Positions 1 through 64,000 of a stretch of DNA of 64,000 bases are shown piece after piece. The notes below the pieces were generated by a model. The model saw nothing but the letters and a program-made list of their open reading frames with translations. It made no database searches and was not told where the DNA came from. This DNA is from a virus. Its lineage: Duplodnaviria > Caudoviricetes. The stretch is from positions 1-64,000 of IMG/VR virus record IMGVR_UViG_3300043423_000073. The stretch is one strand, 5' to 3'. Numbering within the stretch: the first letter of the stretch is position 1; each line of letters starts with the position of its first letter. The translations under genes and the position numbers were made by a program.

Positions 1-149
1 AGCCTTAGCTGCTCTGCGCCTCTTTCGGTCACATTGACTCGAAACGATAACACCGTCATTGTTCTCAGTGTGCGCAAAGTCCTTACCTTAGACGACGGGA
101 ACTTCAAGAAGGTTGTTCTCGTCTTCACACCCAGCGGGGAAATTACCCA

Positions 150-422
150 ATGTCAGTACAGTATGAGCTGGATGCAGCAGGCGACTTAACCTACGCCTCA
201 ATACGAGTTGAGCAACGCCTCTTGCTAAAACGACCTGATCTCCACGCAGTCCTTTTAGGCTACAGCTTTTCGGAGAACATGCGCCTCAGCAAGGAGGAGG
301 CCGTGCCACTGCTTCGTGCCTTGTGTGTGCAGGTTTACGACCTCGGCGGTATAAACGTGCAAATCGTTAACGACGAGCAAGCAACTATTGAGATTGGAGA
401 AGCACAATGCACGCTCCATTAA
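150..422 (+). CDS. hypothetical protein
   Basis: 90-aa ORF overlapping the start of the downstream exonuclease gene. Confidence 0.55.
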   Translation: MSVQYELDAAGDLTYASIRVEQRLLLKRPDLHAVLLGYSFSENMRLSKEEAVPLLRALCVQVYDLGGINVQIVNDEQATIEIGEAQCTLH

Positions 423-1288
423 AGGTGTTTGCGGTAGACGGCAACTGGTACTTGCACCGTGTGTTCCATACCTCGCAGCACGGCTACGACAACTTGCCGA
501 GTCGTTTTCTCAGTCTTATCTGCCGTGATGCGTTAGACGCTCGTTGCACAACCATTCTCGTGGCGTTTGACGGCGCTAGGGTGTTTCGACACAAACTCCT
601 CTCTACCTATAAGGGCAGTAGAAGGAAAGACAAGGAAGAGCGCCTAATACCTGACGGCGCAGTTGAGGAAGGTAGTCCCTACCTGTTGCTACCCGCGCTG
701 CTAGCGTATCTAGGCGAGCACGGCATACCTAACGTGCAGCATGACCTGTATGAGGCCGATGACGTTTTGGCCTCAGTTGCGGCACAGACCAAGGGTGCGG
801 CGGTGTTGGGTTCTAAAGACAAGGACATTTACCAATGCCTAGGCAACGGCACGTTGCAGTTCGATAGCTCAGGTAAGAAAAACGGTGAGCGCTGTCCTAT
901 CGTCATTGACGCACTAGCCGTGGAGAAAAAGCTGGGCGTTAAAGCAAGTCAGGCAGTGGACTACCAGACGCTAATAGGTGATGGGATAGACGACGTTCCT
1001 CGCATAATGTCGCCAGCTAAGGCGTCTTTAGGCCTTAAGACTTACGGCACCATACAGGAGTGGGCAGCAGCAGATGAAGAAGTGCGAAAGCTCTTTAAGG
1101 CAAGGCGGGCAGAGCTTAATCTGAACAGAAAGCTGGTTAGGCTTGTGACAGACATCAAGATCTCACTCAGCCCGATACGATGGGCGGTGCCTAGTGGAAA
1201 AACACCAAAGGCTTATATTGCCTTGCGCGATTTTTGTAACCCAAAGACTAAAGGCCTCTTTGGCGGGGTTACTCGGCAGCAACGTTAA
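407..1288 (+). CDS. 5'-3' exonuclease / flap endonuclease (PIN-FEN, T4 RNase H / Pol I N-terminal-like)
   Basis: VDGN, VAFDG...FRH...YKG.R, YEADDVL, SKDKD..Q and LIGD..D motifs. Confidence 0.9.
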   Translation: MHAPLKVFAVDGNWYLHRVFHTSQHGYDNLPSRFLSLICRDALDARCTTILVAFDGARVFRHKLLSTYKGSRRKDKEERLIPDGAVEEGSPYLLLPALLAYLGEHGIPNVQHDLYEADDVLASVAAQTKGAAVLGSKDKDIYQCLGNGTLQFDSSGKKNGERCPIVIDALAVEKKLGVKASQAVDYQTLIGDGIDDVPRIMSPAKASLGLKTYGTIQEWAAADEEVRKLFKARRAELNLNRKLVRLVTDIKISLSPIRWAVPSGKTPKAYIALRDFCNPKTKGLFGGVTRQQR

Positions 1289-1300
1289 CAGGAGATAAAA

Positions 1301-1558
1301 ATGTTCACTATCTACACAAAATCAAACTGCCCTAACTGCGAGACTGCGAAAAAGCTATTGCAGACACAGAGCAAGGCGTATGAAGAGAAGTCAATGGACG
1401 ACTTAGGCGTGAGAGAACTGTTTGTGCAACAGTACCCAGAGCTTCGGCAAATGCCACAAATCTTTTACGGCGAGGTGCGCCTAGGTGGGTTAGCAGGACT
1501 TCAAGCCTTTCTCGGTTCGCACTTTCTGTTTCAGCCAAATGGCTTTGGTAGAGCTTAG
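1301..1558 (+). CDS. glutaredoxin
   Basis: IYTKSNCPNC...AK, MPQIF, LGG; RBS AGGAG. Confidence 0.9.
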   Translation: MFTIYTKSNCPNCETAKKLLQTQSKAYEEKSMDDLGVRELFVQQYPELRQMPQIFYGEVRLGGLAGLQAFLGSHFLFQPNGFGRA

Positions 1559-1586
1559 GCTGCGTTGAGCTAGTTGGATTGAGTGC

Positions 1587-1644
1587 GTTGAAGCGAAAGA
1601 AGGGCAGGTAACTTCATTGTTACCTGCCCTTCTTTCGCTTCAAC
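1587..1644. terminator. 26-bp perfect inverted repeat with 6-nt loop at a convergent junction; probable bidirectional terminator
   Basis: GTTGAAGCGAAAGAAGGGCAGGTAAC-TTCATT-GTTACCTGCCCTTCTTTCGCTTCAAC. Confidence 0.75.
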
Positions 1645-1645
1645 C

Positions 1646-1939
1646 TCATTTTGTTTGCTGCGCCTCAACTCTAATCGCGTTGTTCCAGCAACCGTACCTC
1701 GGGTTGTACCAGAAGTAGGTTGAGCAGAACCGCACCGTGCACATGCGCTAACATTGTGCCTAATGCGCTTGCTCATGTTCCACTAACGCCACGTCGTCAA
1801 GGCGAGTAGGCAGTAGGTAAATACCAAAGGGCGGCAAGGTGACTCCTCTGTACCCAGTGGTTTCCAGAAACCAGCGAACAAGATGGCAGGCTGGTTTAGG
1901 TTTCAGTTCGCAAAGCGGTAACTTAGGAGTAACAGTCAT
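1646..1939 (-). pseudogene. decayed small HExxH protein gene with two in-frame TAG stops
   Basis: Reads ...GVTLPPFGIY...HEQAH*AQC*RM...F..TYFWY..RYG..NNAIRVEA; the family pattern continues in frame past the stops at 1760-1762 and 1748-1750. Confidence 0.6.
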
Positions 1940-2048
1940 TGCATAACGCAGCAAGCAGGAAAAGACGAGGAGTCCCACTGGAAATCTGCGCGAGACGGTT
2001 AGGCGACAGTCAGTGTTTGAGGAATCGGCCTGGCGACGAGCAGCACGT

Positions 2049-2231
2049 CTAAAATCCAATCCAAGAACAGGCCAGCCCGATCAACCCACCGGCCAGCGTT
2101 GCAAAGAAGTCCCAAACATCCAAAACCCCGCGCCCGGTTGCGCCGTCGTAAACCTCTTTGATCGCACCAACAATCAACACAGCCAAGATGCCTGCAGTGG
2201 CACCGCGCAGTGCGCCAAGCAGTTTGTCCAT
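2049..2231 (-). CDS. small membrane protein (GxxKExxD...DxxDxxATxxGG type)
   Basis: Hydrophobic segments; GAIKEVYD...DVWDFFATLAGG. Confidence 0.55.
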   Translation of the reverse strand: MDKLLGALRGATAGILAVLIVGAIKEVYDGATGRGVLDVWDFFATLAGGLIGLACSWIGF

Positions 2232-2256
2232 TTTTTCAGATCTCCAGTTGATTCAA

Positions 2257-5200
2257 TTAAATCGCCACCCAGCTATAAGTACCGCCCGCCAACTTGCAGA
2301 CGTAATACTCAATTGCCGTTGGGTCACCGTTAGCATCATCAGTAATTTTCATAAACGTACGCCCAACCTGCGTTGAATCAGCCTGTGGCAGTGTGTTTCC
2401 GCAGTGTTTTAATTGGTTTTCACCAACACCGCGCATTTGATTACCATCGTAGTAAAAATCTTGTTGATGAACTGCCATCACACCCTTTAAACCACCAATA
2501 ACCGTGTTGTCCATGAACTTGTTGCCGTACTGTTTGACATCACCATAATAGCTTTCAAATCGTGCAACAGCCCCATCCGTAAGCGGCAACTCAGCACAGT
2601 CAATGAAAGTATTGTTCTCGACGATGTTGTGGTACGCCAAGCAGTCATAGGTAGACAACATTTTTCCGCCAGCAACGTTTATGCCGTTTGCGCACCCAAC
2701 AGCCTTGTTTTTTGACACGTCGAAGCCAAAGACATTGAGATAAATAGAAAATGCAGTAGCGTAGTTGTATGCCGGACCGTTGCCGACAGACCCGCTAACC
2801 TTGTTATAAGTAACCTCAAAATCGAAGAATCCAGACTGTACGCCGCACTTTCCACCAATCTCAATTTTTGAGGCTGGCGTTCTAACGTCAATTGTGAACG
2901 CATTAGTAGTTGAGTTTGCTGCAATAATCTTGCAATACGTACCCTCTCTGCCTGTGCCCTCACCAAGGGTGAAATAAAATGATGCCCAATCGGTTCTGAG
3001 TGATACTGGGCAGTTTACGTTTGCTGTTGTGCCATCGTGATATTTCATATCTGCGACAACGACAAGTCGACCCTGAGCATCATTTGATGCGCTTGTGATG
3101 ACTCCGTTGCATATCACCGGGCACAATTCGGGGTTGTTACCAAATCCGTCAAAAGCAATTCCCTCTTCAAGTACTGCCACGCATTCATTGTGCCGAACAA
3201 CACCACCCTTGACAGGACGCTGGCGGTCGCTTCCAAAAAAGATGCCTGTTACGCCATCATGCGTTTTGTTGTGCTCCACAGCAATGCTGTGGTCGTCGGT
3301 TATCGGACTGGAAATTCTGACGTGGTGCCAAACATTTGCTTGGCGAGACCTGTTGAACGTATTGCCAATTAATTTCAAGTCCCTGTATCCATTAATATGC
3401 AAACCCATGTAAAGTTCGCCAGCATAATCGAAATCACAATACTGGATGTCGTAATCTTTAGTTCCGGTGGCGACAAGGTAGGTTGAGCCGTTTGTCAGTC
3501 CTGCGTCCGTTTTTACACGCAGGCGGTTAAAGTCTGTTTTTTCTGGTGCGTCGAAACCACCAATCATAAAATTGTGCAACGTTATATGGCTTGCTGCCAT
3601 AACGTTCATCTCCCTCAATCCGCCTACGGCTTTAATTTTGCTCAAATCCATACCGTCACCGACAAACCGGATGGATTGAAAATCATTACCAGCACCACCC
3701 AACAAAGACGTTCCGGCTGGGATGTAGACATCGTAAGGCCCCCTGCTGCTTTGAAAAACATTATAAGCATTCGATGAATTTTTAAATGCATGCGTAATCC
3801 ACTTCGCAAGTTTGTACGCTTGTGTGTCTTCAGTCACCCCGTCTACCAACCCACCAATGTTTTTAATGTTAATCGACCTTTGCGTGGGGTGTACGTCAAT
3901 AAGCATGTTATCTTCACGCGAATAACCATAATGATTACTCGCGATCACGGGCTGATAAGGAAAATAACCGTTATTAGTTGTCCCGTAGTCGTAGCACGTT
4001 GCCACTAGCAGCCACTCCCCCGGGGGGATTTGGTCGAGGCCATAAACAACGGCCAGTTGCCCGGCAAGACTGCAATACAGCTTGCCTACGTTGTTGTTGT
4101 TGATGTCTGGGTGTGTTGTTGTGCGGTCAATAACAAAATTGTCGCCAGCCGTTACGTTGACAATTATTTCTTTGGAGTCATTGTATTTGCCGATGATTCT
4201 CGTATTTGGCTGAACCCGGACAACTACCTGATTTGTGTTGCCGTTGCTTGCCGGGTAAATAAAACCCGACACCACTTCGCCGAGAACAGTTTGTGGTTTT
4301 GTAAAATCAACAATAACATCTTTAACCCATGCTGAGCCTGTGTAACGTAGATGGGCAATCTCATTACCGACAATCAAATTCCCAAAATTGGTGTACGTGC
4401 CGGGTGTGCGGGCAACGTAGTAATTGTTGGTTGCCACTTCTGGAACTGTCGATGCGGTGGCAACACCCATGTAGCGCTGAAACCCCGCACTCGGATAGCG
4501 AGCAACCTCCACCGCCGCTCCGGCGTCGTTGCGGTAGCGGATGATTTCACCGCCAACAACAACTTGGAATTGCTGACCGTTGGTAGTTGCTGCAAGACCA
4601 GCGGTCGTGGTGTCGTAGACGTTTGCGTTGACGAAAGCGGCATCGCGGGCGGCCTCAGCGGCAGTTTTTGCAGTGCTGGCCGTAGTAGCTTGTGCAGTTG
4701 CGATGTCTGCTTGCGCAGTTGCAGTGGCCGCAGCCGACCCTGCCAACGCAAGTTTGTCGCTCCAATTCTCTCGGATGTCGTCAGCCTCTGCTTCGGCTGC
4801 TGCTGCGCTTGCTGCGCTGTTGGTCTCGCTAATCCCTGCTGCCGTTGCACTTGCGGCAGCCTCAGTTGCTCTTGTGGTTGCGGTTGTAGCACTTGCCGCA
4901 GCAGCGTCCGCAGAAGTAACTGCTTCTGCCGCCTTTGTGGTTGCAACTCCTGCCTGAGTGGCGGCATTTGTTGCGTGTGTAGCCGCAGTCGCTGCCGAAC
5001 CTGCGGCACTTGTCGAACTTGTTAACGCCTCACTTGCCTTGGTGGTTGCGGTATTGGCGCCGGCTGTAGAAGTTGCGGCACTTGTTGCGGCTTCGTCAGA
5101 TTTCGTGGCGGCAATGCCAGCCTGCGTTGTGGCAGTCGTTGCGTGTGAGGCAGCTTCACCAGCCTTGGTCGTGGCAATGCCAGCCTGCGTCGTGGCAGTT

Positions 5201-5550
5201 GTCGCACTTGTAGATGCCACAGTAGCCGAGTTTTGTGCCGCCAATGCACTAGCGGTGGCAGATGCGACAGACGCGGCAACGTCCGCAACCTGTTCGCCCG
5301 CGTCAAGAAACTGAACACGCATAGTGGTGTCCCTGCCACCACCCACGACACGCAGATCGTACTCCCCGTCAGGTGCAGCAAAGGAAAGCTGGCCGGAGGT
5401 GCTGCCAGTGAAGGGATTAGTGCGTGCAGTTCCGTCAGCTGACTGCAGACCAGTGACCAAGGTCTGCGTACCTACCTGATAGAGGTAAGCAACTGGGTTT
5501 CGTAGTGCGTTGCCTTGCAGGTCCAGCGCAAAAAAGTTTTTAAGCTCCAT
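2257..5550 (-). CDS. tailspike/tail fibre with Ala/Thr-rich coiled stalk and C-terminal beta-helix (pectate lyase-like) receptor-binding/depolymerase domain
   Basis: MELKNFFALDLQGN...NPF...FAAPDGEYDL N-terminal anchor; ATTQAGIATTKA repeats; Asn/Gly-rich beta-helix repeats; start at MELKN with RBS AAGGAG. Confidence 0.8.
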   Translation of the reverse strand: MELKNFFALDLQGNALRNPVAYLYQVGTQTLVTGLQSADGTARTNPFTGSTSGQLSFAAPDGEYDLRVVGGGRDTTMRVQFLDAGEQVADVAASVASATASALAAQNSATVASTSATTATTQAGIATTKAGEAASHATTATTQAGIAATKSDEAATSAATSTAGANTATTKASEALTSSTSAAGSAATAATHATNAATQAGVATTKAAEAVTSADAAAASATTATTRATEAAASATAAGISETNSAASAAAAEAEADDIRENWSDKLALAGSAAATATAQADIATAQATTASTAKTAAEAARDAAFVNANVYDTTTAGLAATTNGQQFQVVVGGEIIRYRNDAGAAVEVARYPSAGFQRYMGVATASTVPEVATNNYYVARTPGTYTNFGNLIVGNEIAHLRYTGSAWVKDVIVDFTKPQTVLGEVVSGFIYPASNGNTNQVVVRVQPNTRIIGKYNDSKEIIVNVTAGDNFVIDRTTTHPDINNNNVGKLYCSLAGQLAVVYGLDQIPPGEWLLVATCYDYGTTNNGYFPYQPVIASNHYGYSREDNMLIDVHPTQRSINIKNIGGLVDGVTEDTQAYKLAKWITHAFKNSSNAYNVFQSSRGPYDVYIPAGTSLLGGAGNDFQSIRFVGDGMDLSKIKAVGGLREMNVMAASHITLHNFMIGGFDAPEKTDFNRLRVKTDAGLTNGSTYLVATGTKDYDIQYCDFDYAGELYMGLHINGYRDLKLIGNTFNRSRQANVWHHVRISSPITDDHSIAVEHNKTHDGVTGIFFGSDRQRPVKGGVVRHNECVAVLEEGIAFDGFGNNPELCPVICNGVITSASNDAQGRLVVVADMKYHDGTTANVNCPVSLRTDWASFYFTLGEGTGREGTYCKIIAANSTTNAFTIDVRTPASKIEIGGKCGVQSGFFDFEVTYNKVSGSVGNGPAYNYATAFSIYLNVFGFDVSKNKAVGCANGINVAGGKMLSTYDCLAYHNIVENNTFIDCAELPLTDGAVARFESYYGDVKQYGNKFMDNTVIGGLKGVMAVHQQDFYYDGNQMRGVGENQLKHCGNTLPQADSTQVGRTFMKITDDANGDPTAIEYYVCKLAGGTYSWVAI

Positions 5551-5560
5551 TAAGTGCTCC

Positions 5561-8500
5561 TTAGAATTGAGAAGATGCAATGACGAGATCGTTAAGGCCT
5601 GTCAGCAGCGTCTTGGTTGCTGCTTCATCTAGCTTACCGCCTGCGCGCTCAAGATCAGTGCGAATAGCCGCCACCAACGCAACCTGACTAATGTTTTGGT
5701 TGCCGATTGCTGCTACGATAGCGGCAAGAATAGCTTGGCCGTCGTTTTCGTCCAGAATCGCCGCTTGCACGGCGTTCGCAATGGCCGTGCGTTCGGCGGT
5801 AGTCAGCGCGTAGCCTGTCTTGTCGCTTACCACCTGGGCAATGGAGTTGACATTGCTACCAGTGAAGGTTATTGAGTCTGTCTTCGCTTTGACGGCCGCG
5901 GTGTCAGCCTTCACAGCGTCGATTTTGACCTCGTTTGCGTTGACCTCGCCCACGATGGCGGTTTGCGCCGAGGTTACGTTGGCGGCTGTTGCCAAGTTTG
6001 CTAGATCGGCTTGCTTTGTTAAGGTGGATGCAAGCATCTCAGGCAAGGTCGGCAGCACATCCAGCATGCCCCCGGTGCGCTCGATATCGGCGCGAATAGC
6101 GGCAACTGTCGGCGGCGCGGTGTACCCTGCCGTTGCAAGGCGGCTTGATACAGCTGCGTCCAAGTTGTTGAGCCGCGTGTCAGTTGTGAGCAGCGGATTG
6201 GTCGGAATGGCCGTAACGCTTGCCTGTGTTGCACGGCTTGAAACAGTCGTGTCGAGGTTTGTCAAGCGGGTACTGTTGGCGTCCATCTCTTGACGAATCT
6301 GCACCACGGTCGGCGCGGCTGTGTAGGAAGCTGAGGCCAAGCGGGTACTCACTGCCACATCCAAGCGACCAAGCTCTGTTGCAAGCTCTGTGCGCACTTG
6401 CGGCGCGGTGAGCGTGCTGCGCGTGCTGACGGCTGCGTCCAAGTTGTTCAGGCGCGTGTCAGTCGTGAGAAGCGGATTCGTCGGGATGGCGTTCACGCTC
6501 GTTTGGCTTGCCCGTGTTTGCACGCTTGCCTCCAATGCCAGCCCTGCCAAGTCAGCCGGGACAACTGCGTCATAAGCGGTCAGCGCGGCAGCGGCAGCGG
6601 CTTGGGTTTGCGTGCTGTTGAGCGGTGCAGGCAGTGCGGCGATAAGTCCCTGTGTCGCGTCATGCTCGGTTTGGTTGGTTGATGCCAGCGCGGTCAGTGT
6701 GGCCTCTTTCGCCAACACGGTCGAGGCTTCAATCTGTGCCAGTGTAGGCCGCGCCAAAACGCTCGCTTCCTGCGCTACCCACGATGGCACATCGGCTTCC
6801 TGTTGCGTCCACAATGCCACACCCAAAACCACGCCGCTGCTGTTCTTCTTCACGGGCGTATAGGTCGGGTCGATGGTGTAAACGCCGGGGTCAACCATGA
6901 CGTACAGGGGCACGTAGATGCCCATGTCGGTGTCTTCTGTCACTGCGTCCGACACTTTGCCGTAAAAGCCGGGGCTGCGAATGATGAAGCCCCCACGAAT
7001 CAAGGCGAAGCCGTCCACGCTGTTTGCGCTCAGGGCTGCGAGCGCAATCAAACTGCCCGAGTTCACGGTAAAGTAGTGCAGCGCGTTCAGCACGTCAGCG
7101 GGGGCGTATGGGCGCATGTCAAAAGCCACGCTCAAAAATAAGCGGCTTTGAGCATCAACACCCACGGCAAAACCTGCGGCGATGGTGTTGCGCGTGGTGC
7201 TGCTCAGGGTCGTGTCCACGTTCACTTCGGGCAAGAGCGAAAGCACGTAATCCGAGGCCGTGTTGCCCGTGACGTTGACGATCTTGGGTTGATAGCCGTA
7301 AGCATGGGCGTAGATTCGCACCACGGTGCTAGGCTGCACTTTGATCGTTCGGGCCGTGTTGCCAGTCACCCAGCCTTGGGGCGTACCGTTAATCAGAATC
7401 TCGGTAGACAGTGGCAGGTTGTCGGCGGTGCGGACCGTGACGAGGGTGCCCGTGCTGTCGGTTGCCGTGCCAGTGATTGAGCCGGTGCCGGTGATCGTGC
7501 CCGTGGTGGTCACGCTGCCCGTGATAACGCTGTTGCGCACCACGTTCCATGCGCCTGTGTTCAGGGTATCAGCGGTCAGAAGCCAAGTGTCTTCACTGTC
7601 AAAGTTGGCAGTTAGGCTGATCCAGTTGCGGTAAGCCGCCCAAATTTCGGCAGTCGTGCGCGGCTCGGTGATGGTGGCAGTCCCGCCTGTGGTTCCCGAT
7701 GCTGCAAAGGCAATGCCGGTCAGTGCAGCGGCTTGCGCTTGCGTGAGCGTCAAGCCAGCAACATCAAGCATCTGCACTTCCTCGCTGTATCCCGCGCTCA
7801 TGTTGACGCTGTGTTGATACAGGACGCGGCTTGAAAATAGCGTTTCACCGGCAGTGCGGCGGTTGAATGATCGGGCTTTGGCCGTCCAGTTGAAGCGCTC
7901 CAAGTTCGTTCCGCTGGTGCCTTCGCGATAGGCATCCAGCAAATTAAGCGCGGTGTACGTGCCCTGAGCGTCAGCCGTGGCTGTCAACACTCCGTTAGGC
8001 GCTGTCCAAGTCGGCGCACCGTTGACCGATTGCCGGGCGCGAGTGAATCGCACGTTTACACCAGTAACAGCAGCAAGACCCGCTCGGAATCGGTTTAAAT
8101 AGCTATATTGCAGATTAAGTCTGCTTTCGGCCAACTGTTGCGCAAAACTTACTGTACCGTTCCAGCAGTTATTTAGAAATGTTGGATTATTAAGTGTAAC
8201 TTGTGCCGACCGAAAAGCAGAATCAAACGCGGATGGAGCAGCACGATAATAAGTTGGTCTATTATGAGTAATAATGTTATTCGCATTTATTTCACTCTCA
8301 AGACCCAGGCTTTCAAAATAACCATCGTTGTAAGTGGATGAAAACTGCTGGGCACGAGCCAAGTTAAAGAAGCGAATGTTTGAAACGCTGCTGATTGTGG
8401 CGCGACCAAAGTACACCTTCAAGTTTGCGCCTCCGCTTTGCGAACCGTAGAAGTCCAAGCCGTCAATAATGACCTTTGCGGGTGTTGAACCAGCTTGAAT

Positions 8501-8923
8501 GTTCGGGTAGTCGTGTCTCACAGCCGTGTTGTAAACGATTCGCGGGTTAGGGTCGTTCGGGCGCTCACGACGAGCAAGCAGGGTTGATCCTGTTTCAAAG
8601 TCGCAGGCGTTATCAATCCTCGAAGTAGTTGTGCTGATAAGAAGTGTCGATCGGTAGTCGTGTGTCACACCGCCATCGCCTGGGTTAAGGAATGATGTTC
8701 CACGAATATCAATCAAACTGTCGGGGTCGATACGAATGAAACTCCCAGCAAAACGAACTTCAACGTCTTGAAGCACGCCAAGCGTACCGTTTCTGTAAGC
8801 CCTCCCACCATTTACAGCTTGCACGATAGAAATACCTGCCAGCAGTGAATCCGGGCTTGCCTCAGTGCCGCCCGTGCTTGTCAGTACGCCGGGTGTAGTG
8901 GTGTTGTTGTAACTCCATGCCAT
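5561..8923 (-). CDS. large tail/adsorption-associated structural protein with internal LDAAVSSR repeats
   Basis: Duplicated IPTNPLLTTDTRLNNLDAAVS(T/S)R; Thr/Gly-rich; start MAWSY after GGAGGG. Confidence 0.65.
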   Translation of the reverse strand: MAWSYNNTTTPGVLTSTGGTEASPDSLLAGISIVQAVNGGRAYRNGTLGVLQDVEVRFAGSFIRIDPDSLIDIRGTSFLNPGDGGVTHDYRSTLLISTTTSRIDNACDFETGSTLLARRERPNDPNPRIVYNTAVRHDYPNIQAGSTPAKVIIDGLDFYGSQSGGANLKVYFGRATISSVSNIRFFNLARAQQFSSTYNDGYFESLGLESEINANNIITHNRPTYYRAAPSAFDSAFRSAQVTLNNPTFLNNCWNGTVSFAQQLAESRLNLQYSYLNRFRAGLAAVTGVNVRFTRARQSVNGAPTWTAPNGVLTATADAQGTYTALNLLDAYREGTSGTNLERFNWTAKARSFNRRTAGETLFSSRVLYQHSVNMSAGYSEEVQMLDVAGLTLTQAQAAALTGIAFAASGTTGGTATITEPRTTAEIWAAYRNWISLTANFDSEDTWLLTADTLNTGAWNVVRNSVITGSVTTTGTITGTGSITGTATDSTGTLVTVRTADNLPLSTEILINGTPQGWVTGNTARTIKVQPSTVVRIYAHAYGYQPKIVNVTGNTASDYVLSLLPEVNVDTTLSSTTRNTIAAGFAVGVDAQSRLFLSVAFDMRPYAPADVLNALHYFTVNSGSLIALAALSANSVDGFALIRGGFIIRSPGFYGKVSDAVTEDTDMGIYVPLYVMVDPGVYTIDPTYTPVKKNSSGVVLGVALWTQQEADVPSWVAQEASVLARPTLAQIEASTVLAKEATLTALASTNQTEHDATQGLIAALPAPLNSTQTQAAAAAALTAYDAVVPADLAGLALEASVQTRASQTSVNAIPTNPLLTTDTRLNNLDAAVSTRSTLTAPQVRTELATELGRLDVAVSTRLASASYTAAPTVVQIRQEMDANSTRLTNLDTTVSSRATQASVTAIPTNPLLTTDTRLNNLDAAVSSRLATAGYTAPPTVAAIRADIERTGGMLDVLPTLPEMLASTLTKQADLANLATAANVTSAQTAIVGEVNANEVKIDAVKADTAAVKAKTDSITFTGSNVNSIAQVVSDKTGYALTTAERTAIANAVQAAILDENDGQAILAAIVAAIGNQNISQVALVAAIRTDLERAGGKLDEAATKTLLTGLNDLVIASSQF

Positions 8924-8924
8924 A

Positions 8925-9095
8925 TCAAGCCCCTCCAATATCGCCGTACACCAGCGAAGCGCGGGCAGCCCATGCGGCTGTTGGCGTGGTTACTGCTGGG
9001 TTGTTGAGCACGCCTGCGTAAGTGATCGTGGTGTCTGTACCGCTTTCAACCACGCGCTGAATCATCCCCTTGCGGGCAGTCGTTATTTTGTTCAT
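8925..9095 (-). CDS. small tail-associated protein (56 aa; not in ORF track)
   Basis: MNKITT...IQRVVESGTDTTITYAG...AWAARASLVY; RBS GAGGT; abuts the next start. Confidence 0.5.
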   Translation of the reverse strand: MNKITTARKGMIQRVVESGTDTTITYAGVLNNPAVTTPTAAWAARASLVYGDIGGA

Positions 9096-9149
9096 GTAAA
9101 CCTCTGTGATCTTGTAGGAGCCGCAGCTCAGCGCATTGACACAACTAAG

Positions 9150-10004
9150 CTAGAAAGAGTAGCTGATACCAGTTAATCGATCGTCCGTGTAGCTTAGTGT
9201 TTTCACCAAGGCCACCCCGGAAGGAACTGACCCAGACAAGGTCACGGTAGTAAGACGGCCTGCTGTGCGACCGAGTGTCTTTGTGATTCCGTTAGCGTAG
9301 GCAATTGAAGTCAGAGAACCTGTGCCATCATAGGAAAACGTGGCGTTCGCCGAGGTCAAATTCTTGGCAACAGTCTCAAAGCTTTGTGCCACCCAGTGGT
9401 TCTCATTAGACGGTGTTACCCGAACCATGAGAGTACCGTTTGTGGCATGAGAAGAGACCACAAAGGCAACTGGCATTTTCAGACCGGCAGTAGGCTCTAC
9501 TTTCACAAGCGCCCCAGCCTGCGTGGTACTTACCCATAACACGTCGCCGTCTAAAAAAGCTGAGGTAGGCAAATGACGAACCTCACCGAACGACACAGCC
9601 TCTCCGTCACCTCCGTCTGCTATCGCAGAGTCGGCAATGCCAAGAATGAATTTGTAGTTTGCGGGGTCGGTGCCGTCCATAGGGGCAGCCGTGATAACGC
9701 CCGATGCGCCTAAGGTACCAACTGCCATGAGCACGGTGCCTTTTGCTATGGAGGCTCCTGTTTGGTTTTTTACCTTGATTGCCACAGTGTAGGCAGTGTC
9801 GGGTACTAAAACCCACCGACCGGCACCAGTTACGGCTGTAGGTTGAATGAAGTAGAGACCATCGTCTGCCTCAGTTGAGGTAGGCGCCCAATCGTAGAAG
9901 CCTACGCCAGGCAGATAGACCTTGTCGGAATCTTGCGCAGTTACTGCGAGTGCCCTAAGCGCGGCGGCACTCGCAACGTCAACTATACCGGTTAGCCGCG
10001 CCAT
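9150..10004 (-). CDS. tail fibre-associated structural protein
   Basis: TGAGRW motif; VKNQTGASIAKGT...GDVLWVS...G.L capsid-cement-like/fibre domain. Confidence 0.6.
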   Translation of the reverse strand: MARLTGIVDVASAAALRALAVTAQDSDKVYLPGVGFYDWAPTSTEADDGLYFIQPTAVTGAGRWVLVPDTAYTVAIKVKNQTGASIAKGTVLMAVGTLGASGVITAAPMDGTDPANYKFILGIADSAIADGGDGEAVSFGEVRHLPTSAFLDGDVLWVSTTQAGALVKVEPTAGLKMPVAFVVSSHATNGTLMVRVTPSNENHWVAQSFETVAKNLTSANATFSYDGTGSLTSIAYANGITKTLGRTAGRLTTVTLSGSVPSGVALVKTLSYTDDRLTGISYSF

Positions 10005-10008
10005 CGTG

Positions 10009-10488
10009 TCAACCGCCGATTTGGAAGACGTTCAGGATCAACGTGCCGGCTACCAGTACATCGCCTGTGTTGTTGGACACACGAACAGCCAGCTTGGCAG
10101 CAGCGCTAGGGCGAACGCGCTCGTAATCGGCCACTACACCTGCGGCGTTGGCTGGCTCACCGGAAACAACTGCAGAAATATACGCCCCGTCGCGCACCAA
10201 GCCAGTGGCGTTCACCTCATAGGTGGTTTCCATGTTGTCAGCCAGAGCAGTGTACGGTACGCTGAACGCGCCGATAAGGTTGATACCTTGGCGCACCCAA
10301 GTGTAGTCAATGGTACCAGTGTCCTGGACAATGATATTCAGGCTGTCATCAGTTGCTACGACAGGAACGTATTTGAAGACGGAGTGGCCAAGATCGGTGA
10401 TCATGACCTGGTCGCCAAGCTGCGGAATGATGGTTGTCAAGGCACGAAGACCTGCGACGGTGTGCGTAGTAATCCCAGTGCGTTTCAT
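10009..10488 (-). CDS. putative structural protein
   Basis: TVAGLRAL...LGD N-terminus similar to the downstream gene; RBS AAAGGA. Confidence 0.55.
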   Translation of the reverse strand: MKRTGITTHTVAGLRALTTIIPQLGDQVMITDLGHSVFKYVPVVATDDSLNIIVQDTGTIDYTWVRQGINLIGAFSVPYTALADNMETTYEVNATGLVRDGAYISAVVSGEPANAAGVVADYERVRPSAAAKLAVRVSNNTGDVLVAGTLILNVFQIGG

Positions 10489-10582
10489 TTTGGGTTTCCT
10501 TTAGAAGGTTTGTTGAGGTTGGGTTTGGGTTTGTTGATTGACCGGGCTTGAACGGGTGGGTTAAGGGTGTGCTAAGGCTGTG

Positions 10583-11341
10583 TTAAGGCTGAGCGTTGAC
10601 AGTGATCTGGGTTCCTGCAGGCAACACTTGACCCGAGTTATTGGTCAAGGTCAAGGTTACGAACTCGTCTTGGCGAACCTCACCTGAAAGCACAACACCA
10701 TTGGGCAGACTATGAGTGTAGCCCAGCTTAGGGACGCTTGCCAGCGTGAGTCCTACAATGCGAACCTCAAAGGTAGCCGATACGTTATCAGGGATTGCTG
10801 TTTGTGTTGTAAGCGTGCCTGTCAGTGTTAAACCTGTTCCCATAGGAGGGGCGCCTAAGCTTACCGTGGCCCAGCCGGGTTGATTGTTAGGCAACGTGCC
10901 GCTAGGCTGCTCAATGCCGTTCTGATAGACTCTCGCCCCTTCTGGCGGCGTGTAGGCCGCGCCTTGCTCAAAGAGTAAGTCAAAGACGGCAGTACCTAGC
11001 GGACATAGCTCAGCAAGAACAGGGTAGGAAACAAAAAGGTTCCATCGGCGTCCGTCAAAGGCAAACAGACCAGGAGGTAACGCGCCTAAAGGCCGCGACA
11101 GCACCACGACGTCATGTCCGCCTGCAGTGTCAAAGTCCGGCACCCAAGGTGCGTACAGAGTGTTTGTTTTGGTTGCGCCTACAAACACGTTGACTTTAAC
11201 CAGGAATGGCCCAGAGAACTCTGAGGTGTAGACACTTTCAAATCGCATTGTTAGTCCTTTACTGTCACCTTGATCGCAGGCAATCTGCCTCTTGTGCACA
11301 TTAATGCTCGCTTCCGCCATCGCGATCAGGCGGTCCCCCAT
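10583..11341 (-). CDS. putative structural protein
   Basis: 252-aa beta-rich ORF in the tail module; N-half resembles 14275-14904 (PGL(F/Y)AF...W...V.Y..LA). Confidence 0.5.
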   Translation of the reverse strand: MGDRLIAMAEASINVHKRQIACDQGDSKGLTMRFESVYTSEFSGPFLVKVNVFVGATKTNTLYAPWVPDFDTAGGHDVVVLSRPLGALPPGLFAFDGRRWNLFVSYPVLAELCPLGTAVFDLLFEQGAAYTPPEGARVYQNGIEQPSGTLPNNQPGWATVSLGAPPMGTGLTLTGTLTTQTAIPDNVSATFEVRIVGLTLASVPKLGYTHSLPNGVVLSGEVRQDEFVTLTLTNNSGQVLPAGTQITVNAQP

Positions 11342-14256
11342 TGAGCTTTAATGAACTGCTCGGCCGTCTGCATCTGCGGATCGGTCAGCGCAGGCCAAAT
11401 AACCATTTGCGGCATCTGGCCCAAGAAAGGACGGGCTCCGGCAGTAGAGTTGAAGTTGCCCCACAACACGTCTGTAGAGTCATTGCTGGCTGCGGCCACA
11501 CCAGCCAAAATCTGCACGCCGTTCAGCCGGATCGTGTAAGCCTTCGTCGCCTCCACGTACCGAACAGTCAGCAAGTTCCGCTGGTTTACCGGGATGACCA
11601 CGGTGCCGGGGCTGTTTGTTGCCCAGGCGCTGGCCTGGCGGAAGCCGACCACCGCGCCGCCGGTAGCCGTGCGCAGTTGGACTGTGAATGATCCCGTCAA
11701 GCCAGAGAAAAGAGACTCCGACCCGACTGCGGCGATAGGCACAGTCGTCGCGATCACCATCATCAGCACGTAGTCCGCTCCAGCTATGTTGCTACCAACC
11801 AGGGCGGTAGTGCTCATGCCGGTGCTGACGCTCGTCTCCCTGCCCCATTTGATTGACGGCAATGCGCCGCCGCCGTAGCCATACAGAGCTCCGTTGCGCA
11901 CAATTTGCGGGGACACCATCGTGATGCCGCCCTGGTTGAACGGTATCAAGTCGTAGCCAAGCGGGCCTTGATCCCGCATCAACTCAACAAAGGCATTCCC
12001 TGATCCGGCGAAGCCAACGAGAGCAGCCGTGTCGATCACGTTGTTGACCGCAAAAGGCACGTCGCTTTGCTGCGCGTCTGCTGACCTCGACACCTTGTAT
12101 GGTGCGCCAGTGAACTCGGGCCGCAACCGGAAGGGTGAGTACCCTGCCAGGAAGTTAACGCCGACGACTTCGGTCAGCATGGGCCCGGCTGTCGAAAACG
12201 TCGTCACCGTAGACGCAGGCCCGTTGCCAACACTGTTTTGGGTTGTGACGCGGGCGTCGTAAGCCACCCCTGTGGTCAACCCGGTCACTGTTGCCGTGGT
12301 GCCCGACACCGTCTGCGACTGCCATGCGCCCGCCGGAGAGACGCGCCATTCAACGATGTAGGCCGTCGGCGCACCACCAGACACCGGAGCTGCCCAGCTA
12401 TACGTCAAACTGGTGGACGTCGCAGCAGTCACCGCAAGCGTGGTGACTTGCCCCGGAGCCGTCAACGAGCCAATCGTCGTTGCAGTAACTGTGGCCGATG
12501 GCGTACCTGCCGCACTGCCCGCTGCCAAGGCCGTTACCCGGAAATCGTAGCCCGTCAGGGATACCAGACCGGTGACTGTAGCCGCGGTGGCCAGCGAAAT
12601 GCCGTCTGCAAAAGTAGCCCAAGTGCCACTTGGCGACGTACGGAATTCGACGCGGTAGTCAACCACTGCTGCACCGCTCGCAGGCGCAGCCCACGAAAGC
12701 GCCACGGAGGCATTGGTAATCGTGCCGGCAGTCAAGCCAGTGACCTGGCCTGGCGTCGGGAGAGGAGGTGTTGCCGTCGCTGTTGCCGACACAGCGCCAG
12801 CGCCACCAGTATTGAGAGCGGTCACTCGAAAATTGTAAGCCACGCCCGCCGTTAGCCCGGTCACAGTGGTGGCTGTGGCCGTTGAGACACCCTCACTGAA
12901 GACAGACCATGCGCCGCCAGGCGACACGCGGGACTCGACACGGTAGTCATTCGGCGTGCCGCCAGACGATGGTGCAGTCCATGTCAGTGCTACGCTAGTG
13001 GCGGTCAGCGCACCAACGGTCAGGCCGGTCACTTGCCCAGGAGGAGTTGCAGCAGGTGTAGCAGAGGCGACGGCGCTCGGCGTTGATGTTCCAACTTCGT
13101 TGACGCTAGAAATCCGCACTTCGTAGGAAGTCCCGGCAGTCAGGCCGGTGATCGTCTGGCGCCGGAGAGCGTTCGGTGTGCGTGCGGAGACCTGCCAGTT
13201 TCCGGCCGGTAGCGCCCTGAACTCGACGGCGTAGTTTGTGGCTCGGCAAAGCGGCGTAATCCACTCAACCGAGAGACTCGTTTCGCTCAATACAGCAAGG
13301 CGTGGCGCATCAGCGGGGGGTACGGGCGCTGAGCCAGTCAGGTTAAACGCCGCCGCGACGGCTTCGGTTGCCATCCTCGTACCCATAACCCGTGCGCCCA
13401 TTGCGTTGTAATGCAGGAAGTCGCCGACCTGAGCGCCCGAGATGCCGAGAGCGTATCCCGTCCGCTGTTTACGTGTGAGCGTCTGGACGTGCACGGCATC
13501 TATTTCGGGGAAGTACTGCCTGGTGCTGATCGCCTCGGGGACCATTGCACCAATGACGAACCACGAGTTTGCGGCGGTCGGTATCCGGGTGCGCACAGCA
13601 TCAATCAGCTGGTCGAGGGCGCTTGCGTACTGAGCAGGGGTCACGCCCACCGTAGCGTCGCGCTCACCCTGGACCCAAATTGTCCCGACGAATCGTGACG
13701 CGGGGTGAATGGCTTGAGCCGCCGCCAGCGCTTGCTGACTCTGATAAATCATGTTCTCAAACAAGCTCGACTTCACATCGGCGACGGGGGCTGACCCCGG
13801 AACAATGGTGTTTGCAGCGGGGCTCCACGGTGCTGGGCTTGACACGACGCCCGTTCCGCCCCAGCCCAAAGGAACCAGCAGAACGCGGCGATTCGGCGGC
13901 AACAAGTCTGCGTAAGCCCGACCAAAGGCCAAGCCCGGCCCGACCTGCGCGGTGTTGGTGCCCTCAGGGTGATGAAGCTTCTCGCTGGCCAAAAAGATGG
14001 TTCGATACCGAGCATCCGCAGGCGCCCCGCCGTACTGCCAAACTTCTTGGTGTGTCACGTCTAAAAGTGCGTCGAACGTGCCGCGCCCGCAAATGTTGCT
14101 TTGACCGGCTACTGCGATCACATCGAAACCTATGTCGTTCGCGTTTGGACGGTCGGCCTTTGCCTCCAGGTCAGTGACGGACGGCGCACCGAGAGCGGCG
14201 CGAATGTTTGTTTTTTCCTGCGAGGTTGCGGTTGAGAGTTCGATGTTTGTTGGCAT
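11326..14256 (-). CDS. SGNH (SASA/CE6-type) O-acetylesterase + 4 fibronectin type III repeats + C-terminal lectin/LamG-like domain
   Basis: AGQSN, WVQGE and DFLHY catalytic blocks; four W.AP...Y.VE.R...TGL...Y..RV FN3 repeats. Confidence 0.85.
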   Translation of the reverse strand: MPTNIELSTATSQEKTNIRAALGAPSVTDLEAKADRPNANDIGFDVIAVAGQSNICGRGTFDALLDVTHQEVWQYGGAPADARYRTIFLASEKLHHPEGTNTAQVGPGLAFGRAYADLLPPNRRVLLVPLGWGGTGVVSSPAPWSPAANTIVPGSAPVADVKSSLFENMIYQSQQALAAAQAIHPASRFVGTIWVQGERDATVGVTPAQYASALDQLIDAVRTRIPTAANSWFVIGAMVPEAISTRQYFPEIDAVHVQTLTRKQRTGYALGISGAQVGDFLHYNAMGARVMGTRMATEAVAAAFNLTGSAPVPPADAPRLAVLSETSLSVEWITPLCRATNYAVEFRALPAGNWQVSARTPNALRRQTITGLTAGTSYEVRISSVNEVGTSTPSAVASATPAATPPGQVTGLTVGALTATSVALTWTAPSSGGTPNDYRVESRVSPGGAWSVFSEGVSTATATTVTGLTAGVAYNFRVTALNTGGAGAVSATATATPPLPTPGQVTGLTAGTITNASVALSWAAPASGAAVVDYRVEFRTSPSGTWATFADGISLATAATVTGLVSLTGYDFRVTALAAGSAAGTPSATVTATTIGSLTAPGQVTTLAVTAATSTSLTYSWAAPVSGGAPTAYIVEWRVSPAGAWQSQTVSGTTATVTGLTTGVAYDARVTTQNSVGNGPASTVTTFSTAGPMLTEVVGVNFLAGYSPFRLRPEFTGAPYKVSRSADAQQSDVPFAVNNVIDTAALVGFAGSGNAFVELMRDQGPLGYDLIPFNQGGITMVSPQIVRNGALYGYGGGALPSIKWGRETSVSTGMSTTALVGSNIAGADYVLMMVIATTVPIAAVGSESLFSGLTGSFTVQLRTATGGAVVGFRQASAWATNSPGTVVIPVNQRNLLTVRYVEATKAYTIRLNGVQILAGVAAASNDSTDVLWGNFNSTAGARPFLGQMPQMVIWPALTDPQMQTAEQFIKAQWGTA

Positions 14257-14274
14257 GGTGTTGCTCCAAAAAAT

Positions 14275-14904
14275 TTAGGCAGGGTTAAAGGTTACGTAGA
14301 GGCCGTTTAGTGTTAACGGCTGGCCGTTGAGTGTGATGAGGCCGGGGGGCAAGGCGCTCGCGTCACTAGCGGCCCACCGACCTATCTGGCTCCACGAGCC
14401 AGGATCATTGGCAACAGTGAGGATCACAACCCGTGTGTAGCTTGGCGTGCCCGATGCGGGTGTAGCCGTCTCTGTCATAGTCAGCCCGCCGTTTGAGTAA
14501 ACGCGGGTAAACTGCAAAGGGGCCTGCGCAATGTAAACAACCGCAGGGCGGTAGCTAGAAAACACTGCTTCAGGGGCCAAGGATACGCCGGCCTGCCATT
14601 TGGGTGCGCTCGCAGTTGCCGCGTAGTCTGCGGCGTCCGCAACTATAACGTCGAGCTGCGCGTCACCCAAGGCGGCAAGCTCATTGTAGGCAACACAAAA
14701 AATCCACTTACTGTCTTGACCAAAGGCGTAAAGACCAGGTTCAAAACTGCCGCGCCGCTCGGAAAGCAGGAACACGGAAAGGCTTTTGTCGGCAGTGTCA
14801 AAGTCGACGCCAGATGGTAAACGTAACGACCGTACGCGGGTGTTACCAGATAAAACGGTTACAGTGATGTTGAGTTCCATTGTTAGTCCTTTTGCGCGTC
14901 GCAA
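14275..14904 (-). CDS. putative structural protein
   Basis: ORF in tail module; probable start MELNIT. Confidence 0.5.
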   Translation of the reverse strand: MRRAKGLTMELNITVTVLSGNTRVRSLRLPSGVDFDTADKSLSVFLLSERRGSFEPGLYAFGQDSKWIFCVAYNELAALGDAQLDVIVADAADYAATASAPKWQAGVSLAPEAVFSSYRPAVVYIAQAPLQFTRVYSNGGLTMTETATPASGTPSYTRVVILTVANDPGSWSQIGRWAASDASALPPGLITLNGQPLTLNGLYVTFNPA

Positions 14905-15197
14905 ACGTCAGGTGCTCCGCTACGCAGCGCACGGATACGCTCTTCGAGCAAAACATCTTCTCGCCTCGACTGCTGGTTTCTTGCTAAGATGGTGTGGATC
15001 GAAACAATGATCTGCACACACAGACCGACTAGGCCGACAATCATGCCGACCACCATTGCCGTCTCGTTGAGAGTGAGGCTGCCTACGACGGCAACACCTC
15101 CGCCACCTACGGTTGACGCCGCAGACATTTTCACAAGAACAGCGTCTGACACGCTGCTGATAAGGTTAGGAGATTCAGTTTGCATCTTCTTTTGCAC
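14883..15197 (-). CDS. holin-like membrane protein
   Basis: Hydrophobic segment(s) followed by a charged C-terminus; sits behind the late-promoter motif. Confidence 0.5.
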   Translation of the reverse strand: MQKKMQTESPNLISSVSDAVLVKMSAASTVGGGGVAVVGSLTLNETAMVVGMIVGLVGLCVQIIVSIHTILARNQQSRREDVLLEERIRALRSGAPDVCDAQKD

Positions 15198-15267
15198 TTA
15201 GGTTTGGTTTGATTGGGATTGGGGTTGGGGTTGAGGCTGAGCTGGATTAGGGCTGACTAACTTCCCT

Positions 15268-15277
15268 ATAAAATTAG
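15268..15277 (-). promoter_or_regulatory. putative late promoter core CTAATTTTAT
   Basis: Recurrent intergenic motif upstream of - strand structural genes. Confidence 0.6.
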
Positions 15278-15290
15278 GGGCTCGTCTGGG

Positions 15291-15650
15291 TTAGAGCAGG
15301 CGATTCAGCTTGTAGAGAGCACGGGCGTACACTGCCTCTACCTCATCGGCGATAGCAGACAAAGCTTTGCTGTCACCGAGAGCCTGATCTCTACAGGCGC
15401 GAAAGATTTCTAGGTGCTGACCCAACACCGCGTTTGGCGCCAACCCCTCTACTGGCTTATAGGCGTAGGGAATAGGCGTAGGAGTTATACCGCAGCCGTA
15501 GGCAGTCTCTACCAGGTCGTCAATTTTTTCGAGCAGGTCCTCATAGAACTCTTGCAGATGATTATGGGTGCTCGCCTTGTTGGCAAGCAAGTGTTCTCGG
15601 TGAGCATACTCACGACTGAAAAACAATAAGGCAATGAGATCTGGAAACAT
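15291..15650 (-). CDS. ferritin/Dps-like four-helix protein (DUF5856-like)
   Basis: H..H.....H..L.EFYE.L....D.LVE...G and YKL..L pattern. Confidence 0.7.
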   Translation of the reverse strand: MFPDLIALLFFSREYAHREHLLANKASTHNHLQEFYEDLLEKIDDLVETAYGCGITPTPIPYAYKPVEGLAPNAVLGQHLEIFRACRDQALGDSKALSAIADEVEAVYARALYKLNRLL

Positions 15651-15665
15651 ATGTAACTCCTTTCC

Positions 15666-15675
15666 ATAAAATTAG
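15666..15675 (-). promoter_or_regulatory. putative late promoter core CTAATTTTAT
   Basis: 15 nt upstream of the ATG at 15650. Confidence 0.65.
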
Positions 15676-15809
15676 TAGTTGGTGAGGTTTGGTGCGAGGC
15701 CCGGTGCCACACGTTTGGTGAGGTTTGGTTAGGAGAAGTCGGGAAGGTGAGGTTAGGTGAGGTGAGGCTAGAAAAAAGGAACAAAACAGAAACAAACAAC
15801 GAACAAACT

Positions 15810-15818
15810 GTAAATAGC
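15810..15818 (+). promoter_or_regulatory. putative early/middle promoter core GTAAATAGC
   Basis: Upstream of the replication operon; recurs at 21558 (+, variant) and 36183-36191 (-). Confidence 0.4.
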
Positions 15819-15843
15819 ATTGATTGCACAATAGAAACTCGAC

Positions 15844-16692
15844 ATGAAGATACAACCAAAAATTAGTAGGGCAGGCAGGCTAGACTTGCTTGCCGCCTTC
15901 TCGGAATCATGGGGCAACCACTTCATGACCGAGCAAGGCGACGCCTCTCGCCTTGAGCAGCTTAGGTGCAGTGCTTTACCTTACTGCCCGACTTCGGCCT
16001 TGGTGAACTATGCCCAACGCGGCGGCTTCCGCGCCATGGACATGCGCATGGCCTTCTATGTTAGGGTAGGTAGTGCCGTGCATGAGGTCTTCCAAAACTA
16101 TTTGGCCCAGACAGGTAGCCTCCTCGCCGACTATTATTGCCCTCGCTGCAAGACTTGGTTCAGAAGCTCGCATCAGTACGAGCACTGCGACGGGGCGACA
16201 GACTACCACGAAATCACACTGGCCTACAAAGGTGTACACGGACACATTGATGCTGTGTTTAAGGACAAGAGCGGTGAGTACTGGATTGTTGACTTTAAGA
16301 CCTGCTCCCTCGCCGGGTTAACCTCGAAGCTCAAGGCTCCCCCGGCGGGTTACTATGCTCAGGTACGTGCCTACGCCTACCTCCTGTTAAAGCAGTATGG
16401 CATAAGGGTGCGCGGTGTCATGCTCATGTATGTGCCTAGGGATAACCCGGCTAAGCCTGACGCGTGGGAGATGGAGCTGTCAGACAGAGACTTTGAGGAC
16501 ATTAAACTGTTCTTGAAGGGGCAGCTTCGTCTCCACAAAAAGACAATGACTGCGCACACAAAAGAAGACTTCCTGGCCTTAATGGCACACTGCAAGAAGC
16601 AGGACGAGTTTTGCCGGGTGTGCAAGATGAGCGACGCCGATGTACTTTCGGTGTTGAGAAGCAACAAAGACAAGTTCCCAATTCTGAAATGA
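15844..16692 (+). CDS. PD-(D/E)XK exonuclease (Cas4/RecB-like)
   Basis: G.AVH, GHIDA...IVDFKT, Q...YAY motifs and Cys cluster. Confidence 0.8.
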   Translation: MKIQPKISRAGRLDLLAAFSESWGNHFMTEQGDASRLEQLRCSALPYCPTSALVNYAQRGGFRAMDMRMAFYVRVGSAVHEVFQNYLAQTGSLLADYYCPRCKTWFRSSHQYEHCDGATDYHEITLAYKGVHGHIDAVFKDKSGEYWIVDFKTCSLAGLTSKLKAPPAGYYAQVRAYAYLLLKQYGIRVRGVMLMYVPRDNPAKPDAWEMELSDRDFEDIKLFLKGQLRLHKKTMTAHTKEDFLALMAHCKKQDEFCRVCKMSDADVLSVLRSNKDKFPILK

Positions 16693-16931
16693 CGACGAAA
16701 CCAAGATTAAGAAAAGACTCAAACGCAAACACGTACAAGGTACGATGGGCGTGTTCACCACAACCTGGCCTTACGGTGTGCTACGAGGTGGCGCTTGCCG
16801 ACAAGACTGTGCGCGTATGGTTGGCCACAAACAAGCTACGGGCGGAAGCTGTGGAAGCGGTGCTCAAGGCAAATCCCGGTGCTGTTTGCCGGTCAGTGAA
16901 GTGCCTGGGTGTGGTGACGTGTGTGGCGTAG
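16689..16931 (+). CDS. hypothetical protein
   Basis: ATGA-coupled ORF MTTKPRL... Confidence 0.5.
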   Translation: MTTKPRLRKDSNANTYKVRWACSPQPGLTVCYEVALADKTVRVWLATNKLRAEAVEAVLKANPGAVCRSVKCLGVVTCVA

Positions 16932-17009
16932 CTTGTGAAGGGTGACGTGTGACGTTTAGCTTGAGAAGTTAAAGGATTGGCAAATTGAAAACTGAAAAAG
17001 GAAAACAAC

Positions 17010-17237
17010 ATGATGACGGCATTAGTTGAGATCGCTGTGGAAGAGTGTCTAACCAGGATCGGCAACCCTAGCGGTTCGCTGGATGAGTGCTTGGAAGCTT
17101 CTAGCCAGCTGGTAAAGCTGCTAGGTGAAGATGAGGTGAAAGTCCGTATTCACAAAAGCTTTGAAGAAGGTTGGCCCGGCACGCAAGGCAAGGGTTACCG
17201 AGTTTTATCCCGCATGATTCAAGGAGTTCAGAAATGA
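17010..17237 (+). CDS. hypothetical protein
   Basis: RBS AAGGA; 75 aa. Confidence 0.55.
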   Translation: MMTALVEIAVEECLTRIGNPSGSLDECLEASSQLVKLLGEDEVKVRIHKSFEEGWPGTQGKGYRVLSRMIQGVQK

Positions 17238-17347
17238 AGGTGCGAGTACAGAAAAAGGCAGCACTGCTTTGGTTTGCGATCGCAGGCCTTTCAGTTATTG
17301 CCTGGATGGCTTTTGTGATGCTGTCAGTTTGGAAAGGCAGCGTATGA
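17234..17347 (+). CDS. small membrane peptide (37 aa; not in ORF track)
   Basis: RBS AAGGAG; MKVRVQKK + hydrophobic helix; ATGA overlaps at both ends. Confidence 0.45.
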   Translation: MKVRVQKKAALLWFAIAGLSVIAWMAFVMLSVWKGSV

Positions 17348-17553
17348 GGGCAAAGATAACCATTGAGGTGTCACGCACGGTGCAGATAAATTCCTACGAA
17401 CCTGTGTCGGTAAAAGTCATTGAGCAGGTGGAGGTAGGTGAGGACGAGGACGCGAATGAGGTAAGAGATGAAACCTACGCCCGCGTCACCAAGGCGGTGA
17501 AACGCTACATAGATAACGAGGCGGCCAAATACGGCGCTAAGGCAAAGAAATGA
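17344..17553 (+). CDS. hypothetical protein
   Basis: MRAKITIEVSRTVQINSYEP...; coupled to the Rad50-like gene. Confidence 0.6.
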   Translation: MRAKITIEVSRTVQINSYEPVSVKVIEQVEVGEDEDANEVRDETYARVTKAVKRYIDNEAAKYGAKAKK

Positions 17554-19634
17554 TTCAGGTAACAGAGATTGGCATCAAAGGGGTCGGGCCTTTCACTAAA
17601 GGTCAACGCCTGCCTGTTCTCAAAGGCGTCTCCTACGTCTACGGACTAAACCGGGTAACAGGCGAGGCTAACAGCAATGCGGCAGGCAAGACACTGCTAA
17701 CATCGTCTCTCGGCGAGGTTCTATACGACGCGCCAATGGTGGGTACCAAAGCAGACAAGGTCAAAAAGGGAGTCCGCTACGTAAAGTTCCTGCGCCGAGG
17801 CAAAGCCGTAGAGGTTAGGCGCGCAGGCAATAAGCTAACTGTTGCGATTGACGATAAGATTGTGGCAGGCACAAAGACCAAGACAATGGAGGCTCTTAGA
17901 AAGCTATGGCCGATTAGCGAAGAAGAGTTTCGCACCTACGGCTACCTGGCAAGCCACATTGCACACCCGTTGGTCATGGGTACCTCTACCCAGCGCCGTG
18001 CCTTCTTCTCCGAGTTCTTTGGGCTTGAGCAGCTTGCTCAGGAAAAGAAGATTGTGCTGCGAGAGCTTGCAAGATTGAAGGAGGCTAGGGCTACCTTTGT
18101 TGAGGCGCAGGCTAATTACGAGTTGATACGCAATGACTGCCTCGACAAGGCTAGCCTAGAAGAAATAAAGATCACCATTGGCCGACTCGAGCGCAAGGTG
18201 GAAAAGGTGGTCGAGCAGGCAAACAGAGCCTCAGAGGTAAGGCGGCTGTTAAGCGTAAAATCTATGCTGCCTAAGAACCTCGACAGCGAGGTCACCGAAG
18301 ATGACGTTGACCAAGCACGATACGCAGTGCGAAAGGCGCAGCGAAGTGAGAGCCAGCTTGAGGACTACAAGATATACTTGAGGGAGAAGGCAAGGTTTGA
18401 AGAAGCCACAAAGGACCTCCCAGAGTTTGACCTGGGAGAGCTCGAAGAAGCAGTTGAGGCACACCGCAGAGCGTCCGCAGTTGTTCTACCTGAGCAGCCG
18501 ACCAATCCTGGAAAGCCGGAAAAGCCAACGATTGAGCTAGGCGAGGCCACCCGTCGCGTAGAAAAGCTTGAGCACGAACTTGCTCATATACAACAGTTTA
18601 AGAGTGGTGTATGCGACAAGTGCGGACAGGCTGTCCAAACACCACGCTCGGTCAAGCAAGTACGCGCCGCACTTAATGCTGCTGAGGAAGCAGTAAAGCT
18701 GGCAGAGCAAAACGCACAGGCAAGCAAGGCCTACGCTGAGTACAAGAAGGCGGATGCAGCATGGAAAGAGGCGCGTACTGCCTACCTAGCCGCGTGTAAG
18801 ACTGCCAAGGAATTGGCCCCGAAAGTCGAGCTTTACAAAAAGGTTAGCAAGCTCCCGCACAAGCCCGAGAAAGTGTTAAAGCCCAAAGTGCTTGACCTAG
18901 CAACGGCGGAGAAGCAGCTTGAGCTTTTAAGCCTGTCGTTGAAACACAAAGACGACTTGGTCGCTATTAAAGGCCTTACCCGACAGGACATTGAAGAAGC
19001 CGAGGCCTCCGGTGATGCGGCAAGCCTTGTACGCCTGCAAGACAAACTAAGCACACTTCGCTCACGGCTGGCCCAGCATGAAAGTGTTTACGAGAAAGTG
19101 CGGGCCCAGAAGGCAAGGCTCGCAGAACTCACTGCGCAGCTTGAGGATGAAGAAGTCCTACGTGCGCTGCTCAAAGGCTACGACGATAAGGCGGTAAAGC
19201 GCTTGGTGGTCGAGGCGATCAGTGAGCATTTTATGGAGGCATTGAACAGCTACTCAGGCCTAGTCTTCCCTGGCTACAAGTTTACGTTTGATTGGACTGC
19301 AACGCAAGTGTCATTGCTCGTTACAAGGCCAGGCCATGAGCCCACGGATGTGCGGTCTTTGTCTGGGGCAGAGTCCAAGCTTTTCACGCTTATCGCGGTT
19401 ATGGCGCTGCTCAAGTTTGTACCAGCAACCAAACGATTGTCGTTAATCATTCTAGATGAGCCGACGGCGAGCTTCGGTCCCCAGTCTACGGAAATGTTCC
19501 ACAACCTCCTGCCGCAATTGAATAAGTTGATACCTAGTATCATCATTGTGACCCCGAGGACGGAAGAGTATTATCCAGGGGCGCACAAATTCACAGTGGT
19601 ACGTGACCAACAAGGAGCTAGGATATGCAGATAA
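17550..19634 (+). CDS. Rad50/SbcC/gp46-like recombination ATPase
   Basis: Walker A NAAGKT, zinc hook CDKC, signature LSGAE, Walker B LIILDEP, coiled coils. Confidence 0.9.
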   Translation: MIQVTEIGIKGVGPFTKGQRLPVLKGVSYVYGLNRVTGEANSNAAGKTLLTSSLGEVLYDAPMVGTKADKVKKGVRYVKFLRRGKAVEVRRAGNKLTVAIDDKIVAGTKTKTMEALRKLWPISEEEFRTYGYLASHIAHPLVMGTSTQRRAFFSEFFGLEQLAQEKKIVLRELARLKEARATFVEAQANYELIRNDCLDKASLEEIKITIGRLERKVEKVVEQANRASEVRRLLSVKSMLPKNLDSEVTEDDVDQARYAVRKAQRSESQLEDYKIYLREKARFEEATKDLPEFDLGELEEAVEAHRRASAVVLPEQPTNPGKPEKPTIELGEATRRVEKLEHELAHIQQFKSGVCDKCGQAVQTPRSVKQVRAALNAAEEAVKLAEQNAQASKAYAEYKKADAAWKEARTAYLAACKTAKELAPKVELYKKVSKLPHKPEKVLKPKVLDLATAEKQLELLSLSLKHKDDLVAIKGLTRQDIEEAEASGDAASLVRLQDKLSTLRSRLAQHESVYEKVRAQKARLAELTAQLEDEEVLRALLKGYDDKAVKRLVVEAISEHFMEALNSYSGLVFPGYKFTFDWTATQVSLLVTRPGHEPTDVRSLSGAESKLFTLIAVMALLKFVPATKRLSLIILDEPTASFGPQSTEMFHNLLPQLNKLIPSIIIVTPRTEEYYPGAHKFTVVRDQQGARICR

Positions 19635-20362
19635 GAACTTCTCATTGGATCACAACCTTTTACACACCAGCTGCGTTATCTGACGCACTAACCGATGCAG
19701 GCATTGCTCATTCCTTGCAGCTAGGGCCTTTGTCAGGGCGAAAGGTATTCGATCTTTCCTCAAATCTTTCCTCAAACTCAAACTCAAACCTCTCCGCAAA
19801 CTCAACCCAGCCCAAGCAGATTAAGGCACACGTTGCAGGCAGCTTCTCTGCGATCAGAGAAGGTGTTTGTAATTTTATTGTGTGTTGTTATGCGGAGGCG
19901 GCGAGAGCAAAATGCCAGCAGTTGCCTAACAAGGGCGACCTGTTAAGCATTGTGCGCTACGCTGTGAACTGTGAAGTTGAGCAGAACTTTGTGCTTACAC
20001 CGGCGATGAGCCCGCTTGAGTATGTGGCCGAAGTAGCCGAGCCGTCACTGCTAAGCGACATACAGACACTCCTGCTAAAGGTGAATCCGTATGACTTGAG
20101 AAAGCAGGCCGAGCGGATTATGATTCTGGCCTTGGCTGGCAAAACTCCGCTTGGCGAGGCTAAGGCAAGACTAGAGAACAATCTCAAGACTGCCGCGATG
20201 GCGCCGTTCCTCACGCAAGCCGCTCGTCTTAGAAGTGCGGTCATAGACAGCTACCGAATAGGCGGACCGGCCGCGGCAGAGAAGCATAAGGTGGCGGAGT
20301 TTGAGATCAACTATGTGAGAATGAAATGCGATTCAAAGACCAAAGAAACAAATTCTACGTAG
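19625..20362 (+). CDS. hypothetical protein
   Basis: 245-aa ORF in operon. Confidence 0.6.
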   Translation: MQIRTSHWITTFYTPAALSDALTDAGIAHSLQLGPLSGRKVFDLSSNLSSNSNSNLSANSTQPKQIKAHVAGSFSAIREGVCNFIVCCYAEAARAKCQQLPNKGDLLSIVRYAVNCEVEQNFVLTPAMSPLEYVAEVAEPSLLSDIQTLLLKVNPYDLRKQAERIMILALAGKTPLGEAKARLENNLKTAAMAPFLTQAARLRSAVIDSYRIGGPAAAEKHKVAEFEINYVRMKCDSKTKETNST

Positions 20363-20769
20363 TCAACGAAGGTGAGTGGGTACACAATGGAACCGGCATG
20401 GTTCAAGCGACGCGGGAACTAACCTCAATTCTTGTGCGACCCTCAAACCAAATGCTGCTTGTGGCGGAGCAGGTGTTCATAATGGAAGATGCGGCTGTGG
20501 CAACAAACCCGCTTGTTTTGGCGGAGCAGGCGTTTGTCCTATTCGGTAATTCATTTACCGAAGGTACCAAAGTACCTGCTTATCTACCGCAAGGGGCAAC
20601 AGCAGCAATTGCCGTAACAAGCATTGTCGTCGAGGTGACTTATGTGGATGAAGGAACTGAGGGCCTGGCTATACCGACCACGCCGGGCCCTAACGAAGAG
20701 TGCTGCGAACAAGTCTCCCAAGGCTTAATCGCGGCTTGTGCAACTAAGACAGAGGTAACAGTAACATGA
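20326..20769 (+). CDS. hypothetical protein
   Basis: ORF coupled to next gene. Confidence 0.55.
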   Translation: MRFKDQRNKFYVVNEGEWVHNGTGMVQATRELTSILVRPSNQMLLVAEQVFIMEDAAVATNPLVLAEQAFVLFGNSFTEGTKVPAYLPQGATAAIAVTSIVVEVTYVDEGTEGLAIPTTPGPNEECCEQVSQGLIAACATKTEVTVT

Positions 20770-21545
20770 ACAAATATGGCTTGCCATTGACCGCACCATC
20801 GGTGCAAACGCTTATCCCCGCAATGAATGATGCCGGGATGGTATTTGGTTTCTACGAGATTGCGGAGACCACCTTTGAGGGCGATGAAACAAGCTTTGCC
20901 TTGCCTAACGGAACGGTCCTGCCATTGAAGTCGGTGCAGATCGAAGAACTGCTCTCCATTCGCAATGCTCGCGTGTTTGAGTACATGGCGGCAGTGTGGC
21001 CGGCAGGAATGTACACGCAGGAGAAGCCTTGGGACGACGAGGCATTGATTCGTGTCGGAGAGCTTCGCAACTACCGTGCCTACATCATGGCGACGCACAC
21101 GTGGAAGACGCGAGAGAACCTCGGTACTTACCTCACGGGGTTGAAGAACGGCCTGAACACGGCGTTTACCCCGCCCCAGGCAACAACCCCACCTGACGCA
21201 GAGGACGGATCCATGAATTGGTCGGCATCGGCAAGCTACGAAGCGTTGTTTGGCGACTGCGCCTACTTTGACTTTAACTGGATGACCTTGTTCAAGACAA
21301 AGTCCGGCAACAAGGATCCTCTGCGCATCAACGTGCTGGCACAGCCTGAGCTTGAGGCAGGCAAGGTTCCGATGCGGGCGTCTATCATCGGTCGACCAAT
21401 CGCTACAGCCGCCGGTCCTGTCTACGACACGGTGCGCATCACAAAGCTGCAAGAGCTTACACCCAAGGCCTATGTTTTCTCTTTCGAGGTCGTCGACACA
21501 GCGAACAACAAGACGCCAGTCACCCTAACTCTCACAGTGGTATGA
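20766..21545 (+). CDS. hypothetical (possible Ig-like virion) protein
   Basis: C-terminal YVFSFEVVD...VTLTLTV beta-sandwich-like pattern. Confidence 0.55.
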   Translation: MNKYGLPLTAPSVQTLIPAMNDAGMVFGFYEIAETTFEGDETSFALPNGTVLPLKSVQIEELLSIRNARVFEYMAAVWPAGMYTQEKPWDDEALIRVGELRNYRAYIMATHTWKTRENLGTYLTGLKNGLNTAFTPPQATTPPDAEDGSMNWSASASYEALFGDCAYFDFNWMTLFKTKSGNKDPLRINVLAQPELEAGKVPMRASIIGRPIATAAGPVYDTVRITKLQELTPKAYVFSFEVVDTANNKTPVTLTLTVV

Positions 21546-21629
21546 GGCAGGGAAACGGTAAATAAGCAATAACAAACCCTCCTCCGTCAGTCAAACAACC
21601 TCACCTCACCCACACCAAAGGAAAAGAAC

Positions 21630-22694
21630 ATGAAAATTGCCACGCATGGCGAGTCGCTTGCAAAAGCACTGGACGCGGTTATCAAGCTTGCTCCACCGAC
21701 TAGCGGTAACGTCACGCTCGGCGGTTACGGCAAGAAGGTCAAGATTCAGTCCGCAGCTGACACCTCGTATGTCGTCTCAACAGTACCTGGCGACGTGTTT
21801 GCTGAGGGCGAGACGGCTGTGCCCTTACAAGGCTTGAAAGACGCAATCAAGGGTCACGGCGATTGCAAAATAGCCATGGCTAACTCTGCGCTACGCATCA
21901 AGGCCGATTCCTATGAGGCTAACCTCTCGACCGTCGATCCATTGCCTATTGAGGCAAGCACAGACAAAGGCGACACACAGACATGCAACATTTCGCCTGA
22001 CCATGGCGCGTGGCTGCTCGAAGCAGCACGTGCGGTGAACTTGAAACCAACACCACTGCTCAACGCCTTTATGCCGATTGCGGTTGTGATTGGCAAGGCA
22101 GGAACCACCGTAGCCTGCTACGACAATAACCACATGGCGTGGCGCAAGACAAAGGAGGTGACAGGCAGCTTTGAGGCTGTACTTCCTGCGACTACGCTGA
22201 TTGCGATTTTGGAAGTGATGGCCGGCCTACCCTTCAAGATGGCAGTGGCGGCAAACAATGTGGTCATCACGTCGAAGCTCCACGAGATCAATTTGTCATT
22301 ACCTAACGTGACTGAGGGCATGCCGGCAATCGCGGAAGTCTTGGAAATGACGAAGAGCGCGGCTAGTGCGAAAGCCGAAGTCATCGAGGTGGCCCAAGCT
22401 GATCTGCAAGCCTTCTTTGCCAATGCCCGTGCGGTTGTGGCACGAGAGCGACCCGAGTTGCAAATCACTTGCACAGGCAGCGCATTGGAGTTGGTAGTGG
22501 CGACGGTGACAGGCAAGGTGCAACGCTCGGTGCCGGCCAAGGGACCCAAAGGAGCGAGCTTCAAGCTCGACGCGGAACAGCTGCAGGAGATGGTGAGCAA
22601 GGCACCGACAGAGGTGTCGCTCGGCCTGGTAAAAGGTGCCTACGTCTTTGCAAAGCTCAAAGACTGCGCGACCATTGTGTCCTTAAACCAATGA
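21630..22694 (+). CDS. DNA polymerase sliding clamp (beta-clamp-like)
   Basis: 354 aa; MKI...L..AL..V N-terminus; repeated three-domain alpha/beta pattern; replication context. Confidence 0.6.
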   Translation: MKIATHGESLAKALDAVIKLAPPTSGNVTLGGYGKKVKIQSAADTSYVVSTVPGDVFAEGETAVPLQGLKDAIKGHGDCKIAMANSALRIKADSYEANLSTVDPLPIEASTDKGDTQTCNISPDHGAWLLEAARAVNLKPTPLLNAFMPIAVVIGKAGTTVACYDNNHMAWRKTKEVTGSFEAVLPATTLIAILEVMAGLPFKMAVAANNVVITSKLHEINLSLPNVTEGMPAIAEVLEMTKSAASAKAEVIEVAQADLQAFFANARAVVARERPELQITCTGSALELVVATVTGKVQRSVPAKGPKGASFKLDAEQLQEMVSKAPTEVSLGLVKGAYVFAKLKDCATIVSLNQ

Positions 22695-22704
22695 AGTTTG
22701 AGCA

Positions 22705-23076
22705 ATGAAGTTTGAGCACGGCATCATTCATCCGCTTAGAGACGGGCACATTATCTTCCTAAAGAGAGATGTGTCCACCGAGGAGTTTTACATTGCCGAC
22801 CAGCCAATGAAGCTCCGAGGCATGCTCGAGATACGGCCCGCCCACTGCAAGGCCAGCGGTGAGGTGCTTGGCTACTTTCTCTATACAGGATATCGAACCC
22901 GTCAAGGCGGATCGTTCCTCGTCGCCCACATGCACACGAAGGCAGGAAAAGCGACCACGGCAGAGGTGCTTGTTAGGCACGATCAGTTTGTGGTTATTGA
23001 CCTGCCGGGCTGCGGCACAATGGCCTTATCAGGAACTGCCACAAGCGCAGTGACTGCACTCTTCCAGGAACAATGA
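22705..23076 (+). CDS. hypothetical protein
   Basis: ORF in replication operon. Confidence 0.55.
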   Translation: MKFEHGIIHPLRDGHIIFLKRDVSTEEFYIADQPMKLRGMLEIRPAHCKASGEVLGYFLYTGYRTRQGGSFLVAHMHTKAGKATTAEVLVRHDQFVVIDLPGCGTMALSGTATSAVTALFQEQ

Positions 23077-23612
23077 CAATGAGCACTAGCGAACTTGTAA
23101 AAGAAATACGAGGGGGCGCGACTTTCAAGACGTTTCGTCAAGTGTTCGAGGCAGTGACCAAGCGCGTTGACATTGCGAAGAACACGGCAGAGGTACTAGG
23201 CCTCCACACGTCAAGAACGTCGCGCTCGCTTGCGACGAAGAAAGAGCGCTACAGCCCATCGGTGCTTATCGATGCGTCATTAAATGATCTAAGCGCTCGC
23301 GCCCGTATGGTCGAGTTGCGTGTTCGGGCCGACCTTAACCTGTCAACTCTGCGTGAGGCTGTAGCTGCTTTTGCCAAGCATGTGCAGACCGAGTATGCGG
23401 AAGAGCTACGCGAGTTTAGAACAGCAGAGCAACGCAAAGCATTAGTCGACCGCGTCATCAAGCAGGCACGCGAGTTCATGGCGGAAGGCGAGACCTTCAT
23501 TGCCACCGTCGACACCTTGGTGAAAGACATTGATCAGAGTGGGCACTCGCTGCGCCACGTTATCGAATGCCTCAAGCTACTTGACGGCAACAAAGGAAGC
23601 AGGACTCTATGA
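23073..23612 (+). CDS. helical protein (possibly UvsY-like recombination mediator)
   Basis: Coiled-coil ORF immediately upstream of the UvsW-like helicase; function inferred from context only. Confidence 0.45.
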   Translation: MTMSTSELVKEIRGGATFKTFRQVFEAVTKRVDIAKNTAEVLGLHTSRTSRSLATKKERYSPSVLIDASLNDLSARARMVELRVRADLNLSTLREAVAAFAKHVQTEYAEELREFRTAEQRKALVDRVIKQAREFMAEGETFIATVDTLVKDIDQSGHSLRHVIECLKLLDGNKGSRTL

Positions 23613-25108
23613 TCAAGGTCGTTCAACGCGAAGCCGTCTTCATACCCATCAAGGACATAAGTCCCAAGATCAAGGCGGCAATCGAAGACAAGATGCACCA
23701 CGCTTTCTATGAGGCGAAGGCGTGCTCGACGTGCGACAACCTTAACGAGCGGCATAACGACTTGTGCGACAACTGCGCTGCCTTCAAAGGAAGCTACCGA
23801 CTTGCCTCCGTGCAAAAGGTAAAGGACAAGTCGTATCTCAAAGTGCCTGTCGGAGGATTCGAGACCAAGATACGGCCTTACCTGGAATACATGGGCAAGG
23901 ACATTAAGATTGTCCACAAAGGTGTAGAGCCACCAGTAAGACCTTTCAAGTTCACTGGTACCCTAAAGCCGGAGCAGGAGCTTGCAGTCGAGGCTTTATT
24001 AAAGAAGCGCCGTGGCGTGTTGAAAGCTCCGCCACGTAGCGGTAAGACCGTGTTGTCAACGGCATTGGCGTGTAGACTCTCTGTGAAGACGCTCATCATA
24101 GCCAGCCAACGTGACTGGCTTGCGGGCTTTTACGAGACCTTTGTTGGTTCAGACACTCAGGCACCTTTGACGAGTTTGAAAAAGCAGCGTATCGGCTTTT
24201 GCAAGAAGCTTGAGGACTTTGAGAACTACGACGTGTGCCTGGCAACCGTGCAGACCTTTTACTCGGAAGGTGGCGAGGCGCTGCTGCTTAAGATACGGTC
24301 AATGTTTGGGTTAATCATCGCCGATGAGATTCACACAGGCGCAGCTGACAAGTATATTAAGATTTTGTCAAAGCTTAACTGTCGCCGAATCATTGGGTTG
24401 TCAGGCACGCCTTCACGCAAGGATGAAAAGTTTGTGTTGGTAGACAATGTGGTCGGGCCATTGGCCCACGAGGTGATCGTGAAGGGTATGCAGCCGCAGC
24501 TGCTCCTCACCAAGACAGGCTACACAAAATCCTACAAGGGCAATGTGCCGTGGACTCGAATGGTCAAGTCGATTGAGACTGACAAGAAACGCCTGGATGT
24601 AATCGCTGCGACTGCGGTGAAGGATGTGGCAAACAATCACATGATCCTCATACCCATGGCAGGCGTGGAAGCGGTGAACACCTTGGTACGATTAATCAAT
24701 GAGAAAGCGGGCAAGGAAATCGCAGTTGCATTTCTCGGCGGCATGGGCAAGAAGCGCGAGGCAATCATTCAGGACGCGCGTGAGTACAAGATACCTGTGA
24801 TTGTGGGCACCGGCAAGATTCTCTCCACCGGCATCAACATACCGCGAGCTTCGTGCTTGTACGAGGTCATTATGTCGAGCAACAAGGAGAACGCGGAGCA
24901 GCGTATGCGACGCGTGTTAACTCCGATGGACAATAAGCCTCAGCCGGTAATCAGGTACTTTCTCGACGACATGAATGTGAGGAAGAACTGTATGCGCAAC
25001 GAGTACTTTAACGTCATGCTGCCCATTATTAAGCCTCACGTGTCCGAGGATGTGAAGAAGCAGCTGACGAGCTACTTTAACTCGAAGAGCAAACCGCTCG
25101 AACTCTAA
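23609..25108 (+). CDS. SF2 DNA helicase (UvsW/XPB-like)
   Basis: APPRSGKT, DEIH, GLSGTP, TGINIP, Q...R motifs. Confidence 0.9.
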   Translation: MIKVVQREAVFIPIKDISPKIKAAIEDKMHHAFYEAKACSTCDNLNERHNDLCDNCAAFKGSYRLASVQKVKDKSYLKVPVGGFETKIRPYLEYMGKDIKIVHKGVEPPVRPFKFTGTLKPEQELAVEALLKKRRGVLKAPPRSGKTVLSTALACRLSVKTLIIASQRDWLAGFYETFVGSDTQAPLTSLKKQRIGFCKKLEDFENYDVCLATVQTFYSEGGEALLLKIRSMFGLIIADEIHTGAADKYIKILSKLNCRRIIGLSGTPSRKDEKFVLVDNVVGPLAHEVIVKGMQPQLLLTKTGYTKSYKGNVPWTRMVKSIETDKKRLDVIAATAVKDVANNHMILIPMAGVEAVNTLVRLINEKAGKEIAVAFLGGMGKKREAIIQDAREYKIPVIVGTGKILSTGINIPRASCLYEVIMSSNKENAEQRMRRVLTPMDNKPQPVIRYFLDDMNVRKNCMRNEYFNVMLPIIKPHVSEDVKKQLTSYFNSKSKPLEL

Positions 25109-25118
25109 AGGTAATAAG

Positions 25119-25688
25119 ATGAGCCTAAAGGTTAAAGCGAACCAGAGCCTAGCGGGAGAAGTTCCGGGCTCAGTGTGGAGGCAGGGTAGCTTTTACTGGT
25201 CACCCACTGCCTTTGTAGTCGAGTCGGAACGGCTAGACGGAAGAATTATTGAGGCGTCAGCCCAAGAGAACAGCGTCAACCGCTTCTATGAGAAGCCCGC
25301 CTCCGCGTACAACTACGTGGTCACTGGTAACCCAGATGACAGCAAGGCCAAATACTTTGCGGCGTACCTTGTGTCTCTTCACAAGAAACACTTAGGGGTC
25401 AAAGCAAACGTGGTGTGGGAGACGGTCTATGGTGGCTTTAGCAATCCGCTAATGGACAAGAGCATCTCACCTACTATGCTGGTTTTGTCCAATGTGACTG
25501 CGGAGTCAACTGCAGTGAAGCTAGAAAAGGTGAGAGACCTCATCGAGAGGTTTCCGAACTGCATGAAGGTTGTGGTGGGTGCCGGCGAAGACCCGATAAG
25601 CTTTGCGTCACTAAGGCTGCGCATCCCCGTCCACGGCATTGCCTACTTTGCAAGCAAGCACGTTAAACAGGTACAGACAGTAATATGA
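25119..25688 (+). CDS. hypothetical protein (possible degenerate P-loop helicase loader)
   Basis: Between two helicases; alpha/beta pattern. Confidence 0.45.
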   Translation: MSLKVKANQSLAGEVPGSVWRQGSFYWSPTAFVVESERLDGRIIEASAQENSVNRFYEKPASAYNYVVTGNPDDSKAKYFAAYLVSLHKKHLGVKANVVWETVYGGFSNPLMDKSISPTMLVLSNVTAESTAVKLEKVRDLIERFPNCMKVVVGAGEDPISFASLRLRIPVHGIAYFASKHVKQVQTVI

Positions 25689-27004
25689 CATCCAAGATTT
25701 CAAGCCCCAAGCTAGAGCTAACTGTACTGCGGGCAATGACCCACAAAGAGTTAGCGATAGCCGGTACCATAATCGGAGGCATTGACTCTTCGTTCTTTGA
25801 CAATGAGGAGTCGGTCGAGCTCTACACCTATGTCAAGAAGGCGGTGGCAGAGATAGGCAAGCCACCCACCTTTAAGATTTTGCTGCAAGACCCTACGGTT
25901 AGTCGTGATGCACGAGAGTTCTTCCGCAACTCTGAGGCCACAGTGCAGAGCATTGAGGACGCTAGGCGTGCCGTAGAAGGTTTGGCTGAATACCGTCGAC
26001 GCCGAATGCTGTATGAGATGGCAGCACGCATCGACAAAGGTCTGCAAGAGTCGAATTGCAACAGCCAGAAACTCATGCAAGAGACAGGCGAGTCGCTTGC
26101 CCGCGCTCAGGTAACGGGCGCGGTTAAAGACGAGTTTCTTCACTTTGGCACACAGAACAACTCCAAAGAGTTTGTACATTCTCTGCTGTACGAGGATGCG
26201 AGTGAGGATGTTATACCGTCAGGCATACCGGCTTTTGACAAAGAGTCAGGCGGATTTCTACGCGGCTCTTTGGTGACAATCGGTGCGTCGTCGGGCGGTG
26301 GTAAGTCAGCCGTGGCTGGGGTTATCATGCCGCTAGAGCAGGCACTTATGGGGTACAAGGTTGTGGTTGTTCCGTTAGAGATGAGCAAGCGAGAGATGAC
26401 TTCGCGGGTCATGGCTAACTTGAGCGGACTTGACGTTACTCGGGTTTTGCAGTCGCGTCTCACGGAGGCAGAGAAAGACAAGGCATTCAGAACCTATGCC
26501 AGAGTAATGAAGAAGATTAAGCTGGCCGGCGGTAGATTCACAATCTACAAACCTTCACGCGATGTTGACATGTCTGAGTGTCTAGCCGCAGTGAACGCCT
26601 TAGGATGCGACGTGCGCTACATTGACTACCTAAACTTGTTGCGCGGTGGTTCAGGCGATGATGCGTGGTCGAAGCTGAGCGACATGGCTAGGTCGGCAAA
26701 GATTAATGCCGAGCAAACAAACTCCGTAAATGTGCTGCTTGTGCAGGTCAACGAGGAAGGCAAGATTCGCTATTCCCGAGGCGTGTCAGAGCATAGCAGT
26801 GCGTCATGGGTGTGGAACACAAAGCCAGAGGAGCGGGCCAAGGAAGTTGGCCGTATCGTCGTCGAGCAGCCAAAGTCACGCAACAGCAGCGCCTTCCCAA
26901 TGGAGCTAGGTTTGCACTGGAAGTGTATGCGGCTGGCAAAGCTGGAGGATGCCGCCGAGGTAGGCGAACTCGATACACCAAAGAATCTGGCGGCAGACGT
27001 CTGA
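25685..27004 (+). CDS. replicative DnaB-like helicase
   Basis: SGIPAFD...GG...G.L..IGASSGGGKS, LEMS, YIDYLNL, K.R motifs. Confidence 0.9.
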   Translation: MTSKISSPKLELTVLRAMTHKELAIAGTIIGGIDSSFFDNEESVELYTYVKKAVAEIGKPPTFKILLQDPTVSRDAREFFRNSEATVQSIEDARRAVEGLAEYRRRRMLYEMAARIDKGLQESNCNSQKLMQETGESLARAQVTGAVKDEFLHFGTQNNSKEFVHSLLYEDASEDVIPSGIPAFDKESGGFLRGSLVTIGASSGGGKSAVAGVIMPLEQALMGYKVVVVPLEMSKREMTSRVMANLSGLDVTRVLQSRLTEAEKDKAFRTYARVMKKIKLAGGRFTIYKPSRDVDMSECLAAVNALGCDVRYIDYLNLLRGGSGDDAWSKLSDMARSAKINAEQTNSVNVLLVQVNEEGKIRYSRGVSEHSSASWVWNTKPEERAKEVGRIVVEQPKSRNSSAFPMELGLHWKCMRLAKLEDAAEVGELDTPKNLAADV

Positions 27005-27078
27005 GTGTTTTTTTGAGCTTGAGTTTGTTGAGTTTAAGAGTTACCTGCCTGCTGGGCTTTACGGAGTCCAGTGGAGAG

Positions 27079-27088
27079 CTAATTTTAT
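27079..27088 (+). promoter_or_regulatory. putative late promoter core CTAATTTTAT pointing into the non-coding region
   Basis: Same motif as upstream of structural genes, here on the + strand. Confidence 0.55.
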
Positions 27089-27091
27089 TAA

Positions 27092-27553
27092 GGCTTTAGG
27101 CCACTGCCGATGACAGTGCGGATTGATCCCCGCAGTGTAGGACTCGATCACTAACCCCAGAAATTATGTCAGGCCCCAGAAATTGGGGGAGCCCCCGGAG
27201 TAACCAGTCTCTGGAAAGACGGCGCGCTCAGCATCACACAATAGAAGCGGTTGTGGCTGAGATCCCGGATGCGTATGAGGAACAAAGGCCCAACGTGAAG
27301 CCTCCTCCCACCCTCGTTTGGTTGCTCGGACGATGATGTGGAACTGCCCTGGTCCTTAGATGGACGATAACACACTGAAGCATAGCACCTCGGTAATAGC
27401 AGGCCCGGGCGAGGTAAAGTATAGTGTGAGCAACCCAAGCTTCCGCGACGGACGATAGATCAGGTCGCGTGGAAATCCTACTTCGGTAAGGATAACCACG
27501 CTCAAAACTCCAGGTCAGGCCACCTGGGAGGTTGGTTAAGGGCCTTTAGAGCC
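27092..27553 (+). ncRNA. candidate ~460-nt structured ncRNA
   Basis: 5' GGCTTTA-GGCC pairs with 3' GGCC-TT-TAGAGCC; many internal helices; no credible ORF; starts 3 nt after the promoter motif. Confidence 0.55.
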
Positions 27554-27666
27554 GCTTAGGTGCTTAATGCAATAATGGGACTTGAAGTGAGGCTGAGGGC
27601 TGAGATTGCAGGGCTTGGTGTGGGTTTGATTAGGCGCAGTTAACGGCAAACAGTTAGGAAATAACC

Positions 27667-28065
27667 ATGAAAAGACGCTTCCACAAAGACGGTACAGTGC
27701 AGCGCGGCTCAATCTTCGTTTTCGGGTCAAATTTGGCCGGAATACACGGTGCAGGAGCTGCGCTAGAGGCCAAAAAGACGTTTGGTGCCGTTCTAGGCGT
27801 AGGCGAAGGTATAACAGGGCGGGCGTACGCAATACCCACAAAAGACGCCAAGCTTAGGGTAAGGCCCATTAGCGAGATAAGGCGTAGCGTTGGGAAGTTT
27901 GTAGCCTTTGCGTCTACACACGAGGCGCTATTCCAGGTCACTAGGGTGGGCTGTGGGCTTGCCGGCTACAAGGATGAGCAGATGGCAGTGCTGTTTGTGG
28001 ACGCGCCTTTTAACTGCTCTCTACCTGATGCGTGGCGGCAGTATGTGGGTGGGACTAAGGATTAA
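27667..28065 (+). CDS. phage protein, IFVFGSN..G.HG.GAA family (A1S_2505-like, macro-like fold)
   Basis: IFVFGSNLAGIHGAGAA...YAIPTK...VTRVGCGLAG. Confidence 0.8.
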   Translation: MKRRFHKDGTVQRGSIFVFGSNLAGIHGAGAALEAKKTFGAVLGVGEGITGRAYAIPTKDAKLRVRPISEIRRSVGKFVAFASTHEALFQVTRVGCGLAGYKDEQMAVLFVDAPFNCSLPDAWRQYVGGTKD

Positions 28066-28078
28066 AAAAGGAGGCAGA

Positions 28079-28456
28079 ATGAATGTGCGTTGGCTAAGCC
28101 GAGATATGCAGGCACCTGGCCCTAACCTGTGCCTATGCCTGTCTGAGGAAGAGTACGTAAGGACTTTGAGGCAGCTTAGTGTGAGGGCGAATGGAAGCTG
28201 GGTGTCGAGTGGAGCAAATGCCACAACCCATCAGTTTTCACGCGAAGGTGGACTTGCCTGTGTAGTGTGCCTGGCTAAAACAGAAGGTAGGAGCGGCGTG
28301 GAAATTGCCGGTATACTTGTGCATGAGGCAGTGCATATATGGCAGGCTTGGTGTGAGTTTTATGGCGAAGACACACCCGGCGCAGAGCAAGAGGCCTACG
28401 CAGTTCAGTACCTTGCGCATACGCTTATGCAAGAGTACGCTAGGCGATTAGCTTGA
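28079..28456 (+). CDS. small HExxH (zincin-like) protein
   Basis: LVHEAVH...EQEAY; RBS GGAGG. Confidence 0.65.
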   Translation: MNVRWLSRDMQAPGPNLCLCLSEEEYVRTLRQLSVRANGSWVSSGANATTHQFSREGGLACVVCLAKTEGRSGVEIAGILVHEAVHIWQAWCEFYGEDTPGAEQEAYAVQYLAHTLMQEYARRLA

Positions 28457-28490
28457 GTTGACTTGACTAGGCTTGAGTTGACTTGACTAG
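28451..28490. repeat. 20-bp tandem duplication GCTTGAGTTGACTTGACTAG x2
   Basis: Direct inspection. Confidence 0.9.
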
Positions 28491-28520
28491 GCGTGCTTTG
28501 AATAGAAAGAATAGTGAGCT

Positions 28521-28572
28521 GAAACGGAAAGACCCACGTAGTAGACAGATACTACGTGGGTCTTTCCGTTTC
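28521..28572. terminator. 23-bp perfect inverted repeat with 6-nt loop at a convergent junction
   Basis: GAAACGGAAAGACCCACGTAGTA-GACAGA-TACTACGTGGGTCTTTCCGTTTC. Confidence 0.75.
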
Positions 28573-28583
28573 GGGCCTCGATC

Positions 28584-28886
28584 TTAACCTGCGCTTTTCA
28601 ATAAAGACGCCAAGTTTGCAATCTGTTTTCTATTTGCGCCTGATAAGCTGACTGTTTTGCCTAAAAGGCTGGAGAATAAATGCTCCAGCAGTGACGCCGC
28701 CATCCTAGGTTTGCTTAGCTGCACTGACTGTACTAGTTCTGGGCGCTCGCGCTGCGCAAGCCGGACAAACTTGGGCAGGTCTTTTGTCCAGGAGCCGCCA
28801 CCAGTAAACATGCCTCTGTAAATGCTAAGAACAACCGAGGGCTCGGCGGCTGTTACCTGAAGACGATTTGCTGCCTGGAGTTGCCT
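28584..28886 (-). pseudogene. leader-tagged ORF whose ATG is replaced by AGG
   Basis: AAGGAAACCAAA-AGG CAA CTC CAG GCA GCA AAT CGT CTT CAG GTA ACA GCC = (R)QLQAANRLQVTAA, in frame with ORF 28584-28811. Confidence 0.65.
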
Positions 28887-28916
28887 TTTGGTTTCCTTTG
28901 GGTTTGTGGCCTGAGT

Positions 28917-29402
28917 TTAGCGAACTACCCCGAAGCCGTTCTTCTCGTAGTTATCGATTGCTCGACTGACGTACGCTACGTACTTTGCCAGGTCAAACTT
29001 GCGGGGACTGAACTCATACAGCGGGGTGTGTGCGGTAGACAGCAGGAGCCCGATGTGGCTGTAATCTTCCCCGTATGAGCCGAGCGTAAACTCAATACCC
29101 ACAACCTCGTCGTCTACATCCCACGTCACACCGCCCTCGGCTATCTTACGCGCCTCATTGAAGATGAGTTTAGTCTTGCCTTTGGTAACCTTGGCTTTGT
29201 CCTTCATAGACGCTGTGAAGCCTTTGGAGATTTCTTTGAGCGCCTCCGCCATTTCCTGCTTTGCTGCGTTGTACTCTCCTTGATAAACCAGTTCGTCTGC
29301 ATTACTTATGCGCACACCTGCCTTGAGCAAGGCGTCGCGGAAGGCTTTTGCGTCGCCTTTAGCCGCTGTTACTTGAAGACGGGTTGCTGCTTGAAGTTTC
29401 AT
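28917..29402 (-). CDS. leader-tagged protein, 160-aa paralog family member 1
   Basis: MKLQAATRLQVTAAKGDAKAF...FDLAKY. Confidence 0.85.
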   Translation of the reverse strand: MKLQAATRLQVTAAKGDAKAFRDALLKAGVRISNADELVYQGEYNAAKQEMAEALKEISKGFTASMKDKAKVTKGKTKLIFNEARKIAEGGVTWDVDDEVVGIEFTLGSYGEDYSHIGLLLSTAHTPLYEFSPRKFDLAKYVAYVSRAIDNYEKNGFGVVR

Positions 29403-29437
29403 TTTGGTTTCCTTTGGGTTAGGGCCACGACTGCCTG

Positions 29438-29920
29438 TCAGGCAAGGCCTTTTGCCTCAAACTCATTGACAGCCTTGTTAACAAAGGCTTGGTACTTGGC
29501 TAAGTCAAACGCGCCAAGTTCAAACTTGTATTCCGTGTACAAAGATGAACCAAGATCGAGCCAAACGCGGCCCTTATCGTGGAGTTCACCAAAGTAGAAC
29601 TCGCAAGAAACGTGTTTCCTGTTGGGGCCTTCCGCGATCTGCCACTCAACACCTCCGTAAAGGTACCGCTCTTTATCGAGACTGTTTATTTCTATCTCGC
29701 TGTCTGAAGAGGCCTTATTCCGCATCGACCTTTTGAGGCCCTTGTCAACAACCGTAAGAACAGATTTCATCAAGGTTTTGGCCTGCTTGACCTTTTTGTC
29801 GACTACCAACTGCTGGGCTTGTTCGATCTGCTTTGATACAGCGAGCAAAGCCTCGCGGAAGGCTTTTGCATCACCCGTAGCCGCAGTTACTTGAAGACGG
29901 GTTGCTGCTTGGAGTTTCAT
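29438..29920 (-). CDS. leader-tagged protein, paralog family member 2
   Basis: MKLQAATRLQVTAATGDAKAF...FVNKAVNEFEAKGLA. Confidence 0.85.
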   Translation of the reverse strand: MKLQAATRLQVTAATGDAKAFREALLAVSKQIEQAQQLVVDKKVKQAKTLMKSVLTVVDKGLKRSMRNKASSDSEIEINSLDKERYLYGGVEWQIAEGPNRKHVSCEFYFGELHDKGRVWLDLGSSLYTEYKFELGAFDLAKYQAFVNKAVNEFEAKGLA

Positions 29921-29935
29921 TTTGATTTCCTTGGG

Positions 29936-30133
29936 TTAAATATGAGGGTGACGCAAGAAGCCCGAACCTGGAAACTTCTTGACATACCTCTTCTTTGCAC
30001 TTTCCTCAAGCTTGGTAAACCACTCTTGAGTTCGTGCGGCTTCACAAACTGTTGATGCGGTGGTGGCTTTGTGTTTGCCACCACAGGCCCCGCATACTGT
30101 TGAACTGAGGCGCGTTGCGGCGTTAAGCTTCAT
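29936..30133 (-). CDS. leader-tagged 65-aa protein
   Basis: Internal start MKLNAATRLSST; CGACG; WF..L.....RY...FPGS. Confidence 0.7.
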   Translation of the reverse strand: MKLNAATRLSSTVCGACGGKHKATTASTVCEAARTQEWFTKLEESAKKRYVKKFPGSGFLRHPHI

Positions 30134-30356
30134 TTTCCACCTCGTCAAAGGCCGCCATCCACTTCTTGTAGGCGGGCGTGCCCAGAAATGCCTTGATGGC
30201 CTTACGGTACGCCCACAGCTTGTCCCTCGCTTCCGCCCCGGAGAACTTTGCGAGGAACGCGTCATGAAAGTCCTCAGGAGGGTCCTGGGTGAAGTCCAGC
30301 TTGCTCAAGTTGACCTTGGCAGTTACTTGAAGACGAGTTGCTGCTTGGAGTTTCAT
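30123..30356 (-). CDS. leader-tagged 77-aa protein
   Basis: Start MKLQAATRLQVTAK after the RBS cassette. Confidence 0.8.
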   Translation of the reverse strand: MKLQAATRLQVTAKVNLSKLDFTQDPPEDFHDAFLAKFSGAEARDKLWAYRKAIKAFLGTPAYKKWMAAFDEVENEA

Positions 30357-30375
30357 TTGGTTTTCCTGCGGAAGG

Positions 30376-30723
30376 TTAGAACTTGTAGCTTTCTGTGGGC
30401 TGCGCGTCCTTGGAGCTAGCGTAGTAGTGTACCCACGCGCCTTTGGCAGCTTGAGCAAGCTTCTTTAGGTCGATAGCCGCAAGCCCTTTGCCAGAAAGTG
30501 TCCAACCTAAACCCGAAGTGTACACCGCCTTCAGCGCACCTTTAGGGGTAGAGAATACGAATTTGTCACGCGCAAGCCTAGAGGACGAACCCCCAGACTG
30601 TTTGTAATCCTCCTCCTGCACGCCTGGAAGCGACCTTAGGTAGTCCGCGAGCGGCCAGTTCTTTTCTAAGGAAGCCTCTGGCGCGGCAGTTAATTGGAGA
30701 CGTGCTGCTGCTTGAAGTTTCAT
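30376..30723 (-). CDS. leader-tagged 115-aa protein
   Basis: MKLQAAARLQLTAA. Confidence 0.8.
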   Translation of the reverse strand: MKLQAAARLQLTAAPEASLEKNWPLADYLRSLPGVQEEDYKQSGGSSSRLARDKFVFSTPKGALKAVYTSGLGWTLSGKGLAAIDLKKLAQAAKGAWVHYYASSKDAQPTESYKF

Positions 30724-30759
30724 TTTGGTTTTCCTTTGGGTTTCAACTGCAAGCTAGGC

Positions 30760-31008
30760 TCATCGGCCACCAAAGCCTGAGCCGTGCCGTGTGTTTTCGC
30801 CTCGTGTATTAGAACGGCGAGAGCTGCTTGGGCGTTTACCTGGGTTTGCAGCTTTCCACTGCTGCACCTTTTGCTTTTCTTTTGTTGAAAGCTGCTCCGG
30901 CTCTACCACAGTACCGTCGTCCCACTCCCACCGACCGCGTTTGTCGTTGAACTTGAGACCTGACGTCAGCTCTGTTGCGGTGAGACGGGTTGCTGCTTGA
31001 AGTTTCAT
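30760..31008 (-). CDS. leader-tagged basic 82-aa protein
   Basis: MKLQAATRLTAT; Arg/Ser/Gly-rich tail. Confidence 0.8.
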   Translation of the reverse strand: MKLQAATRLTATELTSGLKFNDKRGRWEWDDGTVVEPEQLSTKEKQKVQQWKAANPGKRPSSSRRSNTRGENTRHGSGFGGR

Positions 31009-31054
31009 TTTGGTTTTCCTTTTGGGTTAAATAGGTGGGCGAGTGAGCCTGGCT

Positions 31055-31789
31055 TTAGGCCAGTGTGCCTTGGTTGATCTGCTGAATGACCTGCTGCAGG
31101 TAGTCAGGCGCGTAGCTGTAGAGCCGCTTGTAATAGGCAATGGCGCTCTGCTTCTCGGCAGGAGTTAGCGAGGCGACCACCGCTGCCTGCACACTCTTTT
31201 TCACGTCCACTGGGTAGATGCTCACCACTTGTTCATATGCAACTTCCATGGCGTGGCCACGGGCAACGGAAAGCACGCGAACCTTGCTGTCGCTAGTTGC
31301 GAGTGCAAAGCCGTGATCGATGCTGCCATCATCGCCCACGTAGGCAACCAGCTCGTTGGCTGCGGCTTTGGCAATGGTGACGTTAGCAACGCGCGGCACG
31401 TCGTTGCGATGGTATGTGGCAGCTTGCACCAACTCAGACAGGTCCTCTTCGCCGCGGCGAACCAAGTAGGTACCCGCCGCACCACTGCGCACATCCCACA
31501 AAGTTTTGTCTTCCTCGGACATGAGGACGTTCTTGGCCATAACGCGGTAGCTGGCTTTCAGACTCTTAGGGTCAGGCATGACCACCTGCTTGTTGGCTTT
31601 CACAAAGCCTACGGCCACGCCTGCGCTAATCTTCTTGAACGAGTTGGCAACAGGGGCGGCCAAACCTTTTAGCTTGGCAGCAACGTGGTTGCGGAAGTCC
31701 TCGTGGTCAATGTCGCCGGTGAAGGACACGATGACTTTGGCCAAGCTGGGGGTAACCATTTTGTGGTCGGTAATGTTCAACGTTTTCAT
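31055..31789 (-). CDS. conserved virion/head protein
   Basis: Start MKTLNITD with RBS AAGGA; contains LKAS, VQAA and VVAS motifs. Confidence 0.65.
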   Translation of the reverse strand: MKTLNITDHKMVTPSLAKVIVSFTGDIDHEDFRNHVAAKLKGLAAPVANSFKKISAGVAVGFVKANKQVVMPDPKSLKASYRVMAKNVLMSEEDKTLWDVRSGAAGTYLVRRGEEDLSELVQAATYHRNDVPRVANVTIAKAAANELVAYVGDDGSIDHGFALATSDSKVRVLSVARGHAMEVAYEQVVSIYPVDVKKSVQAAVVASLTPAEKQSAIAYYKRLYSYAPDYLQQVIQQINQGTLA

Positions 31790-31913
31790 TTCATTTCCTT
31801 GGGTTGCGACACTTGATAGTGAGGAAGTTGCCCTATCCATTTAGGATTCGGGTTGGGTGTTACCGCAAAAAAGAGCAGGGGTGTATCTGCTAAGCCCACA
31901 CCAATGGGAAAAC

Positions 31914-32195
31914 TTACTCGGGGCTGAATTCTTTGATCTCAATCTTAAGAGCGTTGCCTACAACGTAGAACTCAGCGCTGAGATCGAACTGCGTACAAAC
32001 CCGGCCCAACATGACAAAGCCTTCATCCGTCACTGACATTCGGCCAGTCTTCGGTACCAAACCGACCACTGAGCCTTCGCCGTTTTCGTCAAATTTTGCC
32101 TTGACAACGGTGCAGAAGCTCCGGAGGATAGTGACTGCCTTTGCGGCCCATGCTGGGTTGGAGGCGACCAGTCGGCTTGCAGCAGAGATTTTCAT
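31914..32195 (-). CDS. leader-tagged 93-aa protein
   Basis: MKISAASRLVAS. Confidence 0.75.
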   Translation of the reverse strand: MKISAASRLVASNPAWAAKAVTILRSFCTVVKAKFDENGEGSVVGLVPKTGRMSVTDEGFVMLGRVCTQFDLSAEFYVVGNALKIEIKEFSPE

Positions 32196-32250
32196 TCTGG
32201 TTTCCTTGTTAGTTTGCAGTTGTTGGTTTGGGGTTTGGTTAATCAGACGG

Positions 32251-32766
32251 TTAATAGCTCACGCCATCGTCGAGAAAGTCAAAGGACAAGGTTGCAGAGA
32301 TTTCAACCCCAGCGCTTTCTGCACCGTTAAAGTCGACGTTCGCGATCTCCTCTAACCAGCAACCGTTGATCACGATGGTCTTGGTCGTGTTGCCTTGATT
32401 GTCGTAAAGGTCGAGCTCGGCGTTAACCTTGTACTCAGCGCTGTCTGCGCCGGTGTTGTTCTTCCATGACCGCGTGCGGTCCCGCCATTGACGCAGCTTG
32501 GTGTAGGAGTCGAAGCCGACCGTCTCCATAAGCATAAACGTGAAGGTGTGATCGTACTGGGCACGACCGGCTTCACGCTTTTTCACACCGTGCAGCTCAA
32601 TGTCGATGCCTTCGATCTTTGAGCCAGGCAAGCTCGTGGTCTTGCAACGAACAGTCAGCGTCTGGCTGTCATTGGCGCCCGGAATGAAGGGAAAGATCAA
32701 ATCGAAGTTCCAGGTCTGCGCGGCATCAGGAAGTGCCATAACCTGTGAGTGGGATGTTCGTGCCAT
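32251..32766 (-). CDS. tail tube protein (T4 gp19-like)
   Basis: CKTTSLPG...G...Y.HTF...E...W...YK...L.LYD..G...GCW...ATLSFD; downstream of sheath. Confidence 0.85.
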   Translation of the reverse strand: MARTSHSQVMALPDAAQTWNFDLIFPFIPGANDSQTLTVRCKTTSLPGSKIEGIDIELHGVKKREAGRAQYDHTFTFMLMETVGFDSYTKLRQWRDRTRSWKNNTGADSAEYKVNAELDLYDNQGNTTKTIVINGCWLEEIANVDFNGAESAGVEISATLSFDFLDDGVSY

Positions 32767-32769
32767 CGG

Positions 32770-33096
32770 TTAGTCCTCTAGGAGAAGGTTAAAGATTTTG
32801 CTTTCTGGGTCTTCGTCGTTTGTGAAGACGCGGAATGTCTCCTCATAGACGATGCCCAAAGGCGAGAGATGGTTAATGGTGACGTTGGTGCCCTTAACCT
32901 GAGACTCCTTTACCGTTGCTAGCGCGTCAAGAATCTGTTGCTGGGTAACCTTGTCCTCTGTGCGGAAGAAAAAGTTATTGCCTGTTTGTTTCAGAAAGCG
33001 TGCACCAAGAGGTCGAAGCAGCTTGGCCAGCGTTTGTTGGAGTATGAACAGGTTTCGGTCAGCGGCGGCCAGCCGTGTTGCTGCTTGAAGCTTCAT
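32770..33096 (-). CDS. leader-tagged 108-aa protein
   Basis: Internal start MKLQAATRLAAA. Confidence 0.75.
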   Translation of the reverse strand: MKLQAATRLAAADRNLFILQQTLAKLLRPLGARFLKQTGNNFFFRTEDKVTQQQILDALATVKESQVKGTNVTINHLSPLGIVYEETFRVFTNDEDPESKIFNLLLED

Positions 33097-33115
33097 TTTG
33101 ATTGGCCTTGTTAGG

Positions 33116-33595
33116 TTAAGCAAAGCCGCGCTTCTCAAACTCATTGACAGCCTTGTTTACGAAGGCCGCGTACTTGGCAGGGTTAAAGTTACCAAGACCA
33201 AACTCGTAGTAATCAATCTCGCGCTTGGGGGAGAGGTTGAGCCAAACAACACCGACGAATCGCGACTCTTCGCCAAAGTTGAACTCGAAAGACGCCCGGT
33301 AGGGTGCCTCCTCTGGTCCTGCCTCAACCGACCACACACAGCCGCCCAGCTCTTGGTTGAGGTTTATGCTGCTGCGCTTCACCTTGGCTTTACCATCAAG
33401 CGCCGCCTTGAAGCCTTTGTCGACTTCCTGGAGAACCGCTTTCATAAGAGACTTGGACTCCTTGCCGTTGCCGAAGTGGGCACGATCGGAAGCTTCCCCA
33501 ATCTGCTTGCCCACTGAAAGCAAGGCCTCACGAAAGGCTTTTGCGTCGCCTTTAGCCGCTGTTACTTGAAGACGTGTTGCTGCTTGAAGTTTCAT
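33116..33595 (-). CDS. leader-tagged protein, paralog family member 3
   Basis: MKLQAATRLQVTAAKGDAKAF...FVNKAVNEFEKRGFA. Confidence 0.85.
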   Translation of the reverse strand: MKLQAATRLQVTAAKGDAKAFREALLSVGKQIGEASDRAHFGNGKESKSLMKAVLQEVDKGFKAALDGKAKVKRSSINLNQELGGCVWSVEAGPEEAPYRASFEFNFGEESRFVGVVWLNLSPKREIDYYEFGLGNFNPAKYAAFVNKAVNEFEKRGFA

Positions 33596-33622
33596 TTTGG
33601 TTTTCCTTGTTGCCTGTTTTGC

Positions 33623-33632
33623 ATAAAATTAG
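33623..33632 (-). promoter_or_regulatory. putative late promoter core CTAATTTTAT
   Basis: 27 nt upstream of ATG 33595. Confidence 0.65.
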
Positions 33633-33701
33633 CGGTACTGCCTATTTGACAATGCCTACGGCTGCTGTGAAAGAGCGCCCGTTGGTAGCCAAAGTCCGCA
33701 C

Positions 33702-36086
33702 CTACCGTTGTTCCTGTGCCGTGTTCTCTATAAAATTACGGACCCACTTTGTCTTGCCTAGCGATTTAACCGCCCTTAACCCTAACTCTTCTATCAACTG
33801 TTTTTCTGTGCACTCGTCTGGGTTTACGGCTAGGCCAAACTTTTTGATCAACTCCGCCTTGCTAAACGCCTGCTTTGGTTGCCTATAAGGCCCACCGAAC
33901 CAGGCGTAGTAATCAACTGAATTTCTACGGAGCTCGCAGAAGCCAAGCTCTTGATACATGCCTCCTGTGAAGACGGTATTGTCTGCATAGGATGAGACCG
34001 ACTTGGGACTTGCTGCTCTCACAAATGCCGCCAGCAGCCTTGACGCGCCGCCTACCACAGAGCAGCTAGTCGCATAGCGGGTCAGCTCGTACACACCGGC
34101 CTGTCTTTTGCTTCCTCTGCTGCTGACTGTGTGGTTAAACGTCATGGCCGCCACAACCTTGCCATTGTGTCGCAAGCAGTAGGCGGTGCCTCCTCGTGGG
34201 GCGCCTTGTATGTGCACGGCGTTAAAAAACTTTTTGAGCTTAGACGCAGGCGCGACCACAATCTCGCACTGCCGAGCGTACACCCTCTTGCTGACCAACC
34301 CGACTAAATGTTCACAAAAGCGCCTAGCTGCCTGGGCATGAAGACGTACAACGTCCTCGTGCAGAAAAACGAGTCGATATCCTGCTGCTTCGGCCTTTGC
34401 CTTTTGGCGGGCCATCTCTTGTGAGTCTGACCAAAAGTGCGGTACAAAGGTTACTGCGATTTTCTTGTCAGGCACATACACTGTTTGGCGCTTTATTCTT
34501 TCGGCGCCTAGCCAGGCAGCAATTTGCCTCACGTACTTTGCGCAGTAATCCGCCTTGCCGATATCCGTGTAATACTGATGCCACACAAGAGCTTCTGGGT
34601 TTGGATGGGTATGCCAGTCGTCAGGTAGAAACACACAGCTACCTGCAGGCATTACCACCGCCCAACGTACCTTTAATCCACTCTCATCTGCCTGCCTAGC
34701 CTTTTCACGATTCCTGGCCACAGCATTAGGCATAAGCAGCGTCCAGGTAGATTTACACTCGACGAAGCCTTGTCTGGGAATGTAAAAATCAGGCGTCCAG
34801 CTCATACGTTTCGCCTTGTCGCGCGGATAGCGCTCGTCGAATTGCGTGCGGACTGTCTTGTGCCTTTTCAAAAGCTCGCGCAACAAGACGACCTCGCTGT
34901 TACCCTGCACCGTGTAGCCTTTGCCGTTTACCTTAACTTCTTTTCTGGCAAAGCTTGACTTTAAACCTTTGAGCGCTTGCAGAGGATTCTTGTTGGGCTG
35001 CTCAAATCCGTATTTTTGCAACCAGGTGGCCTTGCACTTTGCCATAATCTCTGGGTTTGAAGTCGCGACCTCATGTCCGTAGACACGAAGATTAGTGTTA
35101 CGGATTTTCTCGCGTAACAGCGGGCTGCCCAGGCCAAAGCCGCCATATCTAAACAGGTTTGTTTCGACCATCTTTGCTCGCACCTCCGGGCGCTTCATAG
35201 GATGGTCCACGCCATACTGCTCTGTGTGGCGTCTTTTACGGTTTTCCACTGCCTCAGGGTTTTGCATGTTATGCGCATACCCTGTTTTCTTCTTATAGGT
35301 AGCTGCCGCGCGCTTAACCACCTCTTTTAGCTGCCTCGGACTAGCAACACCGTAGCGTTCCTTATGCGTCTTCTTTCTCTCGCTTACCACTGAGGCAACG
35401 TCCTCTGCCGACTTGTTGCGCCAGGCTTTTGTGATTTTGTTCTTCACCTTGGCAGACTGTGTGGCCCAATCGCTGCCGTAGAGCGCACGATTTGTTTTTA
35501 TTCGCTTGCCCCGAACTGCGGCCACGTCAACCTTGCTCCACGCGGCACTAACTTTTGCTCTCACCTTAGCCGACGCCATTGGGCTAGACCCGCCATAGCG
35601 CTTTACATTGGTCAGCTTTCTTTTCTCGTATACCGCTGCAACCTCGTCAGCAGACTTTTCACTCCATGTCTGCTTGGACTTTTCTGTGCGTAGCTGCCAA
35701 CGGAGCCTTTTACCCGCTTCTGTTGGTAAGCAGTTCTTGCAGATGCAACATAAGACTGCGGTTGGGGTTTTACATAAAAGGCAGGGCCTGTCCATGGCCG
35801 CTACAAGACGTGGCGTGTTGATGCCTAGGCTGTGACGCATCTCATAGACAAACCTACGCCACAGCCTAGCCCGTTTGCCAAGCTGTGCCCAGAACTCCTG
35901 TGCGCCACACTTTCTGGCAGGGTACTGAGCGTAAAGCGACCTAATTGCCGTCTTGTCTTCGTCGGTCAGCCGACAGGGCTTAATCTTTGACTCTACTGAT
36001 GCTGGGTAGTTTGAAGGGTCGAAGTGTTTGCTTGGTTGGCTTAGTCGGCTTGGTTGGTTAAGTTGGTTAAGTTGACCAGCGTTCAT
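33702..36086 (-). CDS. free-standing Hef-like homing endonuclease (KTxxxRYG repeats + PD-(D/E)XK + degenerate Vsr-like + GNAT/Mom-like C-domain)
   Basis: About 8 T...(R/K)YG...S..V..K repeats; WTPDFY...VECKS; VYARQC...HIQG...ELTRYA...VVGGASRLL...SYAD. Confidence 0.75.
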   Translation of the reverse strand: MNAGQLNQLNQPSRLSQPSKHFDPSNYPASVESKIKPCRLTDEDKTAIRSLYAQYPARKCGAQEFWAQLGKRARLWRRFVYEMRHSLGINTPRLVAAMDRPCLLCKTPTAVLCCICKNCLPTEAGKRLRWQLRTEKSKQTWSEKSADEVAAVYEKRKLTNVKRYGGSSPMASAKVRAKVSAAWSKVDVAAVRGKRIKTNRALYGSDWATQSAKVKNKITKAWRNKSAEDVASVVSERKKTHKERYGVASPRQLKEVVKRAAATYKKKTGYAHNMQNPEAVENRKRRHTEQYGVDHPMKRPEVRAKMVETNLFRYGGFGLGSPLLREKIRNTNLRVYGHEVATSNPEIMAKCKATWLQKYGFEQPNKNPLQALKGLKSSFARKEVKVNGKGYTVQGNSEVVLLRELLKRHKTVRTQFDERYPRDKAKRMSWTPDFYIPRQGFVECKSTWTLLMPNAVARNREKARQADESGLKVRWAVVMPAGSCVFLPDDWHTHPNPEALVWHQYYTDIGKADYCAKYVRQIAAWLGAERIKRQTVYVPDKKIAVTFVPHFWSDSQEMARQKAKAEAAGYRLVFLHEDVVRLHAQAARRFCEHLVGLVSKRVYARQCEIVVAPASKLKKFFNAVHIQGAPRGGTAYCLRHNGKVVAAMTFNHTVSSRGSKRQAGVYELTRYATSCSVVGGASRLLAAFVRAASPKSVSSYADNTVFTGGMYQELGFCELRRNSVDYYAWFGGPYRQPKQAFSKAELIKKFGLAVNPDECTEKQLIEELGLRAVKSLGKTKWVRNFIENTAQEQR

Positions 36087-36110
36087 TGGTTTCTTCCGTG
36101 AAAAGAGGAA

Positions 36111-36175
36111 GGTCCACTGTGGCGTGTGCTGTTCACGGCAACACACAGGACGGCCATCCTATACCACAGTGGACC
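36111..36175 (-). promoter_or_regulatory. branched RNA structure (12-bp closing stem with two inner hairpins) between sheath and endonuclease
   Basis: GGTCCACTGTGG...CCACAGTGGACC enclosing GTGTG..CACAC and AGGA..TCCT. Confidence 0.55.
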
Positions 36176-36217
36176 TAAAACAGCTATTTACTGTTTACCG
36201 CGTCTTTACCTTAACCT

Positions 36218-38128
36218 TTATTGACCGGTGACCTGGCTCAATGCCTCTTTGAAGGACACGCCCGCCTTGGACACAACAACCTGCAACTGGATTTCATGAA
36301 TCGGAACCTGTGGGATCAAGATAACCGTTACCACCAATATGCCCGCATTACGTGTTGCTGCTGTATTGTTGCGGTCGTCGATAACCACGTCAAAGTCGTA
36401 GAGGCCAGAGCTGTTCTTCACGCTCTGCAGGTAGCTTGTGATGGAGTTACGCAAGCTGCGGCGAACAGCTTCCGTGTTCATCTCCTGCAGTGCATACATC
36501 AGAAACTTCTGTGTGCTGACCTTGATGACGTTGATGATACGGCGTACAGACAACCAGGACAGCGCCGACTGCTGGGCTGTCAGCGTCTGCTGCTCCCACA
36601 GTGCAATGCCCTGACCCACAAAGGTTCGTGTGTAGTTCACATTGGCTTTGTAGAGGTAGTCGGACATGCCCTCGTCGTAGGTATGACGAGCTTTGAGCAC
36701 ATTGAGCAAACCGCGGTTCAAGCCGGCTGGGCTGAAAGCAGGGTTAGCCACGCGGTCAGTGCGAGCACACAAGGCTGCGGCCCAGCCCGAAGGTGGTGCA
36801 TAGACCTGCCTGCCGTTAACCAGATCAGCCTGCAAAAGATCAGGGCAGAACAGTGCGCTGTAAGAGCTGTTGAGGTTCAATGACAAGTTTCGGTAGTCAA
36901 CTGCCGCCTGGAACTGTTGCATCGTCGACGGCACGTCAAGCAAGGCAACACAATCGCCACGACGCTGGGCCAAACTGTCCATGGCAAGCTGCACGATGGG
37001 GTCTGCAATACCTGCGTTCACAATCATGTTGATTTCGTACAACTGCTTGTCTTTGAAGACGTCGAGGGCAGCGGCCACGTCGTACGAGGTAGGAGCCGTG
37101 CCGGAGTTACCGCCAGTGAACTTTACCGCGGTGCTGTTGCTGATAGTGGGCACAGATGGCAGCGAGGACACATTGTTGCGCACACGCAGGTAACCGCTGA
37201 ACGGATTGATCTGGTCTTCCAATTCCATTTGGACGCCAGTTGCGCCGACCTTGGGAGTCAAAGTGGAAGTCCACTCTTCGGCCACCTCGCCGGTTTCTGC
37301 ACGAAGGCGCACAGTGAACTCTTCGTTGATGGAAGCGAGTAACGGATCGGTGATGGGGAGCACTGCGGTGTCTGGAGTGACCGCGCCAGTGTCGACGAAG
37401 GTTGTAACCCCTCCGCCCAGAACCGCGATACGCCCGTAAGCTTCGCCAGTGATACGCCCGTAGACTTCGTAGCCAACTGCACCAACAACGGGGTTCCAGG
37501 CAAGCGTGTTCTTGCCGCCGTTTATACCTGTTACAGGTACTTCGAGTGAACCTAAACTCTTGCCGTTGCTGCCCAAAGCTGCCACCTGATACGCATAGGT
37601 CTCTAACTCCAGCACACCGCCCTCCTCAGACGGCGTGACGGTTAGTTCGGTTGGTGCGTAGACGTTATTGGAAACGATTTCCAAAGAACGGTCTTTGCCG
37701 TAGGATCCTGGGCCTTGGCGCAGATAGAACAATGCGATGGCCGACTCGCCTGCATCTGCGAGACTGTCAATGTCAACTGTGTCTGGGCTGGCTAGACCCA
37801 TAGGGCGCAGCAGCTGCGTAGAATCGGTGGACACGAGCAACAGGCTGGCCGTCAAGTGATCTGAGCCTAACACACGGAAGAACCAGCCTGAGTTGCCTTC
37901 GGTAAAAAAGTTCAAGGCGGACTGAATTGTCATAGAGACGGTTGGGTCAGGATCACCGTACTCACGGATGAAGGAGTCGGCTTCCGTAAAGAACATTGGT
38001 TCAGCCGAGCCTTGTCTGGTCACCACAGGCATCAACACAACAGAGGACGACGAGGAGGTGATGACCTGAGACAGGTTAATCTCTTGGGCGCGGACGTCGC
38101 TCGAACGACGGACGATTTGGGTTGTCAT
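36218..38128 (-). CDS. tail sheath protein
   Basis: F...YGDP; R.DC.ALLD; PPSG..A...ARTD...SPAGLNRG; WEQ.TL; L.VRR. Confidence 0.92.
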   Translation of the reverse strand: MTTQIVRRSSDVRAQEINLSQVITSSSSSVVLMPVVTRQGSAEPMFFTEADSFIREYGDPDPTVSMTIQSALNFFTEGNSGWFFRVLGSDHLTASLLLVSTDSTQLLRPMGLASPDTVDIDSLADAGESAIALFYLRQGPGSYGKDRSLEIVSNNVYAPTELTVTPSEEGGVLELETYAYQVAALGSNGKSLGSLEVPVTGINGGKNTLAWNPVVGAVGYEVYGRITGEAYGRIAVLGGGVTTFVDTGAVTPDTAVLPITDPLLASINEEFTVRLRAETGEVAEEWTSTLTPKVGATGVQMELEDQINPFSGYLRVRNNVSSLPSVPTISNSTAVKFTGGNSGTAPTSYDVAAALDVFKDKQLYEINMIVNAGIADPIVQLAMDSLAQRRGDCVALLDVPSTMQQFQAAVDYRNLSLNLNSSYSALFCPDLLQADLVNGRQVYAPPSGWAAALCARTDRVANPAFSPAGLNRGLLNVLKARHTYDEGMSDYLYKANVNYTRTFVGQGIALWEQQTLTAQQSALSWLSVRRIINVIKVSTQKFLMYALQEMNTEAVRRSLRNSITSYLQSVKNSSGLYDFDVVIDDRNNTAATRNAGILVVTVILIPQVPIHEIQLQVVVSKAGVSFKEALSQVTGQ

Positions 38129-38400
38129 AGGTTCTTCTCCTTAGCGTTGTTTTGAATGTCGACAGTCTTTGTCGGGGTCTTTGGCAGGACGGCAGGTGCC
38201 GGTGTTTTCTGAACGAGAGCCGCAGGCTTGTCGGGGTGGACTTTGACCACACCGGGATTCAGCGCCAGCCAGTTACTGTCAACGGTCGCGCCTTCAGGCA
38301 AGTCCACAGTACGCTTGGCGGCCACATGCACATAGTTCACGCCTCGGGGTTCAATGATGCGGATAGCTAATGCCATCGTGCCTTGATTGGTGACTTTCAT
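38125..38400 (-). CDS. small structural protein
   Basis: ATGA-coupled to sheath. Confidence 0.6.
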   Translation of the reverse strand: MKVTNQGTMALAIRIIEPRGVNYVHVAAKRTVDLPEGATVDSNWLALNPGVVKVHPDKPAALVQKTPAPAVLPKTPTKTVDIQNNAKEKNL

Positions 38401-38414
38401 TTGAGTTCCTTTGT

Positions 38415-39065
38415 TTAAAATGGAGTGAACGTCGCGCCGCTGAGATACTCTTCTGGGTGCTCGTCGGTCAGGATAAGCGTGTTAATACGTCCGCGCTTAC
38501 CCAGGTCAGGTTCGGAAGTGTATCCGTGTATAACACCGCTTGCGCTGGGCTTATAAACTGCCTCAGTGTCTGACGGGTTTTCTTTCTTCGGTGTGCTAAC
38601 CTGCTCCGTCAAAACATAGCTGACCGCAACATTGGTCAGCCCATAGTTGATAGAGAAGTTAGCTGCTCCGTTGCGGCGTGTAAAGAGCCACCTACGGGCA
38701 AAGGCCATAACCGAGTCTTTGTTGTCGCTGAATTGAGCGCTATGAAAGACTAGGTTGAACTCGAATTTGGTTGGGTACAGACGCGCCATCATGTACTGAT
38801 TGTTGTCTGTGCTTAGGGTAACAGGTATGCCTTCGCGGATCATGCGCTGAGACACATAAGGGCTCTCAGGGTCAGAGCTAACACCCGTTATCTCAACAAA
38901 CGCATAGGGGTAGGTCGGCGCGGCGTTACCTTGCAGAATAGCCAGTTGCTTTAGCTCATCAATGCCTGTGGTAATAATGACGGGACAACTTAACTGCTCT
39001 GACATTTTGCGCTGAAAGCCCTCAAGGATGAGACCTTCGATTGGGGGTATTGCCACGTTTGCCAT
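38415..39065 (-). CDS. putative tail completion/neck protein
   Basis: Position between capsid and sheath; YPYAFV motif. Confidence 0.5.
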   Translation of the reverse strand: MANVAIPPIEGLILEGFQRKMSEQLSCPVIITTGIDELKQLAILQGNAAPTYPYAFVEITGVSSDPESPYVSQRMIREGIPVTLSTDNNQYMMARLYPTKFEFNLVFHSAQFSDNKDSVMAFARRWLFTRRNGAANFSINYGLTNVAVSYVLTEQVSTPKKENPSDTEAVYKPSASGVIHGYTSEPDLGKRGRINTLILTDEHPEEYLSGATFTPF

Positions 39066-39076
39066 GCCCTAGTCCC

Positions 39077-39086
39077 ATAAAATTAG
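39077..39086 (-). promoter_or_regulatory. putative late promoter core CTAATTTTAT
   Basis: 11 nt upstream of ATG 39065. Confidence 0.65.
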
Positions 39087-39098
39087 AGGAGGAAAACA

Positions 39099-39127
39099 AA
39101 AAAAGGGAGGCAGTGCCTCCCTTTTTC
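39099..39127 (-). terminator. intrinsic terminator after the capsid operon
   Basis: AAAAAGGGAGGCA-G-TGCCTCCCTTTTT hairpin with T-tract. Confidence 0.7.
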
Positions 39128-39140
39128 TACGTGCGCAAGA

Positions 39141-39542
39141 TCAACGACCGCGACGGCGTGTCATGCTGCGCAACACGGAGGCCATGGTTTCTGCGGGAGC
39201 GTCTTCGCCCATGCCGTCATCCATGCCGTCATCCATGTCCACATCGTCCATGTCGGAGGCCAGTTCCATGTCCTCGTCCATGCCTTCATCCATGTCGTCC
39301 GAGCTGGTCAGTTCGTCAAACAGCTGCTCGTCATTCGCTTTCAGGCGACGCTTCGAGGCACCCAGCTTGCGCTGAGCGGCATGGGCGTGGGCATTGGAAG
39401 CTTCCAAGACCTGAATGGCGGCAACGACGTCCGATTCGCCAATGGCTTTTGCGAACAGTTTGGCGGCCAAAGTGGTGTTGCCTTTGCGGCCAGCGTTCAA
39501 TGCCAGAGCCACGTGGTCAAGAGTGCGAGAGTATGTACGCAT
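39141..39542 (-). CDS. acidic head/core protein
   Basis: Follows the MCP; Asp/Met-rich; LEAS, KLGAS and RLKAN motifs. Confidence 0.65.
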   Translation of the reverse strand: MRTYSRTLDHVALALNAGRKGNTTLAAKLFAKAIGESDVVAAIQVLEASNAHAHAAQRKLGASKRRLKANDEQLFDELTSSDDMDEGMDEDMELASDMDDVDMDDGMDDGMGEDAPAETMASVLRSMTRRRGR

Positions 39543-39600
39543 TTTGATTTCCTTGAGAATTGATGATGGGACTAAGAGCCCCTAGGGGCCCTTAGCGTAT

Positions 39601-40656
39601 TTAGACGCGCTGGCCTTTGGCGACAGAACGGCTGTTGGCAACGGACACGGCCAAGCTTTCCTCGATCACGAAACCGCGACCTGGGACCAACTCGTGGCTA
39701 ATGTCGATCGGTGTCGACTTCAGGCCACCGCGGTCGGAGTACGCGCCGTGGTTCAGTGCGTCAGAGATGACGTAGAACTCACCTGCGCCCAACACCTTGT
39801 GCTCTGGGTGACGGAAGGCATCAGAAGTGATGGTCATGCCGTACATGGTGGCCAGCTCGCCGGTCAACAACAACTCGTGGCGGGCAACTGGATCAATCGC
39901 CTGATAGAAGTCGCTGTTGCCGATGATGTCTTGCCACATATCGGAAGCCATCAACAAGTGAGCACCTTTCAGGCCCCACGCGGTGACCTTGCCCACCACA
40001 GTCATCAAACTGTAAGGGGTCAATTGGCCAGACACAACGGTCAGAGGGTTGTCCACACCAACCAAGGCGTTCACCTGGTTGTACCACACGCGGTCTTCTG
40101 CAACCATAGTTGCTTCAACACCTTCAATGAACTTTTCCTGCAACACGTCGCCGCTGGATTGGTTCAGTTCGTTGGTGGGCACGAATGGGCGAGCCACAAC
40201 CTGGAACTCAGGAGGAGTGAAGTACTTGTCACGGATGAGCTGCGACTGGATCTTGGTTGGGGAAGTGCTCCACACGGCAGTCACGTTCTTGGTACGCAAC
40301 TGGAAGCGAGGGACACTGCCTTGGGCCACGTCGATCTTGGCCAGGTACTTGCGCATGAAACCTTGACGGTTTGCGGTAATGTACAAGGCGTCGGAAATCT
40401 TCTCACCCAAGACACGGTGTGCGTCCTTGTCGTTGAAGGCGGCAGCCACCAGCTCGCGGCCAGTAGTTGCGTCAACGTTCAACATCACGCCTTGCGAGGA
40501 GGCCTGCAAGAAACGCTGTTGCTGAGTGAGCAGGTCTTTCTTGCTCGATGCGTTCAGTTCGCCATTACGGCCAACCAAAGACGAGCCGTCGACGGCTTTC
40601 AGGTCATGGGCGAGAACTGGTGCTTTGCCAGCACGAAGCATGATTGCTTTGGTCAT
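39601..40656 (-). CDS. major capsid protein
   Basis: 351 aa; protease-scaffold-X-MCP gene order; HK97-like pattern (..EDR.WY.., TGEL..MYG..I..D); highly biased codon usage; followed by a hairpin. Confidence 0.75.
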   Translation of the reverse strand: MTKAIMLRAGKAPVLAHDLKAVDGSSLVGRNGELNASSKKDLLTQQQRFLQASSQGVMLNVDATTGRELVAAAFNDKDAHRVLGEKISDALYITANRQGFMRKYLAKIDVAQGSVPRFQLRTKNVTAVWSTSPTKIQSQLIRDKYFTPPEFQVVARPFVPTNELNQSSGDVLQEKFIEGVEATMVAEDRVWYNQVNALVGVDNPLTVVSGQLTPYSLMTVVGKVTAWGLKGAHLLMASDMWQDIIGNSDFYQAIDPVARHELLLTGELATMYGMTITSDAFRHPEHKVLGAGEFYVISDALNHGAYSDRGGLKSTPIDISHELVPGRGFVIEESLAVSVANSRSVAKGQRV

Positions 40657-40668
40657 CTGTTTCTCCTA

Positions 40669-41346
40669 TTAGGCGGCAGTGAAGGAGATGCCCAAGAAAG
40701 GCACTTCCTGCGAAGGCAGAGCAACAACGTAGCCGTCAATTGCTGCACCGGTGCCGGCTTGGTTTGTGATCTGGCCGTTGGCGGCCAACTTGATTGCGGT
40801 TGCTGCGGACCAGTCAACTGCGGCGTTGAACTCCGAGGTGTAGATGATGCCGCGCTTGGCAACACCGATCTGGCTCAGGTAATCACCGACGTAGCCACCT
40901 GGCTGCACGTCACCTTGAATGTTGCGAGCTTGCAAGGCAGTCAAGGCGTAGCGGTAGGTGACCGACACTTCGTGCGTTGCGGTCAACCCAGTGACTTCAC
41001 CGCTGGCGTTCACACTGGGGGTAGCCACTGCAGCGCCGGTGGTCTTGTTGAACACAAAAACCTGGCCGGTGATGGGAACAAAGTTCAAGCGAACCTTGCC
41101 GCTGGAGGGGACAACAAAGTCCTCAACCTTAGCAGCGTAGTCTGCGCCGAACGGCGCGGCGGAGGTACCGGCCAAGGAAAAGCCGACAAAGATTTCCGAA
41201 CCGTTGGCCGCCATGGAGGGCATAACACCTTCATGAACAGCACCAGGTGCGCGCACAAGCGCCAAACCTTCGGCGCGGATCAGAGCGCCGGGGGCCTGAA
41301 CGGCTTCACCAGAGTCCTGGATTTTCGAGAGAGGCAAGTAAAGCAT
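40669..41346 (-). CDS. capsid-associated (decoration/minor capsid) protein
   Basis: Immediately upstream of MCP; G..V..P....FLG C-terminus. Confidence 0.6.
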   Translation of the reverse strand: MLYLPLSKIQDSGEAVQAPGALIRAEGLALVRAPGAVHEGVMPSMAANGSEIFVGFSLAGTSAAPFGADYAAKVEDFVVPSSGKVRLNFVPITGQVFVFNKTTGAAVATPSVNASGEVTGLTATHEVSVTYRYALTALQARNIQGDVQPGGYVGDYLSQIGVAKRGIIYTSEFNAAVDWSAATAIKLAANGQITNQAGTGAAIDGYVVALPSQEVPFLGISFTAA

Positions 41347-41355
41347 AGTTGCTCC

Positions 41356-42681
41356 TTAGATTAACGATTGGCTACCTGCCAGAATTGCTCGTGCAACGCT
41401 CGCAGGGGAACCATCTTGGGTTTTCGACTGCAGCAAGACTGCGCGTCGGGCGGGATTTGTGAGGGCAGCCGTGACCGAGGTCGTTGCCGACAAAGGCACA
41501 AGCTCATCTTCGTTTTCGTCAAACTCAGCGTCGACGTCAGTCAACCCATCGTCCAACTCAACTTCTTCTGAAACCATGTCGAGTGCCGACACGTAACCGT
41601 CACGGGCTTCTTCCGACATAGCGGCAAGGCGCTGAGCCAGAGTAACCATAGAGCGGCTGTAGTCAACACCGTGCTTTGCAAAGATCGATGTGACCAAACG
41701 ATCTGCATTGCGGAAGCCTGCGTGAGACAACTCGTTAACCAAGGCTGCTTTCAGGGGGTTCTGCACACCCTTGAAATAGTTGGTGTTGATACCAACTGCG
41801 GCGATAGCCAAAGATTGTTCAAGCGCTGCCTGCTGCTGCTTAGACGCGGTAAGGTGTTTCGCAGTCGCGGCCTGCACTTTTGATGCGACCAACTTTGCGG
41901 TAACCTTAGCGGCTTTCAGCTTCACGCGGGACAATTGCAAACCTGCTTGCAGGAGGCCTTTGCGGAGACCGGACTGCTCAACGTTTGCAACAATAGCGTC
42001 GTGGAACACTTGTTGTTGGTAAATGTCGGAAGCATTTGCTTTGCGTGCTGCGGCAGGGCCCATCGAGGCAATGATGCGGTTCGAACGAATCACGTGCAGA
42101 GCGTTGGCGCTGCAAGCAAAGTTCAACTCCTCACCGTCGACGTCGTCAGGCACTTCGTCCACGTCAACCAACGCGAGAGTTTCTTCCAGCGAGGTGTCTT
42201 CAAAGTCGGCCGCGTCGTCGTTGGCCTCAAGCTCAGCGTCGTCGTCGCTGTCTTCCAGTTCAGGCAGTTCCTCGGCGGTCAGTGCTTCAAACTCATCGCC
42301 TGTATCCAACACGTCGGTGTCAGTTGCAATGTCGTCCGAGAACTCGTCAAACTCGTCTTCGTCTGCGCCCGCCAAGGTAGGCACGTCGATGACAGGCATA
42401 CCGTCTTCGGTGTCCAGGTAGTTTTCACCTGGGTTCAAGTCGCCGTGTGTACGCAATGGGCCGTCCATTTCTTCGTCCACTACTAGCGAGTTTGCTGCAA
42501 CACGCTTGGGGCCTTTGTATTTCAAATCGTTGGTGGAGTGCGTGTAGCCGCTAGTTCGATCTTGTGGATCGATCAGCAGGTCCGCGCTCTGCAGATTCAA
42601 AAGACGTTGGTCCGAGCGCAGTGCGCGCTGGTCGGGAGTGTCACCCGAGTGCAGCGCGGAGCCTGCTAAAATCTTCGGCAT
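41356..42681 (-). CDS. prohead scaffold/core protein
   Basis: Very acidic central tract, helical, between protease and capsid genes. Confidence 0.6.
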   Translation of the reverse strand: MPKILAGSALHSGDTPDQRALRSDQRLLNLQSADLLIDPQDRTSGYTHSTNDLKYKGPKRVAANSLVVDEEMDGPLRTHGDLNPGENYLDTEDGMPVIDVPTLAGADEDEFDEFSDDIATDTDVLDTGDEFEALTAEELPELEDSDDDAELEANDDAADFEDTSLEETLALVDVDEVPDDVDGEELNFACSANALHVIRSNRIIASMGPAAARKANASDIYQQQVFHDAIVANVEQSGLRKGLLQAGLQLSRVKLKAAKVTAKLVASKVQAATAKHLTASKQQQAALEQSLAIAAVGINTNYFKGVQNPLKAALVNELSHAGFRNADRLVTSIFAKHGVDYSRSMVTLAQRLAAMSEEARDGYVSALDMVSEEVELDDGLTDVDAEFDENEDELVPLSATTSVTAALTNPARRAVLLQSKTQDGSPASVARAILAGSQSLI

Positions 42682-42757
42682 AGTCTTCTCCTATTTGATA
42701 AACAAGGCGTAGGCTAAAGGAACCTAAAACGCCTCACGGGTGAGTTTTACCTCTACC

Positions 42758-42767
42758 ATAAAATTAG
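42758..42767 (-). promoter_or_regulatory. putative late promoter core CTAATTTTAT
   Basis: Upstream of the scaffold-capsid operon. Confidence 0.65.
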
Positions 42768-42797
42768 GGTGGTTTGATTTCCTAATCTTTCTGGTTT

Positions 42798-43265
42798 TCA
42801 GGCAAGGCCTTTTGCCTCGAAAGTGTCGATTGCCTTGTTGACAAAGGACTTGTACTTTGCCTGGTTGAACTTGCTGGCGCGGAACTCGTACGTCGTATTG
42901 AACCTGCCGAAGACTAAGGTGACGAAGCCAAGAGCGTCACCGGGCGTAAATTCAAACTCAAACGCAGCGTAAGAACCAGTCGTGTACCAGGTCACTTCAC
43001 CTGCAGACTGCTCGTGCGCCCGGTTGAACCCAAGATACGACTCCTTTTCAAACTCGACCTTACCCGTCATAGCTGCCGCGAAGCCAGCCTCGATTTCTTT
43101 GAGCGCCGCCGCCATTTCCTGCTTTGCGGCTTTGTACTCTCCCTTATAAACTTGCGCATCGGCATTACTTATGCGCACACCTGCTTTGAGCAAAGCCTCG
43201 CGGAAGGCTTTTGCATCGCCTTTGGCTGCGTTCAACTGAAGACGGGTTGCTGCTTGGAGTTTCAT
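42798..43265 (-). CDS. leader-tagged protein, paralog family member 4
   Basis: MKLQAATRLQLNAAKGDAKAF...FEAKGLA. Confidence 0.85.
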   Translation of the reverse strand: MKLQAATRLQLNAAKGDAKAFREALLKAGVRISNADAQVYKGEYKAAKQEMAAALKEIEAGFAAAMTGKVEFEKESYLGFNRAHEQSAGEVTWYTTGSYAAFEFEFTPGDALGFVTLVFGRFNTTYEFRASKFNQAKYKSFVNKAIDTFEAKGLA

Positions 43266-43283
43266 TTTGGTTTTTCCTTTGGT

Positions 43284-44027
43284 TTAACTTTGGAGGATAA
43301 CATCGCTTAGACAGGTTGTCCAAGCGGGCGTTTCTACGATGCTGTACTCTATCGGAGACAGACCGTAGGCATTCAGGTAAGCAAGTCGTGTCTTTCCCTC
43401 GTACTCGACAAACTTCCAATTCACCGACTTGGTGCTATGGATATGGCTGCAGTTGAGATTAGGATTGTCCGTAGACTCGTGGCCGCAGACAGAGCATCGA
43501 AAGAAGTCGGCAAGGCAGCCCATAGAGCCTGTGTTGATTTTCCTGTCCATTACCTTTTGGGCAAGCTCAGGGTCTTTGGTCTTCGACACTCCGATCAGTC
43601 CGTAAACTGCCCAGTGATTGCCGTCACCAAAGCCCTGAATACGACGAAACGACGTATCGAAGATAACGCCTTTGGCTTTCAACGGGTCTTCGTTGTCGTG
43701 CTCCTCATGCACAGGGCAACCCGCCCAGGCTTTGAAAACCTGTCGGTTCATAGGCGGTGGGCCAAACTTGACCAGCTCCTCTGTGGGGAAGCCGATGCCG
43801 TTCCTGTTAGGCAGGTTAGACGGACAGATCATGTGGTTAGTCACCACGTAGTCTTCAATTTGTCCTGGCAGGTTGTATGCCTTGGACGCAAAAGGCAGCC
43901 ATGACAGATCAAGCTTACCTGCAACGGCAACTTCTTTCTCCAAGTCCATCGGCTTGTCAAGCGTTGCCGACGACACCATTGGCGCCGTGCGAAGGACTTT
44001 TCTTTGATAGGCGGCAGGTACTCTCAT
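43284..44027 (-). CDS. prohead (capsid maturation) protease
   Basis: PNRNG..F; PVHEEHDN; GSMGC...CSVCG...C.H; IEYSIVETPA motifs. Confidence 0.75.
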   Translation of the reverse strand: MRVPAAYQRKVLRTAPMVSSATLDKPMDLEKEVAVAGKLDLSWLPFASKAYNLPGQIEDYVVTNHMICPSNLPNRNGIGFPTEELVKFGPPPMNRQVFKAWAGCPVHEEHDNEDPLKAKGVIFDTSFRRIQGFGDGNHWAVYGLIGVSKTKDPELAQKVMDRKINTGSMGCLADFFRCSVCGHESTDNPNLNCSHIHSTKSVNWKFVEYEGKTRLAYLNAYGLSPIEYSIVETPAWTTCLSDVILQS

Positions 44028-44401
44028 GTGGTCACCACGTAGGCTATTGCTGCGGTTTGAAAATTCAACCGCAGCGCAATCACAAAATGAGGCAAGGCCA
44101 GGAAGGCACCAGGTGCGGCTGTACCCATCAGCACCCAGTGGTCTCCAGAGTCATGCGACGGATTTAAGGCCAAGTCGGGGTCGGCTAGCGTCCCAAACAC
44201 TTGCACTGTACCGCCGCTTGCCTGAATGACAATGTCCGAGCCGCCTGAGTTTGCATAGTCGTTTGCGTTAAGGCGAGCAACGTCTCCTGCGGCACCAACA
44301 ACAGTTAGGTGACCGCAGAAGAGCTTATGCCGACCGACGCCCGACCCACTACGCACACTGACTTTGCCAGGTACTGCATTGGGTAGGACAGCGGCGCTCA
44401 C
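44024..44401 (-). CDS. hypothetical structural protein
   Basis: Coupled ORF in head operon. Confidence 0.55.
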   Translation of the reverse strand: MSAAVLPNAVPGKVSVRSGSGVGRHKLFCGHLTVVGAAGDVARLNANDYANSGGSDIVIQASGGTVQVFGTLADPDLALNPSHDSGDHWVLMGTAAPGAFLALPHFVIALRLNFQTAAIAYVVTT

Positions 44402-44880
44402 GATTGGTCGTCCTCAGGGTCGGCGTCAACCACCGTGCTCTCAACCACGCCGCTGTCGTCTGCGGGTTCTGCTGGTGCCGCGGGCGCCAAGACCTCTTCC
44501 GCAGGTGCTTCCACTGCGTCAGGGGCGGCAGGAGTGTCGATTTCGGCAGTGGCTTCGGTGGCCGCGGCAAGGGCGTCAGTGCCAACTTCGCCACCCACAA
44601 CCTCGCCTGCGCCAGTGCTGCCAACTTCCCCAACAACTCCGCCAACTTCAACTTCCCCCACAACTTCGCCTGCGTCGGCTTCGGTGGCAGCAGCCAAGGG
44701 CGCCTGAGGTGTGGGCGTGCCATCACCGTAGGGATCGTCGATCAGATCATCCATCTTTCGACCGTGGACTGCGAGCAGACCGCGCAGCTGAGTGAAGTCG
44801 CTGCCGGTGAGGTGGGGACCCTCGGAAGGTGTGCCACCACACTCGGTAATAAACTCTTTGGCTTTTGCGTAACTAGGCAT
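44398..44880 (-). CDS. acidic low-complexity protein
   Basis: RBS AAGGAG; GEVVGEV and APA repeats. Confidence 0.6.
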   Translation of the reverse strand: MPSYAKAKEFITECGGTPSEGPHLTGSDFTQLRGLLAVHGRKMDDLIDDPYGDGTPTPQAPLAAATEADAGEVVGEVEVGGVVGEVGSTGAGEVVGGEVGTDALAAATEATAEIDTPAAPDAVEAPAEEVLAPAAPAEPADDSGVVESTVVDADPEDDQS

Positions 44881-44891
44881 GATTGCTCCTT

Positions 44892-47800
44892 TTATTCAAC
44901 AATGAGGTCCAAGGTCGAATCCGACTTTGGCATTACTTTTCTAACAGAGCGGACTGCCTTGTTCAGCTCGTCTTTGTTAGACACGGTTACTCCCAGCAGC
45001 TCTAGGTCCTCCACCACCTTCTTTGCTGCATCGAGGCTGTTCACAAACATTGACACATTGTTCTCGACAATGTACCACATAGTCCCGGGCACCTTGTACT
45101 TGGGCGAAATGGCAAGACGGGTTGCTGGGAACGCCGCACCGTACGGCAAGCACAAGTATGCAATGCCGTAAGCTGGCGTAGTTCCTTCTTTCTCCGCCTT
45201 CTTGTTATTGCGAGGGTCAGACAGACCGCCGTCGGTAACAATACCAAAAATGTTCAGCATCATTTTGTCAGGCTGAGGCTTAAACATTTTCCGCATGTAG
45301 TTGGCAAAGGAGCCTGTGGTCCGCACATAGTGCTTCGCCGTTCTCAGCGCACCGGTTGCAAGCTCTTGGGCCAGCAACGCCAAGCTGTCATTGTCCACTT
45401 CCTTCGTGGTGTTAAACCCGGCCTCGGCCCAAACACGCGCCTGCTTAATGAGGTGAGCATGATTTCGCAACCGTGTCTCTACATAAGGCTGGTCGTATTT
45501 GAAACCCACAGACTGAAGAGCCGCAATAGCATCTTTGTCACCGTCATCATAAGCGATACGCATGTAACCGTTAACGATGCTAAGGTGCAGACCAACCGAC
45601 ATAGCAGCTTTCTGCTTTTTCTTAGCTTTTGCATTACGCCTTTCTTCCTCTTTGCGTACCGCCTCTTGCTCTAACCGCTCCTTCTTGGTCAAGGGGCGCA
45701 GCTTCACAATAGGTGCAGGCACGGTGATTTCGCCAGTGACTGGGAGCCCTGCGGCCTTGGCCAGCTTGTTGCGCATGTCCACGCTGTTGGTCTCCTTGCG
45801 TGTCACCACGAACACTTTGGTGGCCCAACCTTGCGAGATCAAACTTCCGTCATCCAGCCGTACAGTGACGCGGTCGACACCCACAGACTTGCTACGACTA
45901 CCGCCACCGATAATCACGCCATCGCCGACCTCAGTGTGGCAGCGCATACCGACAATCTTAGCAAGCTGGGCCTGCACCAATGCGTCGTCTTTGCCGCCGC
46001 CGCCGTCCCCCTCGTCTGCGGAGTCGTCCTCGTCGGAGACGTCAACAACGTCATTGCCAAGGTAGTTATCCAATCGCACCAAGCCGAGTTCTTCCTTGGA
46101 GTAAAGGTCGGTGCCTTTTGCGTAGGGCACGCGGGACAAAAGCGCACACTCAGGAGGAGTTGGTGCTCGCTTAATGTTGGTGAGCTTGAACCCGCCCTGC
46201 TCTTCAATCTCCTTGCGATACGCGGCATAGTCGTCTTTGATAACGCGATTCAGCAAAGACATGCTGTCTTGGTACTGCTTAATGTTGCTATCAAAGTCAT
46301 TCATTGTGCGAATGTTATCCAGCGTCATCTTGAACACTGGGATATCCGGGATAGCCTGGTAGGCCTCATCCGTAGGGTTCTCAAACTTGGCAACTGCAAG
46401 CATCTTTGCACGAAGGCGTGCAGCTTTCGTAACGTCGATAGTTGCATCAGCGACGATTGTGTCGAACAACAGCATATCGCGCTTGTCACCGCCTTCACCA
46501 AACTTGGGACGCTCGACTCGCGAGTCACCCTGCTCTTGCTCGCCAGGATTCCAACAACCTTCGACACGAATGAGGTAGCCAGCTGCTTGCAAGTTTAACC
46601 CCACCTCCATAGAGTGGCGAATACCAATCATCCAGCGCACCTTAGGATTGGTCTTAAACTTGTTGATAAGACTTACCTTGTCGCCGGCCTCGTACATGAG
46701 ACCCTGAGCGCGAAGGTCATCCGGCAGCTGTTCCCACAATGCCCGCACGGAAGGTTTCTGATTGGCAAACACAATGACTTTTGAGGTCTTTGTGCTCAAC
46801 CATTCACGAATACGCGCTTCGAGTTCGACGGCTTTGGGAGAGCGGAGATCATCACCGGTCAAAGGAGGGTGGCGGGTTTCCTGCCCTGTTTCCTCGTCAA
46901 CTCGCACCCAGCCGTTCATAGCGTAAGGGTGGTCGGCGGGGTTAGACACAAAACGCTCAAGCGCGGAAATGTGTGGCTGCAAAGCCGCACCAATGTCGTT
47001 GCTGTCGTCAAGCAAGTCCTCAACGGTATCGCCGGAGTCACCTGCCTCGTCGTCGCCTAAATCACCAAAGTCGTCTTCGTCCTGCTTCGACGCTTTCTTG
47101 CCTGTCAGCTTTTCCAGCAATGCGCGAGCTTTCTTGTCCTTGGACGCCTCAGCCTTTAACGAGGCCACCATGTCGTCAAACAGCGCATCGTAGCACTCAC
47201 GTTGGCGCGGCGTCAAAGTGACCTTAATCATGCGGTCAGTGCGAGGAGGCAAGGCCGCCGCCCATTCACGACGTTTTGCCGTACACCAAACCGCGTTCTG
47301 CTTAACCGTGCCCATGACGATACCGCCAGCGTTAGGCATCCAACGTGTAACCCGACCGGAGCCAGAGTATTTGATTTCTGGGTGAGCAAAGCGAGTGTTG
47401 AACTCTTCCTTGTCACCGACGATGGAGGGGTCAAGCAAGGCCAACTGACCAGGCAGGTCAGAAGGACTGTCGGGGCTTAACGTGCCAGTGGCAATGCGCT
47501 TTTTCGGAATTGCAGCAACCAAGGAGCGAACAGCAATGGAGGTGGCCGTCTTCAAGTTTTTCAGCATGTGCGACTCATCCATCATCGCGTAGCCGGGCTT
47601 GAACTTCCGAATCATCTCCACGACAGGGAACACGGTCACAGTGGCGGTGCCATAAACCGCGCTTTGCTGACCGTACTTTAACACGCCGTAGTCCACAACC
47701 AGCACCGTGTTGAGCGGGGCGGCTTCTAGGATCTGCTCATACCGAGCATAGCCCGAGCTCTTAATGTTGTCTGTGGTGAAGGGAATCACGTTGACCGAGC

Positions 47801-49637
47801 CGTCAGTAAACTCGACAATCTCGCTGACGTAGTTGGGCACCAAGTGACCAGGGCACATTAAGAGATAGGGCGCACTGCGGTTTGCCTTGATCTCGTACAA
47901 GATGTCTGTGATGGACAACAGAGATTTACCACCGCCGGCCTTAACGTCGATAACCGCAATGTCGGGGCTGTCCTTGAGCAAGTTGCGCACGCGTGCTTGG
48001 TGAGGCAGCAACCCGCCATCGGTTTCAAAGTTCTTTGTGATAAGTGGGGCGTCAGGTGGCGTCCAATTTGGATCGATGCTCTGGGAAAGAGACGCCTTCT
48101 TCTGGGTGTCCGCCTGAGCCTGAGTCTCAGACATCTGTCCGCCGTAAGCATTCAGCATCTTGGCCATACCAAGCTTCAACATGACGGTCGTAACAGCGTA
48201 GTCCACGTTGAGGCGCTCAATGTTGGTCTCCATTGCGGGCACCACCGCGCGAATAAAGCGAACCAAGGGACGATAAAAATCGTAGTTAGGGTCGCTTGTG
48301 AGGTCGCGGTAGTTTGCAACAGCCAGCCGCTCTTCTTTGCTGCCGTTAGCGAGTTTGCCAATAAAGGCGCCGTACACGTCAGCGATGGGCAAGTCTTTAT
48401 TGTTTTCCAGGAACGCCAGATTAATTCCTGGCTGAGGTGCAAAATCACCGTAGCTGACGTAGTTGCTCATCTTCGCGGTCACGCCGATGCGCGATGCGGC
48501 GGACTGCAAAAAGCTTATCAACGGAGTCACACCCTCAAAGCTACCGCCGTCACGACGAATAACGTTTAGGGCGGAAGCCGCGGTGCACTTGCGCACATGC
48601 TCGAGCGGCAGCACCTGAATGTTGCCGTTACTGTCGGTGTAGGCAAACTTCAAGTTCACCCAATCGGTGAGGACTGGAATGTTGACAGGCAGTTTTGCCT
48701 TTCGCATATTCTCCACGTCGTCATCCGAGGCCAAGGAGAAGCTGCCGTCAGAGTTGCCACCAACACTCGAAAGCATCGTCTCGTACTTTTCGGTGCTGTC
48801 GTGCTCGGCAGGAATGTACAGAGGCAGACCGTCAGAGGAGATGGCAAGGTTATGTTGGTCGACTTGGCGATCTTCGGCCTTGGTCGCAGGCAACGAACGT
48901 GCAATGCGAGTAACGCTTGTTGCGGACTTGCCGTACTTCTTCGGCACATAAGCCGCGTCGGCCCAAGCTGCGATAAGAGGATGCATGTCGACAGGACGAA
49001 TGGTCACCCAATCGGTGTTGGTCATGTATTCGCACTCTGTCGGCTGCGCTTTCAACACGCAGTAGACGTAGCGATTACGAACTTCCAGGCCAACAAGGCA
49101 CTCTTTCAACATGCCGGCAACATGCGCAGGAAACTTTCCGTTCTGCAGAATGACTGAGGCAGGGATCTTGCGGCCCACCGAGAACTCTTGCAGAATGTCG
49201 GTGGCGACGGTGGAGGAAGAGAACAGCTTCCAGGTTGCAGCAAGCTGGTCCACCTTGCACAGAGGCAAGTGGATTTCAAAATGACCATCCGCACCCAACA
49301 CCTTGCGGACGGATGCGAAGCGACCAATGTGATCATCAAGACGACGAACCTTTGCCCAGGAGTTGAGGCTTGTGCGACCGGAAGATTCTTCCTCTGCGCC
49401 TTCCGCATTCTTTTCTGGTCGCCGGAGTTTAAGGCGGGTGAGAGGAATCGCAGTAGCGTCTGGGTGCGCACTGAACAGGAGTCGCATGAAGAGGGAAGTA
49501 GGATCAACCCCGGTGTAGGTCTTGAGGAACATGCCCAAGAACGAAGACTTTTTTGCGTCCTTGCTCAATGCGTATTCTGCGTTAGGCTTGAGGGAAGAAC
49601 CCGTGCCGTGTTTTTGGAAGGCAAGCAATGTGCTCAT
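44892..49637 (-). CDS. giant SNF2/SWI2-family helicase (~1580 aa)
   Basis: LLPHQ, AGGGKS, MMDESH, ATGT, VGLNLQ, WNPG...Q...RV.R motifs; start MSTLL coupled by ATGA. Confidence 0.85.
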   Translation of the reverse strand: MSTLLAFQKHGTGSSLKPNAEYALSKDAKKSSFLGMFLKTYTGVDPTSLFMRLLFSAHPDATAIPLTRLKLRRPEKNAEGAEEESSGRTSLNSWAKVRRLDDHIGRFASVRKVLGADGHFEIHLPLCKVDQLAATWKLFSSSTVATDILQEFSVGRKIPASVILQNGKFPAHVAGMLKECLVGLEVRNRYVYCVLKAQPTECEYMTNTDWVTIRPVDMHPLIAAWADAAYVPKKYGKSATSVTRIARSLPATKAEDRQVDQHNLAISSDGLPLYIPAEHDSTEKYETMLSSVGGNSDGSFSLASDDDVENMRKAKLPVNIPVLTDWVNLKFAYTDSNGNIQVLPLEHVRKCTAASALNVIRRDGGSFEGVTPLISFLQSAASRIGVTAKMSNYVSYGDFAPQPGINLAFLENNKDLPIADVYGAFIGKLANGSKEERLAVANYRDLTSDPNYDFYRPLVRFIRAVVPAMETNIERLNVDYAVTTVMLKLGMAKMLNAYGGQMSETQAQADTQKKASLSQSIDPNWTPPDAPLITKNFETDGGLLPHQARVRNLLKDSPDIAVIDVKAGGGKSLLSITDILYEIKANRSAPYLLMCPGHLVPNYVSEIVEFTDGSVNVIPFTTDNIKSSGYARYEQILEAAPLNTVLVVDYGVLKYGQQSAVYGTATVTVFPVVEMIRKFKPGYAMMDESHMLKNLKTATSIAVRSLVAAIPKKRIATGTLSPDSPSDLPGQLALLDPSIVGDKEEFNTRFAHPEIKYSGSGRVTRWMPNAGGIVMGTVKQNAVWCTAKRREWAAALPPRTDRMIKVTLTPRQRECYDALFDDMVASLKAEASKDKKARALLEKLTGKKASKQDEDDFGDLGDDEAGDSGDTVEDLLDDSNDIGAALQPHISALERFVSNPADHPYAMNGWVRVDEETGQETRHPPLTGDDLRSPKAVELEARIREWLSTKTSKVIVFANQKPSVRALWEQLPDDLRAQGLMYEAGDKVSLINKFKTNPKVRWMIGIRHSMEVGLNLQAAGYLIRVEGCWNPGEQEQGDSRVERPKFGEGGDKRDMLLFDTIVADATIDVTKAARLRAKMLAVAKFENPTDEAYQAIPDIPVFKMTLDNIRTMNDFDSNIKQYQDSMSLLNRVIKDDYAAYRKEIEEQGGFKLTNIKRAPTPPECALLSRVPYAKGTDLYSKEELGLVRLDNYLGNDVVDVSDEDDSADEGDGGGGKDDALVQAQLAKIVGMRCHTEVGDGVIIGGGSRSKSVGVDRVTVRLDDGSLISQGWATKVFVVTRKETNSVDMRNKLAKAAGLPVTGEITVPAPIVKLRPLTKKERLEQEAVRKEEERRNAKAKKKQKAAMSVGLHLSIVNGYMRIAYDDGDKDAIAALQSVGFKYDQPYVETRLRNHAHLIKQARVWAEAGFNTTKEVDNDSLALLAQELATGALRTAKHYVRTTGSFANYMRKMFKPQPDKMMLNIFGIVTDGGLSDPRNNKKAEKEGTTPAYGIAYLCLPYGAAFPATRLAISPKYKVPGTMWYIVENNVSMFVNSLDAAKKVVEDLELLGVTVSNKDELNKAVRSVRKVMPKSDSTLDLIVE

Positions 49638-50254
49638 ATTTGAAGAGGCCTCGTGTTTAATGGTCTGCGTGCTGATGCAACGGGCAACCAAAGTTGATTT
49701 AATATGTACCGCTCGTCTGTCAGTGAGTGCTGAGCAGCGGGAAGCATTGGGCAGTTAATCGTGTAGCCTATGACCCAACGATGCCGCTCGCAAATCATTG
49801 GGTTGTAGACAAAGAATGTCGTCGCAGGATCAATGACCAGGACCGTTCGGCGTTGCTGCCGAATACGCTTGAAGCGATACGGAAGTGGAATGGCCTTGAC
49901 CCAGTTCTCAAAGGTTGGGTCGGCAGTAACCTGCACAGACACAGTGAGGCGAAACCCGCCTGGATAGAACTCAACCTGCCTCACAGGTCGGCGCCGGTAG
50001 ACAACCGGGGCAAGAAAGTCTGTCAGGTTGATGAAGCGAACAACGCGGGCGCGACGTCTGGCAAGAAAGTTACGCACGTCGCTGTTACCGACGGTGCTGC
50101 GTGAGTACGGCTCGATGCCAGCCTCGTAGCAAAGCTCCTCGAAGCGCCTATGTATGCTGTCCTCCGCCTGATTGTCAGTTTCAAACGCCGCCATCCACAA
50201 CTCAATCGCTGCGGGGTTCACATGCTTTGGTGGACGAAGAGGATGCAGAATCAT
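49634..50254 (-). CDS. hypothetical protein
   Basis: Coupled at both ends. Confidence 0.6.
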   Translation of the reverse strand: MILHPLRPPKHVNPAAIELWMAAFETDNQAEDSIHRRFEELCYEAGIEPYSRSTVGNSDVRNFLARRRARVVRFINLTDFLAPVVYRRRPVRQVEFYPGGFRLTVSVQVTADPTFENWVKAIPLPYRFKRIRQQRRTVLVIDPATTFFVYNPMICERHRWVIGYTINCPMLPAAQHSLTDERYILNQLWLPVASARRPLNTRPLQI

Positions 50255-50463
50255 AGGGGATCGAGCAGCATGTTGCGACTTACGTCATCCATCAACAATG
50301 GTTGCTCTTCTGCTGGCTCGATAGAGCCGTCGTCAGTGGTGAGCAGCTGGATCTCAGGTGTCTCTTCGGTATGCTGGTCTGTGAGCAAGTTGACGTAGGT
50401 ATCAGGGGAGGCAGCAGGCTGTTCCCTTGAGGCGTAAAGACGTGATGCAGCGTTGAGTCTCAT
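50251..50463 (-). CDS. leader-tagged acidic 70-aa protein
   Basis: MRLNAASRLYAS; RBS GGAGG. Confidence 0.7.
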   Translation of the reverse strand: MRLNAASRLYASREQPAASPDTYVNLLTDQHTEETPEIQLLTTDDGSIEPAEEQPLLMDDVSRNMLLDPL

Positions 50464-50476
50464 TCAATATCCTCCC

Positions 50477-50776
50477 TTAGCGATTAATGTGGTTGTGACG
50501 TTGCTTATGGCAGGACTCACAAATGCTGATAAGGTTTGACATTGTGGTGCTGCCTCCCCTCGATAGCGGAATCACGTGATGCACTTCCTTGGCAGGCGCA
50601 CCACAGGCAGCACCGTTTTTGCGCACTCTGCACCTACCACCGTCCCGCTTGATAACGGATGCCCGCATGTCCCACCAACTACCTGACTCAAGAGAGGAGT
50701 AAGAAGCGCGTACAATGCGAGCAGTGCCGTTTTTGTTTTTCAGAACTTTGGGTTTGGTGAACTTACTCCAGGCCAT
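50477..50776 (-). CDS. HNH endonuclease
   Basis: RDG..C...EVHHVIPLSRGG...NL...C..CH...H. Confidence 0.9.
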   Translation of the reverse strand: MAWSKFTKPKVLKNKNGTARIVRASYSSLESGSWWDMRASVIKRDGGRCRVRKNGAACGAPAKEVHHVIPLSRGGSTTMSNLISICESCHKQRHNHINR

Positions 50777-50802
50777 ACATACAACCTCACCATTTCTATG
50801 GC

Positions 50803-50812
50803 ATAAAATTAG
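50803..50812 (-). promoter_or_regulatory. putative late promoter core CTAATTTTAT
   Basis: Upstream of the HNH/SNF2/protease operon. Confidence 0.65.
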
Positions 50813-50815
50813 TGT

Positions 50816-51718
50816 ATTTATCTTCCGGGGAAAGAACGCCTTGTACCTTTAACCGTAAAACTTTTTAACCCAGTTGGTGAGCAGCAATTCATTTCGGCCA
50901 GTAAGTAGCTGTGCCTTACCACTACCGGGCGACTGCCTTCGCATTTCTTTTAGAACAATCTGGGTTACAGAGCCTGAGTATTGTCGGTAGAATGAGGCGT
51001 TAACCGGATTTTCTGTGTCCGTGTACCAAAATGTATTAGGCAGACATAGCTGTAGGGTTTGCCTCAAAGTTTCGGACGTCCAGCGACTGCCATATGTTTC
51101 GATAGGGTTAGACATGTACGGCGGGTCGGCGTACACAAAGGAGCCTTTCTGGACCTTTACGTTTCTAAAATCGTCACATACCAGGTCTATAGACTGCGCC
51201 CGTTCGTGTAATCGAATGTAAGAGGCTTTATCGTAGGGTGTAAAGCGGAGGCCAGAGCTTTGATTAAAACCGTTAGGGCCAAAACGAATCAAACCGTTTA
51301 TACAGCTGCGCGCCAACAACAGCAAACCCAAACCCGTCTTTCTGTGGTTAGACGCCCATAGAGTTGAGTTAAACCAGTCTCTATAAAGATAGTAATCTTC
51401 CTTTCTAGCGAGACGCCATCTCCTACAGACATAGGTCTGCAGCTTGTCCATGTCTTTCCATGAAAAGTCCTTGATCGCCTTATGCATAAGAATTACATTT
51501 GGATCTATGTCCACGGCAATGTGTTTTTTAGAGACGTCCACATTATAAGAAACAAGTCCACTGCCCACGAACAGATCATAAAATCTGCCCTCTATTCTAG
51601 CCGGCAGGTACTTTAGTAGGTGATGTTTTATTCCTGGGTAAGGAAAAGTTTTGTCCATACTGATATTCCTAGCAGGAGGCTTCACTGAGGTTTACATTTA
51701 TCTTCCGGGGAAAGAACG
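50816..51718. mobile_element. dam cassette bounded by a 23-bp direct repeat
   Basis: ATTTATCTTCCGGGGAAAGAACG at 50816-50838 and 51696-51718. Confidence 0.65.
50849..51658 (-). CDS. dam: DNA adenine methyltransferase (Dam/D12 class)
   Basis: YPGIK, DLFVGSG, NGL.R....FN, YADPPY, ELL..N. Confidence 0.88.
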   Translation of the reverse strand: MDKTFPYPGIKHHLLKYLPARIEGRFYDLFVGSGLVSYNVDVSKKHIAVDIDPNVILMHKAIKDFSWKDMDKLQTYVCRRWRLARKEDYYLYRDWFNSTLWASNHRKTGLGLLLLARSCINGLIRFGPNGFNQSSGLRFTPYDKASYIRLHERAQSIDLVCDDFRNVKVQKGSFVYADPPYMSNPIETYGSRWTSETLRQTLQLCLPNTFWYTDTENPVNASFYRQYSGSVTQIVLKEMRRQSPGSGKAQLLTGRNELLLTNWVKKFYG

Positions 51719-53173
51719 GTACCCACCAAAGAGTGAAGCCGGTGTCAACAACAAACCAACGGCGGCTGTCCGACCTGCGCGGTGCATATCGCCTGTGCCA
51801 TTGCCTGAACTGTTGCCGGAGCCGTCACCGCGTGTGATGCCTTTGATGACCAAGTTCTGCTTGAATGGCTTGACCTCGTTATCGAGAACCGCCTGGATCT
51901 TTGACGCCATTGAGTCCAGCATCGCAGTCCTGTCTACGTCAAGGCTGATGGCAGAACCAGAGAAAGAAAAAGCCTTCTCGCCTTCCAAAACATATTGGGC
52001 GTCTAAAGCAAATTTCTCAGCGTAGAGCAACCAAAATTCCCGTATGCCTGCCAGCGCATTGGTAAAGGTGAACGAGGTTAGAACACCGTAGGCTCCGTTG
52101 AAAGCGTCGCCTGCTCGACGCAACCACTTAACAATCTCTGTGGCTGGAAACTGAGAGTCAGGTGTACCGTACAAAGTCTGGCGTGCTTTGTTAACCTTGC
52201 CCTTCACATCATCGATTGCCTGTATGAGTGAGGCATTCACAATGTACAAGGCACAGCTTTCGCGGTAGGTCTGCGCAGGCGTATTCCAGAACTTCCACAC
52301 AACCTGGTAGGGGACGAGGCTTACGGCAAGCGCGGAAGTGTCTAGGGTGCCGCCCACAAAGTAACCTCGGGCCACACGCTCAGGGTTAGCGCAGGTTAGC
52401 GAGGCAATCTTTTCATTGTTCTGGTAAATCTCCAGGACATAGTTTTGGAATACCGTTTCGGTCACCAAGCTTAGCGTAGCCAAATCACCTTGCATCTCAA
52501 TGCTGTCCTGCGCACCAATCTGCATGTCAGGAAAACCACGGACACGCAGTGCCTCGTAGTGGTAGGCGTTCTTCCCATCAGGCAAAGTCAAAAGGTAGCG
52601 CAGCTGATAAGGTTCGTCTATCGTAGGCGGAATGTCGCTAGGTACGGTGATGACCGCACGGGCAGTTACGAACGTTGCGGTACCAGTCTCGCGAATGGTG
52701 TACTCGAAGGCGTTACCCGAAGAGTACACCGTGCCGTCAGTGCCGAGGACGTCCCACATCACGTAGCCGCCTGCCGCGCTGACAGAAGGAGCAAGCTGAA
52801 ACTGGGCAGTTGCAAGCGCAGACTTGCCAGCCTCAAGGTCGTCAACCAGGTCTTGGTAAGAGCCAGGGTCTATGCTCTTGTTGGGGTTAAACGTGTTCTC
52901 CTCGGCAAGCACCACAAGCATTATCTCAAAGACACGACTGCTCGTGGTGACGGTCACTGGAATGCCGTAGGTAGATCGCGGAGCCCCGCCTGCGATAGCC
53001 ACCACCAAGGTGGGGCCAGTTGAGATCAGAGACGCTGTCAAGGCTGGGGACGTGGCGGGGGTTATTAAACCGAGCACCGCTGTTGCTACAGTCTCGCCTG
53101 CGTTAAGCGCAAGCGCCTGCTGCAAGGTCAAGCTCTCGGAAGCCTTTTTGGTGTGAACGTAGGTTGCAATCAT
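51698..53173 (-). CDS. virion structural (head-tail/neck-like) protein
   Basis: 491 aa; FSFSGSAISLD..R C-terminal pattern; late operon. Confidence 0.55.
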   Translation of the reverse strand: MIATYVHTKKASESLTLQQALALNAGETVATAVLGLITPATSPALTASLISTGPTLVVAIAGGAPRSTYGIPVTVTTSSRVFEIMLVVLAEENTFNPNKSIDPGSYQDLVDDLEAGKSALATAQFQLAPSVSAAGGYVMWDVLGTDGTVYSSGNAFEYTIRETGTATFVTARAVITVPSDIPPTIDEPYQLRYLLTLPDGKNAYHYEALRVRGFPDMQIGAQDSIEMQGDLATLSLVTETVFQNYVLEIYQNNEKIASLTCANPERVARGYFVGGTLDTSALAVSLVPYQVVWKFWNTPAQTYRESCALYIVNASLIQAIDDVKGKVNKARQTLYGTPDSQFPATEIVKWLRRAGDAFNGAYGVLTSFTFTNALAGIREFWLLYAEKFALDAQYVLEGEKAFSFSGSAISLDVDRTAMLDSMASKIQAVLDNEVKPFKQNLVIKGITRGDGSGNSSGNGTGDMHRAGRTAAVGLLLTPASLFGGYRSFPGR

Positions 53174-53182
53174 TTGATATCC

Positions 53183-54166
53183 TTAAATCCAGACTTCTGG
53201 CAGGCCCTTGTAGGTCAAAGTAATGGACTTCCCACCTTTTAGGTAAGACTCACCCGCGAAATTCTTGCCTACAAACTTTCCTTTGAACAGGCGGCCTTGA
53301 TAGGCGACAACCACAGGTACACCCGGTCTTGGCTTGCCTGGGTACTTTGTGAGTCCTACCTCTTCTGGCAAAACACGAGGGCCAAACTTGCGAGTTAGCT
53401 CGGACTCTTTTAACGCTGCGTCCTTTGCACTCTCGTACTCAGCTTCCTCGGTTGTGTCATATCGACTAGGGTTGAGGCCGCACTTGCGCATCCAGCCTTG
53501 CCACACAGGACCGTGACCGCCTTCGTCTCGATCTCGACTTTGGCTTATTTGGTGAGCGGCTGCATGGCACATCTCATGCACAAACGTCTCGGCAAAGAAG
53601 TCTAGGTCTGCGTTAAAAGTCTTGCCCCACATCCAAAGATGCCCTGCGGAAAAATTAGTGCCTCCTCGGTAAACACCCCGCGCTGTCTTGAGCTTAGGAG
53701 AGAAAGGAGTGAGCGTGGTTGTGATGCTAGGCTCGTCGAGGCGATTACCAAAATACTCTTTGTTCGCCCATTGGAAGAGTTTCTTCATGAAGGGCACACG
53801 CTTGGATTGAGTAGCCTGAGCAAAAGGATACGCCTTGGCTAACACCTCTGGTACTTTGTTGCCTATGCCTTGAACGTGGTGCTTACTTGTTTTTGTTTTT
53901 TCGACCTTGCTCTCGTCGACCAACCGCAGCATGTGGGTGGCTACGGCAACCCCTAACCTACCTACGCCCGGAATGTCAAACACCAAAACCTTTCCGTCTT
54001 GCGCCACAGAGGGCGCTTGCAGCCGTTGCTTAAGGCTACGAACGTCAACCGAGTCAAACGTGTAGGTGTATTTCTTGTCCTCAACCTTTTTCAACACTAA
54101 ACCAGTAAAGCCGTGATTGTGAAGCACCTCGGTTACCTCAGCGGGCTTAAGACTCGCAGTTATCAT
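53183..54166 (-). CDS. SprT-like zinc metalloprotease
   Basis: N..YF...L; HEMCH; GHGPVWQ. Confidence 0.85.
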   Translation of the reverse strand: MITASLKPAEVTEVLHNHGFTGLVLKKVEDKKYTYTFDSVDVRSLKQRLQAPSVAQDGKVLVFDIPGVGRLGVAVATHMLRLVDESKVEKTKTSKHHVQGIGNKVPEVLAKAYPFAQATQSKRVPFMKKLFQWANKEYFGNRLDEPSITTTLTPFSPKLKTARGVYRGGTNFSAGHLWMWGKTFNADLDFFAETFVHEMCHAAAHQISQSRDRDEGGHGPVWQGWMRKCGLNPSRYDTTEEAEYESAKDAALKESELTRKFGPRVLPEEVGLTKYPGKPRPGVPVVVAYQGRLFKGKFVGKNFAGESYLKGGKSITLTYKGLPEVWI

Positions 54167-54567
54167 TTCTTCCTCGCATAGTAGTTAAGCAGTGCTGCTT
54201 TCAGCTTAGGGTGCATAGGTGAAGGCATTTTGTGCGCCGCCCAGCGAAAATCGGTGTGCTCGTGATTAAGCACCGGAACAAACTCTTCATTCACGAAGCT
54301 GAAAAAGTTGTGGTAGACAAAGCCGTTCGAGCGGGCGACCGCGAAGGGTATGAGCTTGTAGATACCAGAGTAGCCGCCCTCCTCGAAGACCTCTCGCCTA
54401 AGGCCTTGCTCAATGGTCTCGCCGTACTCAACGCCGCCCCCTAGGCAGCACCAGGTGTTTGGCTCATCGCACCGAGAGCTACGCTTGACAAAGAGCACAC
54501 GCCCTGTCGAGCGAGCCACGAAAAGAACACCTGCACCTACACCTGTTGAAGTTTCTGCCTTAATCAT
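54163..54567 (-). CDS. Nudix hydrolase
   Basis: GGGVEYGETIEQGLRREVFEEGG Nudix box; LNHEH...W. Confidence 0.9.
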   Translation of the reverse strand: MIKAETSTGVGAGVLFVARSTGRVLFVKRSSRCDEPNTWCCLGGGVEYGETIEQGLRREVFEEGGYSGIYKLIPFAVARSNGFVYHNFFSFVNEEFVPVLNHEHTDFRWAAHKMPSPMHPKLKAALLNYYARKK

Positions 54568-54743
54568 TGTTTTTGCCATCAAGTTGCTTGACTATTTTCT
54601 GTGCCCAACGGAAACCAGCGTCACCGCCCCAACCCCAACCCCAACCCAGCCAAGGCCTGCCTGGCTGCGTCCTGCGCGCCTTTAGGCGGTGTGAGATCTA
54701 TGTCTTTGGAGGAGGCAAGACGAAAGGCAGCGAGCAGTTTCAT
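54560..54743 (-). pseudogene. leader-tagged, internally deleted/frameshifted phage head-associated protein (PPxxA..AARxAL ... WxxWGGDAG.RWA family)
   Basis: Frame 1 MKLLAAFRLASSKDIDLTPPKGAQDAARQAL...*; frame 2 ...WLGWGWGWGGDAGFRWAQKIVKQLD*. Confidence 0.6.
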
Positions 54744-54761
54744 TTTCTACTTTCGAGGTGG

Positions 54762-55409
54762 TTACGGAGAGGCGCGAGTCAGAATAACTCTCAGGTTACG
54801 ACCTTCGTCTGACTCTTTCCAATGTTTGCTAATCTCGTAGGTTAGATGAGGAGCAGGCTCCCAGCGGTCGCCGCCGTTAACAATGTTGAGAAGGTCAACA
54901 GTGTAAGTGTCGTCTACGCAAACCGCAAGGTACTTTGCCTGTGGCGTCAGTAGCTTTTTCCAAAAGTAGGCGCCTGCCGATGATTGTTGGCTGTCGGTGA
55001 TCGCGGCATTGCCGTTTGATGCAAGGTAGTCCCAAAAGATTTTGGTTGCAAGACCTTTAAGCTTTGCTCTGTCTGCCGTTGCACCAAACGCCACTGAGGC
55101 CTGCAACCACAAGTCAAAGTTCTGCAAAAGCCTTCTAACTTTAGGCGTTGCGGTAAAACTCACAGAGTAGACCTGATTAACGTACTGCGGCTGTTCCTTT
55201 GAGTCTAGCGCCACAAAGAACCAGGCGTTTCTGTCATGCGGATCGACATAGGTGTGAACGCTATGCTGGCCGTAATCAAAAAGATGTTGCCGATGCTTAA
55301 GGCGCGCAAAGTCGTCAAACCAAGTGCTCTCGTAAACTTCGGGTATAACCTGAGGCATACCTTCTAACGACCAACGCGCACCTAAACGTTCTGCTACGGC
55401 AATTTTCAT
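54762..55409 (-). CDS. leader-tagged GNAT-like protein
   Basis: MKIAVAERLGA; KGLATKIF...TDSQQS.AG..FW. Confidence 0.6.
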   Translation of the reverse strand: MKIAVAERLGARWSLEGMPQVIPEVYESTWFDDFARLKHRQHLFDYGQHSVHTYVDPHDRNAWFFVALDSKEQPQYVNQVYSVSFTATPKVRRLLQNFDLWLQASVAFGATADRAKLKGLATKIFWDYLASNGNAAITDSQQSSAGAYFWKKLLTPQAKYLAVCVDDTYTVDLLNIVNGGDRWEPAPHLTYEISKHWKESDEGRNLRVILTRASP

Positions 55410-55888
55410 TTTGCGTCTTCTATTCGTAAGCCCGTCAGGGCTAGCTCGGCAGGCTCGACCGGGTAAGAAGCTTCCTGCCCGGAGGACATACCTGATATGA
55501 GCGTAATGTGTGGGCGGTAATCGTCGAAAGTTGGGACTAACCCGAAATCCGCAGCTAGTTTAGCGTGGAAGCGAGCGAGGTCTGGACTGTCGAGCTCAAG
55601 CACCAAGTAGTAGTCCTCGTCGGCGCCGCGCCATACCGTCAACGCTTTTGCCGTCGCCTTGAAGGCCTGCGCCTGGCTGAGAACTGCAAGCTGCTGCGCG
55701 GCAGTGAGCACGCTATTAGGCGCGTACATCACAGTGCAGTGCATATCCGCAGGCACGGCTAGTCGTCCACCGTGCTGCACTTTTAAGAACTTGCGCAGGA
55801 GGCTTTCCAAATAGCCATAGGAGCTCTTTTGTGGCACCACAGAAATGTAGGTACCCGTGTTTGCTTTGTAGCGACTCTCAACTTTCAT
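55406..55888 (-). CDS. 2H phosphoesterase (Acb1/T4 57B-like)
   Basis: GTYI N-terminus; two HxT motifs, MHCTVMY and YRPHITL; LVLELDSP.L...H. Confidence 0.75.
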   Translation of the reverse strand: MKVESRYKANTGTYISVVPQKSSYGYLESLLRKFLKVQHGGRLAVPADMHCTVMYAPNSVLTAAQQLAVLSQAQAFKATAKALTVWRGADEDYYLVLELDSPDLARFHAKLAADFGLVPTFDDYRPHITLISGMSSGQEASYPVEPAELALTGLRIEDAK

Positions 55889-55904
55889 GGTGACCTTTCT
55901 GGCA

Positions 55905-56465
55905 TCAAACGTAGTCCTTGTGCATGAGTATTCGCGCACCTTTAAGATTTTTGCTAACGACGTCTTTGTTTTTAGCCAGCCTATCCCAGAGCAATTTAGC
56001 TGCTGGCGCGTGACCTTTTGTTATCAACACTATACCGCTTTGCAAGGCTTTCATGTAAATGAAGGTGGCTAAGCCTTTACCTGCTAACTCTTTTGAAAAA
56101 TCTATATGCGGTACGGCCAGGTTTTTGTAGTTGGTCGCAATCTTCTGCCCTAATTGCTTACCGGCTTCAAAGTCAAAGTACACGTCACCGTAAACGGCAA
56201 AACGCTCGCCAACTTTTTTACACACAAATACTAAAGTTCGGTCGTCGGAAGGGTCCATATAGATTAACCAGCCGTCAACGGTAGCGATATGTTTTAAACC
56301 TTTGCTCCTTAACTCGGCAGCTGTATAGTCTAAAACAGGTGCAAAGGGCTTCTTGGGGCCAACGGTGTAACTATGAGTTTTGCGCGGGTTAGCGTTAATC
56401 GAAGTTGCGTTGCTGCTACGGGTGACTGAAGAAGCACAAAGTCTGCTAAAGGCGTTTAGCTGCAT
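55905..56465 (-). CDS. leader-tagged GNAT-like protein
   Basis: Start MQLNAFSRLCAS; GKGLATFIY...GH...A..LWDRL. Confidence 0.65.
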   Translation of the reverse strand: MQLNAFSRLCASSVTRSSNATSINANPRKTHSYTVGPKKPFAPVLDYTAAELRSKGLKHIATVDGWLIYMDPSDDRTLVFVCKKVGERFAVYGDVYFDFEAGKQLGQKIATNYKNLAVPHIDFSKELAGKGLATFIYMKALQSGIVLITKGHAPAAKLLWDRLAKNKDVVSKNLKGARILMHKDYV

Positions 56466-56472
56466 GGTGACC

Positions 56473-57624
56473 TTAGCCTCCGTTGATCTCATTCGCAACT
56501 CGGCGCAGCTGCTGCTGGGTTAGGCCGTATTTGTCCTCAAGCCATTCCAGGTCATGCGGTGTCACGCCCTCACCTTGATCAAGCTGGGTAATGGTGAACA
56601 CAATCTTTTTGCCGTCGTAGGGCTTCATCTTGAGGCGAGCCTTTCTACGATTCTTCAAAAGCTTCCGCATCTCTTGGTAAAGCTGCATCTGAATGTCGTC
56701 CACTCGCGTAAGATCGCGTTTCATGACAAAGGTCATGCTTTCTTTGTCTGCCACAATCTTATCAATGTACGGAGCAGCAGAGAAGGCGTCAGGTGTCATG
56801 CCTTTGGTGTTTCGCAGATGCATGTCCATAGGGAGGTTGCCAATCTGCGAACTAAACCCTTCGAGACTAAGCTGGTTGGTGATTGTGCGGACAGCGTCCT
56901 TTGTGTCCTTGACCAGCTCACCTGACTGCAAGCGGGTGGGTTCAACAAAGTCGTGCTCGATAAATACCTCGACTATGTTAGCCTTTGCCTCAATCGTCCA
57001 CCGCAAGGCAACGTAGAGGTGAGGCATGACCTGACCTTCATCGGACACAGCGTTTACCAAGACGATGTAGCCGGCAAAGACTAAATCGCCACCTGCGTTA
57101 ATTGCGACATAGATAAAGTTCTCGATGCTGTCGCACTCAATGTGTTGGTTGTCAGAAAGTTCCTGGGCGAGCTTGGCAAGAAAGCGCTTAAACTCTTTCG
57201 GAGCGTGCCCTTCCGCAATCTTGTTCAGGCTCTTGAAGAGAGCACGAAGTTTGGTCTCAATGTCAACCTTAAGGCGACGAACCGCACCGAGAGTGGCTTC
57301 CACTTTGGGTTCGGCCACACGGAAGGTGCGTTGGATTTGTGCCTCGGCCTCTTCCAGCTCGCGGTACTGATGCGACAACTCTTCGACCAGTCTGTAGTCC
57401 TTTGTCAGCTGTGTCTTGTTAGGAACCTTAGTGACAGGGAAATTAACATCAATTGTCTCTCCCCGGCGAGTGCGTTTAGGCAACTCGCCGTCACCGGAAA
57501 TGTCGAGCACCACCGAGGCGTCCAGGCGCTTGATGCTAATGTCTGCCAGCTGATTTAGCTCCTGCAGTTTTGCGACTTTGTCGTCAATGAAGCGCTTGAC
57601 GTCCTTGAGCGAAGTGAATTTCAT
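56473..57624 (-). CDS. conserved hypothetical (probable head) protein
   Basis: 383 aa; RLDAS motif near the N-terminus. Confidence 0.6.
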   Translation of the reverse strand: MKFTSLKDVKRFIDDKVAKLQELNQLADISIKRLDASVVLDISGDGELPKRTRRGETIDVNFPVTKVPNKTQLTKDYRLVEELSHQYRELEEAEAQIQRTFRVAEPKVEATLGAVRRLKVDIETKLRALFKSLNKIAEGHAPKEFKRFLAKLAQELSDNQHIECDSIENFIYVAINAGGDLVFAGYIVLVNAVSDEGQVMPHLYVALRWTIEAKANIVEVFIEHDFVEPTRLQSGELVKDTKDAVRTITNQLSLEGFSSQIGNLPMDMHLRNTKGMTPDAFSAAPYIDKIVADKESMTFVMKRDLTRVDDIQMQLYQEMRKLLKNRRKARLKMKPYDGKKIVFTITQLDQGEGVTPHDLEWLEDKYGLTQQQLRRVANEINGG

Positions 57625-57625
57625 A

Positions 57626-58528
57626 TTAGTAGTCCTTGATGGTTACGTTGCGTCTACGGAGAGTGAGATTATCTCCGCGGAGTTCCATTATGTACCCGGC
57701 CTTGCTTAGCTTGTCCCAGACGTTTCGTGCCATCTGGGTGTGGCCGTCTGTTGCAAGTATGAAGCCCTTGTCGAGCATGAGGCGGTAGATGAAGGCGGTG
57801 ATGCCGTTGCCACGAATTGCCGGCGACAGGATTGCATGCGGTTCAAGTTGCCTTGGGGCTACAACCGTGAAGGATATCTGGCCCAAGACTTCACGCAGGT
57901 CAAAGGAGAACACTGTGTAGTTGTGCTCCCTGCCTAGCCATTGATGGTAACCAACTTTTACCTTAACCCCAAGATCAGCGTCTGCGCCATGTACCCACTC
58001 CTCTATGAGAGGCAAGACCTTGTTGGTCGAAGGTAGCTTAGGGGCGCTACCTGGCGAGAGTATGCGGTAGCTGAGCAGCATACTCTTCGGCAGCTTAAGC
58101 TCATCAATAGCGTCTTCCGCCTTGTATCCGCTGTGCCTACACCAAGCGCGGAGACGCTCAAGAGCGGCCTTTGCTGCGTCCACCACCTCCTTAACAGACT
58201 CATCTGCCTCGTCAAGGCCTTCCTTGGCCACATAGGTAAGCTGTTCGGCAGCCTCCTTAGCGTCCTTGACAAGGTTAAGTGGCGCGAAAGGCAAAACCAA
58301 GGAGTTCCCGCTCTTGTCGGTAAGTGGCACCAGCTCATATTGCCGCACCTCGGCATCCGATAAGGCTTTGGGGTAGGTGAGGACACCGTGCCGAACGCCC
58401 ACTGCCTTGGTGTCTTTCTCGTGGCTAATGTAGCCTTTAGGAACAGCGCCAGGGGCAGGAGGCCTAGCGCGTAACCCGTATTGAAAATCCATTGCGGCAC
58501 TAAGTCTTGCCACGGCGTTAAGTCTCAT
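57626..58528 (-). CDS. leader-tagged DarA C-terminal-like domain + GNAT-like domain protein
   Basis: MRLNAVARLSAA; YGLRARP..PGAVPKG...RHGVLTY...L...E...YELVP; RGNGITAFIY...GHT..A..VWDKL. Confidence 0.65.
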   Translation of the reverse strand: MRLNAVARLSAAMDFQYGLRARPPAPGAVPKGYISHEKDTKAVGVRHGVLTYPKALSDAEVRQYELVPLTDKSGNSLVLPFAPLNLVKDAKEAAEQLTYVAKEGLDEADESVKEVVDAAKAALERLRAWCRHSGYKAEDAIDELKLPKSMLLSYRILSPGSAPKLPSTNKVLPLIEEWVHGADADLGVKVKVGYHQWLGREHNYTVFSFDLREVLGQISFTVVAPRQLEPHAILSPAIRGNGITAFIYRLMLDKGFILATDGHTQMARNVWDKLSKAGYIMELRGDNLTLRRRNVTIKDY

Positions 58529-59697
58529 AAAAGACCTCCGGTTGATTTATGGTGACTCGGGGCTGCCCCGAGCACACGCTTCTGGCTCGTCTTTGATCTT
58601 TGCGGTAACACATTCCACAACTCTTGCGGCTGGGCAACCCTGACCTGCACCTCGTGACCGAGCATATTGCGATTACGTGTATTCCACGGCGTGCAGCCTT
58701 GGACGATTAGCATCTTGCCTAGTTGGCCCTCGGCAATGACGTCCATTGTGTTTATGTGCGGCACATCGGGAGAAACGATTATCTGAAAGGGCTCTGAGGA
58801 GTCGAGGAGAGACAGATCGTTAGACTTGCCTCGCTTAGGAAACTCAAAGTAAATTGGCTCCAACGATAGCGCGGCTTGCATCTCAAAGTGGGATACGTGA
58901 GCTTCCGTTGCTATGCTAATGTTGTGCGGTCGCCCATCAAAGAAGTCAGTTAGGCGGCGACCTGAAATGTCAACGCCGTCAATCTTTATGCGTGCAACCA
59001 CAACCTTTTTCCCATCCATTGGCCGAAAGACATCCACGGTGGCAGCACCTCGGGGCAAGGTAGCATTAAAGGTGTGAGTGCCAGGCTCTAGGCGTAAACT
59101 GTCTGGCTCAATGTGTGCAGTCGACACCATTTCATGCGCAGCCACAACCTCACGCCATCCCCTAAAAGTCGAGTACCCACCAATGTAGTGAGTGCCAAAG
59201 CAGATTGGGCAGCTAACGTCTGTAACGCCCAGCGAGGTGAGGTCAAAGTCGGCAAGGAGCGAATCGACGTAGTTAGTGTTGCCGCCGTCGCCAAAAACCT
59301 CGCCTTCTTCAAGGTGTGCAAACTCATCCTCAAGCGTTACCACATTCTCCTTTATAGAGGACGGTGGGCGATTGCCAGATATGTCTAAGATGTCGGTTGT
59401 CTTTTGGTAGTCAGATATGCCAAACTCACCGCCCGCGATGACTTGGTGAATGTGGCCGGGCGAGGCCTTGCCGTCAGCGTTTAGGCGGGTGTTAAGCTCA
59501 GAAGTCTTTTTGCTGCATCCGCAGGCACGTCCTTGCACCATGCGGTTGTACAGAATACCCGGTACGCCTTGAGTGCGAAAAGCTGCCTGCATACGCTGTT
59601 GCTGCATAGGTGCAATGTACTCGGTTAGGCGACTTGCGACGTCTGCCCCACGAGCGTTAGCAGGCGTCAGTCCTGATCTTCGATCCATTAATGGCAT
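58525..59697 (-). CDS. virion structural protein with Cys motifs
   Basis: C.C and CPICFGT..IGGY motifs seen in phage head-tail proteins. Confidence 0.55.
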   Translation of the reverse strand: MPLMDRRSGLTPANARGADVASRLTEYIAPMQQQRMQAAFRTQGVPGILYNRMVQGRACGCSKKTSELNTRLNADGKASPGHIHQVIAGGEFGISDYQKTTDILDISGNRPPSSIKENVVTLEDEFAHLEEGEVFGDGGNTNYVDSLLADFDLTSLGVTDVSCPICFGTHYIGGYSTFRGWREVVAAHEMVSTAHIEPDSLRLEPGTHTFNATLPRGAATVDVFRPMDGKKVVVARIKIDGVDISGRRLTDFFDGRPHNISIATEAHVSHFEMQAALSLEPIYFEFPKRGKSNDLSLLDSSEPFQIIVSPDVPHINTMDVIAEGQLGKMLIVQGCTPWNTRNRNMLGHEVQVRVAQPQELWNVLPQRSKTSQKRVLGAAPSHHKSTGGLL

Positions 59698-59706
59698 AGC
59701 TAGCCT

Positions 59707-61329
59707 TTATGAAAGATCTTCTGCGTGGACAAGCTTTTCTAAAAACTTGGGCACACGGAAGCCCCAGGTTTGGAACAGCTCAACTTGCTCATCGCCGCCA
59801 ATGTAAGACATTGCCGCGGTAGTGCCAGTGACCTTTTCGGTGTCGGTGCCGACGCCTCGTTTATGATTGAGTAGCTTGCCAACCTGCTCAGTCATCTTCT
59901 TGTACCGCTCAAGCGCTTCTTTCTCCGTCTTGGGTGGGCGGCGAGCACGGTCAGCTTCGACGAGTTGATTGAACAGCGCAGTACCGCGAGAGGTTCTAAG
60001 CTTGTGCACCGACACGTCAGCCGAAGCACCAAACTTTCTAAAGGCCAGGTTCACATCCGACGGAGTAACGCGTTTCCACTTACCGTTGGCGAGATAGGTA
60101 AACAGGAAGTCTTTTGGGCCCTTGTCCACCAGCAACAGGTTAATGTTGCGAAGGAGAAAGCGATGGACAGGGTCAGTTTCCTTGAGCACGTGCTTGGTTG
60201 GAATGCTGTCTTTGCCCAGGTAGGCAAGGTTAATGCCTTGCTGCGTAAGTCTCACATTCTTCACCAGTAGAGTACCTGCACCACGACCCGGCTGGCTACC
60301 TATCCGGGCAGCAAAAGAGTAGAGTAGCTCCAGCACAACGGCGGCAACGCTTTCTTTGTCTTCGATATCGAATGTTCGCACACGAGTAAGCCAGCGCTTG
60401 CGAATGCCTGTGATCTGCGCCATTAGGTTGCGCACGTTTTGGTACTTGACCTTTGACGCCTCTTTTTTGTAGCCGACAGTGTAGACGTAGGCAGTGCCGC
60501 CGTCAGGCTTAACCGCCTTGCACACCCAGTCAGTCTTGCCGTCACCCATCGTAACCTTCTCGTAGGTTGCGAGGTTAGGAACACCAGCTACCAACTCGCC
60601 TTCTTCTGTGTACCAGCGTCCTTGATCGTCAATGCGACCAGTGAAGCCTGGAACCATTGAGTGGGTGAAGCCCATCTGTTGGAAGAAGCGGAACGCATCG
60701 GCGTAGGGCACAGTCTTCTCGCCGGAGCTTCGCACATAGTTCATGAGTCGCGACTTGAACTCAGCATTGTGCGCTTTGCGAAGCTCTGCGTATTGGGCGT
60801 AGGCATTGGGATTGGTGTCTCGAACCGTCTGTGCCTCTTGCAGAGCAAGGTAAACGTCGTCACGACCAACAAGCGACTTAACAAGGCGTCGCAGTGACTT
60901 GGAGTCCGCCTTAGGAACAGGCGGGGACAGAAGTGCGGCCAGCTTAGGCGTAGCCATCACGGAAGCGTTTTTGCGAATGTAGTTGAGCGCGGTCTCACTG
61001 TCAGTAAGGCAGTACGTGTAGAGTGCCTTAAGCATCGAGAGCTCAGGGGAGGTGAACTCGTGGTTCTTTTTGAACTCCACAAAGGTGCTTTTTAGATCAG
61101 CGCCTAAGTCGTAGAGGGCGGAGGCTTTGCCTACACCTGCGCGAGCGGCACGCAGAGCAGGGAGCAACATTTCAAGCTCCCCACTCCACTGCTTTGCATT
61201 GTCGAGGTGAGGGCGAAGCTCCGCGGAGATGGGTTTTTCGGCTGACTGAAGATAGTCGGCAACAAGCGCGCCAACAATCTCCAATAGGTTTGCTAGCCGA
61301 CTAGCACTAATCTTGTGAACTGACAACAT
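59707..61329 (-). CDS. DNA topoisomerase IB-like protein with N-terminal extension
   Basis: Catalytic set R (ARIGS), K (YLGKD), R (HKLRT), H (LLNHK), Y (AMSYI). Confidence 0.8.
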   Translation of the reverse strand: MLSVHKISASRLANLLEIVGALVADYLQSAEKPISAELRPHLDNAKQWSGELEMLLPALRAARAGVGKASALYDLGADLKSTFVEFKKNHEFTSPELSMLKALYTYCLTDSETALNYIRKNASVMATPKLAALLSPPVPKADSKSLRRLVKSLVGRDDVYLALQEAQTVRDTNPNAYAQYAELRKAHNAEFKSRLMNYVRSSGEKTVPYADAFRFFQQMGFTHSMVPGFTGRIDDQGRWYTEEGELVAGVPNLATYEKVTMGDGKTDWVCKAVKPDGGTAYVYTVGYKKEASKVKYQNVRNLMAQITGIRKRWLTRVRTFDIEDKESVAAVVLELLYSFAARIGSQPGRGAGTLLVKNVRLTQQGINLAYLGKDSIPTKHVLKETDPVHRFLLRNINLLLVDKGPKDFLFTYLANGKWKRVTPSDVNLAFRKFGASADVSVHKLRTSRGTALFNQLVEADRARRPPKTEKEALERYKKMTEQVGKLLNHKRGVGTDTEKVTGTTAAMSYIGGDEQVELFQTWGFRVPKFLEKLVHAEDLS

Positions 61330-61347
61330 GGGAGCTCCTTTACTCCC

Positions 61348-61356
61348 ATAAAATTA
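61348..61356 (-). promoter_or_regulatory. putative late promoter core TAATTTTAT
   Basis: Upstream of the topo IB RBS AAGGAG. Confidence 0.6.
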
Positions 61357-61360
61357 TCAC

Positions 61361-62485
61361 TCAGTAGTCAAGATTTAATCGAGAAGCCAAGATGTCCGCA
61401 AACACTTTTTCTGCAGGCTGGTCCGCGTCAATGCGAATGAAACGTGCAGGATCGCCGTGCATCCGTGAGAGATAGCCTGACGCAACATCGCGGAAAAACG
61501 TTACTGACTGAGACTCGAAGCGATCAGGAGTGCGGGCACCTGCCAGTCTGGCTGCTGCAACTTCTGGTTTTAAATCAAACCAAAAGGTTACGTCAGGTTG
61601 ACGGACGTCTTGCACCCAACGCTCAAGCTGAGTAAGGATGCCTAGATCAAACCCTCTGCCGTGGCCTTGATAGGCAAAGGTAGAGTCGGTAAACCTATCG
61701 CAGATAACAACGTCACCGCGTGCAAGCGCCGGTTCAATGACCTGCTGCAGGTGATCTCTTCGTGCGGCAAACACAAGGAGTGCCTCGGTAAGAGGATCCA
61801 TGGTGTCGTTAAGCACAAGAGTGCGAAGCTTCTCGGCCAAAGCCGTGCCGCCAGGTTCACGTGTCACTATGACGTTCCGGCCACGCGCCTCAACTTCTTC
61901 TGCGAGCGGCTGAATGTGACCGGACTTGCCTGCACCGTCAATGCCCTCAAAGGTGATAAAAAGTCCTTGCACTTGAGTCTCCTTAGGAATACGTTTATAT
62001 TCCACAAAGGCCATGCTCAAACCGTCGTCGCTGATAACCCACCTAGTGGTTGGGGTCTTTTGCCACTCAAGCGGTGAAAGGGTAGGAGCAAACGTGTCAC
62101 CGCCTACCACGTAGTCGTCGATTTCGGTCACAACCACACGCTGTGCCAGCGGCAACGCCAATTCATAAATCTGTGCGCCGCCGATCACCCAAACTTGGGG
62201 TGCGTCGCCGCATGCATCCAATGCGGCATCGAGGCTGCAGGCGGCCGTGGCTCCGGTTTCTACCCACTCCTTGTTGGAGGTTATAACAATGTTCTTTCGT
62301 CCGGGTAGGGGACGAAAGCGCGGTTGCAGGGAGTCCCAGGTTTTGCGGCCCATGATGACCGGGCAGCCTGCGGTGGTGCTCTTAAAGTGAGCCAAGTCTT
62401 CTGGGCTGTGCCATGGTACGGCATTGTTCTTCCCAATGACACCGTTGCGAGACTGAGCCCATATAAGGTTGATCTGGGGTTTCAT
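61361..62485 (-). CDS. dihydrofolate reductase - thymidylate kinase fusion (folA-tmk)
   Basis: N-half: GVIG...PW..PEDL.HFK...IMGRKTW...RPLPGR..IGGA. C-half: [13 protein letters not shown]...REPGG...DRFTDST.AYQG. Confidence 0.9.
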
Positions 62486-62488
62486 TTG

Positions 62489-63304
62489 TTAAACTGCGAC
62501 AGGCGCTTTGATTGCAGGATGGTGATCATAGTTGATCACCTCGATGTCCTCAAGATGGTACTCGTGGTAATCAAAGAGCGAAGTTGTTTGATTAATCTTC
62601 AAAGTCGGGTAGGGAAAAGGCTTGCGGCTCAACTGCAGGTTAACCTGCTCAAGGTGGTTCAGGTAGATGTGGCAGTCGCCGCCGGTCCAAACAAAGTCGC
62701 CCACCTCCATGTCACACGCTTGTGCCACCATGTGCGTGAGCAGGGCGTAGCTGGCAATGTTGAACGGTACGCCAAGGAAAAGGTCGGCGCTGCGCTGGTA
62801 GAGCTGACAGCTTAAACGGCCTTTTCCGCTAGACGTAGGCTCGACGTAGAACTGGAACAAAGCGTGGCAAGGCTCTAGGGCCATCTTGCTAAGCTCTGCT
62901 ACGTTCCATGCACTGACGATGATGCGCCGACTGTTCGGATTGTTCTTGAGAGTGGTCACAGCCTGTTGCAGCTGATCAATGTGGCCGCCATCGGGCGTAG
63001 GCCAGCTGCGCCATTGCGCGCCGTAGACGGGCCCGAGGTTACCGTCTGCGTCGGCCCACTCGTCCCAAATAGTGCAGCCACGATCTTGCAGCCACTTCAC
63101 ATTCGTGTCACCGCGCAAAAACCAGAGAAGCTCAAGTACCACGGCGCGAAAAAACACCTTCTTGGTTGTCACCAGTGGAAAGCCTTCGCGCAGATTAAAT
63201 CGCAGTTGGCGGCCAAACACACTCAAGGTGCCTGTGCCTGTGCGGTCGCCTTTCTCAACGCCGTTCTTAAGGACGTCCGCGAGTAGTGTCTCGTATTGGT
63301 TCAT
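62489..63304 (-). CDS. thyA: thymidylate synthase
   Basis: [37 protein letters not shown]. Confidence 0.97.
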
Positions 63305-63305
63305 C

Positions 63306-64000
63306 TTACTTCTCCTGCGCAACAAAGGAACGATAGTTGCCGCCGCTCCTGTTGTAATAGGCGCCGTTGCCGGTCATAATGTCGACGCACCTCTCAACCG
63401 TTCCGGAGTTCCAGTGAGCGATCAACCCTTGACTAGGGTGAGGCGCGTCTAAGGACGCACGGAGCTTTGCCTCTGCGTCTTCTAAGGACCACGGAACGTA
63501 AAGACGGGTGTGGTCGTTGTTAAAAGTTTCTGGGAATGATCGGTACGCAGGGTAGACTGCGTTGCAGCCCAGCGCGTCTGCCTCGGAAACAGTGTTGCTC
63601 ACCCAGTCTTGCAGCGCGCAGTTGAACAGTACCCGCGAGGCAGCAAGCTCAGTGTAGTACTCGTGCTTAGAAAGATTCTCTTTAATCTCAACTAGCCCTG
63701 AGGCTTGAAGAGCACGAATACGCGGGAGCGCCGTAGGGTCGTTTGACTTTAGAGGTCCGCCGGAAAGAACAACAAACTTGCACACGCCTAGGTTACCGCG
63801 CTCGATAAGATCCATGAAAAAGTGAGGCTGCTTCTCTTGGTCGAATCGTGCAGCGAACACCACTCTTTTTTCGCGATCTGCAAACTTAGGCACGTGATTA
63901 ACACGGCTGCGTACCTCAGTCGCAGAGAAGGCGAGGCCTGCAATGTTGTACACAGGCGCCGTCCAGCCTGCGATACGCATGTGCGCAACCATCTCTTCGT
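63306..64000 (-). CDS. GT-B glycosyltransferase (5' end outside window); possibly DNA-modifying
   Basis: [13 protein letters not shown]...EA.ALGC..VYP...SFPE. Confidence 0.7.

What the first reader, a model, noticed from the sequence alone, without database searches (positions are those of the whole stretch)
28584..58528. Portable N-terminal leader (MKLQAATRL-type) on 16 late genes: candidate capsid-targeting system for injected cargo
Seen in sequence: 16 minus-strand ORFs begin with near matches to M-[KRQ]-[LI]-x-A-[AFV]-x-R-L-x-[AS], some extended by -QVTAA. Start positions and leaders: 28886 (AGG; QLQAANRL), 29402, 29920, 30356, 33595 (MKLQAATRLQVTA), 30133 (MKLNAATRLSS), 30723 (MKLQAAARLQLTA), 31008 (MKLQAATRLTA), 32195 (MKISAASRLVAS), 33096 (MKLQAATRLAAA), 43265 (MKLQAATRLQLNAA), 50463 (MRLNAASRLYAS), 54743 (MKLLAAFRLASS), 55409 (MKIAVAERLGA), 56465 (MQLNAFSRLCAS), 58528 (MRLNAVARLSAA). 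Beyond residue ~13 most are unrelated. All lie in the head/tail late module; none is in the replication or tail-fibre modules. In the distal copies the DNA has diverged while the peptide is kept, so selection acts on the peptide. Established knowledge: T4 internal proteins IPI-III share a ~10-aa N-terminal capsid targeting sequence that the prohead protease removes, and they are injected with the DNA (IPI* blocks the GmrSD nuclease). Inference: this is an analogous but different tag used much more widely to load a diverse cargo set into the head for delivery at the start of infection. It could also be useful for protein delivery.
Basis: partly seen in the sequence, partly recalled or inferred. 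Interest (0 to 1): 0.95.

Follow-up and report, generated by a model that had tools for sequence, protein, structure and literature searches.

The report
Shared head-address leader on phage proteins
An uncultured giant phage related to Ralstonia phage RSL1 puts the same 12-residue N-terminal peptide on 15-16 mostly unrelated late proteins; its relatives do the same, once even on the head-maturation protease. The peptide is therefore most likely an address tag that loads varied cargo, including likely anti-defence enzymes, into the phage head, though no experiment shows this yet.

Summary
In the 154.7-kb record, M-[KRQ]-[LI]-x-A-x-x-R-L-x-A-[ST] occurs 16 times, always at the claimed minus-strand ORF starts (28.8-58.5 kb) and nowhere else. 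Arg8 and Leu9 are kept through synonymous codon changes. Caveats:
- One copy (28886) has AGG instead of ATG.
- One copy (54743) is a 40-aa remnant cut off from a NUDIX gene.
- Four tagged proteins are paralogues, and three share a GNAT-like C-terminal domain.

The tag is conserved across RSL1/BcepSauron-like jumbo phages (about 42 more cases in IMG/VR relatives). Tagged proteins there include:
- NUDIX hydrolases (RSL1 ORF109, BcepSauron gp099);
- SprT-like peptidases;
- a DarA_C-domain protein (this window);
- the prohead protease itself, in one relative.

The extension 'QVTAA-E/D' resembles motifs near the N-termini of the major capsid protein, scaffold and protease, so it may be a maturation cleavage site.

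Best reading (about 0.65): a lineage-specific analogue of the T4 capsid-targeting sequence. Packaging, cleavage and injection are inferred, not shown.

It is a new variant of a known kind. This scan has noted comparable leader tags in other jumbo-phage lineages on other DNA. RSL1 and BcepSauron are cultured, so the idea is directly testable.

The parts
28584..28886 (-). Decayed tagged gene: leader RQLQAANRLQVTAAE with AGG in place of ATG; the first ATG (28811) gives 75 aa without the leader
   Evidence: PSSM 22.4
28917..29402 (-). Tagged gene, 161 aa (MKLQAATRLQVTAAKGD...); member of the 4-paralogue family
29438..29920 (-). Tagged gene, 160 aa; member of the 4-paralogue family
29936..30133 (-). 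Tagged gene, 65 aa (MKLNAATRLSS...); also carries the second short module WF..L...Y[LV]KK[FH]P
30123..30356 (-). Tagged gene, 77 aa; orphan body
30376..30723 (-). Tagged gene, 115 aa (MKLQAAARLQLTAAPE...); orphan body
30760..31008 (-). Tagged gene, 82 aa (MKLQAATRLTATE...); basic orphan body
31914..32195 (-). Tagged gene, 93 aa (MKISAASRLVAS...); orphan body
32770..33096 (-). Tagged gene, 108 aa (MKLQAATRLAAAD...), directly upstream of the tail tube gene (32251-32766)
33116..33595 (-). Tagged gene, 159 aa; member of the 4-paralogue family; preceded by the candidate late-promoter motif CTAATTTTAT at 33632
42798..43265 (-). Tagged gene, 155 aa, between the prohead protease and scaffold-like genes. 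This slot also holds a tagged gene in RSL1 (ORF133) and in IMG/VR relatives, with non-homologous bodies
50251..50463 (-). Tagged gene, 70 aa, acidic (MRLNAASRLYASRE...)
54621..54743 (-). Tagged 40-aa ORF (MKLLAAFRLASSKD...). Probably the detached leader of the NUDIX gene, because the RSL1 and BcepSauron NUDIX proteins carry the tag in one ORF
54163..54582 (-). NUDIX hydrolase gene, in another frame and behind a stop relative to the 40-aa tagged ORF
   Evidence: (PF00293, E 9e-16)
54762..55409 (-). Tagged gene, 215 aa (MKIAVAERLGAR...); C-terminal domain shared with 56465 and 58528
55905..56465 (-). Tagged gene, 186 aa (MQLNAFSRLCAS...); GNAT-like C-terminal domain
57626..58528 (-). Tagged gene, 300 aa: leader, then DarA_C-like domain (residues about 11-150), then GNAT-like C-terminal domain
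   Evidence: PF18789, E 5e-10; phrog_1926
43284..44027 (-). Prohead (head maturation) protease; untagged here, tagged in the relative L020:6141-6944
   Evidence: (phrog_18299, E 6e-66)
41356..42681 (-). Scaffold-like protein, assigned by position, an acidic disordered middle and a conserved C-terminal half. Orthologues carry K-Q-V-T-A-A-R-E-type N-termini
39601..40656 (-). Major capsid protein. Its conserved N-terminal P-V-[LV]-A-[TSH]-[ED] motif is the candidate maturation cleavage site
   Evidence: (phrog_2522, E 3e-88)

Best explanation
The 12-residue leader M-K-[LI]-x-A-[AK]-x-R-L-x-A-[TSA] is most likely a lineage-specific prohead (capsid) targeting sequence of RSL1/BcepSauron-like jumbo phages.

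Proposed mechanism:
1. Late in infection, proteins that start with the leader are recruited into the assembling prohead core. They enter together with the protease, the scaffold and the tagged small protein encoded between those two genes.
2. The prohead protease then probably removes the leader at an acidic residue a few positions downstream. The candidate site is [VL]-[TL]-A-[AST]-x(0-2)-[ED], the same kind of motif that lies near the N-termini of the capsid protein, scaffold and protease.
3. The mature cargo stays in the DNA-filled head and is probably released into the host with the DNA. The cargo comprises small orphan proteins, a DarA_C-domain protein, GNAT-like proteins and, in relatives, NUDIX and SprT-like enzymes.

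What is shown: the tag exists, it is restricted to ORF starts, selection acts on the peptide, it is conserved across the clade on non-homologous bodies, and the domain content of some cargo is known.

What is inferred: binding to a prohead component, cleavage, retention in the virion and ejection.
For: 1. Sixteen sites, all at ORF starts on the late strand and far above chance. Synonymous codon variation at invariant Arg8 and Leu9 shows selection on the peptide.
2. About 42 further N-terminal copies occur in 13 IMG/VR loci whose capsid protein is 60-79% identical, plus RSL1 and BcepSauron. Over 58 sequences the consensus is K 44/58, L/I 57/58, A 56/58, then R-L, then A 40/58 and T/S/A 42/58. 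The bodies differ: about 11 unrelated families in this genome. The syntenic tagged gene between protease and scaffold has no detectable body homology between lineages.
3. In relative L020 the prohead protease itself begins MKIQAASRLKQVQ. It is 53% identical to the window protease over 210 aa, E 7e-77. At least seven other ORFs of that 188-kb record carry the same tag. From established knowledge of tailed phages, a prohead protease acts inside the prohead.
4. Tagged protein 57626-58528 has Pfam DarA_C above its gathering score (E 5e-10) and matches phrog_1926, 'released from the phage upon host infection'. Its homologues sit inside giant polyvalent proteins alongside ART-PolyVal and KfrB domains.
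5. RSL1 ORF109 and BcepSauron gp099, both annotated NUDIX/MutT, carry the tag. A SprT-like protein (L028:1193-2530) and a KMPT-N metallopeptidase protein (L030) carry it too. Three window proteins have a GNAT-like domain. These are domain types described in head-packaged, injected polyvalent proteins (PMC5512222; PMC7824862).
6. The tagged genes lie in the head/tail late gene block, downstream of the candidate late-promoter motif CTAATTTTAT that also precedes the scaffold-capsid operon.
7. The extension QVTAA(E) recurs at the N-termini of a scaffold (KQVTAARE) and a protease (KQVTAAE). It resembles the conserved P-V-[LV]-A-[TS]-E of the capsid protein.
8. Precedents: the T4 CTS (PMC3012670) and the N-terminal 30-residue packaging signal of P1 DarB (PMC9024508).
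Against: - No virion proteomics, N-terminal sequencing or packaging experiment exists for any tagged protein. I could not obtain the RSL1 virion protein list.
- The acidic residue after the leader is only modestly enriched: 24% at position +5 against 13% in the protein bodies. Three window leaders have no D/E within 20 residues.
- Orthologues gain and lose the tag. SprT-like, the protease and the ORF116-like protein are tagged in relatives but not here, and NUDIX is tagged in RSL1 but detached here. So the tag is not obligatory for those proteins.
- Part of the tagged cluster flanks the tail tube gene rather than head genes.
- Most cargo bodies have no recognisable function.
Confidence: 0.65

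Rival explanations
1. The leader is only a propeptide or recognition element for the prohead protease. It would be a processing signal, perhaps keeping enzymes inactive until maturation. Some other part of each protein would direct it into the head.
For: The leader extension resembles motifs at the N-termini of the capsid protein, scaffold and protease. A leader on the protease of L020 would fit an autoprocessed propeptide. P1 DarA and the P1 capsid protein are both trimmed at the N-terminus by Pro (PMC12810830).
Against: The most conserved positions (K2, L3, A5, R8, L9) lie upstream of any plausible cut site, and the acidic residue is poorly conserved. Eleven or more unrelated small bodies are unlikely each to carry a separate packaging determinant. 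Substrates of a prohead protease must in any case already be inside the prohead.
Confidence: 0.13
2. The leader is a docking peptide for another virion structure, such as the neck, tail lumen, baseplate or capsid exterior. The tagged proteins would then be interchangeable accessory parts of the particle rather than internal cargo.
For: Ten of the 16 tagged genes flank the tail tube gene. BcepSauron gp077 lies between the sheath and tube genes.
Against: The tag sits on a prohead protease, on NUDIX, SprT-like and GNAT-like enzymes and on a DarA_C protein. A tagged gene is fixed between the protease and scaffold genes. None of the tagged proteins matched a tail, fibre or baseplate family.
Confidence: 0.08
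3. The leader has no virion role. It might be a shared translation-initiation region copied together with its ribosome-binding site, or a tag for localisation, degradation or modification in the infected cell.
For: In nine proximal copies about 20 nt upstream, including the ribosome-binding site (AACCCAAAGGAAAACCAAA), are copied along with the first codons. The same stretch was noted earlier as a DNA cassette (e1-5753457).
Against: Distal copies and relatives keep the peptide while both codons and upstream DNA differ. The exact DNA pattern is absent from all other IMG/VR contigs, while the peptide is common in relatives. The tag is confined to the strand and region of virion genes in this record.
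Confidence: 0.08
4. The shared N-terminus is a neutral relic of recent gene duplication and has no function of its own.
For: Four tagged genes are true paralogues, and the proximal copies are nearly identical in DNA over the leader.
Against: Most bodies are unrelated. The motif is held across phages whose capsid proteins are only 60-79% identical, and it sits on different protein families.
Confidence: 0.02

Closest known systems
T4 capsid targeting sequence (CTS, MKTYQEFIAE) of internal proteins IPI-III, removed by prohead protease gp21
   Same: Both are short N-terminal peptides shared by otherwise diverse small late proteins. In T4 this CTS is the only conserved part of a fast-evolving set of anti-defence internal proteins and puts them into the scaffolding core (PMC3012670). 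Here too there is a cluster of small variable genes with a common leader, a likely protease site after it, and body replacement at a fixed locus.
   Different: - There is no sequence similarity to the T4 CTS.
- There are 15-16 tagged genes per genome rather than a handful.
- The tag also sits on enzymes and, in one relative, on the protease.
- The phage lineage differs: RSL1-like, with a small 351-aa capsid protein.
- Targeting, cleavage and ejection are untested here.
Phage P1 Dar system: the DarB N-terminal 30-residue packaging signal, and DarA/Hdf internal head proteins trimmed by protease Pro
   Same: An N-terminal signal is sufficient to carry a reporter into the P1 capsid (PMC9024508). 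DarA is an internal, N-terminally processed protein that is ejected (PMC12810830). One tagged protein here contains the Pfam DarA_C domain. A large SNF2 helicase gene (44892-49691) sits in the head module, loosely reminiscent of DarB.
   Different: The P1 signal is not described as a motif shared by many proteins, and P1 loading depends on an ordered DarA/Hdf pathway. DarA-N and Hdf were not found here. The DarA_C region of P1 DarA was not resolved in the P1 structure, so its role is unknown.
Polyvalent proteins of phages and conjugative elements (Iyer et al. 2017)
   Same: The domain repertoire overlaps: DarA_C, zincin/SprT-like peptidase, GNAT, NUDIX and a neighbouring 2H/Acb1-like phosphoesterase. 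These are predicted to be packaged and injected for early conflict with the host (PMC5512222).
   Different: In polyvalent proteins the domains are fused into one giant polypeptide. Here they are separate genes, each with its own address peptide.
phiKZ/SPN3US head and ejection proteins processed at S/A/G-x-E by the prohead protease
   Same: These are also jumbo-phage heads holding many internal proteins that lose N-terminal propeptides. The candidate motif here, A-[AST]-E/D, resembles that cleavage rule (PMC5694885, PMC7411985, PMC10052503: titles and abstracts; the S/A/G-x-E rule itself is from my own knowledge).
   Different: To my knowledge no common leader peptide has been described in those phages, and the lineages are unrelated.
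Encapsulin cargo-loading peptides
   Same: A short conserved peptide addresses diverse cargo to the interior of an HK97-fold shell (from my own knowledge; not tested here).
   Different: Those peptides are usually C-terminal, are not cleaved, and are not part of a virus.

Membership tests
T4-type capsid targeting sequence (functional class) | Short N-terminal peptide shared by several otherwise unrelated late proteins of one phage | tested here: met
   16 sites and about 11 unrelated body families
T4-type capsid targeting sequence (functional class) | The peptide ends at a prohead-protease site and is removed during maturation | tested here: inconclusive
   There is motif resemblance to the N-termini of capsid protein, scaffold and protease. 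Acidic residues are only weakly enriched after the leader. No protein-level data exist.
T4-type capsid targeting sequence (functional class) | The peptide is sufficient to carry a foreign protein into the capsid, and the cargo is present in virions and ejected | not testable with these tools
   This needs virion mass spectrometry and reporter fusions in RSL1 or BcepSauron
T4 CTS (sequence family) | Sequence similarity to MKTYQEFIAE with an L/I-x-E cut site | tested here: not met
   The consensus M-K-[LI]-x-A-A-x-R-L-x-A-[ST] shares only M-K with it
Pfam DarA_C (PF18789) | Profile match above the gathering score | tested here: met
   Protein 57626-58528, residues 15-70: 40.2 bits against a cut-off of 27, E 5e-10. 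Its homologues in polyvalent proteins also score as DarA_C. This holds for this one tagged protein only.
Polyvalent proteins | Several effector domains fused in one large polypeptide | tested here: not met
   The tagged proteins are 40-300 aa with at most two domains
P1 Dar system | DarA-N/Hdf domain proteins that nucleate loading of the other Dar proteins | tested here: not met
   No DarA-N or Hdf hit among the 30 window proteins scanned against Pfam. Genes outside 28-61 kb were not scanned.

The most novel reading that the evidence does not exclude
RSL1/BcepSauron-like jumbo phages may run a general, modular effector-delivery system. Any protein given the 12-residue address would be loaded into the prohead, trimmed and injected with the DNA. 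Genomes would then hold fast-turning libraries of tagged cargo: orphan inhibitors plus NUDIX, SprT-like, GNAT-like and DarA_C proteins, exchanged by recombination at the leader cassette. This would be a phage counterpart of signal-addressed secretion-system effectors, and usable as a protein-delivery tag in Ralstonia and Burkholderia.
Probability: 0.45. Interest if true: 0.78.

Novelty: new variant of a known kind. Interest (0 to 1): 0.62.

Why it matters
How giant phages choose which proteins go into the head and are delivered with the DNA is largely unknown outside T4 and P1. This work offers four things:
- a simple sequence rule that marks candidate cargo across a whole clade;
- a ready list of candidate early-acting anti-defence proteins, most of them orphans;
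- a natural 'swap' (the tag on the prohead protease) that ties the tag to the prohead;
- two cultured relatives, RSL1 and BcepSauron, that carry the tag, so virion mass spectrometry or one reporter fusion would settle the question.

If confirmed, the tag could be used to load proteins into phages of plant-pathogenic Ralstonia and of Burkholderia. Gene callers can also miss the leader: the public collection starts gene 58528 at Met13. That may be one reason the tag has not been described.

Tried and rejected
- **Co-folding (collected).** The leader (first 40 aa, 41-row alignment) was folded with the capsid protein and scaffold residues 170-441. Verdict: no answer (score 0.00, controls not run). 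This is not evidence either way.
- **Exact DNA pattern for MKLQAATRL in IMG/VR.** No other contig holds it. The exact leader is specific to this genome, and relatives were reached through proteins instead.
- **Homologues of the 155-aa tagged protein.** Only its three paralogues in the same record were found.
- **Pfam and PHROGs on the small tagged proteins.** Nothing significant.
- **PDB profile search with the three proteins that share a C-terminal domain.** Only low-complexity hits (CagY) appeared.
- **AlphaFold2 model of the 300-aa tagged protein.** Residues 11-150 are confident (pLDDT in 10-residue blocks 84-96). The leader is uncertain (pLDDT 63, a short helix) and the C-terminal domain is poor.
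- **Foldseek of that model against the PDB.** No match at E <= 0.001.
- **PDB sequence search with the protease.** Nothing, so its fold family and catalytic type were not established.
- **Literature.** The RSL1 genome/proteome paper could not be read. The PaBG, FLC6 and Matilda papers hold no data on tagged proteins.
- **Considered and rejected.** Sec, Tat or lipoprotein signal (no hydrophobic core, no twin arginine). A Prp/L27-type leader as in staphylococcal phage 80alpha (different motif and host group; from my own knowledge).

Full report
**Observation.**
- The regex [KRQ][LIV].[AV][AFVS].RL, applied to the six-frame translation of the whole 154,699-bp record (the window is its first 64 kb), hits 18 times. 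Sixteen hits are the claimed sites, and 15 of these follow an ATG directly at an ORF start.
- A 12-column PSSM scores the 16 sites at 21.7-31.0. The next best of about 200,000 positions scores 17.3 (a + strand hit opposite a minus-strand gene), and the rest score 12.6 or less.
- Residue shuffles gave 0-2 hits at or above 15, with a maximum of 19.1.
- Arg8 uses CGT, CGC, CGA, CGG and AGA. Leu9 uses CTT, CTC, CTG and TTA. The upstream DNA of the distal copies is unrelated, so the peptide is what is conserved.
  - Copy 28886 has AGG and no start codon.
  - Copy 54743 is a 40-aa ORF separated from the NUDIX gene behind it by a frameshift and a stop.
  - Genes 29402, 29920, 33595 and 43265 are paralogues.
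  - Genes 55409, 56465 and 58528 share a C-terminal domain.
  - About 11 unrelated body families remain.

**What the genome is.** The record is an IMG/VR contig estimated to be 65% complete.
- Its capsid region matches Ralstonia phage RSL1, Burkholderia phages BcepSauron, BcepSaruman and BCSR5, and Achromobacter phage Motura at about 70% DNA identity. Pseudomonas phage PaBG matches more weakly.
- The gene order on the minus strand follows RSL1:

| Coordinates | Gene |
|---|---|
| 59707-61329 | topoisomerase IB |
| 57626-58528 | tagged DarA_C protein |
| 55406-55939 | Acb1-like 2H phosphoesterase |
| 54163-54582 | NUDIX hydrolase |
| 53183-54166 | SprT-like protein |
| 51698-53173 | head-tail connector |
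| 50849-51685 | Dam methyltransferase |
| 44892-49691 | 1599-aa SNF2 helicase |
| 43284-44027 | prohead protease |
| 42798-43265 | tagged 155-aa gene |
| 41356-42681 | scaffold-like protein |
| 40669-41346 | virion structural protein |
| 39601-40656 | major capsid protein |
| 36218-38128 | tail sheath |
| 32251-32766 | tail tube |

- The tail tube gene is flanked by the tagged small-gene cluster at 28.6-33.6 kb.
- The motif CTAATTTTAT lies on the minus strand before the scaffold operon (42767), before tagged gene 33595 (33632), and at 39086 and 50812. This fits a common late promoter, but expression timing was not measured.

**Conservation across the clade.** The exact DNA pattern of MKLQAATRL is absent from other IMG/VR contigs, but the peptide is common in relatives.
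- RSL1 has a looser form, A-[AV]-x-R-L-x-[AG]-[ST], at the N-termini of ORF109, 111, 120, 123, 124, 127 and 133.
- BcepSauron has it on gp075, gp077, gp091, gp093 and gp099.
- Scanning the 21 IMG/VR loci fetched around the capsid and connector genes with the window PSSM found about 42 more leaders. All are at ORF starts on the strand of the capsid gene.
- One 56-kb contig (L019 plus L028) alone has about 14.
- Over 58 sequences the consensus is M-K-[LI]-x-A-[AK]-x-R-L-x-A-[TSA]. Hydrophobic residues alternate (L3, A5, L9, A11), which would suit an amphipathic strand. The AlphaFold model draws a short helix of low confidence instead, so the conformation is open.
- Phages whose capsid protein is only 33-47% identical (L024-L026) gave no hit.
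- In relatives, tagged genes also lie far from the head genes: 107-159 kb of a 188-kb record, and 151.8 kb of BcepSauron.

**What the tag is attached to.**
- *Prohead protease.* In L020 the prohead protease starts MKIQAASRLKQVQ. It is 53% identical to the window protease, E 7e-77. Other orthologues, including the window's, have a different N-terminus. This natural swap onto an enzyme that works inside the prohead is the strongest single pointer to the head interior.
- *Fixed slot.* A tagged small gene always occupies the position between the protease and scaffold genes: window 43265, RSL1 ORF133, L018, L019 and L020. Their bodies are not detectably homologous. This mirrors the variable T4 internal-protein loci.
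- *DarA_C protein.* Window protein 57626-58528 carries Pfam DarA_C and matches phrog_1926, 'released from the phage upon host infection'. A search of 1.84 billion representatives found 91 relatives:
  - a 152-aa protein built as leader plus DarA_C-like domain;
  - a 176-aa protein built as leader plus the C-terminal domain;
  - giant polyvalent proteins in which the domain sits next to ART-PolyVal or KfrB.
- *GNAT-like domain.* The C-terminal domain shared by 55409, 56465 and 58528 aligns to the region of a relative that Pfam calls GNAT, including the R-G-x-G motif. This is inference by transitive similarity.
- *Enzymes in relatives.* The NUDIX proteins of RSL1 and BcepSauron are tagged. So are a SprT-like protein (L028) and a KMPT-N metallopeptidase protein (L030), and ORF116-like proteins in two relatives.
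- *Unknown cargo.* Most of the small cargo has no recognisable family.

**Likely mechanism.** I read the leader as a prohead-addressing peptide analogous to the T4 CTS.
- The extension QVTAA(E) of several window leaders recurs as KQVTAARE at a scaffold N-terminus and as KQVTAAE at a protease N-terminus.
- All capsid-protein orthologues carry P-V-[LV]-A-[TS]-E about 16-20 residues in. This suggests a common maturation site with a small residue at P2/P3 and Glu or Asp at P1.
- The support is weak. Acidic residues reach 24% at position +5 against 13% in the bodies, and three window leaders have none nearby.
- Recruitment, cleavage, retention and ejection are all inferred.

**Rivals.**
- A pure processing propeptide (0.13) is hard to separate from targeting without a protease-dead mutant.
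- A docking tag for tail or neck (0.08) is suggested by the cluster around the tube gene. It fits poorly with tagged enzymes and a tagged protease.
- A translation-initiation cassette or other non-virion role (0.08) is contradicted by codon and upstream divergence with the peptide retained.
- A neutral duplication relic (0.02) is contradicted by the clade-wide spread on unrelated bodies.

**Comparison and novelty.**
- The closest known systems are the T4 CTS (PMC3012670) and the P1 DarB packaging signal with processed DarA (PMC9024508, PMC12810830).
- The cargo repertoire resembles the domains of polyvalent proteins (PMC5512222), but here they are split into separately addressed genes.
- The sequence is unrelated to the T4 CTS.
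- I found no description of this leader in the papers searched.
- Earlier notes of this scan report comparable leader tags in other jumbo-phage lineages on other DNA. The phenomenon looks general, and this is a new lineage-specific variant, not a new category.

**Limits.**
- The record is incomplete.
- Start codons are inferred from Shine-Dalgarno-like sequences.
- The PSSM is trained on this genome, so it under-detects the RSL1-type variant.
- No protein-level evidence exists.

Noticed in passing
window 54583-54760 (minus strand): The 40-aa tagged ORF ends in a G-rich repeat (GGGTTGGGGTTGGGGTTGGGG). The NUDIX ORF follows in another frame, behind an in-frame stop. In RSL1 and BcepSauron, leader and NUDIX form one ORF. 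This is either real decay of the tag or an assembly error in a slippery tract.
   Followed up: partly
window 55406-55939 (minus strand): An Acb1-like 2H phosphoesterase (PF23474, E 1e-12), an anti-CBASS-type enzyme, lies inside the head gene block without the leader. Its neighbours are NUDIX, SprT-like, Dam methyltransferase and topoisomerase IB genes, so counter-defence-like genes are concentrated among head genes.
   Followed up: no
window 44892-49691 (minus strand): A 1599-aa SNF2-family helicase (RSL1 ORF129 homologue) is conserved next to the prohead protease. It could be a packaged DarB-like protein. In RSL1 its N-terminus reads ...ADATRLRPTT, which is faintly leader-like.
   Followed up: no
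window 29936-30133; L009, L011, L012, L015, L019, L021: A second short portable module, W-[FWY]-x-x-[LM]-...-Y-[LIV]-x-[KE]-[HYF]-P-x-[ST]-x-[FY], occurs right after the leader or at the C-terminus of several tagged proteins. It occurs twice in BcepSauron gp075. No Pfam match.
   Followed up: partly
L018 about 6476-8000 (IMGVR_UViG_3300018414_000006): The prohead protease orthologue is interrupted after ...AGCPVH by a long insert that starts CFTGDTKI..., which looks like an intein.
   Followed up: no
window minus strand 15277, 15675, 33632, 39086, 42767, 50812; + strand 27079: CTAATTTTAT recurs upstream of late operons (scaffold, a tagged gene, the gene at 38415-39065, the gene at 50477-50776). 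It is a candidate late promoter element.
   Followed up: partly
window 58492-58528: The public protein collection starts this gene at Met13, so the leader is skipped, although the upstream ATG has a GGAGG ribosome-binding site. Automatic gene calling can hide the tag.
   Followed up: partly
window 28860-43285: In nine proximal copies the ribosome-binding site and spacer (AACCCAAAGGAAAACCAAA) are copied together with the leader codons. This gives a ~50-bp repeat that could mediate cassette exchange. The scan noted it separately as e1-5753457.
   Followed up: partly

Follow-up and report, generated by a model that had tools for sequence, protein, structure and literature searches.

Repeated blocks of ribosome-binding site and coding leader as probable recombination substrates among small late genes of a phiRSL1-like jumbo phage

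The concept of short repeated sequences as exchange points for small phage genes has already been described for T4-type phages, in 1994 and in 2010 (PMC2839356). T4 encodes the internal proteins (IPs) IPI-III, known in more than 30 further variants, which bear a capsid targeting sequence (CTS) and are encoded at two hypervariable loci (PMC3012670). Conserved sequences flanking each IP gene are thought to mediate shuffling (Repoila 1994, as reported in PMC2839356). T4-type phages also contain promoter-early stem-loop (PeSL) cassettes, composed of a sigma-70-like promoter and a stem-loop terminator, for which mini-circles have been described (PMC2839356, PMC4122927). In the Dar system of phage P1, DarB has an N-terminal packaging signal (PMC9024508). 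Giant phages of the phiKZ/SPN3US type possess propeptide-bearing ejection and inner-body proteins that are processed by the prohead protease (PMC7411985, PMC5694885). The DNA analysed here is a window of 64,000 nucleotides (positions 1 to 64,000 of the IMG/VR record IMGVR_UViG_3300043423_000073) from a giant phage in which about ten small late genes are headed by a repeated block, consisting of a ribosome-binding site (RBS) and an N-terminal leader of 13-14 residues.

The block is about 60 nt long, extends from approximately -17 to +42 relative to the start codon and is present in 8 near-intact copies. Calculated per position over nine copies, conservation stays high between about -17 and +33 and fades by +42. 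The 20-nt core of the leader was found at 8 sites with three or fewer mismatches, compared with 0.01 expected from shuffled sequences, which confirms that the repeated RBS-and-leader cassette of ~50 bp described in the original prediction is real. An independent repeat search yielded two families, one with 10 copies (45 nt) and one with 7 (59 nt). All copies, together with their genes, are on the minus strand, and the positions given for them are the first bases of the start codons read on that strand. Each of the nine ORF starts listed in the original prediction indeed carries the repeat; the one at 28886 is decayed, and two additional diverged copies, at 30133 and 32195, had escaped notice, giving a total of 10-11. 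Leaders that are alike only at the peptide level, and represent older copies, were found at 50463, 54743, 55409, 56465, 58528 and possibly 61329. Neither promoter-like sites (1 versus 2.5 expected) nor terminator-like sites (8 versus 9.2 expected) were enriched.

Four copies are located outside the tandem array. The copy at 43224-43285 (start codon at 43265) heads a 155-residue cargo of paralogue family A (42798-43265), directly downstream of the gene for the head maturation protease (43284-44027, minus strand; phrog_18299, E 6e-66), the presumed enzyme that processes the leaders. Another family A cargo of 159 residues (33116-33595) follows the copy at 33554-33615 (start codon at 33595). The copy at 33055-33116 (start codon at 33096) has a diverged RBS and precedes a 108-residue cargo (32770-33096), whose orthologue in the related contig L113, which derives from SRR29699982, is 77% identical. 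A diverged leader, MKISAASRL, at 32154-32215 (start codon at 32195) begins a cargo of 93 residues (31914-32195).

The remaining copies form a head-to-tail array at the end of the late operon, as had been proposed, with seven units rather than six (31008, 30723, 30356, 30133, 29920, 29402 and 28886). The array is placed between the conserved phrog_17573 gene (31055-31789, minus strand), whose RBS has the same AACCCAAGGAAA block, and the convergent DnaB module. The phrog_17573 gene is the last of the late operon in phiRSL1, BCSR5 and Motura, which have no leader gene at the spot of the array. The first unit (30967-31028) heads an 82-residue cargo with a basic tail (30760-31008), the second (30682-30743) a 115-residue cargo for which no relatives were found (30376-30723), and the third (30315-30376) a 77-residue cargo (30123-30356). 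The unit at 30092-30153 has the diverged leader MKLNAATRL, is devoid of the RBS block and overlaps the 3' end of the preceding gene; its cargo is 65 residues long (29936-30133). Two family A cargos of 160 (29438-29920) and 161 residues (28917-29402) follow the units at 29879-29940 and 29361-29422, respectively. The terminal copy (28845-28906) contains AGG instead of ATG at 28886 and five other substitutions, and is a decayed leader with a dead start rather than an intact ORF start. It is followed by a terminator-like hairpin (28834-28847). Beyond this, at the meeting point of the late operon and the convergent genes, two perfect 23-bp arms of an inverted repeat enclose a 6-nt loop (28521-28572), likely a bidirectional terminator.

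As a peptide signal, the leader is old and shared across the clade of phiRSL1-like jumbo phages. Relatives were retrieved from viral contigs with a capsid-protein alignment as the query, and about 80 of them plus the window provided 76 distinct leader-bearing N-termini with the consensus M-K-[LI]-[EQ]-A-[AK]-x-R-L; the shared detachable N-terminal leader sequence is MKLQAATRLQVTAA. In these phages the leader genes occupy the head/tail module, close to the prohead protease. The cargos are mutually unrelated except for family A and one other family. Among relatives, cargo at the leader slots turns over completely. Leaders of different lineages have only runs of 8-18 nt in common. Independently, the contig L116 has three adjacent genes with near-identical 42-nt leaders. 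The tail-tube protein as a single query retrieved no relatives among viral contigs, and the exact leader DNA pattern gave 0 matches there; its 26 metagenome matches were all due to chance, for the leader does not continue in them. A megablast search of the 14.9-kb region against a phage collection and a tblastn search of one paralogue returned no match. Word-based protein searches with family A and the 115-residue cargo recovered the window's own copies only, and a profile search detected seven distant family A members, each with the leader. Nothing was found for the cargos in Pfam or PHROGs, and no convincing fold match for family A in the ESM Atlas or by Foldseek against PDB and BFVD. The possibility that the unrelated cargos are frameshifted family A remnants was rejected, there being no signal in any frame.

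Codon choice in the leader differs from what the peptide alone would impose. Where residues are identical, the core copies share the codon in 70% of cases, compared with 31% predicted by codon usage, so the DNA copies appear to be young or homogenised; the original reading of conserved synonymous sites as a mark of recent copying is supported. Same-codon use is 66% among copies with unrelated cargos, 38% among the old copies of the window and 29-50% in relatives, most of which keep the peptide with freely different codons and upstream DNA. The shared codons (AAA, CAA, GCA, CGT and GTA) are non-preferred ones. Between unrelated cargos, identity falls from ~90% to random at roughly +40. Together, these comparisons support a more recent origin of the DNA copies than selection on the peptide would account for. 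The untranslated part is conserved as well, and is largely the generic strong RBS of the phage, a genome-wide consensus also present upstream of the non-leader genes at 39542, 38400, 31789, 10488 and 21630.

Comparison with close relatives revealed gain or loss of cassettes at the leader. The window differs from L113 by one 499-bp cassette, that of the 33595 copy, which is missing in L113; there, the DNA upstream of the 33595 copy is fused to the gene body of 33096, and the switch point falls within the leader, at about +6 to +27. The contigs L034 and L035 are 99.6% identical; a single cassette of 374 bp sets them apart, and its junction falls within the opening codons of the leader. Leader-to-leader junctions account for these two of the five gain/loss events examined, whereas three break elsewhere (an LRR-type cassette in L113, an endonuclease-linked insert in L058 and a leader stub in L114). 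An extra cassette of L113 has RBS-and-leader DNA that is 94% identical over 47 nt, compared with 78-83% in the rest of the contig. The paralogues have a mosaic structure, with identity of 88-100% over short tracts: the 29402 leader is 98% identical to the 33595 leader while the body of the 29402 gene matches 43265 at 83-90% over nucleotides 42-180, and otherwise diverged paralogues hold isolated 21-33-nt tracts of 94-100% identity. A RecA-family gene is encoded in the contig. The proposal that recombination between the repeats inserts and excises cargo agrees with the two indels and the mosaics but not with the majority of the events. The alignments support crossing-over inside the leader as the probable way in which whole cassettes have been added or removed.

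Several features connect the leader to the phage head. The head maturation protease gene adjoins leader genes. One leader protein (57626-58528) contains a DarA_C domain (40.2 bits versus a cut-off of 27) and matches phrog_1926, annotated as 'released from the phage upon host infection'. An AF2 model has residues 1-14 disordered, followed by a confident fold (pLDDT 82.6). The N-termini of the major capsid proteins end, clade-wide, in a similar small-small-E/D motif (A-[ST]-E). By analogy with the CTS of T4, the leader is most likely a putative capsid-targeting propeptide; no publication was found that deals with N-terminal processing or the virion proteome in phiRSL1-like phages. Like the T4 IPs, the leader proteins combine a short conserved N-terminal signal with otherwise unrelated small proteins, their genes are clustered in hypervariable loci, and the cargos may, by the same analogy, be injected counter-defence proteins. 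Unlike the IPs, they belong to the phiRSL1-like lineage, and the repeated DNA is the RBS and coding leader rather than an early promoter with a stem-loop. The leader peptide is not known to resemble the T4 CTS. The P1 Dar system shares the N-terminal signal into the head (putative here) and, through one leader protein, the DarA_C domain; it differs in having few large proteins that are loaded stepwise, with neither a repeated DNA cassette nor an array. The phiKZ/SPN3US-like phages are also giant phages with many head-internal proteins, though of a different group, and we know of no report of a shared DNA-level leader cassette in them.

Could selection have kept the copies alike with no recent copying at all? 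Peptide-level selection plus a common RBS would explain the clade-wide conservation of the peptide, but it is contradicted by the excess of shared, non-preferred codons and by the recurrence of the 20-nt core far beyond chance, and is hardly credible. Selection on the RNA would have the block act as an unstructured A/C-rich translation enhancer or as an operator for a shared translational regulator. Folding around the start codon is weaker than in most shuffles in 4 of the 6 copies tested (z +1.0 to +1.8; near zero in the other two, at -0.35 and -0.58), G is avoided at the third positions of codons 2-12, the RBS block is common to non-leader genes, and other lineages, too, have similar DNA in the first 4-5 codons (AAA CTY SAA GCN). 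Selection on translation initiation may be responsible for these shared codons and for the conserved RBS. However, the old copies in the same genome and most leaders of the relatives encode the peptide with other codons; avoidance of G leaves 3-4 codons at Ala, Arg and Val, yet one dominates. Nor would such selection produce mosaic paralogues and cassette indels, and an Rfam search matched no family. We thus consider RNA-level selection in place of recent copying unlikely.

A different doubt concerns what the leader does, which would leave the recombination reading unaffected. The leader could, for instance, be a signal for degradation or a tag for tail or baseplate assembly, and many leader genes are placed among tail genes (sheath and tube). 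Against such a role, the slot directly after the protease holds a leader gene in the window, phiRSL1, BCSR5 and the contig L117, one leader protein has the DarA_C domain, and the first acidic residue past position 9 falls at 13-17 in 48 of the 76 leaders, similar to the motif ending the capsid protein N-terminus; a function outside the head seems improbable. The original prediction went further in likening the locus to an integron lacking an integrase, a dedicated system that captures foreign cargo and supplies it with RBS and packaging tag. There are points of likeness: direct repeats line up in tandem at the operon end, the ORFs are small, unrelated and equally oriented, each with a repeated boundary element, indels do occur at leader junctions, cargo turnover at the slots is complete, and the extra cassette of L113 stands out by the high identity of its RBS and leader. 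IntI and attC hairpins are absent, however, from the contig, which is ~65% complete. In its 154.7 kb the only match to the tyrosine recombinase profile PF00589 scored 20.3 bits (cut-off 27.1) and belongs to a type IB topoisomerase, and no attC-like inverted repeat recurs at the cassette ends. The repeat sits at the 5' end, inside the gene, and recombination would be homologous, not site-specific. Homologous exchange moves only genes already bearing the leader, so a naive gene stays untagged, the short runs shared between lineages would make cross-lineage exchange inefficient, and most events examined break away from leader-leader junctions. We give integron-like capture little credence. Another parallel is PeSL, where short repeats likewise bracket non-essential ORFs in a hyperplastic region, close relatives differ by indels with junctions in the repeat, and an integron-like logic operates through general recombination with no need of an integrase; the present repeat differs in having no sigma-70 promoter or terminator, in its unstructured RNA and in overlapping coding sequence.

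Our verdict is that the leaders mediate unequal crossing-over and gene conversion at a hypervariable locus, analogous to the T4 IP loci and PeSL cassettes. The repeat covers the translation-initiation region and the opening 13-14 codons of the genes for a set of small late proteins. The leader would send these proteins into the prohead and then be cut off by the prohead protease; the proteins would be counterparts of the T4 IPs, located inside the head and probably injected. In the present phage, tandem duplication together with unequal crossing-over and gene conversion of short tracts between leaders would recently have expanded the leader set and homogenised it at the DNA level. The ~60-bp direct repeats would then be both product and substrate of the phage's general homologous recombination, with gain or loss of whole leader-to-leader cassettes as the visible outcome. 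Other cargo would arrive by promoter-bearing or homing-endonuclease-linked inserts, and the element would not be a dedicated capture device. Taken as a whole, this account of an old leader signal, recently expanded and homogenised and serving as a recombination substrate, is the best explanation and a reasonably probable one. A bolder extension, which we hold to be speculative and rather doubtful, gives the leader a dual use: the peptide would be the ticket into the capsid and the next host, and the DNA a portable crossover site, through which co-infecting phiRSL1-like jumbo phages swap, amplify or drop injected counter-defence effectors as tagged cassettes by general recombination, while homogenisation within each genome keeps the cassettes compatible.

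At the DNA level, the locus is a concrete example, from outside the T4 family, of genes gained and lost by crossing-over in coding leaders, with leaders that evolve in concert within a genome; the advance is in breadth and in a new type of repeat, not in principle. The clade comprises environmental jumbo phages and jumbo phages of plant pathogens, related to phiRSL1, BcepSauron and Motura. If the leader is a head-targeting tag, these phages would have a large and fast-turning-over set of packaged proteins, which would be natural candidates for injected anti-defence factors, and the leader itself would offer an existing tag with which foreign proteins could be loaded into the capsids of the clade.

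The repeat of about 50 bp claimed in the original prediction was confirmed. Its leader core gave 8 matching sites against 0.01 expected by chance, and a de novo repeat search without prior information recovered the same family, with 10 copies at a length of 45 nt and 7 at 59 nt. Per-position comparison of nine aligned copies revealed a block conserved from about -17 to +33 of the start codon, fading by +42. Eight of the predicted ORF starts carry intact copies (43265, 33595, 33096, 31008, 30723, 30356, 29920 and 29402, minus strand), but the ninth, at 28886 (minus), is a decayed terminal leader with AGG for ATG and further substitutions, followed by a terminator-like hairpin. Two more copies, at 30133 and 32195 (minus), are diverged, those at gene starts 50463, 54743, 55409, 56465 and 58528 are alike at the peptide level only, and no further copies were found elsewhere in the 154.7-kb contig. 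All genes of the leader set lie on the minus strand. The junction of the late operon with the convergent genes holds an exact tandem repeat of 20 nt (28451-28490) and a perfect 23-bp hairpin (28521-28572).

The single virus contig of 154.7 kb, whose first 64 kb form the window, has 53% G+C. The major capsid protein (39601-40656, minus) is 58-66% identical to its homologues in Ralstonia phage phiRSL1, Burkholderia phages BcepSauron, BcepSaruman and BCSR5, and Achromobacter phage Motura, with which the window is syntenic. The shared order runs from helicase, two small genes and head maturation protease through scaffold-like protein, structural protein, capsid protein, sheath and tube to a phrog_17573 protein and a convergent DnaB replication module. 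Leader genes are confined to a small number of places: behind the protease, between the sheath and tube genes, behind the tube, and where the operon ends.

Searching viral contigs with a capsid-protein alignment yielded 80 related loci, and Logan, ENA and NCBI assemblies supplied additional relatives. The leader M-K-[LI]-[EQ]-A-[AK]-x-R-L was present on 76 distinct N-termini (viral-contig loci, two extended contig stretches, the close relative L113 and the window), with the first acidic residue after position 9 falling at positions 13-17 in 48 of them. The cargo proteins behind it mostly show no kinship to one another. In the AlphaFold model of the paralogue family A (four members), residues 1-14 are disordered and a confident fold follows (pLDDT 82.6), predicted as two helices, five strands and a final helix. 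Capsid protein N-termini of the clade end in a small-small-acidic motif resembling that of the leaders; in the capsid genes of loci L031-L110 they form a stretch of about 17-20 residues, basic and rich in alanine, that closes with A-[ST]-E, where the window capsid protein has L-A-H-D. This suggests that the clade stretch is a short propeptide with a protease site like the putative one after the leaders. A 300-aa protein encoded at 57626-58528 (minus) begins with the diverged leader MRLNAVARL, contains a DarA_C domain (PF18789, 40.2 bits, above the Pfam cut-off), and matches phrog_1926, annotated 'released from the phage upon host infection', making it a candidate injected anti-restriction component. 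The adjacent protease, the disordered residues 1-14, the capsid N-terminal motif and the DarA_C/phrog_1926 match together suggest that the leader is probably a capsid-targeting propeptide, as described for the internal proteins of T4 (PMC3012670) and for DarB of P1 (PMC9024508). Our literature search found no proteomic data for the phiRSL1-like clade. A 540-aa type IB topoisomerase (59707-61329, minus; PF01028, 72.8 bits) has a leader-like KISASRLAN after five N-terminal residues and may therefore be packaged.

Conservation of the leaders extends to the DNA. The share of identical residues encoded by the same codon is 70% among the 8 core window copies and 66% among one paralogue and four unrelated cargos, compared with 31% expected from codon usage, 38% in the window's old leader copies, and 29%, 49% and 50% in the relatives G001, G006 and G007, respectively. 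Codon bias is mild genome-wide, and the leaders consistently use the non-preferred codons AAA, CAA, GCA, CGT and GTA. Genes for unrelated window cargos are about 90% identical over the leader and no more alike than random directly past it; in G006 and G007 likeness is confined to the first four or five codons and the Shine-Dalgarno core, and the remainder drifts. The same-codon excess and the identity drop indicate that the window copies are young or homogenised, in line with the predicted recent copying beyond protein-level selection. Conservation of the untranslated half (AAGGAAA, 1-2 bases, CAAA, ATG) among the copies also held, but this half is the phage's general strong ribosome-binding site (RBS), because the AAGGAAA...CAAA-ATG-AAA context recurs at non-leader gene starts 39542, 38400, 31789, 10488 and 21630. 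G is avoided at third positions of codons 2-12, and four of six tested copies fold more weakly as RNA than most shuffles, so translation initiation is probably under some selection.

Two comparisons place exchange within the leader itself. The 2.5-kb contig L113, 78-83% identical to the window in nucleotides, encodes a 108-aa protein orthologous to that of 33096 (77% identity). It joins DNA homologous to that upstream of window 33595 to the body of 33096, with the switch point somewhere from about +6 to +27 in the leader, so that window and L113 differ by exactly one leader-to-leader unit (499 bp). The loci L034 and L035, whose two flanks are 99.6% and 97.9% identical, also differ by exactly one such unit (374 bp), with the junction in the first codons and divergence locally higher within the leader. 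Paralogues share short tracts of 94-100% identity inside genes otherwise 40-60% identical; the 29402 gene has a leader 98% identical to that of 33595 and a body (nt 42-180) 83-90% identical to 43265. Three adjacent genes on L116, a 207.8-kb NCBI metagenome-assembly contig, have near-identical 42-nt leaders, one with an unrelated cargo, and represent an independent case of leader homogenisation. The three differ in their RBS regions, and L116:7759-9780 holds five tandem leader genes near the operon end. A RecA-family gene on the window's own contig also speaks for recombination.

The prediction that crossing-over between repeats adds or removes cargo, with breakpoints inside the repeat, thus holds for these two events but not for three others. 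An extra 708-bp unit in L113 (1311-2018) lies in intergenic DNA between the homologues of 32195 and phrog_17573; it consists of a promoter-like TGTATAAT, the same RBS and leader DNA, and a 193-aa cargo with LRR-like repeats (LTSLEGAPKTVG). Relative to L052, L058 has a 1588-bp insert comprising a smaller homing endonuclease (L058:15512-16654) and a leader gene, with a 7-nt microhomology at the join. After the protease, the relative L114 (1140-1200) retains a solitary stub of RBS, five leader codons and a stop codon in the position of window gene 42798-43265. In the window, the sheath gene and the leader genes flank a large gene for a homing endonuclease (phrog_3339; 33702-36146, minus), a homologue of which occupies the same place in L042. 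The events lacking a leader-leader junction weigh against leader repeats as an integron-like device for taking up foreign cargo. A naive gene cannot gain a leader through homologous exchange, the identical stretches common to leaders from different lineages are all short, and no attC-like inverted repeats were found at the cassettes. No tyrosine recombinase reached the Pfam cut-off in the 154.7-kb contig, which is about 65% complete (CheckV), the lone weak match sitting in the type IB topoisomerase. We therefore regard the proposed likeness to an integron without an integrase as improbable.

Cargo content does vary between relatives, as predicted. G006, the closest larger relative (capsid protein 79% identical), likewise carries about six leader genes in the interval from its phrog_17573 homologue to DnaB, none related to the window cargos, and this operon-end slot is free of leader genes in phiRSL1, BCSR5 and Motura. 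Family A is old: profile searching brought up seven distant members from other phages, each bearing the leader; one occupies the slot behind the protease in L117, and two lie close to the end of the operon in L116. The window holds four copies over three slots (43265, 33595, 29920 and 29402).

In T4-type phages, repeated regulatory cassettes (PeSL), with PeSL-like elements at two internal-protein loci, allow small ORFs to be inserted, deleted or replaced by general recombination, and Krisch and colleagues explicitly compared them to integrons without integrases (PMC2839356; PMC4122927). The logic of repeat-mediated gene exchange is the same here, but the phage lineage differs, the repeat consists of an RBS and a coding leader, and the leader in the window phage and its relatives shows clear concerted evolution within genomes. 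The repeat itself is established, and its first interpretation is partly supported. On balance we favour, with some reserve, a set of leader-tagged and probably head-internal proteins that has lately expanded and been homogenised, and in which the common start region would serve as a crossover point.
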